In this document: positions 1 through 56,422 of the stretch, in pieces
Position numbering within the stretch: position 1 is the first letter of the stretch
Layout of the letters: the number at the start of each line of letters is the position of its first letter
Source: Promethearchaeota archaeon
Lineage (GTDB): Archaea; Asgardarchaeota; Hermodarchaeia; Hermodarchaeales; Hermodarchaeaceae
Assembly (NCBI GenBank): GCA_048939245.1
Contig: JBHLPR010000006.1
Location: 12,504-68,925, forward strand
Direction: 5' to 3'
Length of the DNA: 56,422 nt
Notes under the pieces: model-generated
Seen by the model: the letters and a program-made list of their open reading frames with translations, nothing else
The model's database searches: none
Told to the model about the DNA's origin: nothing
Translations under genes and position numbers: made by a program

Positions 1-305
1 CTTAGCGTTTGGAATCGAACAGCTTCTACATCATCGTCGAGTAATGGGATTAGAGAAGCGCCGTCCTCTTTGGTGCCAATGAAACCGATAGCAATTGCTG
101 CTTCCAGACGAGTAACAAAATCAGGATGGCCTAGAGCGGATCGTAAGTGGGGCAGAGCCGTTGCTGCTTCGGGTCCCAGTTGTCCTAGTTTTCGGATTGC
201 GTTGTGTCGGAGTTGATCATCTTCACTCCTTATTGTTTTGATGTATGTATGAACCTGCTCGTTTTTCGCAGGGGTCGATACATCTGTAGGATGTGGGGGT
301 GACAT
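1..305 (-). CDS. HEAT/PBS-lyase repeat protein (3' end runs off the window)
   Basis: Not in the ORF track. ATG at 305 with an open frame to the window edge: MSPPHP...DDQLRHNAIRKLGQLG...DFVTRLEAAIAIGFIG...LIPLLDDDVEAVRFQ, a typical HEAT repeat pattern. Confidence 0.8.
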   Translation of the reverse strand, partial: MSPPHPTDVSTPAKNEQVHTYIKTIRSEDDQLRHNAIRKLGQLGPEAATALPHLRSALGHPDFVTRLEAAIAIGFIGTKEDGASLIPLLDDDVEAVRFQTL

Positions 306-380
306 GCTGGGAACCTCGCAGGGTCAACTGTTTTTAATTATTAGTATCTTCCCATACACTTGATAGGCAGCTGCTTGTTC

Positions 381-887
381 TTAGTATCGTTTCTTCTTTT
401 TCTTTCGTTTCGGTTGTTTGCGTTTCACCCGTTTCCGTTTTGGAAGTTCTTCGGTTGGAATCCGTTCTGGTCCCGGGGGTAATCCTAAATCGTCTTCTGG
501 GGGATAGGCGATTTCAGCGAAGAGGGCACCTATCTGTCCGCCGACTCCTGTGATGACCCCTCCGATAAGGCATACAAAGACTTGTGGTATAGGCATCAAT
601 ATCCCAACTAGAATCCATGCATTGATGAAAGCATTGGTGAAGTTGATTGCGAATAATCCGAAGAGGGTAAGCCAGGCGAGAAATCCTGCGAGGAAGGTTA
701 TGATGATGGCTCGAAAATTATTTTTTATTAAAAATCCTGCGAGGATTCCGGCAATAACAATAAGAATCCCTTGACCAGTTACTTGGATGAGGATGGCGAA
801 AAAGAAGCAGAATGCAAATCCAACGATTATCCCATGCTTCTTTCTGAAGAAGGCTTTCAGACTTTCTCGGCTAAAATCTCCTGACAT
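381..887 (-). CDS. Small multi-pass membrane protein with polybasic C-terminal tail
   Basis: About 4 Gly-rich hydrophobic segments, ending KRKRVKRKQPKRKKKKKRY. Starts 4 bp after the acylase stop. Confidence 0.75.
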   Translation of the reverse strand: MSGDFSRESLKAFFRKKHGIIVGFAFCFFFAILIQVTGQGILIVIAGILAGFLIKNNFRAIIITFLAGFLAWLTLFGLFAINFTNAFINAWILVGILMPIPQVFVCLIGGVITGVGGQIGALFAEIAYPPEDDLGLPPGPERIPTEELPKRKRVKRKQPKRKKKKKRY

Positions 888-891
888 GGAA

Positions 892-3309
892 TCACCCCGG
901 AATAAGAATGATCAGAGAGGCAAATTCGGTTATTTCCCCGAGTGCCGATGAATAAGGTAGTACATGATATTCGCCGATAATCCACAATCCCAATTGGTCC
1001 ATATAGTTACGAGCATAGCCGTTTCCTCGCTGTCCACCAGGTAAAACGCCTACGCAGTTCGCGAGGTTATCCAGGTCCATGATGAGTCGATAACTTGCTC
1101 CAACCGCAACCAGGTATCCCGGAGCATAATTGACAGTGTATGCACTTCCATTCACAGGGTAACGTGGCGCGTTTAGAAATGCGAAGTTATCAGACATTGG
1201 ATGTTGCACCCAGAGGATATGGATCCGATTATACTGCCAGGTGGACGTATCGGATCCCAGGTTCAAGGTGAGAAATTCAACGGTGTCTGCAAAGCTTGCG
1301 AGGATGATATCATCACGAGTTTGGGTGCCCGTTTGACTTACATTGTTGAACCAGAGGTCATAATTGATGAGGGTGAAATTATCGAGAACACTCATGGATG
1401 GATAGGGTCCCGTGGGGGTTCCAGCAGCTGAGTATTCATCGAAGAACGTGTTATTCAAATAAGTTGGTGAAAATGTAGACCAAATCGTCGCACCGATGCT
1501 CTCGGTATTCATTACGCCATCCCAGTTCTGAAGGGCTAGTGCTGCTGTATACATCGTGGGCTCTTCGGATTCGGTCACTTCCGCTAGAATCACACTTGCC
1601 ACGATATCTTTGATAGCAAGAGCGTGGAGTGATAGGGCATCTTGTTGAATGTGCTCCATGTCTACAAGTGTGCTACTAGGTATACTCTCCAGTAAGGCTG
1701 TGATGCGATTCGCACGGTAAGGTGCGGCGAAATCATATCCGAGATAGTAGGAGTAACTGGTGTTAACTGGGCGATTATTAGCGGCTACCAGCATCCCTGA
1801 TGTGGGATTGAAGTCCTGAGGGAGTTGGTTGAATGGAATGAATCCCTGCCAACTTGTATTATTTGCTGAACCATTCAGGGGGCTTGGTCCCTGTCCCGAT
1901 GTTCGAATCGGTTGAGCTGCAGCTGCATGATAAGCAATATTCCCTGAGGTGTCAGCATAAAGGAAGTTGAGATTGGGTGCGTCAATTTGTTGAATAGCAG
2001 ACAGAAAGCCGGCATGGTTGGTGGCTAGTCCCAGTTCGTAAAGGGCTTCGGTGGTACGGGATCCGTTTGCTCCGGTCCATTTAAGGGCAAATCGATCCGT
2101 CTCCTCATCAAATAGGGGTCCATGCACAGTATAGTTAAGCACTATCTCCACGGGGGCGAGTCCGCCTTCAACTCGGGCCCACACGGTGGTGTTTCGCTGC
2201 TCAATGGGTTGCCAGCTATTATTCCACCAGTATTGGCTAGCATTACCTGGGTTCCAAAGATAATAGTAGAAATCGCTCATATCGGACTGCATTCCGGTCC
2301 ATCCCCAAGCAATGTTCGGATTATGTCCCTGGTAGATAAAGGGAATGCCTGTATAGGTGATTCCTTGCACATTATATCCTGGAGCCACCATCTGCATTTC
2401 ATACCAAATGGGTGATAGCGTCATTGAAAGATGTGGGTCGCTAGCTAATAGGGGGGCACCAGTCGTAGTGTGAGAACCGTTTATTACCCAGCAGTTGCTT
2501 CCTCCGGTCGCCAGGGACACTGGGTTCTGTTTTTGCAGTGCTTCCAAGCGGTTGGCAAGGGATTTGGCTGCAGTTTGAAGGTGCGCTGGAAGGGTTGGTG
2601 CCACGATGAAAGTTTCGTTATATTGCAGATCAGGGAAAAGGTCCTTGAAGACGAGGTCTACACCGTAGGTATCAATCAAGTTCGCCATTTGTAGGTCTTG
2701 AAACGCATCACTGGCTGAAAGTTGCCAGGCGACATATCGTTCAATGGTGAGGCTGTCCGTTTCATTCCATGGTTCTGGGAAATAACCAAGCACGCGAATT
2801 TCCACTGGGATCTTGGAACCAATACTCTCCATATACTGATTGATTCCTCGAGCATAGCTTTTGAGCAACCCAAGAACGGTAGAATTAAGCAGGAGCACAG
2901 AAGCGTTAGCTATTGCTTCAAAACCAAGCTGTCGATGGTATTGGTCAAGTTCTAGATACGATGTACCAAAGAGCTCCGATAGTCTTCCTTGGGCTATTCG
3001 TCGATATAGGTCCAGTTGAAAGAGTCGATCTTGGGCATGCACATACCCACAAGCTAGATACAGATCATTGATATCGCCTGCAAAAATCTGGGGAACACCC
3101 CAGGCATCCCGAACAATATGGACTTCCCCAGTGAGTCCTTGGATTTCTTCGCTCGAGGAAGTGGGAAGGTTAGCCCAGGAAATGTCCATCCACAAGCCTC
3201 CATTAGGTTGAAGCCAGGGGATAACGCTGACAAGCATCCCCAGAATCAGTGAACAAATCAAAATGACGAGGATGTTTTTACAGTTGAAGATTTTTCGTTG
3301 GCTTGACAC
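892..3309 (-). CDS. Penicillin acylase family Ntn-hydrolase (peptidase S45), membrane-anchored/secreted
   Basis: RDAWGVPQI, GYVHAQDRLFQLD, catalytic GSNCW, LASDPHL and PGGQRG motifs. N-terminal TM segment. Confidence 0.93.
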   Translation of the reverse strand: MSSQRKIFNCKNILVILICSLILGMLVSVIPWLQPNGGLWMDISWANLPTSSSEEIQGLTGEVHIVRDAWGVPQIFAGDINDLYLACGYVHAQDRLFQLDLYRRIAQGRLSELFGTSYLELDQYHRQLGFEAIANASVLLLNSTVLGLLKSYARGINQYMESIGSKIPVEIRVLGYFPEPWNETDSLTIERYVAWQLSASDAFQDLQMANLIDTYGVDLVFKDLFPDLQYNETFIVAPTLPAHLQTAAKSLANRLEALQKQNPVSLATGGSNCWVINGSHTTTGAPLLASDPHLSMTLSPIWYEMQMVAPGYNVQGITYTGIPFIYQGHNPNIAWGWTGMQSDMSDFYYYLWNPGNASQYWWNNSWQPIEQRNTTVWARVEGGLAPVEIVLNYTVHGPLFDEETDRFALKWTGANGSRTTEALYELGLATNHAGFLSAIQQIDAPNLNFLYADTSGNIAYHAAAAQPIRTSGQGPSPLNGSANNTSWQGFIPFNQLPQDFNPTSGMLVAANNRPVNTSYSYYLGYDFAAPYRANRITALLESIPSSTLVDMEHIQQDALSLHALAIKDIVASVILAEVTESEEPTMYTAALALQNWDGVMNTESIGATIWSTFSPTYLNNTFFDEYSAAGTPTGPYPSMSVLDNFTLINYDLWFNNVSQTGTQTRDDIILASFADTVEFLTLNLGSDTSTWQYNRIHILWVQHPMSDNFAFLNAPRYPVNGSAYTVNYAPGYLVAVGASYRLIMDLDNLANCVGVLPGGQRGNGYARNYMDQLGLWIIGEYHVLPYSSALGEITEFASLIILIPG

Positions 3310-3433
3310 ATAACAGCCCCCAAAGGAAGACCAGCTCTACTGTTTACTAAATGCTGGGGCGAACATCCATGCCTTGTTCTTATAAAATGCGTGGTTCCAG
3401 AAATATCTCAGGTCGATTTTGCCAGGGCTAGCG

Positions 3434-4057
3434 TTACTTTGATTTATTGGATTTGTTCTTTTTTGGCTTCTTAGCGGACTTGCTTTTAGAATCGTTTTTC
3501 TTCCTTTCTCGGCGTAGTCGACGTTTTCCACGTTCATAGGTTTCTTGTAGGACCTGCCGTACTGATCGGCGTTTTCGCTCTTCCATAGGAACTTCCAAGT
3601 GGACAACACCTTCTTCTCCATCGACTGAAGCAATAATGTGGCCAGTCGCATATTCGGGAAGAGGTCGGAATTTATAGGAATACCGTAGGACACCAGTCCG
3701 TCCTGCTTCACCGATACGACGAAACACCACTTGAACGCTCATCCCGATTTTTAACTGCTCGTGATTAACATCGACGATTTGAGAGAGAACTAAAGGGCCT
3801 TCATCTAATCGGACCAAGGCAATGACATATGGGGAAAGATCTTTGAAACCCGCTGGTGGATCATGGATAATTGTGTACGAGTATATCTTTCCAAGCCCCG
3901 AAAATTGTGTATCAACGAAATCTGTTTTCCTACGGCATTTCGGACAAAGTGGTACAGGTGGGAAATATTTGGTATCACAGGTTCGACAGTGTCGACCCAC
4001 CAGATTATAGACATTTTTAATCCTTCGCCACAACATTGGAACGCTTTGTTCAGACAT
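3434..4057 (-). CDS. DUF35 family Zn-ribbon/OB-fold protein (thiolase-HMGS scaffold) with basic C-terminal extension
   Basis: CxxC..FPP..CPxC followed by G.IYSYT and PYVIALVRLDEG. Directly downstream of the thiolase. Confidence 0.92.
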   Translation of the reverse strand: MSEQSVPMLWRRIKNVYNLVGRHCRTCDTKYFPPVPLCPKCRRKTDFVDTQFSGLGKIYSYTIIHDPPAGFKDLSPYVIALVRLDEGPLVLSQIVDVNHEQLKIGMSVQVVFRRIGEAGRTGVLRYSYKFRPLPEYATGHIIASVDGEEGVVHLEVPMEERKRRSVRQVLQETYERGKRRLRRERKKNDSKSKSAKKPKKNKSNKSK

Positions 4058-4073
4058 CTTTTTTCACCTTGGT

Positions 4074-5264
4074 CTAATCATGCGTCAAAATATGGAGTAC
4101 AGCCGTGGAACCAGTGCCCCCTAAGTTTAGAGTGAGACCTTGTCTAACCCCTTTCACCTGGCGTTTACCTGCGGTTCCGCGGAGTTGTTCAACTATTTCC
4201 GCAACTTGCGCTATTCCTGTGGCTCCTACCGGATGCCCTTTCGCTTTGAGTCCGCCACTCACATTAGTCGGAATGGTTCCCTTCTTGTCAAAAAAGCCAT
4301 CTTCAATGGCTTCACCACCCTTCCCTTTTTCAACAAAGCCCAGATCCTCAACTGAGATAATTTCACTAATACTAAATGAATCATGAAGCTCAGCGATTTC
4401 CACATCATCAGGCTTCATTTTAAGTTTATCATATGCTTGTTTAGCAGCACTCTTTACTGCACGAAAGGTTGTGATGTGAGGTCGATCATGCAAAGCAAGG
4501 GTATCTGAGGCTTGAGTGGCTGCCTCGATCCAAATAGGATCACCTTCAAATTGATCTACTAAATCCCCCCGAACAATAATCGCTGCGGCGGCCCCATCTG
4601 AAATGGGGGCACAGTGCAAGACCCTCAAAGGATCAGCAACTAGCGGACTCTTGAGAACCTGGTCAGTTGTAATCTTGAATCGAAATTGAGCATAGGGATT
4701 ATTCACCGCATTGGCATGAGCCTTAACAGCAGGTGCTGAAAGCTGTTCAGAGGTTGTGCCATAACGGTGCATATGACGACGAGCAAGCAGTGCAAACAAG
4801 GAAGGAAATGTGGCACCGATTTGCCCTTCCCATTCCCGATCGGCTGCACTCATAAGTGTGTCAGCAATGGCAGGTTCTGAAATATCACTCATTTTTTCAC
4901 AACCTATCACCATGGCGACTTTGTGTTCGCCTGATTTTACAGCCAAGTATGCATGACGAACTGCTACACCTCCACTCGCACATGCGGCTTCTACTTCAGT
5001 CGAGGCAATAGGGAGGAGTCCCCCTGAATCAGCAGCCATAACCGCTTGGTGCTCCTGTTGGATGAAGGAACTTGTGGAAGTATTACTAACATAGAGGGCG
5101 TCGATATCATCACCTCTGACGCCTGCATCTGCGAGACAGGCAGTAGCCGCGGTTAGGGATATTCGGCGGATACTGCGATCCCATTGTTCACCAAAAGAGG
5201 TTTGACCCACGCCGATAATGGCAACCCGATCTTTTGCTGATCTTTCTTTACTCATGATTATCAC
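4074..5264 (-). CDS. Archaeal acetoacetyl-CoA thiolase (SCP2-like type); real start may be the second or third Met
   Basis: [33 protein letters not shown] and NLGG motifs. Confidence 0.95.
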
Positions 5265-6310
5265 TCTACCTTGATGGTGCGTCGGTGCTTCGCATACTGG
5301 GCATAATCGATGTAGACTTTATCATCGATGTAATCTTGCACCTTGGGTTTTCGTTTCCGTTTTTCTTTGATTGGTTTCATGACTTCCAAATGGAAGGCAT
5401 CACTGCCCGCCCCTGAACCATATGAAACAACCAAAATTTTGTCTCCAGGATTTGCGACTTCAAGGGTAGCTGCTAACCCCAATGGCGAGCTTCCAGCATA
5501 GGTGTTCCCAACATAATCGACAACAAGGGAGGGTTCGATTTGCTTATCCTTGAACCCCAGAGTTTTCGCAGCTCGACGAGGAAACTTACCGTTAGGTGAA
5601 TGAAACACACCCCAATCATAATCGCTGGTTTTAGTTCCCATTTTTTCAAACAAACCCATTGCGGCTTGTTGGACATGCCGGAAGTATGCTGGCTTTCCAG
5701 TAAATCTAGACCCATGTTCGGGAAAATCGGTTCCTTCACGCCGCCAAAAATCGGGTGTGTCGCTAGTATAGGAGAACGTACCTTCGAATCGGGCGACCAT
5801 ATCGTCATCGCTGCCAATGAGAAACGCGGCTCCTCCCGCGGCAGCTGCATATTCTAAGGCATCACCGGGTTTCGCTTGGGCGGTATCGGCTCCAATGGCG
5901 AGCCCGATGTCCACTTCCTTGGATTTCACTAATCCAATACAGACTTGCATCGCAGCGGTTCCCGCTTTACATGCAAAGGAAAAATCTGCACATTGCAAAC
6001 TATTGGGTGCATTAATTGCTTCTGCGACTACTGTTCCGGTTGGTTTAGTAGCATAAACGTGGGATTCAGATCCCACATAAACTGCCCCAATTCGGTTCGG
6101 GTCAATCTGGGCACATTTTAAGGCATTCCGGGCAGCTTCGACCGAGATGGTGGTGGTGTCTTCATCAAGGCCAGGGACACTTTTCTCAACTAAATTCAAT
6201 CCCCGTCCAATGGCTTTTCCGTCTTTACCCCACACTCGGGCGATTTCTTCAACTTTAATGCGATACTTGGGAATGTAACCACCATAACCTAATATTCCAA
6301 CTTCTGGCAC
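5261..6310 (-). CDS. Archaeal hydroxymethylglutaryl-CoA synthase
   Basis: VGSESH, FACKAGT (catalytic Cys), [21 protein letters not shown] and [11 protein letters not shown] motifs. Confidence 0.96.
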
Positions 6311-6501
6311 GGCTTCCTTGTCTCCTTTTCTGTTTAGCTCGTTTATACCCGCTTCCCGCAGTCTATCTGCTTTTCAATGTTCCGCTTAACAGCGACCACA
6401 TTCGTTGACTTGAGGTTACGGATGTAAAGGGTATCGACGATTTCTCCAGCATATTTTGATAAATAGATGCCAACGATGAAAAACGGTTCACGATTATCCA
6501 G

Positions 6502-7692
6502 TTAGGCGAAAGCAGCTTTGACCTTTCGTCCGATTTCCTGTCCATATTCAAAGCATCGCTTTAAATCTTCCTCGCTAGGACGAAATTGCACATCCAAAGG
6601 ATCTAATACCTCACCAAACTTGAAATCCTTCAACTGCTGGGTGAGAACCCGGGTTGCACCACCTCCCCACCCATAGGACCCAAAGGCCGCTCCAATCTTG
6701 TTAGCGGGTCGCAGATGCTTCAAATACGGCATAAACGCTGCGGTCGGATAATAGGGATCGATATTATAGGTCATAGCTCCCACCACAACCGCTTTGGCCT
6801 CCATGGCTGCGCCTTGAACACGGCTGTGGATTTCTTTTTCCAAATCATAAATCTCAGCAGGCACACCCACGCTGCTGATGCCTTCCCGAATCGCCTCTGC
6901 CATTCGCTTAGTACTTTTCCAAATAGTTGAATACACAACAACAGCACGTTCTTGTTCTGGATTACTTGACCAGCGGCGATAAATCTCAACGATTCGGTCG
7001 ATATCCTTCCGCCAGATGGGTCCATGTGATGGGCAGATAATTTTGATTGGAACTCCTTCTATTTTTTTGAACGCGTTGAGCACTGCTCTGGCATTGAACC
7101 GAACAATATAACTATAATATGCACGTAGGGCTTCATACCAGTCATCAACTTGGTCCGCAAATCGGTAGGGCGTAGCAATCTGCATTCCAAAGGCATCATT
7201 ACTAAACACCAATTTTTCTTCCGGCATATAACTGATCATTGTCTCTGGCCAATGTACCATCGGAATTTTCACGAAGGTCAGCGAACGCTTGCCCAACTTA
7301 AGTGATGCCCCTTCTTCAACAATTTCAAGGGGAAACTCAACACCGCGATAGCTTAGCTGCAAAAATTCAGCCCCCCTCGCAGATGTAACAATTGTTGCGT
7401 TCGGTGCCGCTTCAAGCATCGCCACATAGGCTGTGGAGTGATCCGGTTCCACATGCTGACAAATGATATAATCAATCTTGGCTGGATCAATAATCGTACG
7501 AATACGGTCTAGTAGTTCTTCGGTGAAGTTAGGCGCCACCGTATCAATGAGGGTGACTTTTTCATCAACAATGAGGTACGCATTGTAGGTACCACCCTTC
7601 GGTGTCCAGAGTCCATGAAAGTCTCGGAGCATCCAGTCAATGGCACCTACCCAATATACACCTTTAACAATCTCAACTTTTTCCGTCGTCAT
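6502..7692 (-). CDS. fprA: Flavodiiron protein (A-type flavoprotein, O2/NO reductase)
   Basis: GTYNAYL, HVEPDH, HWPE, SNDAFG and PSHG metallo-beta-lactamase ligands, plus a flavodoxin domain with FGSYGWGG. Confidence 0.95.
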   Translation of the reverse strand: MTTEKVEIVKGVYWVGAIDWMLRDFHGLWTPKGGTYNAYLIVDEKVTLIDTVAPNFTEELLDRIRTIIDPAKIDYIICQHVEPDHSTAYVAMLEAAPNATIVTSARGAEFLQLSYRGVEFPLEIVEEGASLKLGKRSLTFVKIPMVHWPETMISYMPEEKLVFSNDAFGMQIATPYRFADQVDDWYEALRAYYSYIVRFNARAVLNAFKKIEGVPIKIICPSHGPIWRKDIDRIVEIYRRWSSNPEQERAVVVYSTIWKSTKRMAEAIREGISSVGVPAEIYDLEKEIHSRVQGAAMEAKAVVVGAMTYNIDPYYPTAAFMPYLKHLRPANKIGAAFGSYGWGGGATRVLTQQLKDFKFGEVLDPLDVQFRPSEEDLKRCFEYGQEIGRKVKAAFA

Positions 7693-7831
7693 GGGATACC
7701 CTCCATCAGGTAGCTCATCTGGTAGCAGCTACGTGACTAACACGCTTTAATTGTTTTTCATTTTCCTTAATAGGCAGAAGGCTTATGGGACCAAGTAACC
7801 CATTCACCATATCCGACTTGGAGCCAGTACC

Positions 7832-9250
7832 ATGGATCGCCTACTCAACCCCCGATCAATTGCAATTGTCGGTGCCTCAACCAACATCACAAAAATGGGC
7901 TCTCTCATCACCTTCAATGTTCGCTCCGGTGGCTATGAAGGCGAGGTCTACCCTATCAATCCTAAAGCTGACACCGTCCATGGCTACAAGGCCTACCCCA
8001 GTATCCTCGATTGTCCCACCCCGGATGTGGTCTCCATCATCGTACCTAAACCAGCTGTTCCGGAAATCCTTGACCAATGCGCCCAAGCCAACATCCGCAA
8101 TATCATCCTGGTGACTGCAGGCTACCGCGAAGTGGGACCCGACGGTCAAGCCGCCGAAGAGGAAATCAAAGCCATCGCCAAATGCCACAACTTCAACCTC
8201 GTCGGACCCAACTGCGTCGGCATCAGTCGCCCCGCCCTCAAACTCAACCTCACCTCCATGCCCTACTTCCCTCGCCAAGGACCCGTCGCCTTCGTCTCCC
8301 AAAGCGGGGCCTTCGCTGTCCAAAACTTCCTCTCCGTCGAACGCTGGGGCCTTGGCTTAAGCACGGTTATCAGTACGGGTAACGAAGCGGTCCTCACCTG
8401 CACCGATTATATTCAGCTCCTGGCCAACGATCCCGAAACCCGAGTCATCCTCCTCTATATCGAAGGCTTCAATGATGGCCCCCGGTTTCTTCAAGCTGCC
8501 AAAGAAATCACGAAAAAGAAACCGATTTTGCTCATGAAAGTGGGAAGGACCCAGCAAGGCCAACGCGCTGCGATCTCTCATACAGGCGCCCTTGCCGGTG
8601 ATGCTACGGTATTCCACGGCGCTATGCAACAAGCGGGGGTTGTTGTAGGGCAAAGCCTCGAAGACCTTTTCGACTGGTCTATGGCACTCGGACACCAACC
8701 ACTGCCTAAAGGCAACCGCGTTGCCATCCTCACCAATTCCGGCGGTCCGGGCGTGTCCCTCACCGATGTTTGTGCCGAACAAGGCCTCATAATCCCTCCG
8801 CTTCCCGAAGAGGTCCAAAGCCAATTACAAGCATTCCTGCCTCCCACAGCAGTCACAGGAAATCCCGTCGATAGCACATTCACTATTAACATGCAAATTT
8901 TCTCTCAATGCTCCGATATTCTACTCTCCCTTAACGAAATCGATTCGTTAATCATTCACGGCTTCTTTGGCCCAGACCTAATGGATCAATTCCGTCAAAG
9001 TCCTGACATCCCACAAGCAGTCGTCACTGCCATACAGAACGAATTCGGCAATGCCGCTGAACAGCTCATCCACACCATCCAGCAACATAAGAAACCAGTG
9101 CTAATTTCCTCCACCCAAGATCGCAGCGACCCTGCTATTTGTACACTTCAAGACGCTGGCATCCCTGTATACACAATGCCTGAGCGTGCAGCACATGCCT
9201 TGGGTGTAATGACCCGCTATGCCCAATGGTGTAAACGGCATACTTCCTAG
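7832..9250 (+). CDS. acdA: ADP-forming acyl-CoA synthetase, alpha subunit
   Basis: PRSIAIVGAS, GPNCVG, SQSGA, phospho-His motif SHTGALAG, TNSGG and NPVD. No ATP-grasp beta domain. Confidence 0.9.
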   Translation: MDRLLNPRSIAIVGASTNITKMGSLITFNVRSGGYEGEVYPINPKADTVHGYKAYPSILDCPTPDVVSIIVPKPAVPEILDQCAQANIRNIILVTAGYREVGPDGQAAEEEIKAIAKCHNFNLVGPNCVGISRPALKLNLTSMPYFPRQGPVAFVSQSGAFAVQNFLSVERWGLGLSTVISTGNEAVLTCTDYIQLLANDPETRVILLYIEGFNDGPRFLQAAKEITKKKPILLMKVGRTQQGQRAAISHTGALAGDATVFHGAMQQAGVVVGQSLEDLFDWSMALGHQPLPKGNRVAILTNSGGPGVSLTDVCAEQGLIIPPLPEEVQSQLQAFLPPTAVTGNPVDSTFTINMQIFSQCSDILLSLNEIDSLIIHGFFGPDLMDQFRQSPDIPQAVVTAIQNEFGNAAEQLIHTIQQHKKPVLISSTQDRSDPAICTLQDAGIPVYTMPERAAHALGVMTRYAQWCKRHTS

Positions 9251-9304
9251 ATGATGTCAAATACGACCATTATTCCAGGGGACTGAATGTCAGATCTCTT
9301 GGGA

Positions 9305-12300
9305 TTACTTTTCTTCATTGGCTGACATTTTCAGTGACCGGTAAGTCGCCAGTCGTTCCTCTTTACTCAAATACTGCAGATGGTCTACCAAAGCATCCTT
9401 CTCTTCTTGTGACAAGCCTGGAATCTTGCTCAACTCACGCCGGATTTCCGCAATCACCTTTGTAGGAATGGCAGGAGTAGGTTGAATATCCGGTGGCAAT
9501 ACAGTCGGAGCGGTCCGATCCTCCGTCAACGCCTTCGACGGTGGCGGCTCCTTTGGTTTCACATCCTCAAGAGGTGGTTCTTCAGGCTCAATCGGAGTGA
9601 CTTTAGGAGCTTCAGGCTCTGTAGTTGGTTCTACTTCAGGCTTTGGTGGTCTTTCTCGTTGAGTGAGGAAGTCCATACGACGCTGACCCATCTGGCGACG
9701 CAAGTCATCGAGGAACCAAATTCGATCCTTCCGTGGAATCTTTCGCATCTCATCTGCCAGGACAGCTTTTTCTTCTGGTCCTAGCCCAGGAATCTTATCC
9801 AATTCACCCATGATATCTTCTTCAGTCGCCGTGACCTCTTCGACTACCTCCACCTTTGGAATCATCGCAGGAGTCACGCCTACACCAATTGGTGTCATTG
9901 CTGAATCGACTTTACTCTCTAAAATCATTCCACGCTCATGGAAGTGTTTCAAATCCTTTCTACCAAGTTTGTAGGTCTCATCCTTTTCAACGGTCTTGGC
10001 AAGTTTCCGCATTCGACGAACTTCCCAAGGAATTGATAGAACACGTGCCCAAAGAATCCAACTCATTAGAAGAACTATTAGTACAATCGCTGCACCGGCT
10101 CCACCATAGACCGCAAAGAGAACTGTGGGATGCGGTTCAAAGGTCATCACCCAATCGGTCAAAGAGGCTGATTCATGAGTAAGCGGTTGAGTCTTTTCTG
10201 CAGTTACTGTCAGTGCCATAGAAGTAGGTCCAAGTGAGAATTGGCTCCACACACCTTGAATCTCATAAAAACCATCTCCTAATGCTATAATTTCGAAACC
10301 TGAAGCATCCAACGTTTGAGGAAGACTTAGGGTTGCTCCATCAATAGGTTCATTGTGCCATGTATCATTTAGATAAAGGCGAATTGAGATTATTGAACCT
10401 ATAAAGAAATTAGCTGATCGGGTTATTGGAGGTGGATTTCCATCAATAGATACTACTGTAAGTTCTGTAGGGATGCTGATGACTTCAAAGTTCGTTGTAT
10501 AGGCTTTGCTTTCATAGTTTGTCTTAGAAATTGTGACGCGAAGCGAGTGGGTTCCTCGACCAAAGAGACTTGCGTTGAGCATGGCTACATATAATCCTCT
10601 GTTGATATCGAAGTGGAACGCCCCTGGAACTGATACATCGCCAACAATAACGAGACCTTCACCGTCCGGAATGGGGATACCCTCTGCATCAGTGTAATTG
10701 AGGTAGATGAAAAGCCAATCGCCAACAGGCACTTGAAGAATATTGATTGTGTTGTTCCATTCATCTCGAACTGATACAATTCCCGTCCGGTCGACGGGGT
10801 TAGTTTGACGTGGTACAATTTGAATAGTCATTATGGTTCGAGGACAGTCAAATGACCCTGGACCATTGAAGTCTAAATATAATTCGTATGTAAATCCAGC
10901 TGCGAGTGTTGCAGGAAATGTGAAATTATAATACCCGCCAGTCCAATTATAAAGTGATGCACTTCCACCTGAAAGTGGGCTCCACGTGGCTGTGATATTT
11001 TGGTTAAGTATTGGCAGATTGTTTTCTGTATCGTTAAGATATATCGTTATTGTAAAGTCTTCGAAATATTCCACTGAAATAAAATAGGTACCTCCTGATG
11101 GTTCCATTTTCGCTGGAGTAAACCGGACATCCATTTGGAATTGCAGCCTTTGGGATTGAACGTTTCGGGTGGCAGTATCAGCAACGACTTCCATTGAATA
11201 AATTAGTTTGCCATAAGTTGATGAATCAAACGCCTTTCCATAAATTCCGGGGGAGATCTCTGGAAGAACATCAGAGCCAATTTCAGTGAATGCGCTGCTG
11301 TAAGTTACAATTGCACCTGTGATATTATCACCAGAAAGTGTTCTAAACCAGACCCCTATGAAATATGGTTGATTAGCATAGAGAGTGAAAGATGTACCTT
11401 CATCTACACCTGGTTCTGGACCACAAAGATAAGTATCCAGTTGACTTGGACCTGCAGTGATCGTATAAGAAATTATACGGGAATCCTCAGCAAAATATCC
11501 CGCTTTCGAAGCAATAATCTCAATGAAGTATGCCCCTTTATCATAGAGAGAACTTATTTCAATCCAATAGGTGCCATTTAGTGCATTCGCGAAGACAAGT
11601 GTTCCATGGTCCCATGTACCAATGACAGTTGCGTCAGTTACAGGATCATTAACATCAGATCCAGCACCGATTGTTAAGTTGATGATTACAATTGGAAATG
11701 GGGTTTCTCCAAAGTATCTCGTGATAACTCCCAAGGTTAAGAGGTCAATCTCTAGGGGGACTTTAAAGATATAAATGGGAATCGAAATATTCTGGAATGT
11801 ATAGAAGTTCTGATGCGCATAAATCCAAATATCAAATTCAGTTCCTGCTGGTAAACCCGAGGTAGCAACGATAAATTCCCACCAACCTCCTCCCAGAGAC
11901 CGATTACTTAGAGTGGTTCCCCCTGTAATAATGTAGTCGATTGGTGGATTATTAAAAACGGCCGAGTCATTATCAAGATTCCAATAACGAACCGTGATAT
12001 TCAAGTCATCACCAGAATACAGTGAACCAGGATCTTTGAAAGCTAGCAGTGTAGTTATGTTCCGGACAGTTCGTGCTACGGGTTCATTGTATTGAGATTC
12101 TAAGAAAGGACTTAATCCTTCAGGATATGTCACATTGACAAAAAATGTATAAGAGCCTATTCCTAAGAGTCGAGTGGAATCGACCCAGATCCGGTATAGA
12201 CCATTACCTTCAAATGTATAATTCCAATCTGTTCCTTGGAGGCCAAAGCCGTGCAGCTCATCACAAAGGAGTGAAATATCAATATCTGGATAATCTGTTT

Positions 12301-15300
12301 GGTTGATGGGATCGCCCTGTTCTGTGATGAATTCGAATTCGATAATGATGTTGGTGTCATACGGAGTTGCGCCAGCACTTTGCTGCATGATAATATCGGT
12401 GCGTTGCCCATAAACATAGGCACGAAATTCGAATTCCCTCGCTACAAAATACGGCGCGGTTCCAGGTTGCCAAGTCACTTCAACTTTGAAATCAAAAGAA
12501 CCAACTCTATCGAAGTAGTCAGCATCGATTCGGAGTTGGAACGCATCAACTCCAGCGATAGTCACGACATACCACGCTGCGTTGTCAATTAGAACTGGTA
12601 TTGCAGGGGTTGTGTTATAGACCGAAATAAGGAGAAGCCCTCCTCCATAAGAGGTATTAAGTATCCATTCGGTCCGCAGTTGATCAGAATAGGTAAAGTT
12701 GACACGAATTTCTTCAAGGTAACCAAATTCTCCACCTATTGTGTTTTGAATAGTTGTTGGACGGTTTGTAATGAAGAGAGTTACCTGTCGGGTTTGAACA
12801 GCATAGGGTGGTGGAGATTGCGTCCAGTCAGTGTATATGTTGGCGAGATAAGATCCTGGTGCTCCAATATTAGTTGAGTTGATGACTATGTTATAGATTC
12901 CATTACCAAATGGAATTACATCAAATAGTCCTGGGTATTCAACGAGTTCAATGATTGAAGCTTGTCCATCAATTCCCCATCCATTCAAAGAGCTGTCTGG
13001 GTCATTGACTGTATAAGTGATCTGAATTGTGAAGTTATCAAGGTAGGCTTGAGCGTCTACTGGTGCTACGGCTAAAGCTGTGAATACCGTACGAACATTG
13101 AAGGTTAGTTCGGGAATGGTGTCAGGTTCATAGCCTGCACCGGACCCAGAAATGCTGATCATAATCTTATATGCTTGGATATTTGTGACTTCCGAGGCAT
13201 CGATAGTTACTCGATATACTGAGAATGCACTAACCCATTCCCAAGTAACAGATGTTGGATTGAAACCATCTAATCCGGTGACAATGATACTTTCTGAACC
13301 TGTATGAATAGGATCTCCGTATTGCGAACTTTCACCATCGAGTACAATGTATTCGATTTCAATAATGACATCGTTTCCAAATGGTGTGACTGGAACATCA
13401 GTTGGATGCAACCAAGTGAACAATGCTCGAACTTTGAGGGGAACATCATCGAGTTGTCCGATATCATATTGCGCTCCTCCGTTAATGGTGATATCGAATA
13501 GGTATTCATCTACAAAGGTCAGATGCGAACTATAGAAGGTGATGTTGTATTTTCCATTCTGCCAATAAACAAAACCATAGTCAACACCAAGAGTTAGGGT
13601 GTCGATTGAAATGCTTGCACCGGAAATGGGATTCGTTATTGGGTTCGTTGTTATTGGGTCAGTATCGTCAACGAGAAACCTAACAATCAGCTTTCCATCC
13701 TCGCCCCATGGGACAACAGGTGGGCTTTGGTATGTGAAACTCGTTGCCAGGGGACGTGTTGTTAGCTGGGTGGTCACAAAACCATTACCATATTCAACCG
13801 AGGTTTCTACATTGAAGGTTAATACATAGGTTCCAAGTGCCCAACTTGAGACATCTAAGATTATTACATAGATACCATCACCTGCGGTGCCATTGTTAAC
13901 CCAAGTAGCCCAGTTAGCACTATTCAAAGTAAGAGTAGATGGACCACCTGTAATTATGATGGAAACAATGTGGTTTTCTGGAAGCCCCATGGAAGGAAGA
14001 AGGTCGCTGTCATTCACTCGGAACGTAATGGGAACATCATACCCAAATGGGACACGAGGAATAGGATCTATATCTGCTGTGATCGAGTGGACTCTAATGA
14101 TGATGTTCACTTGGCCCCAACCAGTATCGTAGGGTTCGGTAATCAAAGGGTAGACAGTACAATTCAACTGAAATGTACCTGTATCCCAGCCAGTTGCATC
14201 GATGTAAAACGATAATGAAGTAGTGTTAGTATATGGTAGACTTGGGTGGCTTGGGGGACCTGATATATATGTGACTTCAACATGATCTAAGATGCTTGTC
14301 CCGATCGATAATCCTGTGTCAAGGTCTGTCCATGAAATGCTAATAAAAATCTGGCCATCTTCAGGGACTGGAGGAGGACCTGTAACAAGCACATAGACCC
14401 GATGGGCTCGGATTACTAATCCATTATTTAAGCTTCCAGTCGAGTGCTCGTAGATTTGAGTGGGTGTGGTTTTTGCATATACAGTTACGGTAATAGAATA
14501 AGTTCCAATGGTCAATCCTGAAGTATCCAAAGTGAAAGTCCAGCTTGAAAGAGGACCGAAAACGACATCACTAATGGCACCTGTAATGGTAATATTCTCA
14601 ACCTCAGTGTAAGCTATTTGACCACCTGCAGTGAGATCAGACCATTGAATGGTAATATCTGTTGTGTAACCAACAGGTGTAGCTTCCGGAGGGAGAACAG
14701 TAACTGCGGTTTGGTGGATAAGAATCGTGATACGGAGGGTTCCGCTGCTTCCAAGATATTGATTGGAGTTTGGCACCGTTGTTACAATAATCTCATATGA
14801 CCCTGGATTCCACGCACTAGTGTCGAGAGTGAATGAAAGGGACAGTTCGTTGGGTAACCCCGTGCTGTTGATGAATTCGAGGGTTAGCTGACTAAGTTGC
14901 GTATCGGTGAGATCTGTTGCGGTGTCAAGATCCCGCCAGGTGATTGTCACCGATGTCTGTTGGCCATAGGGTGTAGGATCAGGTTGGTCAACAATGGTTT
15001 GAGTCTGATGGCCTCGTATAGAGAATGTGAGTATTCGACTTGCCTCTTGATAACTATCAGTCGGATCATTAATGGTAATATCGAGCCAATACACTTGAAC
15101 CTGGGAGATAACTGATGAATAAATAGTGATTTCATATGCTCCCCCTCCCAAGGATGTCCATCCAAAACCCGCATATGGAACACCACCCAATTCACAGCTG
15201 ACATCCACTTTGCTAATTCCTGTAATTCCACCCGAGAGCGGGGGATCATCGATTACATATCTGACAGTAATCACCATATCATTGCCCCAAGGCTCAGCAC

Positions 15301-18073
15301 TTGGAGGATCGTAGTCGATTGTGGTGCCTGTTTCCCGAATAGATACGATGACATCTACTGTACGATTCCCATAATAGGGTGCATTATGGCTAGAAATGCT
15401 ATACCACGAAAAGTTAACAGTAAAGGTATGTTGTCCAACACCGAGGGAAAGGGTGTCGATACTTATATCCCATACTCCTGGAGAACCACTGTAACTGATA
15501 CTTGCATCCGGGGCTACCCATTGAGTTGCCCCTAACCAGACAGACAGGTGAAGTCGGCTTGTACTATTATCAGGTGGTGAACCTCCATCTAAATCAGAAA
15601 GTGTGATGCTGAAGTCAGCGGAAATGCCACTTGGAACAGAACTTGGCGTAGTGGAGGTTAAGAGAGTATTTCGTCCTCTAACAATGATAGTAAAATCAAG
15701 AGTTTGTGATGCATAGTAATCCGATGGATCCGTGACACTCACAGTTAATGTATAAGTTCCTGGTATCCGCCCATCAGCATCAGAATCAGCCTGAATGTTA
15801 TACCACCCAGCTGAGCCACCTGCAGTAATTGAGGTTCCTGACCACCCTGGGGTCGAAAACCAGCCTGCTGCACCAGAAATCCCTACTTCTGCATTATCCT
15901 CGAAGAAGACTTGTAGTGTGAAGGTTTCTTGGTAATAAGCGGTATAACCTGGTGTCGGGGATGAGAGTGTAGTATCACTACGTACTTCTAACCAAATAGT
16001 TGTTTGAGCGGAATCATAAATTGGATCATTGGCGGTCACTACAAAGGCGTGGTCACCAGGGGAAATATAATCGTCTGGGACTTTACCTTGATATAAACTA
16101 CCAGATTGACGGAAAATGATTACAGGATAACCACTCACCAGTCCTGTAATTGTAGTTTGTGAGGTATTAGTTATAAACGGGCTGCCAGTGGTCTCAATAT
16201 CGTTGTATGAGACTCGAGGATATACGAATCCTCCTTCAGCATAATCTACGCTAATTGGGGTTGTTTCAGGTGAAAGACTTGAATCGTGTTCAATATTGAA
16301 GGTAGCATGATAGAATCCAGCATGGGATCCGGTTGGTCCATTATCATAAGAAATGCAGAGGTCATAGGTTCCTGCAGGAAAGAGGTCTCCGTCAGTGAAG
16401 GTATACGTTAGGATTTTCGTGGTACTTGAAATCGTTTCTATGACATCATCAATCTCCTGGTGGTTCTCATCATAGATGGTGAGATTGACATTTCCCGAGG
16501 TTACGCTATCAAAGTTTACAGTAACTGATAGTTGGTTTGGAGTTCGTGGGCTGATCCGGTATATGCTTTGCAATCCAGATACTGACGATATCTGGTTTGT
16601 TGAGGTAAAAGCGAAATTCCACCAACCAAAGGCGTCAATCAGGGAAGCCGGAAGACGCCAATAGATGCTATCGCTTGCTAACAGGACATCATCCGTCTTA
16701 TTGACCAAGTTAGGATCAAAGACACTGCTAAGTGTCCAAATGTCCCCAGCAAGTTTGGCTATTGTGAAATTATAATTCTCATAATATATAGGATAGAAGT
16801 CCGCAAAAAACCAAGATGTCCAGTAGACCTGTTCTCCATGTGTAACAGAAAATGCGGAACCTTCAGGACCCGTTTGTGCTTCTGTTTGACCACTTCGTTG
16901 AATTTTCAAAGTAATGGTGTAATTGAAATCCACGTTTCGACTTAATGCAGCTGCAGTGGACCAGATTGCGGCGATATTGTGGTCAGCAGCATAAGGTCCC
17001 CACGATCCTGATAGACTAATCGTTCCTAGACCATAATTGGTGTCAGTCCAGGAACTGGTACTATTCAAACGCAGTTGTATGCCATTACTAATTGGACTCG
17101 GTTTTCCTCTCACCACGAGTTTGACATTATCGAATTCCATATAGAAGGCGTTGTTAATCCTCCAATCGAAGTCCACCGTCATTCCAATTGTAACATTGAT
17201 TGTGTCAGATGTCCAGTCATCGAGTTCATCGACTGATAGAGAAAATTCGATTGGATGGAATCCCCACCCACCTCGATAGGCATTAAGGGCGTAACGATGG
17301 CAGACAAAAACACGTTCAGCACCACCAACTTCTGCGTAAACAGCCATTTCGTCATCGTCGTCTCTTCCGTGGATACCATCATCATAGAATTGAACATCAA
17401 AGGATAGTGTAGCACTTGTGGCGTCTATTCGGTTGAGGTCGATAACTTGTGTCCAACCGACATATTCAATGTAGGTTGCATTAGATACCCAATCATAATA
17501 TGGGTTCGTGCAGTTCGCTAAAACAGCCACTCCATCGCCAGTTTCTCCCCACGATGCTCCATAGTACCAATCAATACCCGCCAGACCATAGCCAGACATT
17601 CCGCGTTTACTTTCAACCCAATAGGTTGGTGAAGTTGTTCCACTTTCAAAATTCCCGTTTCGAGTATTACCTTCAATATGTGAAATGTTATCAAACAGGT
17701 TGAACACATTCGCAGTCAGTTCGTATCCCGTCCAACCTTGTGGAAGCTGAATTTGTCCCAAACGTGTTTCACCAAAATCAAGATCCGAAACAAAGAGCGT
17801 ACTAGTAGTTCCGGATGAATATTCTTGCGTTGTGAGAACTTGTCCTAATCCTTCATACAGATATTCAGTCCCATCCCAACTTGGACCTTCAGGTGGTGGT
17901 GTTAACGGAGATGAGGGTAAATTTGTATTTGGATTATCGTTTCCGCTAGCCTTGATATTGGGAGCTGTTCCAATTATCGGAGTAATAAGGCTGAGCGTTG
18001 AAAATAGAAAGAGCGTGAGAAATGTCAAACAGACTAGAGTTCGACGATTCATACATATCGACCTCGAGGACAC
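9305..18073 (-). CDS. Giant single-pass surface protein A (2922 aa): signal peptide, jelly-roll-like tip, Ig-like stalk, TM helix, conserved cytoplasmic tail. Start may be ATG at ~18052.
   Basis: Uninterrupted 8.8-kb ORF. Hydrophobic N-terminus; NGNFESG...EFDNVKL; ~100-aa repeats rich in Thr/Ser/Val/Tyr; TM segment AVYGGAGAAIVLIVLLMSWILW; many N-x-S/T sequons. Confidence 0.9.
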   Translation of the reverse strand: MSSRSICMNRRTLVCLTFLTLFLFSTLSLITPIIGTAPNIKASGNDNPNTNLPSSPLTPPPEGPSWDGTEYLYEGLGQVLTTQEYSSGTTSTLFVSDLDFGETRLGQIQLPQGWTGYELTANVFNLFDNISHIEGNTRNGNFESGTTSPTYWVESKRGMSGYGLAGIDWYYGASWGETGDGVAVLANCTNPYYDWVSNATYIEYVGWTQVIDLNRIDATSATLSFDVQFYDDGIHGRDDDDEMAVYAEVGGAERVFVCHRYALNAYRGGWGFHPIEFSLSVDELDDWTSDTINVTIGMTVDFDWRINNAFYMEFDNVKLVVRGKPSPISNGIQLRLNSTSSWTDTNYGLGTISLSGSWGPYAADHNIAAIWSTAAALSRNVDFNYTITLKIQRSGQTEAQTGPEGSAFSVTHGEQVYWTSWFFADFYPIYYENYNFTIAKLAGDIWTLSSVFDPNLVNKTDDVLLASDSIYWRLPASLIDAFGWWNFAFTSTNQISSVSGLQSIYRISPRTPNQLSVTVNFDSVTSGNVNLTIYDENHQEIDDVIETISSTTKILTYTFTDGDLFPAGTYDLCISYDNGPTGSHAGFYHATFNIEHDSSLSPETTPISVDYAEGGFVYPRVSYNDIETTGSPFITNTSQTTITGLVSGYPVIIFRQSGSLYQGKVPDDYISPGDHAFVVTANDPIYDSAQTTIWLEVRSDTTLSSPTPGYTAYYQETFTLQVFFEDNAEVGISGAAGWFSTPGWSGTSITAGGSAGWYNIQADSDADGRIPGTYTLTVSVTDPSDYYASQTLDFTIIVRGRNTLLTSTTPSSVPSGISADFSITLSDLDGGSPPDNSTSRLHLSVWLGATQWVAPDASISYSGSPGVWDISIDTLSLGVGQHTFTVNFSWYSISSHNAPYYGNRTVDVIVSIRETGTTIDYDPPSAEPWGNDMVITVRYVIDDPPLSGGITGISKVDVSCELGGVPYAGFGWTSLGGGAYEITIYSSVISQVQVYWLDITINDPTDSYQEASRILTFSIRGHQTQTIVDQPDPTPYGQQTSVTITWRDLDTATDLTDTQLSQLTLEFINSTGLPNELSLSFTLDTSAWNPGSYEIIVTTVPNSNQYLGSSGTLRITILIHQTAVTVLPPEATPVGYTTDITIQWSDLTAGGQIAYTEVENITITGAISDVVFGPLSSWTFTLDTSGLTIGTYSITVTVYAKTTPTQIYEHSTGSLNNGLVIRAHRVYVLVTGPPPVPEDGQIFISISWTDLDTGLSIGTSILDHVEVTYISGPPSHPSLPYTNTTSLSFYIDATGWDTGTFQLNCTVYPLITEPYDTGWGQVNIIIRVHSITADIDPIPRVPFGYDVPITFRVNDSDLLPSMGLPENHIVSIIITGGPSTLTLNSANWATWVNNGTAGDGIYVIILDVSSWALGTYVLTFNVETSVEYGNGFVTTQLTTRPLATSFTYQSPPVVPWGEDGKLIVRFLVDDTDPITTNPITNPISGASISIDTLTLGVDYGFVYWQNGKYNITFYSSHLTFVDEYLFDITINGGAQYDIGQLDDVPLKVRALFTWLHPTDVPVTPFGNDVIIEIEYIVLDGESSQYGDPIHTGSESIIVTGLDGFNPTSVTWEWVSAFSVYRVTIDASEVTNIQAYKIMISISGSGAGYEPDTIPELTFNVRTVFTALAVAPVDAQAYLDNFTIQITYTVNDPDSSLNGWGIDGQASIIELVEYPGLFDVIPFGNGIYNIVINSTNIGAPGSYLANIYTDWTQSPPPYAVQTRQVTLFITNRPTTIQNTIGGEFGYLEEIRVNFTYSDQLRTEWILNTSYGGGLLLISVYNTTPAIPVLIDNAAWYVVTIAGVDAFQLRIDADYFDRVGSFDFKVEVTWQPGTAPYFVAREFEFRAYVYGQRTDIIMQQSAGATPYDTNIIIEFEFITEQGDPINQTDYPDIDISLLCDELHGFGLQGTDWNYTFEGNGLYRIWVDSTRLLGIGSYTFFVNVTYPEGLSPFLESQYNEPVARTVRNITTLLAFKDPGSLYSGDDLNITVRYWNLDNDSAVFNNPPIDYIITGGTTLSNRSLGGGWWEFIVATSGLPAGTEFDIWIYAHQNFYTFQNISIPIYIFKVPLEIDLLTLGVITRYFGETPFPIVIINLTIGAGSDVNDPVTDATVIGTWDHGTLVFANALNGTYWIEISSLYDKGAYFIEIIASKAGYFAEDSRIISYTITAGPSQLDTYLCGPEPGVDEGTSFTLYANQPYFIGVWFRTLSGDNITGAIVTYSSAFTEIGSDVLPEISPGIYGKAFDSSTYGKLIYSMEVVADTATRNVQSQRLQFQMDVRFTPAKMEPSGGTYFISVEYFEDFTITIYLNDTENNLPILNQNITATWSPLSGGSASLYNWTGGYYNFTFPATLAAGFTYELYLDFNGPGSFDCPRTIMTIQIVPRQTNPVDRTGIVSVRDEWNNTINILQVPVGDWLFIYLNYTDAEGIPIPDGEGLVIVGDVSVPGAFHFDINRGLYVAMLNASLFGRGTHSLRVTISKTNYESKAYTTNFEVISIPTELTVVSIDGNPPPITRSANFFIGSIISIRLYLNDTWHNEPIDGATLSLPQTLDASGFEIIALGDGFYEIQGVWSQFSLGPTSMALTVTAEKTQPLTHESASLTDWVMTFEPHPTVLFAVYGGAGAAIVLIVLLMSWILWARVLSIPWEVRRMRKLAKTVEKDETYKLGRKDLKHFHERGMILESKVDSAMTPIGVGVTPAMIPKVEVVEEVTATEEDIMGELDKIPGLGPEEKAVLADEMRKIPRKDRIWFLDDLRRQMGQRRMDFLTQRERPPKPEVEPTTEPEAPKVTPIEPEEPPLEDVKPKEPPPSKALTEDRTAPTVLPPDIQPTPAIPTKVIAEIRRELSKIPGLSQEEKDALVDHLQYLSKEERLATYRSLKMSANEEK

Positions 18074-18285
18074 GGTTCAAGCACGTAAATATGATCTAAG
18101 GGCAGTACGTGGCTTTTGTGCATTGATCACATGCCACCCTTCACCCAAAGGTTCCTCTGGAAATGGTGCTAAACCGCTACAGAAACGCCTCAGTGGCGCT
18201 TTAAAAACATTTAGCTGTAGCATTATCTATACAATAAGGCAAATAAAGAACCGCAACGCTCTACCGGCTCACAGGATGCTACGTT

Positions 18286-21200
18286 CTACTCTTCGGTCGT
18301 TTGCCGTAAGGATCGGTAAGTGGCTTCCCGTTCTTCTTTGGTCAAATGTTTAAGGTGGTCAACCAAAGACACCTTGTCCTCTTTGGTCAGCCCAGGAATC
18401 TTGTCCAGTTCGCGGCGAATCTCTTCCACTACTTCAGGTCGTTCGGAGGGTATTGGCTGCAAATCCGGCGGCAGCACAGTGGGCGCCGTCCGGTCTTCGG
18501 TAAACACCTTCGAGTCTGGGGGCTCAACCGGCTCCACGTCCTCTAAGGGCGGAAGGTCTGGTTTAGGCGGCTTCGGTGCTTTTTTCGGTGGTACCTCCTT
18601 TCGTGGAGTGAGCTTCTTCGGTGGCGGCACTTTCTCCGGTGGGGGCAACTTCGGTGGTGGTGCTTCTTTCGGTGGTGCCGCAGCGGGCTCCCGTTTGGTG
18701 AGGAAGTCCATCCGCTTTTCACCCATCTGCCGTTTCAAGTCATCCAGGAACCACACCTGGTCCTTCATGGGAATCTTCCGCATCTCCGCTGCTAGGACCG
18801 CTTTTTCTTCAGGTCCTAGTCCAGGAATCTTGTCCAGCTCCGAGATAATATCTTCTTGAGTTGCGGTGACTTCCTCAGTTATCGTGACAACCGGCACCAT
18901 CGCAGGCGTCATGGTCACCCCAATGGTCGACATCGCTGAATCAACCTTGCTCTCCAGAACTGCATCTCGTACATGGAACCGTTTCCTATCCTTCCGTCCA
19001 AGCGAATAGGTTTGATCCTTCTCAATGGACTTAGCAAATTTCCGAAGCCTGCGCACTTCCCAGGGAATCGATAATACGCGAGCCCAGAGGGTCCAGAGAA
19101 TCAAGACAAAGGTGAGGAAAATGGCTGCCCCAATTCCACTGATGATAAGCATGTTGGTTAACTCAGTGAATTGAAGTGAGAAGAATTGTGCTAATTCTGC
19201 ATCGTCATAGTCAGTTTTTGTTACTGTAAAAGTAATTATTCCTTGGGCGGGCCACGAGCCAGAGACTTCGATTTCATAATAGCCAGGATTATTCTCATCC
19301 GGACCCAAATACCTTACAACAGAATTTTCGATGACGCCGTCGAGTTGAAAGTCTGCTCCGCTAATTGCGCATTGATGATATTGATCCCAATATACTACAG
19401 AGAGTATTATCGGTTCACCAACGTAATAGATGTCATTCAAAGGCAACTGGTTAGGATCTGCCCAACGCAAAGTTGTCGGTGTCTGAATGACATTCAATTG
19501 TAACGTGAATGACCGGCTCACGAAATACGATTCAATATCATAAAAGTTCACCGTCAGGGCACTCTGGTAGTATGCGTCAAGATTCACTTCTACAAACCAC
19601 AATCCAGAGCTGTAATTTAGATCATATACACTAGCCGCACTAAACCGGGCGATAACGAAATCTGAAGGTGTGAGTACCATATCATTCTTGTCAAGAAATT
19701 GAAAAACTAGGAATAGAGTGTCATATCTCGGAATCTCCCACAATGCATCATCGGGATTCAAGGAGACATTTTTGAACTCGCCATCGATTATTCTCCATGT
19801 CCAACCATCAATGAATTGAAGGGTTGTGTTACGTGAATTTAGTTTAAATGTTAGAAGGTGTTCGATTCGAGCGTATTTTTGTTGAATTTCATGGATTATT
19901 TTGAAGGCATAAGAACCGGGACGATCGTCAGCTGTGAAGTTCACGGTATACCAACCACGACCATGTGTGGCATTGTAAGTTAACGTGTATTCATGGAGTC
20001 CCCATGTGCAATTCATTGTAGCTCCTAATATTCCTGAACCGTTCAAACTGTCCTGCAAGAAGATATCAAAAGTTACTATATCGCCATAATCTGTTTCAAT
20101 AGTGTTAGTGGTTGTATTTACGAAATCCGAATCAAATGTTATAATTACAAGAGGTTTGTGAATGAGATTGATAATAATCAACTGATTGCCTTGTTCATAA
20201 TTTGCTGAAATTGCTGTAACAAGAATTTGATAAGGCCGAACCTCCCAATCTGCCGTTTCAAGCGAAACGATATAATAAGGGTCAACCCAACTGAAGTTAG
20301 CAATTCTTGTGCCACCTTCAATTGCATAGACATCTGCACCAGGAATGGGAACACCACTTGAAGTAAAGCTGATGTTGAGTTGGATATTTGATTCTACAGT
20401 TTTTGTAATCTCAGCATAACTTCCGGGTGGAACATTCATCTCTGTAGCTACTTGATTGATGGTCAAAGTGTATACAAGGATTGGCTGAGTGTAGTTGAGT
20501 CCCCATTCGACTCTAAGAATCAATTGCCAGGTTCCTGCACCTGCATCAATCGAATGGAGTGTTGTATTGTAATGCCCGTCGCCGATTTGGTTTAGCAATC
20601 CTAAAGATCCTTCCCAATTGAATGTGATATTTGCCCATCGGATTGGCTCTCCACCAGGAAGAGCACTTTCCAAATAAACAATAATCTCTATGTCATCGAG
20701 ATAATTGCATTCCCACACCAAACCTACAGGTTGTATTCTGTTCAAGTTCAAGGGGTGTGATTTGACTTGGACAGATATCGCTCGGCTTGCTTCAATGTAG
20801 TTTGGTCTATTTGCTGTTAAAGTGAAGGTGAATTGACCGGCAGGTGCTGATGAGGTATTGATAAGTAGGATCATGCTTCCTAGTTTGCCAGTACTGTTAG
20901 TATATTCCAAGTTCGGATTCAGATCCCAGATGACACCGGTTACATTTTCATCGTTGTAGGTGTCTACATACCAGACTGTGATATTGAGTAATTCACCATA
21001 GTAGAGATCTTCATTTTGCTCCCATTCTAAGAAAGTAATGATTTCCTGCACTTGTCCCGCCACGAAAAGTGTCGTGGATTCAAAGAAATCCTCGTTACCG
21101 GGTTCAAGCTCGGGAGGCCATGTGAAATTGATGGCGAAAACATATGACCCAAACCCAGGAAGCTTTGAGCCGTTAATAAGAATTCGGTAAATACCACCGG

Positions 21201-24200
21201 CTCCTTTATCATCAAGTGTTACTTGGTCAATCCACCAAAACGTATCATCCCATCCAGGAATGTCATCTTCAACAGGTAAGACGCTGATTCCAACATTTCC
21301 TGTGTTATTATTAATTGGTTGGCCTTCGGCAGTTTCGTAATGTAATGTTAGATTCAGGCTTTCTCCAAAGGGCACTCCTTGAACTGCGTCCGCGAATCCT
21401 ACAGTTGGAGTTCCTGCTACGCGGACTGTGAATGTGGCTGAAGCATTGGCATAAAAGGGAGCATTACCGACCCATGTCACGTTGATATTAAAATCGTAGT
21501 AGACATCGACTTTGCCCATATCGCTAGCCAGAATGCGTATCGTAAAGACATAGTTGGGGTTCGAATAATCCGCGGCAACCCAATATTGGGTATCGAGCAA
21601 TGTACCATCTGAAGCATTAATCACATAGATGCGAACATCACTACCCCACGTGGTATTATCAATTTTCAATCCCGAAAGAATGTCAAAATAGTTTACATGG
21701 ATGGTAATGTTGTTCGCATAGCCTGTATCTGGTGGAAGTGTGATGCGGGCTTGTGTAGCTCTTTCTGTAGTCGTTAAGCTTGCAAGTACCCATTGAGGTT
21801 TATAGGTGGGTATGGGATCGAGCCAATCAATGGTGATGTTAACCTGCCAAATGCCTGGGCCCGGGGTGAAGCTGGAGTTGATATAGATATAGTAGATGCC
21901 ATTGCCAGCATCAAATACACTGTATTCTCCGGGATTTAATGTCCACGGGCCAATAGCGGCTACGGTGATGTCGGTTGCCCCTGCAATCCCTAACCCATTT
22001 TGTGAGCTGAGGTCGTCGCGAACCCGATAAATGACGGTCATGGTGAAGTTAGTGTTGTAGGCTGCTGCTTCGACGGGAGGTTTCTCAACTTCCGTGTAGA
22101 CAGTTCGAACATTAAAGCCCATACTGGGGATGTTCGCGAGTCGATATTGCGGAGGCAGAGAGGCATTAATGGCGATATGGTAAGCACGAATGGTTGGAAG
22201 GACGGATTGATCGATTTCGATGATATAGGCGCCTCCGCCTATAGAGTGAATCTGATAGCTGCTACCGAGGGTGAAATCTAGTCCCTTAACGGTGATGGTT
22301 GCGCCAAGGATTGGGCCTTCGTGGTAGATGCTTTGGACATCGAAGACAATGTAGTTGACGGTGATGTTGACATCATCGCCGAAGGGTTGGCTTGGTACTT
22401 GCGAATAGGCGAGGGTGGTAAAGAGTTGCCGGACATCTAGTGGCACATTATCCAATGCTGCTCCATAATAGTTAGCTCCGGCTGCAATTTGAATATCAAG
22501 ATAGTAGATTTGCACTTGATCGATGAACGCAGCATTGATTGTGATGATATATGTTCCTGGGGTTCCACTGGGTGCAGAATTGAATTGAATGCCTTCGGTC
22601 CACCCCGATATGGTGATTGTTGCTCCAGTGATTGCTTCGGTATCATGGGTGCTTCCTTCGTCTTGCACATGATAATGGACAAGAAGGGTTCCGTCATTTC
22701 CCCATGGAATCGGGGTCGCTGGCGTGAAGAGAAAAGAAGTTGCCAATGCTCGAATAGTGGCTGAAGTCTGAATTGTGCCATCATTATACTCTGCTGTTGT
22801 TTTCGAAGTAATAATAATCGCATGTGATCCAAGCGACCATGAAGCGGCTGGAAGAAGAACACTATAAACACCAGTCGTGATGTTGGTTACGAAAAGTGTC
22901 CAGTTGGTCCAATCGTAGATCCACCTGCTCCCTCCTGCTAAGATTGTAATACGCTCTATGCTTCCATCAAGCGGGCTGTTCAGGTCACTATCATTAACAC
23001 GCATGGTGAACCGAGTGTTATTATTCCAGGGGATTTGGGGGATGGGGTCAATATCAATTCGAATATTGTGTCGGCGAATTTGAATGGTGACTAATCCCCA
23101 TTGAATATCGTATCGTTCCGTATCAAGGGGATAGACCGTGACATTGAGCGTGTGGAGGAGCGTTGGCCATCCCTGCGCGGATAAAAGGAAGCTCAATGAA
23201 TAGTTTACAGCGGTTGGGCTTGGATAGCCAAGGCTGCCGGTGGTGGTCACATAGTCAAGGTAACTTTCGGGTATATCTCCACCCGTGTCGACATCTTCCC
23301 AGAATACTGTGATGTTTACATCTCCACCTTCTGGGATGGTGCTGGGTGGGTTGATGACGACATTCACGCGGTGACGTCGAATCGTGATTTGGGTTGTCGC
23401 CCAGGCATCACCATATTTTCTGCCTACTGACTCTGCGTACACTGTGACATTGATGGGATGGGTACCAAAGTTCCAAGGTGGCATCAAGGTCGTGTCTAGA
23501 TTGAAGGCAAGTTGGGTAAACCATTCCAGTTGTGAACCGGAGGTTCGGTTATACACGTAGGTCCTGTAAAGGTTGGAGGGGTCGATAGGGCTATTTCCTA
23601 AGTCGAGATCACGCCATTCCACAACGATGGGGGTGACGGTGCCCCAAGGTGTGGGGCTGGGTGGTTGTACGATGACGTTGGTGTAGTGGATGCGGATGGT
23701 AATGGGAATCTGTGCGGAGGCATGTTGGTAGAGGGCACTGGACGAATAGAAGTTAACTGTGACGTAGTAGGTGTTGGGGGATTGCCAGACGGTATCATCG
23801 GTGGTGTCAAGGTCAAAGGTGAAGGTATAAAAAGTCTGGTCGATGGCATCGGGGCAGTCGGTAATGGTAATATTATCTAAGTTCGAGGAGACATAGACAC
23901 CATCATCGAGGTCCCACCATTTGACAATGAGGTGGGTGGAGAGTCCCCAGGCAGTGGCGCTGGGTGGGGTAATATCAAGTCGCATGGCATGGGAGCGAAT
24001 GGTCACGGTAACGGGTCCACTAGAATTGTAATAGTTTGTATTGCCAAAAACCCAAACAGTGAGGGCATAACTACCAACGCTCCAGGTGTTTGTGGGAAGC
24101 GTGAAGATCAGGGCCGTATCCATATACGGGAGTCCAGGACCGGAACCGGCCACAGTTACGTTGTTGAGATTGATTTCAGCAATGAGGGCATCGATGTCTA

Positions 24201-27200
24201 CATCGCGCCAGTATACGACAAGTTGGGTGTCATCGCCCCAAGGTTCAGCGGCAGGGGGGTCAACGGTGACACTCACATAGTGTGCCCGAATCGTGATGGT
24301 GACCTGATAGGTGCCGATTTCATATTCTTGTTCGGGTATCACCAGTGGGTTGACAGTGACAGTAACAGTGTAGGAGCCTACATTCCATGTGAGGGTGTCA
24401 AGAGTAAAACTTAGTCCACTGAAGTCTTGATCACCGGTTGGACCACCCGTGATGGTCACGTTCTTAAGATTACTAGAATCGATGGTCATGCCAGTATCTA
24501 AGTCCTTCCACGTAATCGTCATCGGCGTATTAGCACCCCAAGGGGTGGGTGGTGGCGTTGGTACCACTATTTCGACACGATGGACGCGAATTCCAACGGT
24601 GACGCTGCCAACGGCATCACTGTAATATCGGGTGTTCGTAGCGTATATCGTGACTGTGAGAGTTTCGCCCATGCTAATTGGCCAAGTGCTAGTAATGAGA
24701 GTAGGTGTCAGAGTCAGAAATGATTGGTCACCACCTATTGGACAATTTGAGATGATGACTTGGGATAGGTTGTTGAGGGGGACTGCTGCTCCCGTGTCGA
24801 GATCGGTCCAAAGTATTACGAGATTTGTATCGAAGCCCCACGGGGTAGGGGCAGGAGTTTCAACGACGACGGCGGTGTAGTGGATTCGGATGGATACGGT
24901 GAGGTTTGAGCTGCTTTGATAATACCACCCTTGCCCGAGGTCTGGCTGTATGGTGACGGTGAGAATATGGTTGCCAACAACCCAGCCATTGGTATCAATG
25001 GTGAAGCTTAAGGCGAAGAAAGTCTGGTCGCCACCAAATGGACAATTCGTAACCACCACTTGGGAGAGATTACCTGTTGGGACATTTGTGCTTCCTAGAT
25101 CTAAGTCGACCCAACTAAGCACAATAGGTGTATCGAAGCCAAATGGGGTCTGACCAGGAGGAGAGACGATGGTTTGGGTTTGGTGGGGGCTAATGGTAAC
25201 AATTACTGGACCATTTCCTGGATTGTAGGAGGCATTGCCATACACCCAGACTACGAGGTTATGTCCGCCAACTGTCCAGCCGGAGGTGCTTAAGGTGAAT
25301 GCAAGTTGAGAGACCGAATAGGGAAGGTTTGGTTCGGTTCCAGTGACTGTCACGTTGTCAAGGGCACTAAGATCAATTAATGTGTCCGTATCTACATCCC
25401 GCCAAATGACGGTTAATTGTGTATTTTTGCCCCAAGGTGTGGGGGTGGGAGGGCTTACAGTGACGCTGACATAATGGGCTCGAATTGTAATAGTCAACTG
25501 GTAGTTGGCTGTTTCATATTCTGTAAAGGGTGTGGTGATTGGATAGACGGTAATATTGAGAGTATATTGACCGATACTCCAAGTGTTCGTAATTAGAGTG
25601 AAGGTGAGGCTGGTGAAGGTTTGGTCGCCACCCACGGGACAATCTGATACCACAATGGTATCGAGGTTTGCTCCGTCAATCGTAGTCCCAGTGTCTAGGT
25701 CCTTCCAGGTGACACTCATGTCAATGATATTGGACCCCCAGGCTGTCGGGGCAGGGGTGGGGACGACGACTTCGACGCGATGGATTCGAATGACGACGGT
25801 GACGCTTCCCCAGGCGTCGCTATAGGTGCGAGGTCCAGTTGTGGCGTATACGGTGACATTCAGAGTATAACCACTGCTAATATCCCAGCCTGCGGTATCG
25901 AGGGTGAAGGTGAGGCTGGTGAAGGTTTGGTCGATGAAATCGGGGCAGTCCGATACGACAACTTGGTATAGTTGTGCACCGGGGACATCGATACTCGAGT
26001 CGAGATCTGTCCAAATGACAGTGATTTGGGTATTAAAGCCCCAAGGTCTGGGATTTGGAGGTTGTACTATGACTCCTGTGTAGTGGATGCGAATTATTAC
26101 TGTTGTATTGGAGCTACTGCCAAGATATTGACTTGAGGATGAAAACGTTGTGACTGTAATTACGTATTCACCAATATTCCATGTGTCGGTATCGAGGGTG
26201 AAGGTGAGGCTCGTAAAAATCTGATTACCACCCACAGGACAATTGGACACTACAATTTGCAGAAGATTACCGCCAGGTACGTTGGCACTTCCCTGATCAA
26301 GGTCCAACCAAGTTACCGCCATTGGTGCATCAAACCCGAAGGGCGTTTGCTGAGGTGGCGTGACTACAGTTTGGGTTTGATGACCACGAATGGTCACCGT
26401 GACTTGTCCACTATTTAGTACGTAATCGGTGGTTCCATAGACCCAGACCGTTAACAGATGACTACCCACACTCCAGCCATTAGTGGTCAAGGTGAAGCTG
26501 AGAGAACTAAAACTCTGATCACCACCCACGGGACAGTTGGTGACCGTGACATTATCGAGATTGACTTCGGCAATTATGGAGTCAGTGTCTACATCACGCC
26601 AAGTAATTGCCAAGTCTGTATCATAACCCCATGGGGTTTGAGCTGGAGGATCAACAGTGACACTCACGTAATGGGCCCGGATAGTCACTGTTACCAAATA
26701 GTTTGTTATTCTATAGAGCTGTGGGCTCATTTCGGGAAATACGGTCACATTTAACGTGTAACTCCCTTGGCTCCAAGTGCTAGTGATGAGGGTAAAAGTA
26801 AGGCTTGTAAAAGTTTGGTCGCCACCGACAGGACAATCGCTAATGGTAATGTTATCCAAGTTAACACCAGCGATAGTGGTACCGGTGTCTAGATCTTTCC
26901 AGGTGACTGTCATATCCTCAATGTCGAAGCCCCAGGGAGTGGGAGGTGGTGTGGGGACGACGACTTCGACACGGTGAATTCGAATAACAACGGTCACTGA
27001 CCCCCAGGCGTCGCTATAAGCGCGAGGACCCGTTGTCGCATACACGGTGACATTAAGCGTGTAGCCAGTGCTGATAGTCCAACCCGTGGTATCAAGCGTG
27101 AAGGTGAGGCTGGTGAAGGTTTGGTCGATGAAATCGGGGCAGTCCGATACCACAACTTCATAAAGATCCCCGCCTGGAACTGCTGATCCAAGGTCAAGGT

Positions 27201-30200
27201 CACTCCAAAGCACTGTGATCTGAGTATTAAAGCCCCAGGGGGTTGGATCTGGAGGTTGCACCGTCACACCGGTATAATGGATTCGGATAACTACTGTGGT
27301 GTTGGAGCTGCTTCCCAAGTAGGAGCTCGATGACGAAAAAGTCGTAACAGTTAGAGTGTACGTCCCTACATTCCATGCATCCGTATCGAGGGTGAAGGTA
27401 AAGCTTGTGAAAGTCTGATCGCCGCCAACCGGACAATTGGAGACCACAATTTGTAAGAGGTTGGCACCGGGGACGGGGTTACTTCCTTGATCGAGGTCCA
27501 ACCAACTCACGATCACTGCTGTGTCAAGTCCAAAGGGTGTTTGTTGGGGTGGTGTGACCACGGTTTGGGTTTGATGGCCGCGAATGGTCACGGTGACAGG
27601 CCCACTTCCCGCTCTATAATCGGCATTTCCGTAGACATAGACTGTCAGCAGGTGACTACCCACGCTCCAACCGTTAGTAGTTAGGCTAAAGCTGAGGGTG
27701 GCAAAGGTTTGGTCGCCGCCCACGGGGCAGTTGGTGACTGTTACGTTATCGAGATTTATTTCGGCAATTATGGAGTCGGTATCCACATCACGCCAGGTGA
27801 TGGTCAGATCGGTATCGTAGCCCCAGGGAGTTTGGGCAGGAGGATCGACGGTGACGCTTACATAATGGGCCCGAATAGTAATCGTTACTTGGTAACTGGT
27901 TATCGCATATTCTTGTTGTGGGATCATGTTCGGGTATACAGTTACATTCAGTGTATAGCTACCTTGACTCCACGTGTTAGTGATAAGGGTAAAGATGAGA
28001 CTGGAAAAAACTTGGTCGCCACCGACAGGACAATCGCTAATGGTAATGTTATCCAAGTTAACACCAGCGATAGTGGTACCGGTGTCTAGATCTTTCCAGG
28101 TGACTGTCATATCCTCAATGTCGAAGCCCCAGGGAGTGGGAGGTGGTGTGGGGACGACGACTTCGACGCGGTGGATACGAATGACTACAATGACACTTCC
28201 TGAAGCATCACTATAGGATTGTGGACCAGTTTTGGCGTATACTGTGACATTGAGGAGATAACCAGCGCTGATATCCCATCCTGAGGTGTCGAGATTGAAA
28301 ATGAGGGTGGTAAAGGTTTGGTCGCCGCCTACGGGGCAATCAGAAACCACTATTTGAGATAATTCGCTTCCTGGGACGCTGCCACCAATATCAAGATCTG
28401 TCCAAAGAACGATGATTGTCGTGTAAAATCCCCAAGGAGTTGGATCTGGGGGTTGCACCGTTACGCCAGTATAATGAATTCGGATGACCACGTTGACTGT
28501 GGTGCTATCTCCTTCGTACCATCCAGGAGGATTTGCAGGATTTACGGTTACCGTGAGTACATAGGTACCAACCGACCACCCATTCGTTTGGAGCCAGAAT
28601 GAAAGACTACCAAAGGTTTGGTCACCACCCACGGGACAGTTGGACACCACGACGCTGGATAGGTTTCCTGGGACATCAGTTGCTGTTTCGAGATCAGTCC
28701 ATACTATTGAAATTAGAGTATTTTCACCCAGTGCAGTTTGTGCTGGGGGATCGACTATCGCTTGAGTCTGGTGGGCACGAATATGGAAGAACAGTCTTCG
28801 ATTTGCCCCCGCGTAGATATCTGTAGCATCATTTACTACAAGATAAAGTTCGTAAACATCAACTTGGGTAATGTCAATTGTATAAAGGGTTAAGCGATAT
28901 TGACCTGATCCAAGGTGTGTCCAACCAAAACTGCTTACGGCTGAACTATTTAAGGTACAAGAGACTTCGGATACCCCGATTGTAGTAATACCATCTCCGT
29001 GATAACCACTTGCTGGGTCATCCACGTCATAGTAGAAGATGATTTCTAGGTCATTTCCCCAAGGTTCAGGAGCCGGCGGATCATAGCTTAATATGGTTTG
29101 AAGTTCACGAATAGTGAAAGTCAGGGTTCCACTTGTACTGCCATATTTTGTATCCGTGGGATCCGCAGTGATTCGAAGTGAGTAGCTTTTGATGAGAGAG
29201 ATTTTACCACTTATTGCAAGGATGGTGACATTATAGGAACCGTCTCCATAGTTTGTGAATAGATAATCCACATCTTGTGTGAGAATGGTTCCATCGAGTC
29301 GAACCACAAAACTCGCACTAGCAATCGCATCGCCATCGTATTGACTCTCAAGATCGCTCACATTGAGGGTAAAGAGAATTTCCACATCCTCGTCATATGG
29401 AACAGCCCCCGGTGGATCGTAATTGATTGATGTGGAGATTTCTCGGACTACAATCGTTAGCACGAGTGTGCGGGTCGTGTAATAGTTTAGGCTAGCTTGA
29501 ATGCTAAGGGAATAGGTGCCAGGAGTAGGTCGAGACCCCGCATTTAAAGTGATATTGTACCATCCTGCGGTACCGTTGCTTGTTCCAGTGGGTCCCCAAT
29601 TGGTGGTTACGGTGGCTCCAGCAATTCCCTGACCACCTGTGTAGTTGTAAAAGACTTGGATGGTAAAGGATTCGTCATAGGGCACGGTTAGTCCTGGGGA
29701 CTGGGGGGAGGATAAGCTGGCGTCGCTTCGGACTTGGAGATTAATATTACAGGTGGCTTTTTCGTAGAAGGGTGCTGTGGCTTCTATGGAAAGAACGTAA
29801 TCGCCTGGGTCCAGCAGGTCATTGGCGATTTGGGCTTGGTAGCGACTCCCAACTTGGACAAAAATAATCGCGTTTCCATCAACAGTTCCATTGACACGGA
29901 CATTGCCGGTGGTGTTTCCAATAAATAAATTAGATCGGTCGGCATCCGTAAATGATACGCGTGGATAATAGTAACCTGAAGTGGAATGGGTCACCGTCAT
30001 CGGCGTGTCTTCAGGAGTTAGGTCGGTATCATGGGTCAGGTTAAAATACGTGGAATAGAATCCGGTGAAAATAATATCCGCATTGACTCCATTATCATAA
30101 CTTATACAGAGGGAATAGCGGCCTGCAGGGAAGTTCGCTCCGCTGGTGAACTCAACATAAAATGAGGTTGTTAGGGAGCCGGTCCATGAGTTGGTTTGGT

Positions 30201-31782
30201 TCACAAGAGCTGATCCGCTGGAATGATAGAGACTAAGATTGGCTTCACCATAGTTTTCGGTGAATGTGACATCAATGTCTAGCGCATAGGGGGTCCGGGG
30301 AGAAATTACATAGTTGTCCACCAGACCTTCAATTAATGAGTAGCGGTTTGTGCTACTGAAGGTAAATTTCCACCAACCAAAGACTTCGTTTATCGCAGAG
30401 CTATTAAGGGTGATTTGGGTTGAGGAATTTTCAACCCAGGAAAGCCGTTGAGTCCCTAATGGGTCAATCACGGAGGTTAGCGTCCAGGTTGTCGGTTTCG
30501 AAATCGTGAGGTTATACGCTTCAAACCCATAGGGTTGATAGGCATAATACCAAGTCTCAAAACTCGTTGCAGAAGCATTTTCGCACACAAATAAACTGCC
30601 AATCTGGGTGCTTTGAATGGTCTGTTTAGTGAGCCCTTCTTTACGAATGAATAACGTCAAATCACAGGCGAGGTCAATATTATCTGCGGTTGTTGTGAAA
30701 TTGTTAAGGATAGCAATCCAGTTGGTGCTGGGATTCGCTTTGGGCAAATCTCCACCTGTCAAGTTAAGATTTCCTGCTCCATACCCATCATTTACAACGG
30801 CTGTTCCATTAATTTGTAAACCAACTTGAGTAGGTTGGGGTTGAGCCCGAACTTGCAGGACGACATCATCAAAATCTACTGAATATCTACAAGTTGACCA
30901 GGATCCTGAAGTATCTGTCCAAGAAATTCCTAATGTGATGTTTAGATTCCCTGGTAAACCTAATTTTGCGATATCAGATGCTCCGAGGTCAATAGTTAGG
31001 TCATACCAACTACCTGCACTGCCTATTGATGCAAAAGTAAGACGCCGTTCAACTACCTGGTCACCTTCGAGTTGAACTAGGACTACCATTCTTCCCCATG
31101 CTCCCCCATCGATATGGGCATTCAATCTACATTTGAAATCTAATCTAACAAGACTTGGAGCAGCTCGTGGAATATTCACAGTCTGATAATATGCACCAAA
31201 ATAGCTAGAACTCCAAGACCATTCTGGAGGATATTCCCATTCTACAAGGGTGCGAATTCCATCTGAAGGGCCATAGCCATAATTGCCATATGAACCGTTA
31301 ATATTTGCGTAGTTAATCGGATCGCCATTCTCAATATAATTCCAATTTGTTGGTGAACCAGGCTCTCCGTAGGTTCCTGACTCAAAGTCGCCGTTTGATT
31401 GCCATGACCGATTTTCAAACAGATTATAAATGGATGCAGAGGTCTTGTAAGCCGTCCATTGGGTGGGTAGCTGGGCACTCGCGGCCACTGATTCGCCAAT
31501 GTCGAGATCAGTAATTGTCTGCGCTTCATAGGTGCCCTGGGTCATTTCCCATGTCTGGGAAGTGTTTCCTGTTCCCAAGTACTTGTATTTGCCCTCATCA
31601 TAGGTTGGCCCTGATGGTAGAGGCGGTGAATTCACCCCTTGGCCATTCACGTGTCTCAGATTCTGGCTGTTCTCCTTAAATGGGTCATTTAAGCCTACTC
31701 CGTTCCAAGGTGTTGAAACAAGTAATGGAGAAACAAAGACTAAGGAAAAAAGAAAGAGTACAAGCAAAGAATAGTGTTTCAT
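18286..31782 (-). CDS. Giant single-pass surface protein B (4498 aa), paralog of protein A with an expanded stalk
   Basis: Uninterrupted 13.5-kb ORF with the same domain order as A. NGDFESG...DFDDVVL; TM segment IISGIGAAIFLTFVLILWTLW; tail highly similar to that of A. Confidence 0.92.
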   Translation of the reverse strand: MKHYSLLVLFLFSLVFVSPLLVSTPWNGVGLNDPFKENSQNLRHVNGQGVNSPPLPSGPTYDEGKYKYLGTGNTSQTWEMTQGTYEAQTITDLDIGESVAASAQLPTQWTAYKTSASIYNLFENRSWQSNGDFESGTYGEPGSPTNWNYIENGDPINYANINGSYGNYGYGPSDGIRTLVEWEYPPEWSWSSSYFGAYYQTVNIPRAAPSLVRLDFKCRLNAHIDGGAWGRMVVLVQLEGDQVVERRLTFASIGSAGSWYDLTIDLGASDIAKLGLPGNLNITLGISWTDTSGSWSTCRYSVDFDDVVLQVRAQPQPTQVGLQINGTAVVNDGYGAGNLNLTGGDLPKANPSTNWIAILNNFTTTADNIDLACDLTLFIRKEGLTKQTIQSTQIGSLFVCENASATSFETWYYAYQPYGFEAYNLTISKPTTWTLTSVIDPLGTQRLSWVENSSTQITLNSSAINEVFGWWKFTFSSTNRYSLIEGLVDNYVISPRTPYALDIDVTFTENYGEANLSLYHSSGSALVNQTNSWTGSLTTSFYVEFTSGANFPAGRYSLCISYDNGVNADIIFTGFYSTYFNLTHDTDLTPEDTPMTVTHSTSGYYYPRVSFTDADRSNLFIGNTTGNVRVNGTVDGNAIIFVQVGSRYQAQIANDLLDPGDYVLSIEATAPFYEKATCNINLQVRSDASLSSPQSPGLTVPYDESFTIQVFYNYTGGQGIAGATVTTNWGPTGTSNGTAGWYNITLNAGSRPTPGTYSLSIQASLNYYTTRTLVLTIVVREISTSINYDPPGAVPYDEDVEILFTLNVSDLESQYDGDAIASASFVVRLDGTILTQDVDYLFTNYGDGSYNVTILAISGKISLIKSYSLRITADPTDTKYGSTSGTLTFTIRELQTILSYDPPAPEPWGNDLEIIFYYDVDDPASGYHGDGITTIGVSEVSCTLNSSAVSSFGWTHLGSGQYRLTLYTIDITQVDVYELYLVVNDATDIYAGANRRLFFHIRAHQTQAIVDPPAQTALGENTLISIVWTDLETATDVPGNLSSVVVSNCPVGGDQTFGSLSFWLQTNGWSVGTYVLTVTVNPANPPGWYEGDSTTVNVVIRIHYTGVTVQPPDPTPWGFYTTIIVLWTDLDIGGSVPGSELSQIVVSDCPVGGDQTFTTLIFNLDTSGWDISAGYLLNVTVYAKTGPQSYSDASGSVIVVIRIHRVEVVVPTPPPTPWGFDIEDMTVTWKDLDTGTTIAGVNLDNITISDCPVGGDQVFSSLIFTLITNTWSQGSYTLNVTVYPNMIPQQEYAITSYQVTITIRAHYVSVTVDPPAQTPWGYDTDLTITWRDVDTDSIIAEINLDNVTVTNCPVGGDQTFATLSFSLTTNGWSVGSHLLTVYVYGNADYRAGSGPVTVTIRGHQTQTVVTPPQQTPFGLDTAVIVSWLDLDQGSNPVPGANLLQIVVSNCPVGGDQTFTSFTFTLDTDAWNVGTYTLTVTTFSSSSSYLGSSSNTTVVIRIHYTGVTVQPPDPTPWGFNTQITVLWSDLDLGSAVPGGDLYEVVVSDCPDFIDQTFTSLTFTLDTTGWTISTGYTLNVTVYATTGPRAYSDAWGSVTVVIRIHRVEVVVPTPPPTPWGFDIEDMTVTWKDLDTGTTIAGVNLDNITISDCPVGGDQTFTSLTFTLITSTWSQGSYTLNVTVFPEMSPQLYRITNYLVTVTIRAHYVSVTVDPPAQTPWGYDTDLAITWRDVDTDSIIAEVNLDNVTVTNCPVGGDQSFSSLSFTLTTNGWSVGSHLLTVWVYGTTDYVLNSGQVTVTIRGHQTQTVVTPPQQTPFGFDAPMAVTWLDLDQGSANVPGGNLLQIVVSNCPVGGNQIFTSLTFTLDTDTWNIGEYVITVTTFSSSSQYLGSSSNTTVIIRIHYTGVIVQPPNPRPWGFNTQITVIWTDLDSSIDVPGAQLYQVVVSDCPDFIDQTFTSLTFTLDTAGWDISSGYTLNVTVYATTGPRTYSDAWGSVTVVIRIHRVEVVVPTPAPTAWGSNIIDMSVTWKDLDTGTTIDGANLDTIVVSDCPVGGDQTFTSLTFTLITNTWSIGQYTLNITVYPITTPFTEYETANYQLTITIRAHYVSVTVSPPTPTPWGKNTQLTVIWRDVDTDTLIDLSALDNVTVTGTEPNLPYSVSQLAFTLSTSGWTVGGHNLVVWVYGNASYNPGNGPVIVTISPHQTQTIVSPPGQTPFGFDTPIVLSWVDLDLGSTNVPTGNLSQVVVTNCPFGGDQTFFALSFTIDTNGWVVGNHILTVTIQPDLGQGWYYQSSSNLTVSIRIHYTAVVVETPAPTPWGFDTNLVILWTDLDTGAAVPLNNLSQVIISNCPIGGDQSFLTLTPTLITSTWPISMGETLTVTIYATNTRYYSDAVGSVTVGIRVHRVEIVVPTPPPTPWGANTPMTITWKDLDTGMTIDSSNLKNVTITGGPTGDQDFSGLSFTLDTLTWNVGSYTVTVTVNPLVIPEQEYEIGTYQVTITIRAHYVSVTVDPPAAEPWGDDTQLVVYWRDVDIDALIAEINLNNVTVAGSGPGLPYMDTALIFTLPTNTWSVGSYALTVWVFGNTNYYNSSGPVTVTIRSHAMRLDITPPSATAWGLSTHLIVKWWDLDDGVYVSSNLDNITITDCPDAIDQTFYTFTFDLDTTDDTVWQSPNTYYVTVNFYSSSALYQHASAQIPITIRIHYTNVIVQPPSPTPWGTVTPIVVEWRDLDLGNSPIDPSNLYRTYVYNRTSGSQLEWFTQLAFNLDTTLMPPWNFGTHPINVTVYAESVGRKYGDAWATTQITIRRHRVNVVINPPSTIPEGGDVNITVFWEDVDTGGDIPESYLDYVTTTGSLGYPSPTAVNYSLSFLLSAQGWPTLLHTLNVTVYPLDTERYDIQWGLVTIQIRRHNIRIDIDPIPQIPWNNNTRFTMRVNDSDLNSPLDGSIERITILAGGSRWIYDWTNWTLFVTNITTGVYSVLLPAASWSLGSHAIIITSKTTAEYNDGTIQTSATIRALATSFLFTPATPIPWGNDGTLLVHYHVQDEGSTHDTEAITGATITISGWTEGIQFNSAPSGTPGTYIITINAAFIDQVQIYYLDIQIAAGANYYGAALDNVPLDVRQLFTTLAYSQVPSQPFGDDVNITVNYIVFDVQSIYHEGPILGATITVKGLDFTLGSSYQIHSIGGGAYIIEIDQSVLPTIRAYHIAINASLPPQYRLANIPSMGFNVRTVYTEVEKPPVEAAAYNTNFTMTVIYRVRDDLSSQNGLGIAGATDITVAAIGPWTLNPGEYSVFDAGNGIYYIYINSSFTPGPGIWQVNITIDWLDPIPTYKPQWVLASLTTTERATQARITLPPDTGYANNITIHVNYFDILSGLKIDNTTWGSDVRIYVINASDGTLLDTQYWVAADYSNPNYVFTIRILASDMGKVDVYYDFNINVTWVGNAPFYANASATFTVRVAGTPTVGFADAVQGVPFGESLNLTLHYETAEGQPINNNTGNVGISVLPVEDDIPGWDDTFWWIDQVTLDDKGAGGIYRILINGSKLPGFGSYVFAINFTWPPELEPGNEDFFESTTLFVAGQVQEIITFLEWEQNEDLYYGELLNITVWYVDTYNDENVTGVIWDLNPNLEYTNSTGKLGSMILLINTSSAPAGQFTFTLTANRPNYIEASRAISVQVKSHPLNLNRIQPVGLVWECNYLDDIEIIVYLESALPGGEPIRWANITFNWEGSLGLLNQIGDGHYNTTLHSIDAGAGTWQLILRVEWGLNYTQPILVYTLTINQVATEMNVPPGSYAEITKTVESNIQLNISFTSSGVPIPGADVYAIEGGTRIANFSWVDPYYIVSLETADWEVRPYQILVTAISANYEQGNQLIIINLIHKPLVIITFDSDFVNTTTNTIETDYGDIVTFDIFLQDSLNGSGILGATMNCTWGLHEYTLTYNATHGRGWYTVNFTADDRPGSYAFKIIHEIQQKYARIEHLLTFKLNSRNTTLQFIDGWTWRIIDGEFKNVSLNPDDALWEIPRYDTLFLVFQFLDKNDMVLTPSDFVIARFSAASVYDLNYSSGLWFVEVNLDAYYQSALTVNFYDIESYFVSRSFTLQLNVIQTPTTLRWADPNQLPLNDIYYVGEPIILSVVYWDQYHQCAISGADFQLDGVIENSVVRYLGPDENNPGYYEIEVSGSWPAQGIITFTVTKTDYDDAELAQFFSLQFTELTNMLIISGIGAAIFLTFVLILWTLWARVLSIPWEVRRLRKFAKSIEKDQTYSLGRKDRKRFHVRDAVLESKVDSAMSTIGVTMTPAMVPVVTITEEVTATQEDIISELDKIPGLGPEEKAVLAAEMRKIPMKDQVWFLDDLKRQMGEKRMDFLTKREPAAAPPKEAPPPKLPPPEKVPPPKKLTPRKEVPPKKAPKPPKPDLPPLEDVEPVEPPDSKVFTEDRTAPTVLPPDLQPIPSERPEVVEEIRRELDKIPGLTKEDKVSLVDHLKHLTKEEREATYRSLRQTTEE
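24000..28780 (-). repeat. Intragenic tandem super-repeat: 4 copies of ~1195 bp, each made of 4 Ig-like domains
   Basis: Domain-start motifs cycle in the order HQTQ, HYTG, HRVE, HYVS. 26815-26970 is identical to 28012-28167 (156 bp, offset 1197). 25904-25956 is identical to 27098-27150 (53 bp, offset 1194). Confidence 0.92.
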
Positions 31783-32230
31783 GCAATCTACCCCGGGGTG
31801 AAGGGCGGCAGAGGAATGCGTCTACTTGAGGTTCATAATGCCAGGTTTTCACCACTGGTAATGATGGTTGTGGTGGTCCATCCCGACCTGTCGCCAAACC
31901 GTAACTTTATCGGCGAAAGAACGGCTTAAATAGATTTACCTGCACAATTTTTTAAGCAAAAGTGGAAAAATATGGGAAAGATTCGACGGTGGTCTTAGAT
32001 GACATTATGTCCTGCTCTGGGGGATTATTATCGGTGTGTTTTTATTAAAAGGCAAATAAAAAATATTAGGTATCGACCTATTTTATTAATTCTGAATAAT
32101 AGTAAAATGTATTTAAATAGACTTTTCAGAAGACACGATAACTTCTTCTATGTTTCATAATAAGAGAAGAACTTTTGAGTAAGAAGTTTCCCTTTGGTAA
32201 CTCTGCTTGCAGTTATGAGGCGTTATCCCC

Positions 32231-32911
32231 GTGAAACTCAAAGTATCCTGTCCCATTTGTGGCACGGAAGGTGAACTGGAAGTGCCAGAAAGTGCCTGGG
32301 ATAAAATTCAAGGCACAACAATGGTGGGTCGTGTTGTTGCAGGAAAAATCTGTTCGCATGCATTTAGAGTGGAGTTTTCTCGGGCAGGTTTAGTAGTCGG
32401 TTATCATGAGGAGGGGAAACTCGAGGAACCAGAATTTCGTCCCGTGACTTTCACAGTACAAACAGCTATGCGGAATCTAGGGATTGATATCCTTGCCTCC
32501 TTGCTGACTGCGGGGATAAGTGGATACACTATTGTGCTGAAAGGATCGTTACCGGTGACAGTGGGCATTCGGGATTTTATGGATCGGGTACTACCAGAAA
32601 GTGTAGATGTTGGCGCTTGCGTGTATATGGTGACGAAGGAAGAATATGCAGAGCTTAACGATTCAACCAAGCAGCATATGACTGTGGATATTGCGTCGAA
32701 GACGATAACGAATTCTGCTTTCGATGAGGATCAGCTCGCTTGGATGACGAAGGTATTGACCCGGGCGAATATGGTGACAAACAAGGAAGCCGCTGAGACT
32801 CTGATTCTGAAGGAGACGTCTAAGCTGCGGACAACAGTTAGTCTGTTACGACATCTAGCATCCCGCCGTGGGGCTAGCTCTGAGGGGAAGAAGCTTCAGG
32901 AGTCAGAATAA
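32231..32911 (+). CDS. Hypothetical protein with N-terminal Zn-binding motif (CPxC...CxH) and a possible DENN-like C-terminal part
   Basis: SCPICG...ICSHAF, then NLGIDILASLLTAGISGYTIVL, reminiscent of the cDENN core. Confidence 0.7.
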   Translation: MKLKVSCPICGTEGELEVPESAWDKIQGTTMVGRVVAGKICSHAFRVEFSRAGLVVGYHEEGKLEEPEFRPVTFTVQTAMRNLGIDILASLLTAGISGYTIVLKGSLPVTVGIRDFMDRVLPESVDVGACVYMVTKEEYAELNDSTKQHMTVDIASKTITNSAFDEDQLAWMTKVLTRANMVTNKEAAETLILKETSKLRTTVSLLRHLASRRGASSEGKKLQESE

Positions 32912-32995
32912 CTAGTTTTCCTTTTTCTTAAAGCGAAGGCTCAAAAGTCTGTTACTCAATACACTTGAGTAATGCTATCTTAGGGTGAATATTAC

Positions 32996-33895
32996 ATGAG
33001 GTTGGGTATCCATGTTCCGCTGGAATTTTTCACTGCCACGCAAGCAGTTCAAACCGCTCAAGACGTTGAAGCAGCGGGATTAAATCATGTTCTAGTGAAT
33101 GATCATCTTCGACTCCCTAGAGGTTCTCACATTATTGAAGCATGGACTGTGCTAGCCGCAATCGCCTCGGTGACAACACGTATCCGATTAGGACCGAGTG
33201 TCACACCATTGCCCCTTCGACATCCCTATCTGTTAGCGAAAATGGCGGCGACAATCGATCAACTCTCCATGGGCCGACTCATGATGGGGGTGGGGGCTGG
33301 GTGGCACCCTGAGGAATTTACATGGATGGAAACAGCTTTTCTTCCTCATTCTAAACGCCTTGCACAGACAAAAGAGGCAATCCAGTTAATCCAGAATTAT
33401 TGGACAGAGTCCTCGACCACATTTCATGGCAGCTATTATTCAGCTGACAACGTCAAATTGGAACCCAAACCGGTCCAAAATCCATATCCACCTTTTTTCT
33501 TGGGTGGTGGTTCAAAAGAAATCCTTGAACTAACTGCTACATACGGTCAGGGTTGGATGCCTTTTGCTCCCTCAATCTCGGGTCTAACCCGTCGAGTCAA
33601 AGAATTGGACACGCTTCTCTCTTCGAAAAATCGGATGCTCAAGGAACTCGAAATTATTCCTAGTATATTACTCCAATTTGGAGAATCGTCAAAGAAAGCC
33701 CATCAACGCCTAATAAAGTGGGTGACTCCTTCGAGTGAGAATCGAGCGATTTTAGGTACTCCGGACGATTGTCTGCAACAAATTGTAGAATATCATAAGG
33801 CGGGCGCTACTCATCTTACGTTACGTTTGGTAAATCCAGATGAGTCACGGAAAACCATTCAAATTATTGCTCAAGAAATACTTCCTAACCTGTAA
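32996..33895 (+). CDS. Luciferase-like (LLM) flavin/F420-dependent oxidoreductase
   Basis: NDH, EAWTVLAAIA, RHPYLLAKMAATIDQLSMGR, GVGAGW and PKPVQ motifs. Confidence 0.92.
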   Translation: MRLGIHVPLEFFTATQAVQTAQDVEAAGLNHVLVNDHLRLPRGSHIIEAWTVLAAIASVTTRIRLGPSVTPLPLRHPYLLAKMAATIDQLSMGRLMMGVGAGWHPEEFTWMETAFLPHSKRLAQTKEAIQLIQNYWTESSTTFHGSYYSADNVKLEPKPVQNPYPPFFLGGGSKEILELTATYGQGWMPFAPSISGLTRRVKELDTLLSSKNRMLKELEIIPSILLQFGESSKKAHQRLIKWVTPSSENRAILGTPDDCLQQIVEYHKAGATHLTLRLVNPDESRKTIQIIAQEILPNL

Positions 33896-33910
33896 TGAGT
33901 CCCAGTTCAG

Positions 33911-36001
33911 TCATGAATTGCCGTTGGTGCTGCGGTACATATCGATGCAGGCGAGCTTGATTTGTGTGTGTGTGCGTTCTGAGATGAGTTTGGATTGCCA
34001 TAAGGCATGTAGGCCTGAATAGAGTAAGCTCTCGATGTGGGGGTCGGAGAGGAGATTATGGTGGGGTGAGAAGCGTGTGACTTCTTTGGCAAATTTTTCA
34101 TCATTAGTTAATGCAGCTTCCAGGGCTTCTTTTAAGTATTGAACCAGGACTGGGGAGAGTACGCCAACAGGGGCTGTTTGTTGTCCAATCGAGACCTCGC
34201 GGCTATCTTTTGTCGCAGGAACAATGAGGGGGGGTATTACAACAAGTTTCGTCGAATCATCCTCACGTCTTAATCCCGCTAAATAAATGGGGAGATAGAT
34301 GGGGGTTTCTAGATTTCCGGAGAAGGGGGTTCCGGTCTCTGTTAGGTATTCTTCAAAATTGGTGAGTTGTTCTTGGCTATGTATGATATGCTGCTCAATA
34401 AGGGTGTCGACTTCGGTGGCATAGCCATCTAGTTTGTCAAAACGCACTTTGGTTTCTTGGAGTCGGAGCTGGCGCTCCTCTTCGAGGGTGTCTAGTCGTT
34501 TAATCTCGTTTTTCTCTAGGGTTTCGAAGTTTTCACGGACTTTGGCTTTTCGTTCTTGGGCATCACGATCTATACTAACGATGCCCCGTTTCGTTTGTTC
34601 GATTTGTCTTCGGGTCTCCTTTGTGTGATTCCGTAAGTCTGATGCAAAATTGTTAAACTGATCTAGGGTCTGATCCAGTTGACTGATGAAGTGATTTGCG
34701 TTCAAATCTTCCCTAGGGCTACCTGCAAGGAATTGGTTAAGTGTGGCTTGCTGATGACTGATTTCTTGATTAATTGGTTCAAGGTGGTTTTTCAATGGCG
34801 CTAAAAGTTTCTTCTCCTCATTGTGAGCCCATTGCTCTACTGCAGCTATTTCTTTTTCTTCGCGCTTGGCTAATTCGACAAGGGTGTTATCAATCTCGCT
34901 CTTAAGTGTGATTTTTCGGGTTTTGTAATGTTCTTCGAGGGTTGTAAGTTCTGTTTGAATTCGTTCTTCCCATTCTTGGACATTGTTGTTAAAAAAGGAG
35001 CGGAATTTGTCCCATTGCTCTGCAGCGTCTTTGTGTGTATTTATCGCTTCAGCAAAGAATTGTTCGGCTTCTTTCACCGCTTGTTTGTGGGTCATACGAT
35101 TGGGTAATGGGACACCGAATTCATCGTTACCGTTAGTAATTCGGGAGAGTGATCGTATCAGGTGGGCAAGTTCAGAAGGAAGCACATGAATCTCGAAGGG
35201 AGTGGAGCGAGCTGCAGTGCGAACCTCTTCTGTTAATTTGTCCATCACAGCAAGATATTCAGGAGAAGCATTCACATTGAGTAGGGCTTCATATCGACTT
35301 GCAGGGGGTACAAACCCACGTTCAGCATGGGGCTGCAACAAATTCAGTCCATCAATTAGTAGTAGCCTCTTATCGGGAGTCTTTACAACCCAAATAGGCC
35401 AAAGGAGTTTGGCAAGGAACTCGTAGCATCCTTCTTTGAGGGCTTTTAATCCAGAATCAACGCGTCGAATATCATCCAACAGGAGATGTACAACAGCGAG
35501 TTCTAACCGGGAATCTAGAATGTATTCTCCATTGATATCTGGATCGTCTAAGCTTTTTCCTTTTAGTTTCTTACCGTCGAGGACGAAGGGGAGTGTGAAA
35601 AGATTATCATCACTGTCACCGTTCCGTTTTGTGGTGACGATAAGTTCAATATCTTTGGTGAATTTTTGGAAAGGTGTGGATTCACCGTTCCATTCTTTCA
35701 GGCGGTCTGTGTATTTTTCGATGAATTGGCGTTTAACCTCGGTTAAAATGATTTTGACGTCTTTCGCGTTATGAGATTTATCCGCGGCAATAGCGAATAG
35801 TAATTCTTTGCTGTGCTCATAGTAAAAACTGACTTCGCCCATTTTGATGGTTTCAATACCGCCATGTCCAAGTTCCTCTGCAAAAGCACTGAGGGCGCTG
35901 TAGAATCCACTAAAGATGGCTTCATCAACACCACGTTTGCTGAAGGCCTTATGCACGAGAACCTCGCCTGTTCGCCTGAGGACGTAGACATCACGAATCA
36001 T
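33911..36001 (-). CDS. Longin-like N-terminal domain plus long coiled-coil protein
   Basis: MIRDVYVL..TGE.L...DEAIFSGFYSAL..F...FIEKY fits a longin/sigma-adaptin-type fold. About 240 aa of heptad-rich sequence follow. Confidence 0.8.
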   Translation of the reverse strand: MIRDVYVLRRTGEVLVHKAFSKRGVDEAIFSGFYSALSAFAEELGHGGIETIKMGEVSFYYEHSKELLFAIAADKSHNAKDVKIILTEVKRQFIEKYTDRLKEWNGESTPFQKFTKDIELIVTTKRNGDSDDNLFTLPFVLDGKKLKGKSLDDPDINGEYILDSRLELAVVHLLLDDIRRVDSGLKALKEGCYEFLAKLLWPIWVVKTPDKRLLLIDGLNLLQPHAERGFVPPASRYEALLNVNASPEYLAVMDKLTEEVRTAARSTPFEIHVLPSELAHLIRSLSRITNGNDEFGVPLPNRMTHKQAVKEAEQFFAEAINTHKDAAEQWDKFRSFFNNNVQEWEERIQTELTTLEEHYKTRKITLKSEIDNTLVELAKREEKEIAAVEQWAHNEEKKLLAPLKNHLEPINQEISHQQATLNQFLAGSPREDLNANHFISQLDQTLDQFNNFASDLRNHTKETRRQIEQTKRGIVSIDRDAQERKAKVRENFETLEKNEIKRLDTLEEERQLRLQETKVRFDKLDGYATEVDTLIEQHIIHSQEQLTNFEEYLTETGTPFSGNLETPIYLPIYLAGLRREDDSTKLVVIPPLIVPATKDSREVSIGQQTAPVGVLSPVLVQYLKEALEAALTNDEKFAKEVTRFSPHHNLLSDPHIESLLYSGLHALWQSKLISERTHTQIKLACIDMYRSTNGNS

Positions 36002-36134
36002 GTCAGTGATTGTGTGATGTGCTCTGAAGGTTATTAAGCCTGACGGATGGTATTCGTGGCATACATTCTATATTTCTAATATCCTGTTGCTGAAACGCTT
36101 TAAGGTGTAAACTGGGCAGGTAGTATGAACTGGG

Positions 36135-37646
36135 ATGTCAAACGACCACCCTTCAAATATGGAGCTCTTCCGAAAAATTAGTGGCTGGTTCAAGCGAAGG
36201 GATTGGCTGTTCTGGCTTATGTTTATACCAATCATATGTTTGAAATTGGCGATTTTTCATTTCGGGGCTTCACAATATCTCATCTTTGGGCGTCATTCTT
36301 CATTTGGCATGAGTTTTGAGGTAGTCGAATCGTTTTCAGATTTTAGTTATTATTACATGAACTTTGTCCGCGCTTTTGTCCAAGGAAATCTGCCTTATAC
36401 TGAAGCCCTCTATATGATTGAAGGCGTTCAGACCTATATCTACACGCCGTTATTCGTGTATATTTTGGGGGTCTTCTATTTTGTTCCTTCTGAGCTTCTT
36501 TTCCCTGACATCCAAATGACAGCGCTTCTTCTTTCTCGTGATCTGGATTTTCTCCGCGTGGGGTTTGCCTTCATTGTCTTCGATTTAGCCACCTGTGCTG
36601 TGATGTATGCTGCTGCACGGAAACTCACTGAAAACCAATTTATTCCTGTGGTCGTCTTACTCCTGTTTGCCCTTAATCCCATATCCTTGTGGTGGGGAAA
36701 CTATCTGTGGTTGAGCACGCCAATTCATACTTTCTTCTTAGTCTTAGGCTTCTTTTTCATAATTCAAAGCAACTTTCGCTGGGCGATTGTATGGGTTACT
36801 GTGGCTGCGATGGCAAAACAAACAGGTGCGCTACTTATTCCATTGATCTGGTTCCTGGAATATCGACAGGGCATAAAGCAACTACTCATTTCGGTGGGAA
36901 TAACAGCAATTATCGGAATTATTTTCTCGATGCCTTATTTGATTCTCTTTCCAACAACCTATTTTGGTGCTATTACACGGGGTATGGGTCCTTACTGGTT
37001 CTACGAACTGCCTCCAAATCCAACGTATCCGGTCCCAGTGTCGGTCTTAGCGTTTTTTTGGCCTGAACCCTTCAAATTCATCGTCTTAACTTTAGTTTAT
37101 TATGCCGTTCCCTGGATAATCGGATTGACTTTCTTTTGGTTCATTTCTTATTATATTCCCAAACATCCTCCATCAGCATATCTGGAGCCCCTCTTACTGG
37201 TTGCGCTTCTCCTTTCCTTATCTGCTCATATCTTCATGCCTCGAGGTATTTACAAATTCTATCTCATTGCATTGCTTCCCTTTCTCATTCTTTTTGGGGT
37301 TATCATTCGAGGTCCTATCGTTCCAGTTCAAGGCATGCGGTGTCCAATTCAATCTCATGGAGCCAGTTTTATGGCGAAATTTCCCTCCTGGATTCTTGAA
37401 CGTATTCACCAATTTCAAGAGAATAGTTTACGCCTGGTCAATAATCTCTCCACTTTGTGGTTTGTCCTCGTTGGACTAATTAGTCTTGGAATTTTCTCGG
37501 TTTATCGTTATTTTACTCATGTTATCTTGTTAGGACTTTTTGTTATGCTTCTTTTTTATGGTTCATATCGTTATGTTTGGAAACGAAAAATGAGCAATAA
37601 GAACGCAGCCACGAGCTGGGACGATTCCGATGTGGATACTGGTTAA
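36135..37646 (+). CDS. GT-C fold membrane glycosyltransferase (GT87/PIG-M-like)
   Basis: Multi-TM. SDF..Y, GNLPY, TYIYTPL, FDL, LNP and AKQ motifs. Confidence 0.75.
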   Translation: MSNDHPSNMELFRKISGWFKRRDWLFWLMFIPIICLKLAIFHFGASQYLIFGRHSSFGMSFEVVESFSDFSYYYMNFVRAFVQGNLPYTEALYMIEGVQTYIYTPLFVYILGVFYFVPSELLFPDIQMTALLLSRDLDFLRVGFAFIVFDLATCAVMYAAARKLTENQFIPVVVLLLFALNPISLWWGNYLWLSTPIHTFFLVLGFFFIIQSNFRWAIVWVTVAAMAKQTGALLIPLIWFLEYRQGIKQLLISVGITAIIGIIFSMPYLILFPTTYFGAITRGMGPYWFYELPPNPTYPVPVSVLAFFWPEPFKFIVLTLVYYAVPWIIGLTFFWFISYYIPKHPPSAYLEPLLLVALLLSLSAHIFMPRGIYKFYLIALLPFLILFGVIIRGPIVPVQGMRCPIQSHGASFMAKFPSWILERIHQFQENSLRLVNNLSTLWFVLVGLISLGIFSVYRYFTHVILLGLFVMLLFYGSYRYVWKRKMSNKNAATSWDDSDVDTG

Positions 37647-37647
37647 G

Positions 37648-37941
37648 TTAGTCGTTTTCTTGTGGTAGGGCTGCGCCACATCGTGGACAGTAGGTTTCAA
37701 AGGGTTCGAGTAATCGTTTTCCACATTGGGGACAGTAACGGGGGACCTTTTGTGGTGGGTGGGCGCGTGAGGGTGGAGGTGCTTTGTTATTTTGGAGTCC
37801 CCAGTAGAATAGGGGAGGGAGAAAGAGGAAAATGAGTAGGGGAAAACCGGGGATGATGAAAAAGAGAACTACCATGAGTATGGTGAGAATTATACTGATG
37901 ATGCTGATGATTGTTAGGCGTTTCATTGTTGGCTCCTCCAT
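37648..37941 (-). CDS. Small membrane protein with C-terminal zinc ribbon
   Basis: Two hydrophobic segments, then YCPQCG...YCPRCG. Confidence 0.8.
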   Translation of the reverse strand: MEEPTMKRLTIISIISIILTILMVVLFFIIPGFPLLIFLFLPPLFYWGLQNNKAPPPSRAHPPQKVPRYCPQCGKRLLEPFETYCPRCGAALPQEND

Positions 37942-37959
37942 TAGATCATTGTCTTTGGT

Positions 37960-38421
37960 TTATAGTTGTTCAGGCAGATTGTCAACCTGTTCTGAGATGC
38001 GGTTGATGATATATTGGGTTTTTCGTATAGCGATTTTGGCCCCGAAATCAGCATAATGGATTTCATCCCGGCTGAGCGGGGTTTTTCGCTTGCTTTTCAT
38101 TTTAACCTTTATATCTTCCAAGTAGTGGAGAGTTTCTCGAATGCCACTTAATGCCTCTGTTGAGGCTCCAATGACCAACTGGGCAAGTTGTTTTGCGGGA
38201 GGGATTCCCGTAACTGAGGAAAGCTGGTCACGAACCTGCACAAAATAGGTTTTCACTTCTGCTAGTATTGTCCGAAGGCTTTCTGCTGCTTCTAGCACAG
38301 GTATGAGTTGATCACGGGTTATAATTTTCTCGATGTTCGAAACTTCCGTTTCAAACTGATCAAGCACAATTTCCAATTGATCCTGCAAGTGAAGAGCTTG
38401 GTCATGACTCATGGTTAGCAC
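37960..38421 (-). CDS. Hypothetical alpha-helical protein
   Basis: 153-aa ORF tightly packed between co-oriented genes; amphipathic helices. Confidence 0.7.
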   Translation of the reverse strand: MLTMSHDQALHLQDQLEIVLDQFETEVSNIEKIITRDQLIPVLEAAESLRTILAEVKTYFVQVRDQLSSVTGIPPAKQLAQLVIGASTEALSGIRETLHYLEDIKVKMKSKRKTPLSRDEIHYADFGAKIAIRKTQYIINRISEQVDNLPEQL

Positions 38422-38427
38422 TAGGTA

Positions 38428-40458
38428 TTACGTGGACTTAACCTTCTCTATCTTGATGAGGTCCTGTTCCTTAAGGAGGGTAATGAATCGGTCGACAGTG
38501 TCGATGTTGGCTACTTCGCCAAATTGTGCCTCGAGGGCTGTGAGAATTTCGTAGAGGCTGCGATGACCATCCATGAAGTTGGTCAGTTCTAGGAGTACTT
38601 CGACAAAGAAGGGTTGGTTCTTTTGTTGGGTGCGGAGCCATTCGGTTTCCTCTGGTTTCGTGTGGCGTAGTAATTCTGTGAAATGAAGGGGGCCTTTGAA
38701 TTTGCGACGTGGATACAATTTCTTCGCTTCGCGCTCTTTTTTGCGAAGCACTAATCGCTTTAGGGGGGCATACCCAATTGAGCGCGAAAGTAAGTCTTCA
38801 ACTTGGCGAAGTTTTCGGACCTCTTCTTGTCGTTCTTCGACTAAATCTTCGAGCAATAAATCGATGAAGTTGTGCAATTCGGAATCGTGTGGGCTGAGGA
38901 CTTTGACACTTTGGAGTGCTACGCTCTCTCGTTGTGTAATTTGTCGAATACTCTCCATGGCTTTTCGGAGTATCCGTGCCAGCAATGCGCCTCGTTCTTC
39001 TTTAGCAATTGCCTCGATCGCCTCATGCACGTAATGCTGGGTTGTTTGTGTTATTCTAGTATGCGCATTGGCATGGACCTGTGTGGCAAGGAACATCGCA
39101 TCATCGGATTCAGCGTACGCTTGAGTAAGCACACTCATCAGAACTGCATAGCCCACCCGTTGGAGCTGTGTGGTGTCGATTTTGTCAAGGGTGTCTAGAT
39201 TGCTGTGATAAAATGCATCTGGCCAATGGTTCAACATGGGGCAGGGCACATTGAAGGTGGGATCGATGAATACCGTATGGTCACTCCGCCAGTCATATTT
39301 TTTGACTTCAAAATGGAAGGGATGGTTGGTCCCATCGGGTGAGATAAGCTGGGGCTCTTTTGCTGCCTCTAATAGATGGTATTCAAGTAAGTCATTGGTG
39401 AAACTGGGAAGGGAGTCTGGTGTCCGATGTAGATTCAGCTGGCCTCCTACTATGGAGGGGTTGGCTCCGACCATATCGCAGTTAATGGCACTGATTGTAC
39501 GGGGTGCTAGTTCTGGGTGCGCATTGAGGTAAGCGATTGTCCCATAGAATTCTGGAACCCACAAGAAACGGATGGTTCGAAGGGGGGCAGGGAGTTTTCC
39601 TTCTTTGATCAGGGTAGTGGTTACCCGAGCTAATTCCATGAGTAATGCGGCGCCACTAGCATTATCGTTGGCACAAGGACGCGGGTGACAGAGATGTGCA
39701 ATAAGTAAGGTTTCTTCTCGTAAGAATTCAGTCCCTTCAATCACTGCGGTCAGAACACGTTGCTCGCCGTTAAAAAGTTCTGCGTCGATTTTAGCATGAA
39801 CTAAAACTTCAGGTTCTGTTTCAATAAGGTGGCGAAGCCGGGTACCCACCTGACCTGAAACGGAAAATGCAAATCCGACTTTGTTTTTTTCCTCTTTAGT
39901 TGGCCAAATACCGAGATAGGAGACGAGGTTAGGGTGTTTGGAGCGACGTTCTAGGGGTGGGAAATGAATTGTGCCTAAGGCTCCTCGTTTGTAGACGGCT
40001 TCCTGTTGGACTTGTTGAGCTGGATCCGAAGTGAGGACGATTTTCCCTTTCACATCTATTCGTCGATAACTTCTCGGTGATGCTCCATTCTCGATGTAGA
40101 TGAGTGGTGCAACGATATCAGCAGATTGGCTATGAGCTACAACACTTACGGGGGTTTCTGCAAATCGTGCCAGGAGTTGCTGTTCTGGGCTCACAAGGTG
40201 CAGTTCACCATTAGCCACCCGCCATCCTAGGGGTGCGGTCCATTGCCCGATTTTTGTTTTGCCATCAGCTGGATACACTTCCACTTCGGTCCGTATTCCT
40301 GGGAATTTGTCTACGACTTCTTTTACATAATAAATGGCATCATGAAACCCAGGTGAGGCTTGGATACGATGAAACCGAATGATTTCAGAAACATAGTCTT
40401 TGGCAATGGTTCCTGATAATTCCTCTAAGATTATTTGACGAAATTTTGTATGAAACAC
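38428..40458 (-). CDS. M28-family aminopeptidase-like protein (DUF4910 type) with PA domain and C-terminal winged-helix-like region
   Basis: HRIQASPG, AHLCH, ANDNASG, PEFYG, DMVG, SDH and YHSNLD motifs. Confidence 0.88.
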   Translation of the reverse strand: MFHTKFRQIILEELSGTIAKDYVSEIIRFHRIQASPGFHDAIYYVKEVVDKFPGIRTEVEVYPADGKTKIGQWTAPLGWRVANGELHLVSPEQQLLARFAETPVSVVAHSQSADIVAPLIYIENGASPRSYRRIDVKGKIVLTSDPAQQVQQEAVYKRGALGTIHFPPLERRSKHPNLVSYLGIWPTKEEKNKVGFAFSVSGQVGTRLRHLIETEPEVLVHAKIDAELFNGEQRVLTAVIEGTEFLREETLLIAHLCHPRPCANDNASGAALLMELARVTTTLIKEGKLPAPLRTIRFLWVPEFYGTIAYLNAHPELAPRTISAINCDMVGANPSIVGGQLNLHRTPDSLPSFTNDLLEYHLLEAAKEPQLISPDGTNHPFHFEVKKYDWRSDHTVFIDPTFNVPCPMLNHWPDAFYHSNLDTLDKIDTTQLQRVGYAVLMSVLTQAYAESDDAMFLATQVHANAHTRITQTTQHYVHEAIEAIAKEERGALLARILRKAMESIRQITQRESVALQSVKVLSPHDSELHNFIDLLLEDLVEERQEEVRKLRQVEDLLSRSIGYAPLKRLVLRKKEREAKKLYPRRKFKGPLHFTELLRHTKPEETEWLRTQQKNQPFFVEVLLELTNFMDGHRSLYEILTALEAQFGEVANIDTVDRFITLLKEQDLIKIEKVKST

Positions 40459-40668
40459 GGGGCAAGGTCCTCCAATTGACGGACTGTTCGTTAACCCTAC
40501 AAAAACCTAGCCTTTTCGTATTAGGAAAGCTTCTCCCGTGATCCAATTTGGGGCAGTATGGTTGGAAGCTATTCTCTATGAACCTAAATAATCCGCAATT
40601 GCGTTTTGAAAAGGTTTGGAAGGGACACCATCTTTAAAAGTTATTGAGATAATGAAAACACCAAGAAG

Positions 40669-41634
40669 GTGAGGGTACTGTCCGTCCGCCTACAAGTCTT
40701 TGATGTCGTTGAAACCGGGGAACTCATGGAGCTCACAGTTCAAGGAGAACTCAAAACTGAACTGAATACAGAGCGAGTCTTAATCATTGTTGATGACGAC
40801 GACAAGAAAATCTGGCTTTGGAAGGGCGCTGAAGCCGGAGTGCGCAAGAAATTTATTGCCGCTCGACAAGGACAGGCGGTTCGTAGTCAACGTGGATTAG
40901 TTTATAAAGTCATGTCCATTGATGGCGGCGAAGAACCCGATGCATTTCTAGCCCTACTAGGCGAAAAACCCAAACCTGCTGAGCTTAAAAAAGAAGTCGC
41001 TGTACAGGTTGAATTACCTGACAAAACGATTGAAATCAGCCCTGACGCACCACCTCCCAAACACAAACCGAAGCCAGTTAAAGTGAAATCCGTCGAAGCA
41101 CCGAAACCTATGCCTGCTGCTATGCCAGTAGCGTCGACTCAGCTTGGAACCGAGTATAATGGTGCTGAACAACAATGGCCTCAACGACCTACAATGATGA
41201 GTAGTGTTCCTGCTCCAGCTCAAGATGATATTGTTGGACGGGTGGCAAATACTAGCCCTCCTCCAGGATATATACGTGAACTGGTTATTATTGGGCAAGA
41301 AGTGTTTACCAGTGTCGATCGTACTGTGACATTTTTGGGTAAAACCCAAACTACCTCCCAACTCGAACGAACTCGAACACTCCCCGATGGTCCATTCTTT
41401 GGAGGCGAGTATACTCCCCGAATTCTTGTTGAAAGTGGTCGAGTATTAGCTACCGAGTTTCTTAAGAAAAGCGACGAAAACTCTCACGGTCTTCGGGAAG
41501 CTGTTGCCGATGCTGATGTCAGCGAATTAATTGACATTTTTCGAATCACTACTGAAACAGCAGATATCGAATCGGATAATAAAGCTGAGAGAAAGAAAGG
41601 CAAGAAGAAGTCGAAGAAATCAAAGTCAAAGTAA
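40669..41634 (+). CDS. Gelsolin-like domain protein with Pro/Lys linker, a second uncharacterised domain and a basic tail
   Basis: VLIIVD...IWLWKG....RKKFIA......IDGGEEPDAFLALL matches the gelsolin repeat consensus (WxG...G.E...F). Start codon uncertain. Confidence 0.82.
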   Translation: MRVLSVRLQVFDVVETGELMELTVQGELKTELNTERVLIIVDDDDKKIWLWKGAEAGVRKKFIAARQGQAVRSQRGLVYKVMSIDGGEEPDAFLALLGEKPKPAELKKEVAVQVELPDKTIEISPDAPPPKHKPKPVKVKSVEAPKPMPAAMPVASTQLGTEYNGAEQQWPQRPTMMSSVPAPAQDDIVGRVANTSPPPGYIRELVIIGQEVFTSVDRTVTFLGKTQTTSQLERTRTLPDGPFFGGEYTPRILVESGRVLATEFLKKSDENSHGLREAVADADVSELIDIFRITTETADIESDNKAERKKGKKKSKKSKSK

Positions 41635-41761
41635 CGGGTTCAGACTTTTTCACTTGCATGGTACTACTATATTTTTTGGGGGCTGCATTTTTTGAAGTGC
41701 AAACCAACCTATTGCAAAAGTAATAAAGGGTGCAATTTGTAGCTGTCACATCTAATACTTC

Positions 41762-43072
41762 ATGGTGAGGCGTCGAATGTCTCGAAAATGTAGCAGATGT
41801 GGAGCAACATTGAAACAAACAGCCAAATTCTGTACCGTGTGTGGTACTCCTGTTGCTGGAGCTCAAACTAGCCCTCAGGAACAAGCTCCAATTGTCGCTC
41901 TCAAATGTCCGAATTGTGGAACGACCCTTAAGGAAGGTATCAAGTTCTGTACGAAATGTGGCTCTAAAGTTCAACCCCCAGATACAGCACCATTGGCTCT
42001 CGGGTCCGTTTTGTGTCCTCATTGTGGTTTTACCAAGAACCCCGAATCATCGAATTATTGTATTAATTGTGGACAAGAGCTATCTACAATATCTCCCTCA
42101 CAACCTGAAATCAAATCCGCGGTGCCAACCCCTTCGGAACCTTCTCCGGGTATAACTTGTCCTTCCTGTGGACGTAAGGCAAAACTAGGTTCTAAATTCT
42201 GTATCTTTTGTGGTGGTACTCTTCCAAGTAGCGCTAAATCTACTGAAGCATCCGAAGTAGTTGAAAGTCCCACTGCTCTGACTCCAACGCCTGAACCTGA
42301 TGTGACTCCGATTTCAGTTCCTGCAAAGGTTCTCGCTAGTTTGATGGCTCGTGGACGCCAGCTAGTCCTTGAAGAAGAATACGCTAAAAATGGCGCTAAA
42401 TCAGACGAACTATTCGCGGAACTGAGTCAAGCTGCAGGGGAAAGTGACTTTGAAGTGGAAGCGCTCATTGATACCTACATCAATGAACGGGGAGAACTAG
42501 AACGCCTCGAAGCTCTCCACGAAAAGCGAGAAGTCAGCGAACGCGTCTACGAACGTTTAATGAAAGAATATGAAGAGAAATTAGATCGCATGGATGAACA
42601 AATTAAAGATGGGAAACTCCAACTGCAGGGCTACTTGGCACAAATTCAACTCGATCTCACTACGGCTAAAGAGGAATTAGAAACTCTTAATGCCCGTCTT
42701 CTCATCGGTGATGAGGAAGCTACGGATGAAGGTATGAAAGAAAAGCTCTCTCAAAAGGTTGATCGCCTCAATTATGCTATTCTTGCTTGTAATCATATTC
42801 TGCAAAAAGAATCGGCGATGCGAAATGGTCCGATCACCCGGTTTGCAGTCACAGAGACGACGGTTGTAGATTCTAAAGTCGTTTCCTCTGAATCTACAGA
42901 TGCTGAACGCGTTGAAGATGAAGAGACAAAGGAAAAGGTGAAACCCGAAACTGACTCTTCGGCTACTCCGCGACCTGGCTCAGATGCGGAAGCTGGAAAA
43001 ATCTGTCCCCTTTGTGGTCGAGTGACAGCATCAGATGCAAAGTTTTGTGTTCATTGTGGTGGTCCGCTCTAA
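41762..43072 (+). CDS. Multi-zinc-ribbon protein with CdvA-like coiled-coil region
   Basis: Four N-terminal and one C-terminal CxxC-x(10-11)-CxxC ribbons. LEALHEKREVSERVYERLMKEYE and ELETLNARLLIGD resemble CdvA helical repeats. Confidence 0.75.
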   Translation: MVRRRMSRKCSRCGATLKQTAKFCTVCGTPVAGAQTSPQEQAPIVALKCPNCGTTLKEGIKFCTKCGSKVQPPDTAPLALGSVLCPHCGFTKNPESSNYCINCGQELSTISPSQPEIKSAVPTPSEPSPGITCPSCGRKAKLGSKFCIFCGGTLPSSAKSTEASEVVESPTALTPTPEPDVTPISVPAKVLASLMARGRQLVLEEEYAKNGAKSDELFAELSQAAGESDFEVEALIDTYINERGELERLEALHEKREVSERVYERLMKEYEEKLDRMDEQIKDGKLQLQGYLAQIQLDLTTAKEELETLNARLLIGDEEATDEGMKEKLSQKVDRLNYAILACNHILQKESAMRNGPITRFAVTETTVVDSKVVSSESTDAERVEDEETKEKVKPETDSSATPRPGSDAEAGKICPLCGRVTASDAKFCVHCGGPL

Positions 43073-43082
43073 CCAACCTCAA

Positions 43083-43673
43083 TTACTTCGGTGAGGTATC
43101 AAAGGCATCAAGTTCCGCAAAGAATGCATCAGTCATTTTTGCTCGATATTCGAATCCACCCAAACCTGAGGCAAGCATCAGAGGACGAACTTTTTGAAGA
43201 AGCTCTTCACGGGAACGCAGTTGGACATCAGAGATTTCTTTGATATCCTTGGCGCCAAGCTTCCCTCCCACCACATGCGCTAGAAATACATAGGAGACCC
43301 AGGGAACGGGGGGGTGGTTTCCGCTTTTCAGAAGCACATGGGATTCCAAGACGAAGCGATCAATCTGAATGTCGAAGCCTGTTTCCTCAAGAGATTCGCG
43401 TTGAGCCGCAGCATTCAGACTTTCTGCAGGTTGTGCACCTCCCGAAGGGGCACGGACAATCCCGGTTTTAGCATACGCATACTTTTCGATTACCACAAAT
43501 TTACCACGGTATTGAATGAAAATAGTAACGTCGTGCTGGCGGCCCCGAGTCATTGACTGTTGGACCAATGCAAATTCATCAGGGAGCATCTCCACCTCAA
43601 AATCAACACGTCGCGGAATACCGTATTTCTGGCGTAACGCCATGAGTTCTTTCGCGTAGTCGTCATGGGCCAC
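43083..43673 (-). CDS. NUDIX hydrolase
   Basis: Nudix box variant PSGGAQPAESLNAAAQRESLEETG. Confidence 0.9.
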   Translation of the reverse strand: MAHDDYAKELMALRQKYGIPRRVDFEVEMLPDEFALVQQSMTRGRQHDVTIFIQYRGKFVVIEKYAYAKTGIVRAPSGGAQPAESLNAAAQRESLEETGFDIQIDRFVLESHVLLKSGNHPPVPWVSYVFLAHVVGGKLGAKDIKEISDVQLRSREELLQKVRPLMLASGLGGFEYRAKMTDAFFAELDAFDTSPK

Positions 43674-43771
43674 TCACAAACACCTCATAGAGCACAAAAG
43701 AGACTCCACCTAAAAGGCTGATGGAAAAGCCATCACATTAACACATAATCATAGAGAAAAGTAGTGGGGAA

Positions 43772-43793
43772 GGACGGGCCTGGCAACCCGTCC
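43772..43793 (-). terminator. GC-rich hairpin in the 3' UTR of hsp20 (terminator or stability element)
   Basis: GGACGGG-8 nt-CCCGTCC about 18 nt after the stop, followed by a pyrimidine-rich tract on the minus strand. Confidence 0.45.
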
Positions 43794-43810
43794 GCTCGAC
43801 CTTACGCCGT

Positions 43811-44464
43811 CTATTCGGTCGATTCCCCGGAGGCTTTGGGCTCTTCTTCTGGCTTCTTGGATCTTAGCTGCAGTTCCACAATTCCATTACGGAACTGGAG
43901 TGAGGTAAGTTCTATTGGGATAGGGAGTTCCAATTCTCGGAAAATTCTTCCTTGCACCCAAATCTGTAGGTGCTGTCCATTCACATTAACGTGGACATCA
44001 TGTTCGTTTGTGGCCGGCGTATCAAAAATCGCTGTGTAGCCATCTTCGGTATCGATAACATCGATTAGATATGAATCAACATCAAGTTTGGTCCTCGGGC
44101 GAAGTTCTGGGAAGGGTCGATCTGGAGTAAAGGGTTCAGGTATGGGTGAAGGACGTCGTTCCTGCGGTTGGGGTGGAAATTGGAACGGAAGACCTTGACT
44201 TCGCATTTGTTCTTCGAATTCTCGGCGAGCTCCAGGAGGAAGATTACTCCATTCCTGGGTATGCATTTTACCGTCGGGGTCCATATAGGTGGTGCGGCCG
44301 TAGACAAAGGGTCCAAAGCGCTTGGTGGTAACGCCATCACGGTCCCCTAACTGGGGATTCTGAGTAGGATCTGGTTGCTGCAGCGCACCAAACATGCGGC
44401 GGAAGGCCTGCATTTGGCGTTTAAAGAATTCATCAAATTCATCATTATCAGTAAAGAAGCTCAT
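43811..44464 (-). CDS. hsp20: Archaeal small heat-shock protein (Hsp20/alpha-crystallin)
   Basis: DEFDEFF N-terminus, GPFVYG, LIDVID and FRNGIVEL motifs. GGAGG RBS upstream. Confidence 0.88.
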   Translation of the reverse strand: MSFFTDNDEFDEFFKRQMQAFRRMFGALQQPDPTQNPQLGDRDGVTTKRFGPFVYGRTTYMDPDGKMHTQEWSNLPPGARREFEEQMRSQGLPFQFPPQPQERRPSPIPEPFTPDRPFPELRPRTKLDVDSYLIDVIDTEDGYTAIFDTPATNEHDVHVNVNGQHLQIWVQGRIFRELELPIPIELTSLQFRNGIVELQLRSKKPEEEPKASGESTE

Positions 44465-44482
44465 GTCGTGTTACCTCCTTTA

Positions 44483-44607
44483 GTTACTCACTTCAATTTA
44501 CTCACATATTGTGACTAACAAAATGTGTGTAATACTCCTTTTTAAACATTTCCACAGAACCACAAGACTAAATACTCTCAAAATGTCACTAAAATGAAGT
44601 GAGTAAC
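44483..44607. promoter_or_regulatory. Divergent promoter region with two Phr-type operators and an 18-bp inverted repeat
   Basis: 44497-44520 TTTActcACatattGTgActAACA and 44571-44594 AATActcTCaaaatGTcActAAAA resemble the Phr consensus. 44483-44500 and 44590-44607 are inverted copies (17/18). TATA-like tttttaaa at ~44539. Confidence 0.75.
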
Positions 44608-44629
44608 CCCTTATGAAGGAGCAACCCCA

Positions 44630-45166
44630 ATGTCTTCCCGCGATTCCCGTGATGAGTCTATCCACCTTTTTTGGCTTCTTGGTAATCCCACACGGTTCGA
44701 AATTCTTCGACGACTATCGCAAGAACCCATGTTCTTAGGCCAACTCAGCCGCGAACTCGCCGTTCATCAACAAGCAATTCTCCGCCATTTGCAGGAACTC
44801 ATCGAACGGGGATTTCTAGAAACCTATGAAGATGAAAGCATCCGTGGACCACCTCGGAAATACTATCGGCTTGCAAAGACCGTGCGAGTCTCTGTTCAAA
44901 TCACTCCACAAGGGATTAGGATTGTTCGTGTTGTACCAAGTATGCAGCAACCCCGTACAATTGAAGGCGTCATTAAACGCAGCTATCCAGAAATTCACCA
45001 ATTAGTCTCCATGGTTCAGCGTCTTGGGAATATTCCCAATGAATTGGATCGCAAACGCGCTGCTATTGATCTCATTCAGCAGTTAGAAGCTAAAGCCAGC
45101 GAAGCCCAAGATGTCAGCAAGTTTATCGATTCGGTGGTTTCTGAATTGCAGAAAAAATATCTGTAA
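44630..45166 (+). CDS. phr: ArsR-type winged-helix regulator, Phr (archaeal heat-shock repressor)-like
   Basis: LGNPTR..IL..L...P.F..QLSREL.V.QQAILRHL..L...G...RGPPRKYY and a C-terminal helical region. Divergent from hsp20. Confidence 0.8.
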   Translation: MSSRDSRDESIHLFWLLGNPTRFEILRRLSQEPMFLGQLSRELAVHQQAILRHLQELIERGFLETYEDESIRGPPRKYYRLAKTVRVSVQITPQGIRIVRVVPSMQQPRTIEGVIKRSYPEIHQLVSMVQRLGNIPNELDRKRAAIDLIQQLEAKASEAQDVSKFIDSVVSELQKKYL

Positions 45167-45239
45167 ATCTCTTTTTTGGCACCTAATTTATCAAAAAGCA
45201 TTCGTGAAAGTGAAGAGCTAAGCTGTACTCATATTATTT

Positions 45240-46394
45240 CTATCTTTTAATATCAAGGAGTGGAAAGATTAAATCTTGGACTCTCGAAATACTTTCACTA
45301 ACTATACGTCCTATACGATCCGTATCCAACTTCGAAAGTGAGGGCACCTTTTTATCATGAAGGGTGGGTGGTGCATTTAAGCCTGTTACTTGATTAAAAA
45401 TGGCTTGCCACGATTTGGGAATATCATCTCTGAGAGTTACTCCTGCGTATTGAGCGAGCATAATGGTCCAGCATCGTGGTACGGAGTAATACGAGTATCC
45501 GCCACCCCCAACAGCTACTAGTTTTCCTTTTGAATATTCGTGGGCAAGCCCATGCACCCGTTGACTAATTTGGTTGAAGGCACGAGTTGTTAACAGGAGG
45601 TTTCCGAGTTGGTCTTGGAAGTGAGTATCTACTCCATTTTGCATCACGATAACTTCGGGTTTGTAAGCTTTGATTATTGGGGGGACGATTGCTTCAAAGG
45701 CCTCCAAATATTGTCTGTCCTGGGTATAGGGAGGAAGGGGCAGGTTTACTGTGTATCCTTTACCGAGGCCATCGCCAATATCTGTGGGATAACCTGTGCC
45801 AGGAAACAGAGTTCGCCCAGTTTGGTGAATTGAGAGTGTTAGTACTTCAGGGTCTCTGTAGAATTGCTCTTCAACACCATCTGCATGGTGGACATCAATA
45901 TCTAAGTACAGTATTCGCTTCTGGTTGTATTTGCGTTTTAGATAATGGCAGGCAATCGCAACATCATTGAAGATGCAAAAGCCTGCCGCTCTATCTGCAT
46001 GGGCATGGTGCAGGCCCCCGGCAGGATTCCAAGAATGGTTAGATTCTCCACGCATGACACTATCAACGGCTGCAAGCGTCGCTCCAACCATTAATCGAGT
46101 AATATTATATGCATCAGGAAATGCAACTGTGTCTCCCATATCCAGTGTTGAATAGTGATCGAGTTCGCTTAATTCACGGACTTGATCTATGTATTCTTGT
46201 GTGTGGACGAATTGAAGTTGGTCATCGGTAGCGGGTTCAAAGGAAGGTTCAGATACACCCCTACTAGATAATATTCCAAGGGCTTTGCTTAGTTCGTGAT
46301 GCAGTAGAATACGATCTTGATGTAAGGGGTGGTGTGGTCCTAGATCATATTTCATGAACCGCTCGTCATAGAAAACTGCGATCGTATTTGTCAA
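45240..46394 (-). CDS. Zn-dependent histone deacetylase family protein (AcuC-like)
   Basis: GGLHHA, GFC.FND, DIDVHHADG, FPGTG, GVD.H..D.L and GGGGY motifs. Confidence 0.95.
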   Translation of the reverse strand: MTNTIAVFYDERFMKYDLGPHHPLHQDRILLHHELSKALGILSSRGVSEPSFEPATDDQLQFVHTQEYIDQVRELSELDHYSTLDMGDTVAFPDAYNITRLMVGATLAAVDSVMRGESNHSWNPAGGLHHAHADRAAGFCIFNDVAIACHYLKRKYNQKRILYLDIDVHHADGVEEQFYRDPEVLTLSIHQTGRTLFPGTGYPTDIGDGLGKGYTVNLPLPPYTQDRQYLEAFEAIVPPIIKAYKPEVIVMQNGVDTHFQDQLGNLLLTTRAFNQISQRVHGLAHEYSKGKLVAVGGGGYSYYSVPRCWTIMLAQYAGVTLRDDIPKSWQAIFNQVTGLNAPPTLHDKKVPSLSKLDTDRIGRIVSESISRVQDLIFPLLDIKR

Positions 46395-46535
46395 TGGATT
46401 ACACCAAGCAAACTACCTTAGACATTATTCAGTTCTCTTCTCCTAAAGGGGTTGCGAAAAATCCAACAAACCTTACCGACCAGTCGAAGAACTGGGAGAG
46501 TATAAAAATCTGGTTTCACGTAATTGACCTGAAAG

Positions 46536-47201
46536 GTGTGGCAGCTGCTCTTAGAGTGGTCTAGCCGCAATAAGGCTCTTGGCGTGGTGTACGAACTGGC
46601 TACTCATCAAGATACTAATGGTAGAACTGACGCAGTAGCAGAAACACCTGTCATTAAGCCTCAGACCCCAATTTTCAAAGTCATTGTGGCTGGCGAAGGA
46701 GGAGTGGGGAAGACCAGCCTCATCCGACGGTATCTCTTTGAAGACAGCATGACTCCAGTCATGACCGTTGGATCCGAATTTGCTTATCAAGAACTGGAAG
46801 TCAACAACCAAAAAGTGGGTCTCTCCATTTGGGATTTCGGTGGGGAAGAACGATTCCGGGATTTAATGCCAATCTTTTGCCTTGGAGCACACGGGGCTCT
46901 CGTTGTCTTTGACCTCAATCGATTTTCCACGTTTCTTCAACTAGAATTTTGGATGGATGTCATCCGTAATAGCGCAAATGGCATTCCTATCATATTGGTT
47001 GGCGCAAAGGCGGATTTAGAAGGTGGTCCGTCAGAGGAAGAAATCCGGAAATTCTGTGTAACCTATGGCATCCGCGCTTATATGCCGGTTTCGGCTCTGA
47101 CTGGAGAAAATGTGTGTGAGATGTTTGAATTTCTTGCAGAGAAAATGCTTGAAGCAACTGATGAAGGGCGCCTGAAACCTGCTTATTCGTTGAAAGTGTA
47201 A
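46536..47201 (+). CDS. Rab/Ras-like small GTPase (true start probably GTG at ~46584/46587)
   Basis: G1 GEGGVGKTS, switch I TVGSEF, G3 WDFGGEERF, G4 GAKAD, G5 SAL. Confidence 0.92.
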   Translation: MWQLLLEWSSRNKALGVVYELATHQDTNGRTDAVAETPVIKPQTPIFKVIVAGEGGVGKTSLIRRYLFEDSMTPVMTVGSEFAYQELEVNNQKVGLSIWDFGGEERFRDLMPIFCLGAHGALVVFDLNRFSTFLQLEFWMDVIRNSANGIPIILVGAKADLEGGPSEEEIRKFCVTYGIRAYMPVSALTGENVCEMFEFLAEKMLEATDEGRLKPAYSLKV

Positions 47202-47298
47202 GCTGGATATTACTTGTGTTTTCAGCTTCTATTCTTTTATAGGAAGCTTAATCTAAGGGACAGCATACTCCGTGAAACTTCGTCGGCGGTGTACCGTA

Positions 47299-47997
47299 AT
47301 GTATGCTGGTAAGCGTGTCTGTGTCGTGATTCCTGCTTGGAATGAGGAAGAACCCATCGCTGACACAATCCATGATTTTAGGACTCCACAAGTTGATGAC
47401 GTCATCGTCATTGACAACAATTCCACAGACAACACCGCCAAAGTAGCCCAAGCTGCGGGAGCCACAGTTATTCCTGAACCCATCCAAGGTTATGGGGCCG
47501 CCATTCGCCGCGGATTACGGGAAGCCTTAGACCGTGGTTATGATCTCATTATCATTACTGAGGCCGACCAGACTTTTCGTGGTATCGATGTGCCCCGCCT
47601 CCTAAACGCAATACGCACCCATCATTTCGTCGTAGGAACTCGCACTGCAACACCCTATTTAGAAGAGGGGGCGAATATGGGGCTCTTTCTTGTAGTTGGC
47701 AATATAGCGGTTGCCAAGCTCTTAGGCTTACTCCATGGCTATCCACCGCTCACAGATGTCGGCTGTACACTACGGGTGATTCGACGTGAAATGCTCGAAG
47801 CTATTCTCCCCAAATTAGATGCCGAAGGCGCTGCTTTTTCTCCCCAAATGATTGTCAAGGTTCTCAAACATGGTGGAAAAATCAAAGAACTTCCTGTCTT
47901 CTACTTAACCCGTGTCGGAGAAGCAAAAATCACCACTTCCAAAGGCAAGGCTTTCAAGAATGGCTTACAAATGATCAAAGTCATTCTAAATCTATAA
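47299..47997 (+). CDS. GT2 glycosyltransferase, dolichol-phosphate-sugar synthase (DPM1-like)
   Basis: VIPAWNEE, DNNSTDNT, QGYGAAI, EAD, TDVGC and R.GEAK motifs. ATG at 47299 preferred over GTG at 47272. Confidence 0.9.
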   Translation: MYAGKRVCVVIPAWNEEEPIADTIHDFRTPQVDDVIVIDNNSTDNTAKVAQAAGATVIPEPIQGYGAAIRRGLREALDRGYDLIIITEADQTFRGIDVPRLLNAIRTHHFVVGTRTATPYLEEGANMGLFLVVGNIAVAKLLGLLHGYPPLTDVGCTLRVIRREMLEAILPKLDAEGAAFSPQMIVKVLKHGGKIKELPVFYLTRVGEAKITTSKGKAFKNGLQMIKVILNL

Positions 47998-48741
47998 AAT
48001 GCGGTCTTTGTCTCGACTTAGCAGTTTTTCTGCTTCAGCAATATCTTTCGGATAGGTTACATTCAAGTATTGACCGCCCAAAAAATACCCATAGACCTCA
48101 TATTCCAGCTCACGAAGCGTATTGAGTGTATCAGTAATCTCAATCTCATTTTTGTTCGATCTAGGGGTCCGTCGAATCGCTTCAAATACGGTTTCATTGA
48201 AAATGTAAGATCCACAGCCCAAGATGTTGTTGGTTAGTTTCTCGGGTTTCTCGACAAGATGTTGTATACGCTGGGTCTCAAGGTCAATTTCAACAGAGTA
48301 ATTTTTCCGGATAAGATCCTCGTTGTCTACACGCAGAATCCCAATAGATGCCGCACAGCCCATCTCATCGAACGATTGGATAAACCCTCGATGGTCGGAG
48401 TCCAAATACAGTTCATCCCCCAGATATACAACAAAAGGTGACTCCACAATACCTTCAGCAAGTCCCACAGCATGTCCTATTCCTTCAGGTTTAGGTTGAG
48501 CCACATATTCGATTGACACTCCGAATTCACTTCCATCCTGGAAATAATTCTCCACTGCTCGTGATTCTGGATTCACAACAATGATGATTTTCGAAATCCC
48601 TGCGTCTCTACACCGATTAATAACATGACTTAGAATAGGACGGCCAAAAACCTGGATCATCGGTTTCGGAACTTTTTCCGAATAGGGACGAATCCGTTTT
48701 CCTTTACCTGCAGCAGGAATTACAGCGTATCTGGGTGGCAT
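47992..48741 (-). CDS. Sugar-1-phosphate nucleotidyltransferase
   Basis: IPAAGKGKRIRP...PKPM, Q..PEGIGHA, LGD, VEKP and EIEITD motifs. Confidence 0.92.
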   Translation of the reverse strand: MPPRYAVIPAAGKGKRIRPYSEKVPKPMIQVFGRPILSHVINRCRDAGISKIIIVVNPESRAVENYFQDGSEFGVSIEYVAQPKPEGIGHAVGLAEGIVESPFVVYLGDELYLDSDHRGFIQSFDEMGCAASIGILRVDNEDLIRKNYSVEIDLETQRIQHLVEKPEKLTNNILGCGSYIFNETVFEAIRRTPRSNKNEIEITDTLNTLRELEYEVYGYFLGGQYLNVTYPKDIAEAEKLLSRDKDRIL

Positions 48742-48864
48742 ACAATGGAGTCATCGTCCTATCTTCTAAAAAACCTTGCTAACCAATTGTTCCTTCTTTC
48801 ATAATGAGGATAACAATTTTAGGCACAATAAGGGCAGATTGGACCCTATCCAATAATCTTTGAG

Positions 48865-49932
48865 TTGCTTCCGATGCGTCAGCGTTGGTATTATTTAATT
48901 GCAGGAGTGAGTCTTGTTCTAATAATTCTTTGGCTTCACATCGCCCTAGTTCTTAATGGAGAAGGGGGAATTTTGGCGCTAGTTGGTACACTTGCTTCTG
49001 CTAACTTATTTTGGATGCTTCCTGCTTTTGCCCTCTTTGGTATTGCTTATTTACTCCGGGCTATTCGCTGGTGGATTCTCCTCCGACCCTTCAATACTAA
49101 AGGAAATCTGGTATCACTTTTCCCTATGCTCGTTGGTGGAATTTTCCTAACATATGTGATTCCCCTTCGTGCGGGCGATATTGCTACCCCGTATTGGCTG
49201 AGAGAAAAAACAGGGACACGATTCTCAGCTGGACTTTCATCAGTCCTACTAGCTCGAGTGCTTGATTTTGCAAGCTTGGTACTAATCATCGTCTTTTCGG
49301 GTTTTCTTCTATTTGGGGCAATCACTGGGCAAGCACTTACTTCCCTTGGTGGAGGAATTGTAATTGCTATTGCTTTTATTGCATTTTTCATTCTGATTCG
49401 AAATGAACGTTTTGTGCAATGGTTTTCTCGAATTGCTGGACGACTTTTTAAGCCCTCCCAACGGCTCAAGGATGAGGTTCCAACCTTTGTTGAAAATTTT
49501 GCATTAGATATGCGAACAGATATTAGCAGCTGGAATTCCGGAATCGCATTTCTAATCAGCGTTCCGTTATGGATTATCGAGACAATGAAACTCGCTTTTC
49601 TTGCCCTTGCGTTTGCTGAAACCCTTAGTTATCTCGAATCCATCTTTGTTTCTTCAATAAGCTATACAGCAGGACACCTCTCAGCCATTCTCCTTCCAGC
49701 AGGAATTGGGATTTTCATTTTCCAATTTTTTGCATTAATAGGATATCTTCCTGGTTTATTTGGACTAAGCCATGTCGCTGGGATTGCACTTTTGGATGGT
49801 CTCATCTATATAATTGGACTTACTATTTTGGGTGTTCCCTCACTAGCTACAATGGGACGGGGCTACCGCACACTCCAGGATGAAGAAATAACACAAGTTG
49901 AAGAAACTCCACCTCGTTCAGAAGGTTGTTAG
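48865..49932 (+). CDS. Flippase-like membrane protein (UPF0104 / LPG-synthase TM region)
   Basis: LRAIRW..LL, P.RAGD, R.LD and PAGIG motifs; multi-TM. Confidence 0.85.
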   Translation: MLPMRQRWYYLIAGVSLVLIILWLHIALVLNGEGGILALVGTLASANLFWMLPAFALFGIAYLLRAIRWWILLRPFNTKGNLVSLFPMLVGGIFLTYVIPLRAGDIATPYWLREKTGTRFSAGLSSVLLARVLDFASLVLIIVFSGFLLFGAITGQALTSLGGGIVIAIAFIAFFILIRNERFVQWFSRIAGRLFKPSQRLKDEVPTFVENFALDMRTDISSWNSGIAFLISVPLWIIETMKLAFLALAFAETLSYLESIFVSSISYTAGHLSAILLPAGIGIFIFQFFALIGYLPGLFGLSHVAGIALLDGLIYIIGLTILGVPSLATMGRGYRTLQDEEITQVEETPPRSEGC

Positions 49933-49965
49933 ACCGAAAGGTTAAAGCTGTGACAGCTCCCCCCA

Positions 49966-51057
49966 ATGAGTGATTGGGCTGTCCTGGTGGTAACCGTGAA
50001 AAAAATCGATCCAAGCAAACTCCCCCTTGCTGTTGTAAAGACTTCGCCAGACACCTACTTCGATGACGTGGCTCGGCTATTTCGGCTAGCAAAATTGGAT
50101 CAAATTTTCGACCCCAAAGTTCGCACGGTGATGAAGCTTAACATTTCTTGGCAAGAATACTTCCCGTCATGTTCTACCCAACCCTACCAGCTTGATGCCA
50201 TGCTTCGAGAGTTGGCTAAACGGAATTTTACCGATGTTCTTGCGTTAGAGAACATGACTGTTGTTACGGACGCCCGCACTGGGATGTACAAGAATCGGTA
50301 TGTTCCTCTTCTTGAAAAGTTTGACATACCTTGGACGATTCTCGTCGATGAAGAATGGGTAGAGGTTAATCCATCAGAGCCCATGGTTTTTGGACAAGAA
50401 GATATGCTCATGCCAAAGCCCATTATTGATGCTCAGATTATTCATCTCCCAACTTTCAAATGCCACGGGCATAGCACAATTACTTGCTCAATGAAAAATG
50501 CGTTCGGATTCCTTCGAACAGTTCGTCACCATTATCATCTCAAGATTCATGAAATCCTTGTCGATTTGCTTCGCATCCAACAGGAATTTTGTGGTCCCTT
50601 GTTTGGTTTTGCTGACAGTACCATTGCCATGGATGGTGCAGGGCCCCGAACAGGTCGTCCATATGTACAGAACTATATTGCAGCTAGCGGTGACTTGGTT
50701 GCCCTCGATGCTCTTTGTGCACAAATGATTGGGTATGACCCAATGCAGATCGGGCATGTGCGAATGGCTCACGAACAGGGTCTCGGAAATGGCGATTTGT
50801 GTACAAAAGAAATGGTTGGCGATGATGTTGAGGGGGTCTGTTTCGAATACAAAACGAAACTCGATCCCGTTATTCGGTTTGACAGGTTTTTCCGAAGCAG
50901 TTTTCTTGAACCGTTCATGATGCGTTCCGCGTTCTTTAATGTCAACGTGAAAATCAGTCACTACCTTCGGGATATTTGGCTCAAAACCCGAGGCAAGAAA
51001 CATATCGATCGCATTATGAAAACCGAATGGGGAAAGATGTTCCGACGATACCTCTGA
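49966..51057 (+). CDS. DUF362 domain protein
   Basis: KLNISW, LP.FK.HGH..IT.SMKNAFG, MDG.GP and D.VALDA motifs. Confidence 0.85.
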   Translation: MSDWAVLVVTVKKIDPSKLPLAVVKTSPDTYFDDVARLFRLAKLDQIFDPKVRTVMKLNISWQEYFPSCSTQPYQLDAMLRELAKRNFTDVLALENMTVVTDARTGMYKNRYVPLLEKFDIPWTILVDEEWVEVNPSEPMVFGQEDMLMPKPIIDAQIIHLPTFKCHGHSTITCSMKNAFGFLRTVRHHYHLKIHEILVDLLRIQQEFCGPLFGFADSTIAMDGAGPRTGRPYVQNYIAASGDLVALDALCAQMIGYDPMQIGHVRMAHEQGLGNGDLCTKEMVGDDVEGVCFEYKTKLDPVIRFDRFFRSSFLEPFMMRSAFFNVNVKISHYLRDIWLKTRGKKHIDRIMKTEWGKMFRRYL

Positions 51058-51171
51058 AATCTGTCCAAATGTTGCAGTAAAACCATTTTTCATTTATCTA
51101 GCTGGCATAAGGCTTATCTGAGCAAAGGTGCCACAAGCCTAACACCCTTTCTCTCCTCTAATAGATGGTGC

Positions 51172-52371
51172 GTGAAATCCTTGACCGAGGAACAGCCTAA
51201 ACCTGAATCCAAAACCTCATTATGGCTACAGGTACGCATGGCACTCAATCTCAATGACCTCCCACGGCTATTACAGGAACCCGGATTCTGGGGTGGCATG
51301 ATCGTCCGTATTGCTACACTGATAGGCTTTTTCATGTTTCTGAACGTTGCGGGCGACTTGACTGACATGAACGAGTTAGTCTTCAAGGGTATGGCCAACC
51401 TGCTCCAAGGAGTGAATCCCTACGGCCAATCATATTTTCTTTACACCTTTTCCGGCCCTTTCACTCAAGATTACTTCAACTATCCACCCTTTGCGATTTT
51501 GTTCCATCTTCCCACATTGTTGTGGCCTGGTCCCCCACGCCTTGGTACTATGGATTTCATGCCTGGCTTTTTCCTTCTTCATTGGTTCTTCGATTTCATA
51601 ACCTACTATCGGTTATGGCAAAATCAACATCGCATAATCTCTAAAATAATCTGGATAACTCCCTTCTTCGTCTTTGCCGACATCATCACCTTCATGTCTC
51701 TTCCTCTCATGTTGCTCACACTGAGCCTACTGAACTTGGAGAAGCCAACCCGTAGTGGATTCTACGCAATACTCTTAGGAGCCACTTATCAAATGGGAGC
51801 CATCTTTATTCCCTTCCTCTTGGCTTATCACTGGCAACAGAAACAATTTCGCCGAAACCTTCTGGGCATGTTACCTGTAGCTATTGTGGTTCTACTATTC
51901 TTCTTGTGGAACCCCATACTCCTCGTTAGTGATCTTCTTATTCAGCAGATTGGACGTCCTCCCGTGAATTGGCAAGATAATTCCAATCTTAGTCCCTACT
52001 ATAATCGCTATTATCCCCTTGCTTTTCTCTTCATGGGCTCGCTACCTTCATGGGCATTCAACCTTGGTATCATCTTTGGTGTCCCTCCACCAATCGCCCC
52101 CCAAATCGCTCTAATTATGATGATTATTGTAATGATACTTGGCATTCTGGGTCTTTGGTATTTCATCAAGAATCCTCGAAAAGCTCTCACCATATTCATT
52201 CCAGGAGTCCTTCTAGCTCTCTTCATCGGCAGCACCGCAGAAGGGCTCGCCCATTACTGGGTGCTCTGTCTCACCCTGCCTTTCATCTTTTGGGGAAACC
52301 GCGACACCTTTTTCATCTCAAATCCACCTCCCCAAATAACAGAAACCCATTCAAACAAGGAGAAAATGTAA
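51172..52371 (+). CDS. Multi-pass membrane protein, probable GT-C glycosyltransferase
   Basis: TDMNEL...G..N...GVNPY...FNYPP loop after TM1; about 9 or more TM segments. Confidence 0.7.
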   Translation: MKSLTEEQPKPESKTSLWLQVRMALNLNDLPRLLQEPGFWGGMIVRIATLIGFFMFLNVAGDLTDMNELVFKGMANLLQGVNPYGQSYFLYTFSGPFTQDYFNYPPFAILFHLPTLLWPGPPRLGTMDFMPGFFLLHWFFDFITYYRLWQNQHRIISKIIWITPFFVFADIITFMSLPLMLLTLSLLNLEKPTRSGFYAILLGATYQMGAIFIPFLLAYHWQQKQFRRNLLGMLPVAIVVLLFFLWNPILLVSDLLIQQIGRPPVNWQDNSNLSPYYNRYYPLAFLFMGSLPSWAFNLGIIFGVPPPIAPQIALIMMIIVMILGILGLWYFIKNPRKALTIFIPGVLLALFIGSTAEGLAHYWVLCLTLPFIFWGNRDTFFISNPPPQITETHSNKEKM

Positions 52372-53675
52372 TGAGTCCAACAACTAACGACACAGAATCA
52401 ACCTTGCCTCCCACCGCTGAAGCGACCCAATCATTGAAAATAAGGGTCCAAGCTTCAATCATCAATAGTTTTCAGCTTTACAGGGAATGGTGGAAGGAAA
52501 TCAGCCTTGGGATTTTCGTTCGCCTTCTTACTCTTGCGGCAGTCCTCTATATCGCCAGTAGTAATCCAACCTTCCCTGATGTCAACGACATGAACGAATT
52601 GCTAACGCAGGGTTTGAATTACCTGTTCGTGGGATTGAATCCGTACAATCGAGATTATTGGCTCACTGCATTAGCAGCAGGTCCTTGTGATCCCTATTAT
52701 CAGAATTTCATTAATTATGGTCCCGGTAGCTTATTGATTCACATCCCCTGTATGATCTATCCCTATTCCTTTGATTTCGCTGGTTGCATGGATTTTCAAC
52801 CAAGCTTTATGGTTCTCCACGGCTTCTTTGATTTCCTACTCTTTGACCGAATGGTTCGTCATGGAAACCGAGCATGCGCAGTTTTCATCTGGATCAACCC
52901 AATAATGGTTACTCTGAATTTTGTGACTCACATGAGCGTCGTGCTCTTCTTAATCTGGATGGGCTATGAAAAATGGAAAGACCCCTTCTGGTCGATTTTT
53001 TGGTTGGGACTTGGAGCCATCACTTATCAGTACATTGGCTTAATTCTTCTCTTTGCTATTGCCTACCACTTCCGTCATTACCGAAAATGGATCATAGGCG
53101 TGCTACCCGCTGTGATTATCTTTGGCTTATTCCAGGTATGGGCCTCACTGGAAGCGTTACTATACGGTAATCCATCTCGCCATTTTGCGTTGATTCATGA
53201 TTTGTTACTTGTCCAATTTGGTCGCCCCTATGAGGTTTGGCCTCTCCATATCCAATCCTGGTGGAGCTGGACCGGTTCGATCCCCGCAGTCATTTTCAAT
53301 GTGTACTGGATCGTTGCGAATAATACTTGGGCAAGTCTAGGTTTTCCCACCATTGATCCTACTCAATGGATACTAATCGGTGACCCCTTACAAATCATAA
53401 CACGAAGCCTGCTTCCGCCTGAGGGTCTACGTATCAGCATGGTGTTTTCCATTATTGCCTTCTTGGTGTCGGTCTATTTGTTAGTGAAATTACTCTTAAA
53501 TCCGGATTTTGGAAAAAGCATCTTATACAGTGTAATTAGTATGGGGTTGTTTTTGATTGGCGCGCCTGCAGGAATTTGGCATCATAATTTCATTGTGATT
53601 ATTCCGCTCTTCTTTCTCCTCACCTATACAACCGAAGGCCGGGTCTCAGAGGACACGGAATCTTCGAGACTGTGA
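52371..53675 (+). CDS. Paralog of the upstream GT-C-like membrane protein
   Basis: NDMNEL...GLNPY...INYGP, MDF.P.F..LH.FFDF, Q.GRP and GSIP shared with the upstream gene. ATG overlaps the upstream stop (TAATG). Confidence 0.72.
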   Translation: MSPTTNDTESTLPPTAEATQSLKIRVQASIINSFQLYREWWKEISLGIFVRLLTLAAVLYIASSNPTFPDVNDMNELLTQGLNYLFVGLNPYNRDYWLTALAAGPCDPYYQNFINYGPGSLLIHIPCMIYPYSFDFAGCMDFQPSFMVLHGFFDFLLFDRMVRHGNRACAVFIWINPIMVTLNFVTHMSVVLFLIWMGYEKWKDPFWSIFWLGLGAITYQYIGLILLFAIAYHFRHYRKWIIGVLPAVIIFGLFQVWASLEALLYGNPSRHFALIHDLLLVQFGRPYEVWPLHIQSWWSWTGSIPAVIFNVYWIVANNTWASLGFPTIDPTQWILIGDPLQIITRSLLPPEGLRISMVFSIIAFLVSVYLLVKLLLNPDFGKSILYSVISMGLFLIGAPAGIWHHNFIVIIPLFFLLTYTTEGRVSEDTESSRL

Positions 53676-53776
53676 ATTAACCAAATAAGGCTTAAAGATA
53701 GCAAAGGGTTTAAATTCGAGCTACACCTTAAACAGCATGGCTTGCAGGCTACTGATTGAGGGTAGGATGCACACTT

Positions 53777-54319
53777 ATGCCAAGTGAGCTTAAGAGAATT
53801 GAAGCAGCACGGGAACTTCTCAAGCTCTTCCACACCCGGAAGCGTATCGAAACCATCATGGAGAAGCATACTTCCCCCCCAGGTGAGTGCCCATTCTACG
53901 ATAGGTCCGTGCTTAGTCACTGCTCCCTTGAACCCCACGCAGCGCATTTACAAGATTGTCGAGGTCGAACATTTGTCGACGGCATGCTCTGTGAAACAAT
54001 CGCGGATCTCCCTTTTGACCGGCGTGCCAAAATCACCTTCTCGAATGCCCTTGAAGCACTCCGCGTTGCACAAACCCAAGACCCCCGAACCCTTAGCGCT
54101 TTTTTGAGCGCATTTACCGATGGTTACTGGGAACTCCTCGCCGAAGGGGGACTCAGCGAACATGAAGCCCTCACTAAAACCATCCTTGAATTGGAAGCAC
54201 TTCTAGCCGAATATTTTGCAGACCGACGCTTTGATCTTAGAAGTCAAATTAAAGGGGTCGTAAACGAATTAACATCAGAGTTCCGGAGACATCTTAAGCC
54301 TACTGTGAAGTGTACTTGA
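53777..54319 (+). CDS. Hypothetical protein with a four-Cys cluster (possible metal binding)
   Basis: ECPFY...HC...DC...LC followed by a helical region. ATG at 53777 is the likely start. Confidence 0.65.
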   Translation: MPSELKRIEAARELLKLFHTRKRIETIMEKHTSPPGECPFYDRSVLSHCSLEPHAAHLQDCRGRTFVDGMLCETIADLPFDRRAKITFSNALEALRVAQTQDPRTLSAFLSAFTDGYWELLAEGGLSEHEALTKTILELEALLAEYFADRRFDLRSQIKGVVNELTSEFRRHLKPTVKCT

Positions 54320-54500
54320 TAATGAATGTGGCTTTTTTGATGCAGATTGAGTTCTGTTAAATTCCCTGCTGCTATCATTTTTTCTTTTTTAATTAATTTT
54401 TTATTTCCATCAGTTGGGATCAAACGAAAATCCATTGTAACAAATCACACGGTGCGTTTATATTCTAGATTAACTATGATGGTGTAACCAAATTTTTTGG

Positions 54501-56422
54501 ATGAAGTCTATTATGAGAAATTCTAGGCTAATTTCAGTAGTGCTACTAATATCTCTGCTTTTTCCAATGTTCATCGCACCCGCAATCTATCTTCCAACAT
54601 CAATTTCACCAATGGGTTTATCAGAACCTGTGACAGGGCCAAGTTTCTTCACAGAACCCATGGCTGTGACGATTCCACCTGATGCGATTCGTGTTGCGAT
54701 ATACAATGAACCCAATACGACATCTCCCTCCTATGAAGGAGGAATCGGTTCTGTCAATACTAATTCGTCCAGTCAGATTGCTTCCATACTCCAAGCTGCT
54801 GGATATCAGACAACGCTACTAGACACTAACGATATTTATAATCATCAACTTATGACTGCACGTTACGATGTGTTTGTAATTCCTGACACACTGCCTCGTG
54901 AGAACATAACCAACCAGATCTATGAGTACTGGCTTGGTGGTGGCGCCTTACTTGGTTTCGATAGTTTCGCAGTATATTCCTGCTACATGGGCATATTACC
55001 ACCAGAAACCAAAGGAACTAACGGTTATCCCGGATACTGGAGCTACGTGGGTAATCACGCTAATGTCTCAACTCGACACCCGGTATCGAAGAACTACGCC
55101 GTTAATGACACCTTTACACTGCCACCTTATGGATATGCTGCATGGGATTGGACCGCTCTCTTAGCTTCTGCAATTGGCGCAGACTTAACTCGAGTTGCTC
55201 ACAATGGCCTGAATGAAGACGAGGTAACAGTTCTTGCGTTTGATCCGACCAGCCAGGGTGGTCGTGTGGTTCATTTCTGGTGGGATGGAAGCACCGAGTC
55301 CCTCCCAGGTATTCATCAAATGGTTCAAGACGCGGTGATGTGGCTTTGCCCACGACCCAAAGGACGAATCCTCTTCGATTTGAGCCATCAACCCTATTAC
55401 GGAATTGACCCCTGGGATGATCTGGCAAATCTCGCTGGCAACTATGAGGTCTGGCGAGATGAACTGGTTACCCGTGGCTACTTGTTGGATAAACTCTATC
55501 CAGCTGCGGGTGGCAACATCACCTTGAATCGATTGAATCCCTATGATATGTTCATTGCATGTCTTCCTCAATACAATTATACTGCCGCTGAAGTCGTTGC
55601 TATGAATGATTGGGTGATGGCTGGTGGTGGACTTCTTGCTTTGGGAGACAATACAGGTCTTGCAGATGAAAACAATAACATCAATTATCTCCTCTCCAAT
55701 GTTGGTCTCTCCATGGCTGCGGTTGACGCTGGTTCAGGGTCACAAACCTACTATGTGAAGCATCCAATAACAGAAAGTGTATCTTCACTTTACTTTGCTA
55801 GTGCAGGATTTGTCAATTACACAGGCTCAGCCTATCCTATTTGGGGAGCTACTGCTGTGAATATCTTGGCCGGTGGTCAATACCATAACCTCGGTCGAGT
55901 TATTCTGGTCGGTGACATCAACTGGGTAGCCGATGGCAACATCGGAACTGACAATAATCGCCAATTTAGTATAAACCTGGCAAACTGGCTTACCTCATCG
56001 CTTGCCCGAGTTCTCATCTATACCGATGAAGCGTATAGTTCAAACTATTACAAGACACCTGTTGCACGAGCGCTCAATGACCTTGGAGTTAAATTCTACA
56101 TTACAAAAGGTGGACTTATCGGGTTTGACTACTTTAACTTCTCACTCTACCGATACAACTGGGATCTTGCTATAGTGGATAACGGCGACTACTTTGGCTT
56201 CGATTCATACTATGATGGTCTAGTCGATTATCTCGATGCTGGCGGGTCACTAATTTTCACCTCATTTGATGCAGATAGTGGTGCACCTCATCCACTATTC
56301 AGTCGACTGGGTGTGACCCATGCTGCCTCTGTAGGTGGCGATCCTACGACGTACGTATGGGATGCAGGACACCATGTGTTTAGTATGCCTCATCTCTTCA
56401 CCACCACAAATTTCAACACCAC
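54501..56422 (+). CDS. Large secreted protein with tandem class-I GATase-like (DUF4350/GIFT-like) domains; runs off the window
   Basis: Not in the ORF track. MKSIMRNSRLISVVLLISLLFPMF signal-like start; RVAIY, YDVFVIPD, WLGGGALL, ILFDLSH, WVMAGGGLL and GRVILVGD motifs. Frame appears open to the end. Confidence 0.8.
   Translation, partial: MKSIMRNSRLISVVLLISLLFPMFIAPAIYLPTSISPMGLSEPVTGPSFFTEPMAVTIPPDAIRVAIYNEPNTTSPSYEGGIGSVNTNSSSQIASILQAAGYQTTLLDTNDIYNHQLMTARYDVFVIPDTLPRENITNQIYEYWLGGGALLGFDSFAVYSCYMGILPPETKGTNGYPGYWSYVGNHANVSTRHPVSKNYAVNDTFTLPPYGYAAWDWTALLASAIGADLTRVAHNGLNEDEVTVLAFDPTSQGGRVVHFWWDGSTESLPGIHQMVQDAVMWLCPRPKGRILFDLSHQPYYGIDPWDDLANLAGNYEVWRDELVTRGYLLDKLYPAAGGNITLNRLNPYDMFIACLPQYNYTAAEVVAMNDWVMAGGGLLALGDNTGLADENNNINYLLSNVGLSMAAVDAGSGSQTYYVKHPITESVSSLYFASAGFVNYTGSAYPIWGATAVNILAGGQYHNLGRVILVGDINWVADGNIGTDNNRQFSINLANWLTSSLARVLIYTDEAYSSNYYKTPVARALNDLGVKFYITKGGLIGFDYFNFSLYRYNWDLAIVDNGDYFGFDSYYDGLVDYLDAGGSLIFTSFDADSGAPHPLFSRLGVTHAASVGGDPTTYVWDAGHHVFSMPHLFTTTNFNT

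Follow-up and report, generated by a model that had tools for sequence, protein, structure and literature searches.

A conserved membrane-proximal motif in the tails of giant Asgard surface proteins and its predicted longin/winged-helix adaptor

The stretch of DNA analysed here (the window; 56,422 nucleotides of a Hermodarchaeial genome) carries two giant genes side by side, and raises the question of why a pair of surface proteins should keep a closely similar tail while their outer parts drift apart, and what such a tail might hold on to within the cell. The original prediction, made from the DNA letters, took genes A and B for members of a family of Asgard transmembrane receptors that join different ectodomains to one intracellular effector, possibly the cytoskeleton. 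The Asgard origin was borne out, the nearest named relatives being Candidatus Hermodarchaeota and Hermodarchaeum yapensis, and the two adjacent, co-oriented open reading frames of 2922 and 4498 aa are present, both on the minus strand and 212 bp apart (Table 1). In the database annotation A begins at the ATG at 18052 and is 2915 aa long. Assembly contigs from a sequencing run that is a possible source match the stretch through the A–B junction, and a second sample contains a 4.7-kb piece of it at a match of ~98%.

Table 1. Positions of genes A and B and of their parts within the window.
Feature	Position	Strand	Description or basis
Gene A	9305-18073	-	2922 aa; giant single-pass surface protein
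A signal peptide, ~residues 8-35	17969-18052	-	Hydropathy; inferred from sequence
A N-terminal head, all-beta	16604-17896	-	AlphaFold model, pLDDT 84
A jelly roll, carbohydrate-binding-module-like, residues 125-323	17105-17701	-	Fold comparison
A stalk, Ig-like beta-sandwich repeats of ~100 aa	10130-16603	-	19 profile matches plus one preceding domain; first two domains folded
A transmembrane helix, ~residues 2652-2677	10043-10120	-	Hydropathy and tail model
A juxtamembrane (JM) motif, residues 2678-2747	9833-10042	-	Predicted adaptor-binding site; near-pan-Asgard
A three-helix unit 1, residues 2751-2796	9686-9823	-	Tail model; outside predicted adaptor interface
A Pro/Glu/Lys-rich linker, predicted disordered	9470-9655	-	pLDDT about 46-58
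A three-helix unit 2, residues 2871-2921	9311-9463	-	Tail model
Gene B	18286-31782	-	4498 aa; paralog of A, same layout
B head region	30349-31617	-	32% identical to A head; sequence comparison
B stalk, ~34 Ig-like repeats	19168-30348	-	Repeat profile
B transmembrane helix	19081-19161	-	Hydropathy
B JM motif	18871-19080	-	68% identical to that of A; profile and identity comparison
B unit 1, Pro-rich linker and unit 2	18295-18861	-	Unit 1, 18724-18861; unit 2, 18295-18432

In each protein a hydrophobic segment occurs once near the N-terminus and once near the C-terminus, with none in between, and both show the architecture of a type I single-pass receptor: signal peptide, ectodomain, one membrane helix and cytoplasmic tail. 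Residues 59-1488 of A align with 54-1442 of B (35% identity), and 773-2920 of A with 2374-4498 of B (33%). All four of the sequence motifs quoted in the original prediction are found in both proteins, and the colinearity from signal peptide to C-terminus holds overall, but B has ~15 additional stalk repeats of ~100 aa. B is longer than A because of these extra repeats, part of which come from tandem duplication of a four-repeat block (28491-26571 against 27294-25374, with a period of 1197 bp and 74.5% DNA identity). Taking ~4 nm per domain, the extended stalks would measure roughly 80 nm (A) and 140 nm (B). There are 44 N-glycosylation sequons in the ectodomain of A and 84 in that of B.

Folding of the ectodomain covered residues 60-700 of A, which are modelled as all-beta. 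The jelly roll lies in the head, the most variable part of the family; its best match is an alginate-binding carbohydrate-binding module (8zqf; VIA Z 12.9, rmsd 3.5, 162 aligned), and residues 491-700 form two Ig-like sandwiches. In the folded part of A, then, a distal binding-type domain sits on a stalk of tandem beta-sandwiches, as in fibrillar adhesins, and the head may bind a glycan or a surface ligand. Different parts of the ectodomain have different closest relatives: residues 1-900 of A are 73-84% identical to P0001 and 31-45% to the L012 protein, and residues 1350-2550 are 80-85% identical to the L012 protein and 25-45% to P0001. The simplest reading of this pattern would be that ectodomains are mosaics, with segments exchanged beneath a constant tail.

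The prediction of a transmembrane protein with a cytoplasmic tail fits both the single C-terminal helix and the positive-inside asymmetry around it (in A, 10 Lys or Arg in the 35 residues after the helix and one in the 35 before). Because of this asymmetry, and because sequons occur outside only, the topology is assigned as type I with the tail in the cytoplasm, although the sequon-free tails are also nearly devoid of Asn. The tails of A and B are 245-264 aa long, and in the tail model two membrane-adjacent helices, which make up the JM motif, are followed by a three-helix unit, a disordered Pro-rich linker (with six PxxP sites in A) and a second three-helix unit. The JM motif of A contains an invariant Pro2682, a basic amphipathic helix and a second helix with a conserved Arg2714.

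Searches with the tail against Pfam, NCBIfam and PDB sequences returned nothing specific, and no NCBIfam CTERM, S-layer or sorting-signal model matched it at E<=1, in keeping with the expectation that it is not a known anchor or S-layer domain. The integrin tail motifs GFFKR and NPxY are absent from both tails. Fold searches with the tail model gave generic helical matches only, a result that does not itself show a novel fold. Units 1 and 2 resemble the B/Z domain of protein A, likewise a small three-helix bundle of ~45 aa, with VIA Z of 5.5 and 5.2, in the range of common helical arrangements; homology is not implied and the units are cytoplasmic. The best Foldseek match of a unit to helix-hairpin-helix/SAM folds is weak (E 1.2, RecR), and a GhG hairpin is seen in unit 1 only and is substituted in several paralogs. 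Soluble three-helix-unit proteins were considered as homotypic partners and rejected, none being encoded in the genome, where all 17 copies of the unit lie within the eight tails. A resemblance by eye of the first helix of unit 2 in other paralogs to the ESCRT MIM1 motif was discarded, the key Arg being absent from A and B.

The contrast between tail and ectodomain on which the original prediction was built is genuine. A and B are 69% identical over 238 aligned tail residues and 35% over 2482 ectodomain residues, and silent sites are saturated in both regions (pS 0.74 in the tail, 0.75 in the ectodomain), with 55 of 79 four-fold sites differing in the tail. The tail of A is no closer to that of B than to those of other species (73-78% identity), and unit 1 retains 82-95% identity across orthologs and paralogs. 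Recent gene conversion of the tails is rejected, since silent sites are saturated and tail A is no nearer to tail B than to other species' tails; comparison of the coding sequences indicates instead that the tail is under purifying selection. The reading that the tail is a plain membrane anchor, or that its likeness in A and B reflects recent duplication or gene conversion, is on these figures largely refuted. Archaeal surface proteins often carry a basic cluster behind a C-terminal helix, as a plain anchor would have it, but the tail matches no CTERM or S-layer model, and tails of 60-260 aa are conserved position by position in most Asgard families.

How far does this conservation extend? Eight paralogs in the genome carry the tail, including a tandem array of four on contig C15, and the JM profile separates them cleanly (eight matches at E<1e-13, the next at 0.29). 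With an iterated profile, 304 of 400 Asgard genomes were found to encode large surface proteins that end in a membrane helix followed by the JM motif, and about 50 loci checked by eye proved to be real matches. The consensus comprises an invariant Pro, an Arg four residues later, a basic amphipathic helix and a later conserved Arg. The proteins that bear it range from 500 to 7000 aa and have very different ectodomains; one Hermodarchaeial member lies within a 7129-aa open frame (L084/L085, G018:C29). Many Asgard tails consist of the JM motif alone, the three-helix units being an addition in Hermod, Thor, Odin and some other lineages that is absent from many Loki-type tails, including those of an organism shown to crawl. 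The conserved tail of the original prediction is thus correct, but the broadest conservation belongs to the ~65-aa membrane-proximal motif and not to the entire tail, and the receptor family proposed from two genes is near-pan-Asgard in extent. About nine families are almost all motif-negative and appear to be Heimdallarchaeia. Three families that are otherwise negative gave adjacent matches to motif and adaptor on small contigs of Loki-type sequence, which were set aside as probably mis-binned. All named matches of the profiles are Asgard, which hints at restriction to this group. No description of the JM motif or of the motif–adaptor pair was found in the papers searched, which covered little of the subscription literature.

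The candidate adaptor came to light on examination of the neighbours of motif genes. It is an unannotated protein of ~360-380 aa with a longin-like N-terminus, called from sequence pattern, and two winged-helix-like units, called from weak HTH matches (TrmB, MarR, ArsR) in the middle and C-terminal parts. Pfam, NCBIfam and PDB sequences gave nothing specific and no Pfam longin match, and in the ESM Atlas the family falls in clusters of archaeal hypothetical proteins. In a closed genome of 6,035,313 bp an adaptor of ~380 aa directly follows four of the five motif genes, with a homologue two genes from the fifth, and in L. ossiferum-type genomes there is one adaptor copy per surface gene. Across seven closed Loki-, Odin- and Atabeya-type genomes a full-length copy lies <=7.5 kb from 28 of 29 motif genes, the chance expectation being about 2-3% per gene; the profile had been seeded with some of the linked copies, though with none of those of G029 and not with several of those of G199, G155 and G147. 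In a single genome, surface protein, JM motif and adaptor are fused in frame (L112), and the start Met of the adaptor is missing. The adaptor was found in 310 of 400 Asgard genomes, with the same family-by-family pattern as the JM motif; the joint absence is essentially one clade-level event, and counts as weak evidence.

Adaptor and tail genes are unlinked in Hermod, Thor and Freya-type genomes. The present genome has one adaptor gene (contig C86:1946-3490) for its eight tails, near none of the tail genes, and this single-copy candidate answers to the idea of many ectodomains served by one intracellular effector. The Hermodarchaeial adaptor has an extra C-terminal extension of ~150 aa, rich in Lys and Glu and missing in other lineages (L100:3052-3490, G000:C86). 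Several further features of these loci were recorded. The three adaptor copies of one genome (L092:3559-4701, L092:12139-13281 and L093:3651-4793) are ~99% identical as proteins, while the intervening giant genes differ widely. In three Loki-type genomes the genes for adaptor and surface protein are separated by one for a protein of 750-900 aa with a TrmB-like HTH and a long helical region (L091:9451-12150, L098:9296-11650, L099:12023-14293), which has homologues here on contigs C70 and C86; in two Atabeya-type genomes this place is taken by a small gene of ~163 aa (L116:6065-6559, L120:8308-8793), and a further gene, for a longin alone, lies upstream. Single-pass proteins of a different family, with a longin-like cytoplasmic tail, are encoded in a genome from one of the motif-negative families (L059:937-2031, L060:937-3105).

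Structure prediction places the two partners together. Co-folding of this genome's 369-aa adaptor core with residues 2673-2807 of tail A scored 0.84, 0.84 and 0.85, and the best of three controls 0.00; of 80 solved complexes 58 reach the mark applied, as do 2 of 110 mismatched pairs. This calibration holds only roughly here, given the shallow custom alignments used, and the result applies to tail A. The runs agree in >=70% of contacts, with partner pLDDT >=69. The predicted interface joins residues 2681-2747 of A, which is exactly the widely conserved motif, to residues 205-251 and 332-367 of the adaptor, and covers the invariant residues of both families, including Asp205, Tyr244, Pro334 and Tyr366 of the adaptor. 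Neither unit 1 nor the longin-like domain is listed in this interface, and the first winged-helix unit is mostly outside it. No similar complex was found among solved structures searched by sequence. Gene order, the natural fusion and structure prediction all indicate that the motif grips the adaptor, and we consider it probable that the tail binds the adaptor through the JM motif.

What lies beyond the adaptor is suggested by its other neighbour. In five of five other Hermod genomes a gene for a longin-Arf-like GTPase lies immediately ahead of the adaptor gene, and all five full-length adaptor genes of three closed genomes (two Thor and one Freya-type) are directly followed by such a gene. 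The present genome encodes about six longin-Arf paralogs; here the GTPase gene lies at the end of contig C39, a contig that shares a 77-bp overlap with the beginning of C86, and one inserted gene separates it from the adaptor gene. The adaptor gene thus adjoins either surface-protein genes or the GTPase gene, as expected of a bridge between the two; from this gene order we put direct contact of adaptor and GTPase at an even chance. Directly upstream of the longin-Arf GTPase gene lies a gene, kept in Hermod genomes, for a longin-like protein with a C-terminus that appears TFIIB-like by eye and has no Pfam match (L105:540-1559, G000:C39).

We favour, with a probability of about 0.55, a mechanism in which variable adhesin-type ectodomains recruit, through the JM motif, an adaptor whose longin-like domain serves as a platform for an Arf-like GTPase at sites of contact. 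A and B would be fibrillar, glycosylated proteins of the adhesin or receptor type, with a variable glycan- or surface-binding head, a long Ig-like stalk and a constant tail, in which the JM motif just inside the membrane would serve as the docking site for the conserved cytoplasmic adaptor. The C-terminal half of the adaptor would grip the motif and leave free the longin-like domain, which would most likely pair with the longin domain of the neighbouring Arf-like GTPase. Surface contact could in this way recruit the GTPase switch and lead to local remodelling of the membrane or of protrusions, and the three-helix units may form a second, lineage-restricted docking site. A broader version, in which most Asgard lineages inherited an ancestral pathway from receptor through longin/winged-helix adaptor to Arf-like GTPase, with interchangeable giant ectodomains reporting contact and the GTPase shaping protrusions, we advance tentatively, as somewhat short of an even proposition.

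The step in which the tail binds the adaptor is shared by this mechanism and by an alternative in which the JM motif is a label for sorting or biogenesis, read by adaptor and GTPase to place, cluster or recycle surface proteins without any outside-in signalling. Coat adaptors work in this manner, for example in delivery to protrusions or vesicles, and the binding prediction, the gene linkage and the fusion would fit this too. The N-terminal domain of the GTPase has a weak match to the clathrin adaptor small chain (E 0.004), and a motif that is often the whole tail, on proteins of such different size and ectodomain, suits a label. Permanent fusion to one surface protein and the provision of one adaptor per surface gene in L. 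ossiferum-type genomes favour a stable complex instead, and we regard the sorting label as unlikely. The tail might also sequester the adaptor as a winged-helix transcription regulator, to be released when the ectodomain is bound or cleaved, for which the RsgI-SigI pairs of Clostridium provide a model of the logic. The weak TrmB, MarR and ArsR matches, the position of the first winged-helix unit mostly outside the predicted interface, the TFIIB-like look of the protein at the beginning of the Hermod cluster and the CBM-like head are all compatible with such control, but recurrent linkage to a longin-Arf GTPase is not what it would lead one to expect, fusion to a membrane protein would block release unless cleaved, and the longin and winged-helix repeats of NPRL2/3 are not established DNA binders (PMC3747258). 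It is distinctly unlikely.

The original prediction named the cytoskeleton as a possible effector, and we found no direct connection of the tail to it and nothing that speaks either way. That the three-helix units or the Pro-rich linker bind Lokiactin or its regulators directly seems very improbable. Unit 1 is hyperconserved and free in the co-fold model, the linker of A offers its PxxP sites, and Asgard cells that crawl on actin-filled protrusions need adhesion (10.1101/2025.11.30.690169); against this, no actin-binding fold or family was matched by the tail, the length of the linker varies freely, and the units are missing from many Loki-type tails, the crawling organism's among them.

Recruitment of an adaptor by a receptor tail invites comparison with the type I adhesion receptors of eukaryotes (cadherin-catenin, RPTP-mu, Eph, IgCAMs), which like A and B combine a jelly-roll head, Ig-like repeats and one membrane helix; for the conserved tail of A and B, likewise, docking of a cytoplasmic adaptor at the inner face of the membrane is predicted. 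The model of the head and Ig-like domains of A retrieves the ectodomains of RPTP-mu and Eph by fold class, with low TM-scores. A and B nevertheless have no sequence or family homology to these receptors and no kinase or phosphatase, and the adaptor is unrelated to catenins or talin. Membership of the cadherin or IgCAM family is not supported. The calcium motifs DxNDNxP and LDRE have no match in A or B, there is no Pfam cadherin match, and the tail shows no catenin-binding match.

Bacterial fibrillar adhesins and archaeal S-layer or surface glycoproteins share with A and B a signal peptide, a distal binding domain, a repeat stalk lengthened through tandem duplication, numerous sequons and exchange of segments between alleles. 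Such proteins end in short anchors or sorting signals, unlike the long conserved cytoplasmic tails of A and B with their predicted dedicated partner.

The apparent layout of the adaptor is closest to NPRL2/NPRL3 of GATOR1 (Npr2/Npr3 in yeast), in which an N-terminal longin is followed by winged-helix repeats (PMC3747258). Both are genetically linked to a small GTPase, Arf-like in the case of the adaptor and not Rag. NPRL2-like longins have been noted in Asgard archaea, with no link to surface proteins (10.1101/2020.10.19.343400), and binding to a surface tail of the kind predicted here is not reported in those papers. Neither this genome nor the adaptor genes of three others gave a Pfam match to NPR2 (PF06218). 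The GP motif that precedes the second strand in GAP longins (NPRL2, FLCN, SMCR8, C9orf72; PMC12290439) occurs in one of 19 adaptor members and a WDxxxG-like motif in 14 of 19, and the N-terminal 125 columns hold no invariant Arg.

L. ossiferum has no ordered S-layer and displays many unidentified protruding surface structures (PMC9834061), and Asgard cells crawl with actin-filled protrusions (10.1101/2025.11.30.690169). From the papers searched, we know of no Asgard adhesion receptor, adaptor or upstream input for small GTPases or longins; the observation is genuine, the receptor–adaptor system goes undescribed in that literature, and its mechanism is in part a prediction. The system is a candidate for what connects surface and interior of the cell in prokaryotes that are closely related to eukaryotes. 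If the proposal is true, it would be a prokaryotic counterpart of eukaryotic adhesion signalling and would give NPRL2-like longins and Arf-related GTPases a physiological job that predates eukaryotes. That the module was not found in the apparent Heimdallarchaeia families matters for claims about eukaryotic ancestry. What the window contributes is a Hermodarchaeial example of a passing co-fold despite unlinked genes for receptor and adaptor, with one adaptor for eight tails; it also adds the selection test and the mosaic ectodomains. A 70-aa tail peptide, the adaptor core and the 289-aa GTPase make up an expressible set with predicted contact residues, and homologous genes are present in cultured strains, so that surface-to-interior coupling of the Asgard cell becomes directly testable.

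Other genes in the window deserve brief mention. Two kb upstream of B, at 33911-36001 on the minus strand, lies a gene for a 696-aa protein with no Pfam match and an N-terminus that is longin-like (sigma-adaptin-like) by eye. A Ras/Rab-like small GTPase (46536-47201, plus strand; Pfam Ras, E 9e-32) adjoins a histone deacetylase family gene at 45240-46394, and HMG-CoA synthase, thiolase and ChsH2/DUF35 stand in a row at 3434-6310 on the minus strand, the usual archaeal mevalonate-pathway cluster. A 436-aa protein with many zinc-ribbon repeats is encoded at 41762-43072 (plus strand). Finally, the segments 36135-37646 and 47272-53675 hold membrane-rich open reading frames, a GT2 glycosyltransferase, a nucleotidyltransferase and an LPG-synthase-like flippase, and together possibly form a surface glycosylation locus near the giant genes.

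Follow-up and report, generated by a model that had tools for sequence, protein, structure and literature searches.

The locus examined here raises the question of how a giant archaeal surface protein came to be so much longer than the paralog encoded beside it, and whether the periodic order of its stalk domains reflects a structural requirement or the history of its growth. Within the window (the whole analysed stretch of 56,422 nucleotides of Promethearchaeota DNA), gene B (18286..31782, minus strand) encodes a giant 4498-aa type-I membrane protein that comprises a signal peptide, a jelly-roll tip, approximately 40 beta-sandwich domains, a single transmembrane (TM) helix (aa 4211-4234) as anchor, and a 264-aa cytoplasmic tail, with sequons dense along the chain. 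The TM helix and conserved tail are encoded at 18289..19152 (minus strand), and this type of tail is present in at least eight genes of the same genome. The N-terminal tip (aa 55-324; 30811..31620, minus strand) is a beta jelly-roll that tentatively resembles carbohydrate-binding modules of the CBM4/22/16 type, a likeness seen only in a model with a pLDDT of just 59 (70-80 in the core). This model tentatively suggests that the tip is glycan-binding, and binding by B would be mediated by it. Gene A (9305..18073, minus strand) adjoins B and encodes a 2922-aa paralog of the same architecture, with its TM helix at aa 2651-2676, that lacks the V domain and the extra blocks described below.

Residues 1004-2597 of B (23992-28773, minus strand) comprise a block of four domains in the order Q-Y-R-V that is repeated in tandem to give four copies. 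The preliminary description had placed this array at 24000-28780, which corresponds to residues 1001-2594. In block 1 (Q1-Y1-R1-V1; aa 1004-1402; 27577..28773), the domains start with HQTQ at 1004, HYTG at 1103, HRVE at 1204 and HYVS at 1306. The corresponding starts are 1403, 1502, 1603 and 1704 in block 2 (Q2-Y2-R2-V2; aa 1403-1800; 26383..27576), 1801, 1900, 2001 and 2103 in block 3 (Q3-Y3-R3-V3; aa 1801-2199; 25186..26382), and 2200, 2301, 2401 and 2501 in block 4 (Q4-Y4-R4-V4; aa 2200-2597; 23992..25185), which is the most diverged of the four; all lie on the minus strand. The cycles are 399, 398, 399 and 398 aa long, in agreement with the earlier reading that these motifs cycle strictly four times.

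The domains also group by their position in the cycle, as that reading had predicted. On a maximum-likelihood tree of 24 domains, the position labels require 4 changes (minimum 3), compared with a mean of 13.9 when labels are shuffled, and none of 200 shuffles yielded so low a number. Mean identity is 0.65 between domains of the same class versus 0.45 between different classes, and the identity profile peaks at lags of 4, 8 and 12. Copies of the cycle are 57-75% identical at the amino acid level and 60-72% at the nucleotide level. With a period of 1.2 kb, the array lies beyond the 500-nt limit of Tandem Repeats Finder, which reported no repeat in this region; the divergence of the copies also put them out of its reach. 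Neighbouring domains share 36-55% identity (mean 47%), and we therefore set aside the idea that the blocks act as spacers that keep near-identical domains apart and so prevent misfolding; the neighbour identity associated with misfolding avoidance, in the statement that PMC9704523 quotes from Wright 2005 and Borgia 2011, is below 30-40%.

Comparison with A indicates where the additional domains reside. By BLASTP, A is collinear with B from residue 1 to approximately 1000, and then again with B 2374-4498. The last block of B is followed by a diverged Q'-Y'-R' triplet (aa 2598-2904, with domain starts at 2598, 2699 and 2804; 23071..23991, minus strand), which is the counterpart of the single Q-Y-R triplet of A (aa 1022-1328; 14090..15010, minus strand). 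The series common to both proteins then resumes with an IDPIP-type domain (aa 2905-3012 of B; 22747..23070, minus strand), after which a LATSF domain starts at aa 3013. The order Q'-Y'-R'-IDPIP in B is collinear with A, where Q, Y, R and IDPIP start at 1022, 1120, 1224 and 1329, and the two IDPIP domains pair with a support of 100/99 in the domain tree. B does rejoin A after its cycles, as originally described, but the correspondence is not complete: A contains no equivalent of V (HYVS), and in A and in the tail of B the fourth domain (p4) is of a different type (IDPIP). The four cycles sum to 1594 aa and thus account for the length difference of 1576 aa between the proteins, with the remaining gap made up by small indels elsewhere.

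An AF2 model of five consecutive domains (pLDDT 93.7) consists of linker-less, head-to-tail beta-sandwiches and upholds their assignment as Ig-like, although with a pTM of only 0.58 it makes no claim to a fixed geometry between domains. An invariant I-R-x-H motif and conserved boundary residues are located at the linker-less junctions. The best structural matches to this model are extended Ig rods, including GhpA (Z 12.2), MpIBP, invasin and a LapA-like stalk, with rmsd values of 11-16 Å; compact MG arrays fit at about 34 Å. We infer that the stalk of B is rod-shaped. An Ig-like domain is approximately 4 nm long, and the 16 extra domains would thus plausibly extend B roughly 60-70 nm beyond A. 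A predicted gain of tens of nanometres is plausible because the fold is Ig-like, the arrangement is linker-less and the matches are extended rods. Searches of Pfam and NCBIfam revealed no real family for the domains, tip or tail, and Pfam scans of whole proteins and of single domains gave no I-set or fn3 match. A whole-protein score of 36.6 bits for Ribophorin_II_2nd (PF23861) was rejected as the sum of weak stretches, none of which passes alone; taken singly, domains score at most 16.8 bits (E 0.008), short of the 23.4 cut-off. Scores for Big_3_5 (PF16640) were 13.4-13.7 bits versus a cut-off of 35.5.

Representatives of this array in related genomes vary in block number. Complete arrays carry 0 blocks (A-type proteins), 1 (G012), 4 (G000 and P0003) or 10 (G018), such that only four complete arrays have at least one block, and arrays that end at contig ends hold at least 2, at least 4 and at least 1. 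No block count off a multiple of four domains was seen among these arrays, which supports the original proposal that the stalk grew in units of four. The class order Q to Y to R, followed by V and then Q, or by I, holds wherever domain calls are clear (high-scoring), calls being ambiguous in the diverged Q'-Y'-R' tails and first cycles, and block lengths across relatives are 398-402 aa. P0003 is an independent JGI protein of 4489 aa that is approximately 76-77% identical to B and in which the four cycles recur. Between G000 and P0003 (genus g1), blocks pair one to one, with the c3 and c4 pairs supported at 100/100. Block number is therefore equal in the two closest proteins and is 1, 4 or 10 across species and genera. 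Blocks from genera g1 and g2 form separate clades, which indicates that the arrays expanded independently. In G008, the contig carrying the orthologous gene stops within the array, and a second contig starts with the tail of that gene. The domain matches just 111 of 1.84 billion cluster representatives at E<=0.001, and this search added no complete array whose block number differed from those above; metagenome contigs searched with the block alignment yielded no relative.

Traces of exchange between blocks are evident in B. A 156-nt tract in R2 (26815..26970, minus strand) is identical to 28012-28167 in R1 at a spacing of 1197 nt, as left by gene conversion, and a 53-nt tract in Y3 (25904..25956, minus strand) exactly matches 27098-27150 in Y2 at a spacing of 1194 nt. 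Both tracts sit in register between copies that are elsewhere approximately 70% identical, which shows that in-register recombination is ongoing. Identities for R1-R2 and V1-V2 are 0.88 and 0.87 in G000 versus 0.73 and 0.71 in P0003, indicating lineage-specific conversion, and successive blocks resemble one another in a mosaic fashion, the breakpoints falling within the block. Exchange also extends to paralogs. In the G012 protein, both the head and the C-terminal half are A-type, which rules out a plain fusion of a B head to an A tail; only residues 1101-1600 (Y-R-V-Q-Y) are B-type, being 60-72% identical to B blocks versus 38-45% to A, and this insert represents a net gain of exactly four domains. 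By these identities, the A-type gene of G012 holds a transplanted B-type cassette. The blocks themselves are old, because synonymous sites between them are near saturation and block orthology is 1:1 between two species. Every block is under strong purifying selection: dN/dS between blocks is approximately 0.05-0.12 where dS can be estimated, and class-specific motifs persist over two genera.

Super-repeats also occur in other giant Asgard proteins that carry the same domain, with periods of 5 in P0005 (permutation p=0.0005), 5 in P0007 and 4 in P0006, and none in P0008. Domains form protein-specific clades in P0001 (16 Q/Y/R/V domains, SH-aLRT 83) and P0006 (99), and in P0005 and P0007 domains pair by position solely with others of the same protein and never with the Q/Y/R/V classes. 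This protein-restricted grouping indicates that the super-repeats arose independently.

Taken with the recombination traces, these periods argue that the period of four in B is probably a by-product of block duplication and in-register recombination in an Ig-like stalk. An ancestral mid-stalk run of diverged domains (Q, Y, R and V) would have been duplicated as a block of approximately 1.2 kb. Once two blocks were present, unequal in-register homologous recombination and gene conversion, both between blocks and between paralogous genes, could add, remove or transplant whole blocks, and stalk length would consequently shift only in four-domain steps (about 398-402 aa). The number four would then record history, namely whichever segment happened to be duplicated first, whereas selection would act on the fold of each domain and, probably, on overall reach. 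A structural constraint would produce strict quantisation and a conserved class order just as well, and these two features therefore do not speak against one. The preliminary description had suggested such a constraint in the form of a structural period or ruler. Spelled out, this would mean that the four classes constitute one geometric or binding unit (for example, a full turn of a twisted rod, or a register of lateral packing against a partner or adjacent stalks), that nothing short of whole units is tolerated, and that height changes in discrete steps. Preservation of the Q-Y-R-V order in arrays of two genera, save for ambiguous diverged end domains, would suit this reading, as would the narrow range of block lengths (398-402 aa), the low dN/dS (0.05-0.12) with retained class-specific motifs, and the junctions, whose invariant I-R-x-H motif and lack of linkers suggest fixed interfaces. 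We nevertheless consider it unlikely, because homologous stalks have periods of 5, 5, 4 or none with classes that evolved separately in each protein, Q-Y-R without V is sufficient for paralog A and its orthologs to function, block numbers of 0, 1, 4 and 10 make no preferred length evident, pTM is 0.58 despite a pLDDT of 93.7, no partner is known, and the quantisation is also expected from in-register homologous recombination, whose traces are present. It is likewise doubtful that the block serves as a structural module of the Asgard coat, with height steps of approximately 16-18 nm, by which A, B and the six further genes that share their tail would display different glycan-binding tips at set tiers above the membrane, coupled to a common cytoplasmic tail.

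Whole-block growth could also arise with no ruler if the Q-Y, Y-R, R-V and V-Q interfaces were co-adapted and non-native junctions were purged, leaving only whole blocks to survive. The linker-less junctions with conserved boundary residues are consistent with this possibility, and only class-consistent junctions were seen, even in the G012 hybrid (A-type Q to B-type Y, and B-type Y to A-type R). However, R precedes V within blocks but an unrelated IDPIP domain at the array end, and Q is preceded either by V or by an unrelated upstream domain; junctions are thus not exclusive, and in-register recombination alone would produce the same pattern, which makes this explanation improbable as well. 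Even less can be said for an erroneous block number, caused by collapse or expansion of the repeat in a short-read MAG contig. A de Bruijn assembler might be misled by the exact 156-nt repeat with its spacing of 1197 nt, and the G008 ortholog is indeed broken inside its array, but the blocks differ at 28-40% of nucleotides, a divergence not expected of a collapsed or inflated short-read repeat, and the frame is open across 4498 codons. Moreover, the four blocks also occur in the independent assembly of P0003, where each has a single ortholog among those of B. On the grounds of block divergence and these matching blocks, we rejected an assembly artefact as very improbable.

Block duplication has a precedent in titin, whose I-band middle-Ig super-repeats (6-Ig and 10-Ig blocks) are the closest analogue of the B array; the earlier comparison with titin holds in this respect, but not for the A-band ruler. 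In both the I-band and B, domains of one Ig-like fold type are arranged in higher-order blocks and group by block position, and block number depends on lineage through block duplication (0, 1, 4 or 10 in the B family). For the number of titin blocks, PMC12241362 gives 3+3 for human, 3+1 for zebrafish, 6+1 for elephant shark and 8+1 for whale shark, with independent block duplications. B differs in that no sequence relation to the I-set domains of titin is detectable and in that the protein is prokaryotic, intron-less, extracellular, membrane-anchored and of period four. The A-band (7- and 11-domain Ig/Fn3 patterns) resembles B in its fixed-period ordered pattern and position-specific conservation. 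However, two fold types are mixed there and matched to the thick-filament lattice, according to PMC12241362 and PMC2196875, whereas in B the fold type is uniform, copy number varies, homologs have other periods and no periodic partner is known.

Periscope Proteins and fibrillar adhesins (SasG/Aap, Rib, Sgo0707, MpIBP, LapA-like) employ a single-chain stalk of tandem beta-sandwiches that holds an N-terminal module away from a C-terminal anchor, a plan that B probably shares, and the structural matches of the five-domain model include MpIBP and a LapA-like stalk. Their stalk length varies by whole repeat units, for which homologous recombination has been proposed (PMC9704523). By definition, Periscope repeats are highly identical and vary between closely related strains, whereas those of B are not highly identical (blocks 57-75% aa and 60-72% nt; adjacent domains 47% on average), and block number is the same in two species whose proteins are approximately 76% identical. 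B is also archaeal, with a TM anchor and a conserved 264-aa cytoplasmic tail in place of cell-wall attachment. The best structural match, GhpA of Aureispira (PDB 9flp and others; Ig-like chains, 403 residues aligned, 14% identity), is alike only at the level of fold (rmsd about 16 Å) and is a bacterial, secreted, multimeric grappling hook.

Cultured Asgard archaea have no ordered S-layer; instead, 'complex surface proteins' protrude from their single membrane and are proposed mediators of the cell-cell contacts that bear on eukaryogenesis (PMC9834061; bioRxiv 10.1101/2025.11.06.686947). With this locus, such structures gain a concrete gene family, whose members are type-I giants sharing a cytoplasmic tail; their lengths evolve as whole four-domain cassettes expand, contract and move between paralogs. 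Because a super-repeat is an ordinary outcome of block duplication, this mechanism is instructive rather than surprising. As for the periods themselves, the four independent super-repeats are divided evenly between 4 and 5 domains, and so narrow a range may not be coincidental.

The adjacent giant paralogs A (9305..18073, minus strand; 2922 aa) and B (18286..31782, minus strand; 4498 aa) share a layout in which an N-terminal signal peptide and a head of ~1000 aa, including a beta jelly-roll tip, are followed by a series of ~100-aa domains, a single transmembrane (TM) helix (aa 2651-2676 in A and 4211-4234 in B) and a conserved cytoplasmic tail of ~250 aa. N-X-S/T sequons number 44 in A and 84 in B. 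The source genome is a 2.5-Mb MAG (88% complete) of an Asgard archaeon, and the neighbouring genes are archaeal housekeeping genes (a thiolase/HMG-CoA synthase pair, an ADP-forming acyl-CoA synthetase and an ODP-flavoprotein). A 696-730-aa gene (33911-36001, minus strand) sits upstream of the giant gene; it was initially described as putatively longin-like, and no Pfam match was found for it. Its orthologs occur in six fetched loci (L028-L032 and L037), and synteny with the giant gene is kept in G000 (the source genome), G008, G011, G012, G015 and G018.

The preliminary description attributed the length difference between the paralogs to a four-domain super-repeat at 24000-28780, which corresponds exactly to B residues 1001-2594. 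Domain starts placed by a motif scan and by a profile made from the domains confirm four strict cycles of the classes Q (HQTQ), Y (HYTG), R (HRVE) and V (HYVS), which begin at residues 1004/1103/1204/1306 (399 aa), 1403/1502/1603/1704 (398 aa), 1801/1900/2001/2103 (399 aa) and 2200/2301/2401/2501 (398 aa). Together the cycles comprise 1594 aa and thus explain the 1576-aa difference between A and B. They are followed in B by a diverged triplet (Q'-Y'-R') and then by the IDPIP domain and later domains, collinear with A, which carries one Q-Y-R only before IDPIP. One point departs from the preliminary description: A lacks any counterpart of class V, and IDPIP is a distinct domain type. The domains also group by cycle position, as anticipated: on a 24-domain maximum-likelihood tree 4 changes suffice for the position labels, against a minimum of 3 and a mean of 13.9 after shuffling, and mean identity is 0.65 within classes versus 0.45 between them. 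In most domains of the four classes (23992-28773) there is exactly one Cys, located in a C-P-V-G-G-D-Q loop; V3, V4 and R4 have none. The W-x-D-L-D motif and I-R-x-H junction are invariant.

An array created artefactually by assembly was rejected, as the blocks are just 60-72% identical in DNA and the layout of four Q-Y-R-V blocks, Q'-Y'-R' and IDPIP recurs in P0003, a metagenome protein of independent origin (4489 aa; 77% identical). In a whole-block tree, each B block pairs with the P0003 block at the same position (support 100/100 for the third and fourth).

Single domains never reached threshold in a Pfam scan, and a whole-protein match to Ribophorin_II_2nd was rejected as a sum of sub-threshold matches. 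A block profile matched 111 of 1.84 billion cluster representatives at E<=0.001. Q-Y-R-V-Q was modelled with AF2 from an alignment of 19 natural blocks, and the model (mean pLDDT 93.7, pTM 0.58) predicts seven-stranded beta-sandwiches that join without linkers, in agreement with the earlier Ig-like assignment. The top Foldseek and VIA-align matches to this model are likewise extended Ig-like rods, first the GhpA grappling hook, which aligns over 403 residues with Z 12.2 and an rmsd of 15.8 A, and then MpIBP ice adhesin, invasin and a LapA-like stalk. For compact macroglobulin arrays the superposition is no better than ~34 A. Ig-like domains are ~4 nm each, and the B tip would extend 16 domains further out than that of A, or ~60-70 nm for a straight stalk. 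Reach is probably the functional variable.

We searched 40 related genomes, fetched the loci and labelled all domains with class-specific profiles. Complete proteins have no extra block (A itself and five or more A-type relatives, 2842-2968 aa long), one block (G012, 3299 aa) or four blocks (B and P0003), and an open frame of 7129 aa in the sister-genus genome G018 has ten. Three arrays cut by contig ends hold at least two (G008), four (G015) and one (P0015) blocks. Because every count in these arrays is a multiple of four, and because the order Q, Y, R and then either V and Q or IDPIP is kept in all clear calls (for first cycles and the diverged triplets at array ends the calls are ambiguous), the suggestion that the stalk grew in four-domain units stands. 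In G008, assembly splits the B ortholog: contig C32 (end of L031) stops inside block 2, and C64 (L033, 1-520) opens with a B-type cytoplasmic tail, after which comes the A ortholog. Both G008 paralogs have heads that are mutual closest relatives, which suggests homogenization within that genome. In G014 (L034, contig C18), two tandem giants occur in reversed type order relative to G000; the upstream giant lacks an extra block and its C-terminal half is A-like, and the C-terminal half of the downstream giant is sister to the B clade.

A hybrid gene was found in G012 (L030, contig C37, 4504-14460), where one giant gene, flanked by the longin-like gene on one side and the acyl-CoA synthetase/ODP genes on the other, occupies the locus that holds two in G000. 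Its head (54-83% identical to A versus 21-49% to B) and C-terminal half are A-type, whereas residues 1101-1600 (Y-R-V-Q-Y) match B blocks at 60-72% identity and A at just 38-45%. A B-type cassette was transferred into an A-type gene, with a net gain of exactly four domains.

The blocks of the two genera form separate clades (support 81/98 and 90/94), so their arrays expanded independently; the youngest blocks in the G018 array are 4-7. Within B, two exact tracts occur in register between copies that are otherwise ~70% identical: 156 nt shared by R2 and R1 (26815-26970 and 28012-28167) and 53 nt shared by Y3 and Y2 (25904-25956 and 27098-27150). R1/R2 and V1/V2 identities are 0.88/0.87 in G000 versus 0.73/0.71 in P0003, a difference that indicates conversion after the two split. 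Successive blocks resemble each other in a mosaic fashion (Y1R1V1 is like Y2R2V2, but Q2Y2 is like Q3Y3), so crossover points fall within the unit, yet always in register. Synonymous sites between blocks are near saturation (pS 0.63-0.79), few non-synonymous differences have accumulated (pN 0.06-0.29) and dN/dS, where dS is estimable, is 0.05-0.12; judged by these substitution patterns, the blocks are old and each under constraint.

We consider it probable that a run of domains which had already diverged underwent a single block duplication, after which gene conversion and in-register homologous recombination, acting inside the array as well as between the tandem paralogs, would alter the array by whole blocks only. 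The same quantization is predicted if a true structural period sets the unit or if co-adapted junctions restrict the array to whole blocks, and both agree with the purifying selection on the blocks, with the invariance of the I-R-x-H junctions and with independent periods that span no more than 4-5 domains. The structural period, or ruler, offered in the preliminary description is nonetheless unsupported, and in our view unlikely, given the in-register recombination traces and the periods of other Asgard giants with this domain, which are five in P0005 (labelled Thorarchaeota; permutation p=0.0005) and P0007, four in P0006 and none in P0008. We assign little probability to junction co-adaptation as well. 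The period of four is better explained by history and recombination than by a ruler. When all of these domains are placed in one tree, B's Q/Y/R/V set (SH-aLRT 83) and the P0006 domains (99) each form a protein-specific clade, and P0005 and P0007 domains pair by position inside their own protein, never with the Q/Y/R/V classes; these super-repeats, with their differing periods, therefore arose independently. Some domain copies in P0005, P0006 and P0007 are up to 98% identical (P0005 domains 5, 10 and 15), and the C-terminal tails of these proteins are unlike the Hod-type tail and end in L-P-R-[DE]-L-V-[DE]-E-L.

Among known systems, the middle-Ig segment of the titin I-band is the best analogue of the B array, and the A-band ruler super-repeats are a poorer match. 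The 6-Ig and 10-Ig super-repeats of this segment underwent independent duplication across vertebrate lineages (PMC12241362). Bacterial Periscope Proteins are defined by near-identical, fast-switching repeats (PMC9704523), from which the old, constrained B blocks differ in not being highly identical. B would work as a stalk in the manner of fibrillar and periscope-type proteins, but is archaeal and has a TM anchor and a putative signalling-type tail.

The TM helix and cytoplasmic tail of B and A (18289-19335 and 9305-10123) recur in at least eight G000 genes, with copies on contigs C7, C15 (a cluster of four) and C71 that are 33-62% identical across ~160-330 aa. These genes constitute a multigene type-I surface-protein family with a common intracellular tail. 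At the opposite end, modelling of the B tip (aa 55-324) was weak (pLDDT 59 overall, 70-80 in the core). Every one of the best matches to the model is a carbohydrate-binding jelly roll (CBM70, CBM4, CBM22, CBM16 and CBM11), and we therefore tentatively regard the tip as glycan-binding. The tips of B (30811-31620, minus strand) and A (17072-17884, minus strand) are 28% identical only, and share an N-G-x-F-E ... F-D-[DN]-V frame; the low-confidence model resembles CBM4/22/16 jelly rolls.
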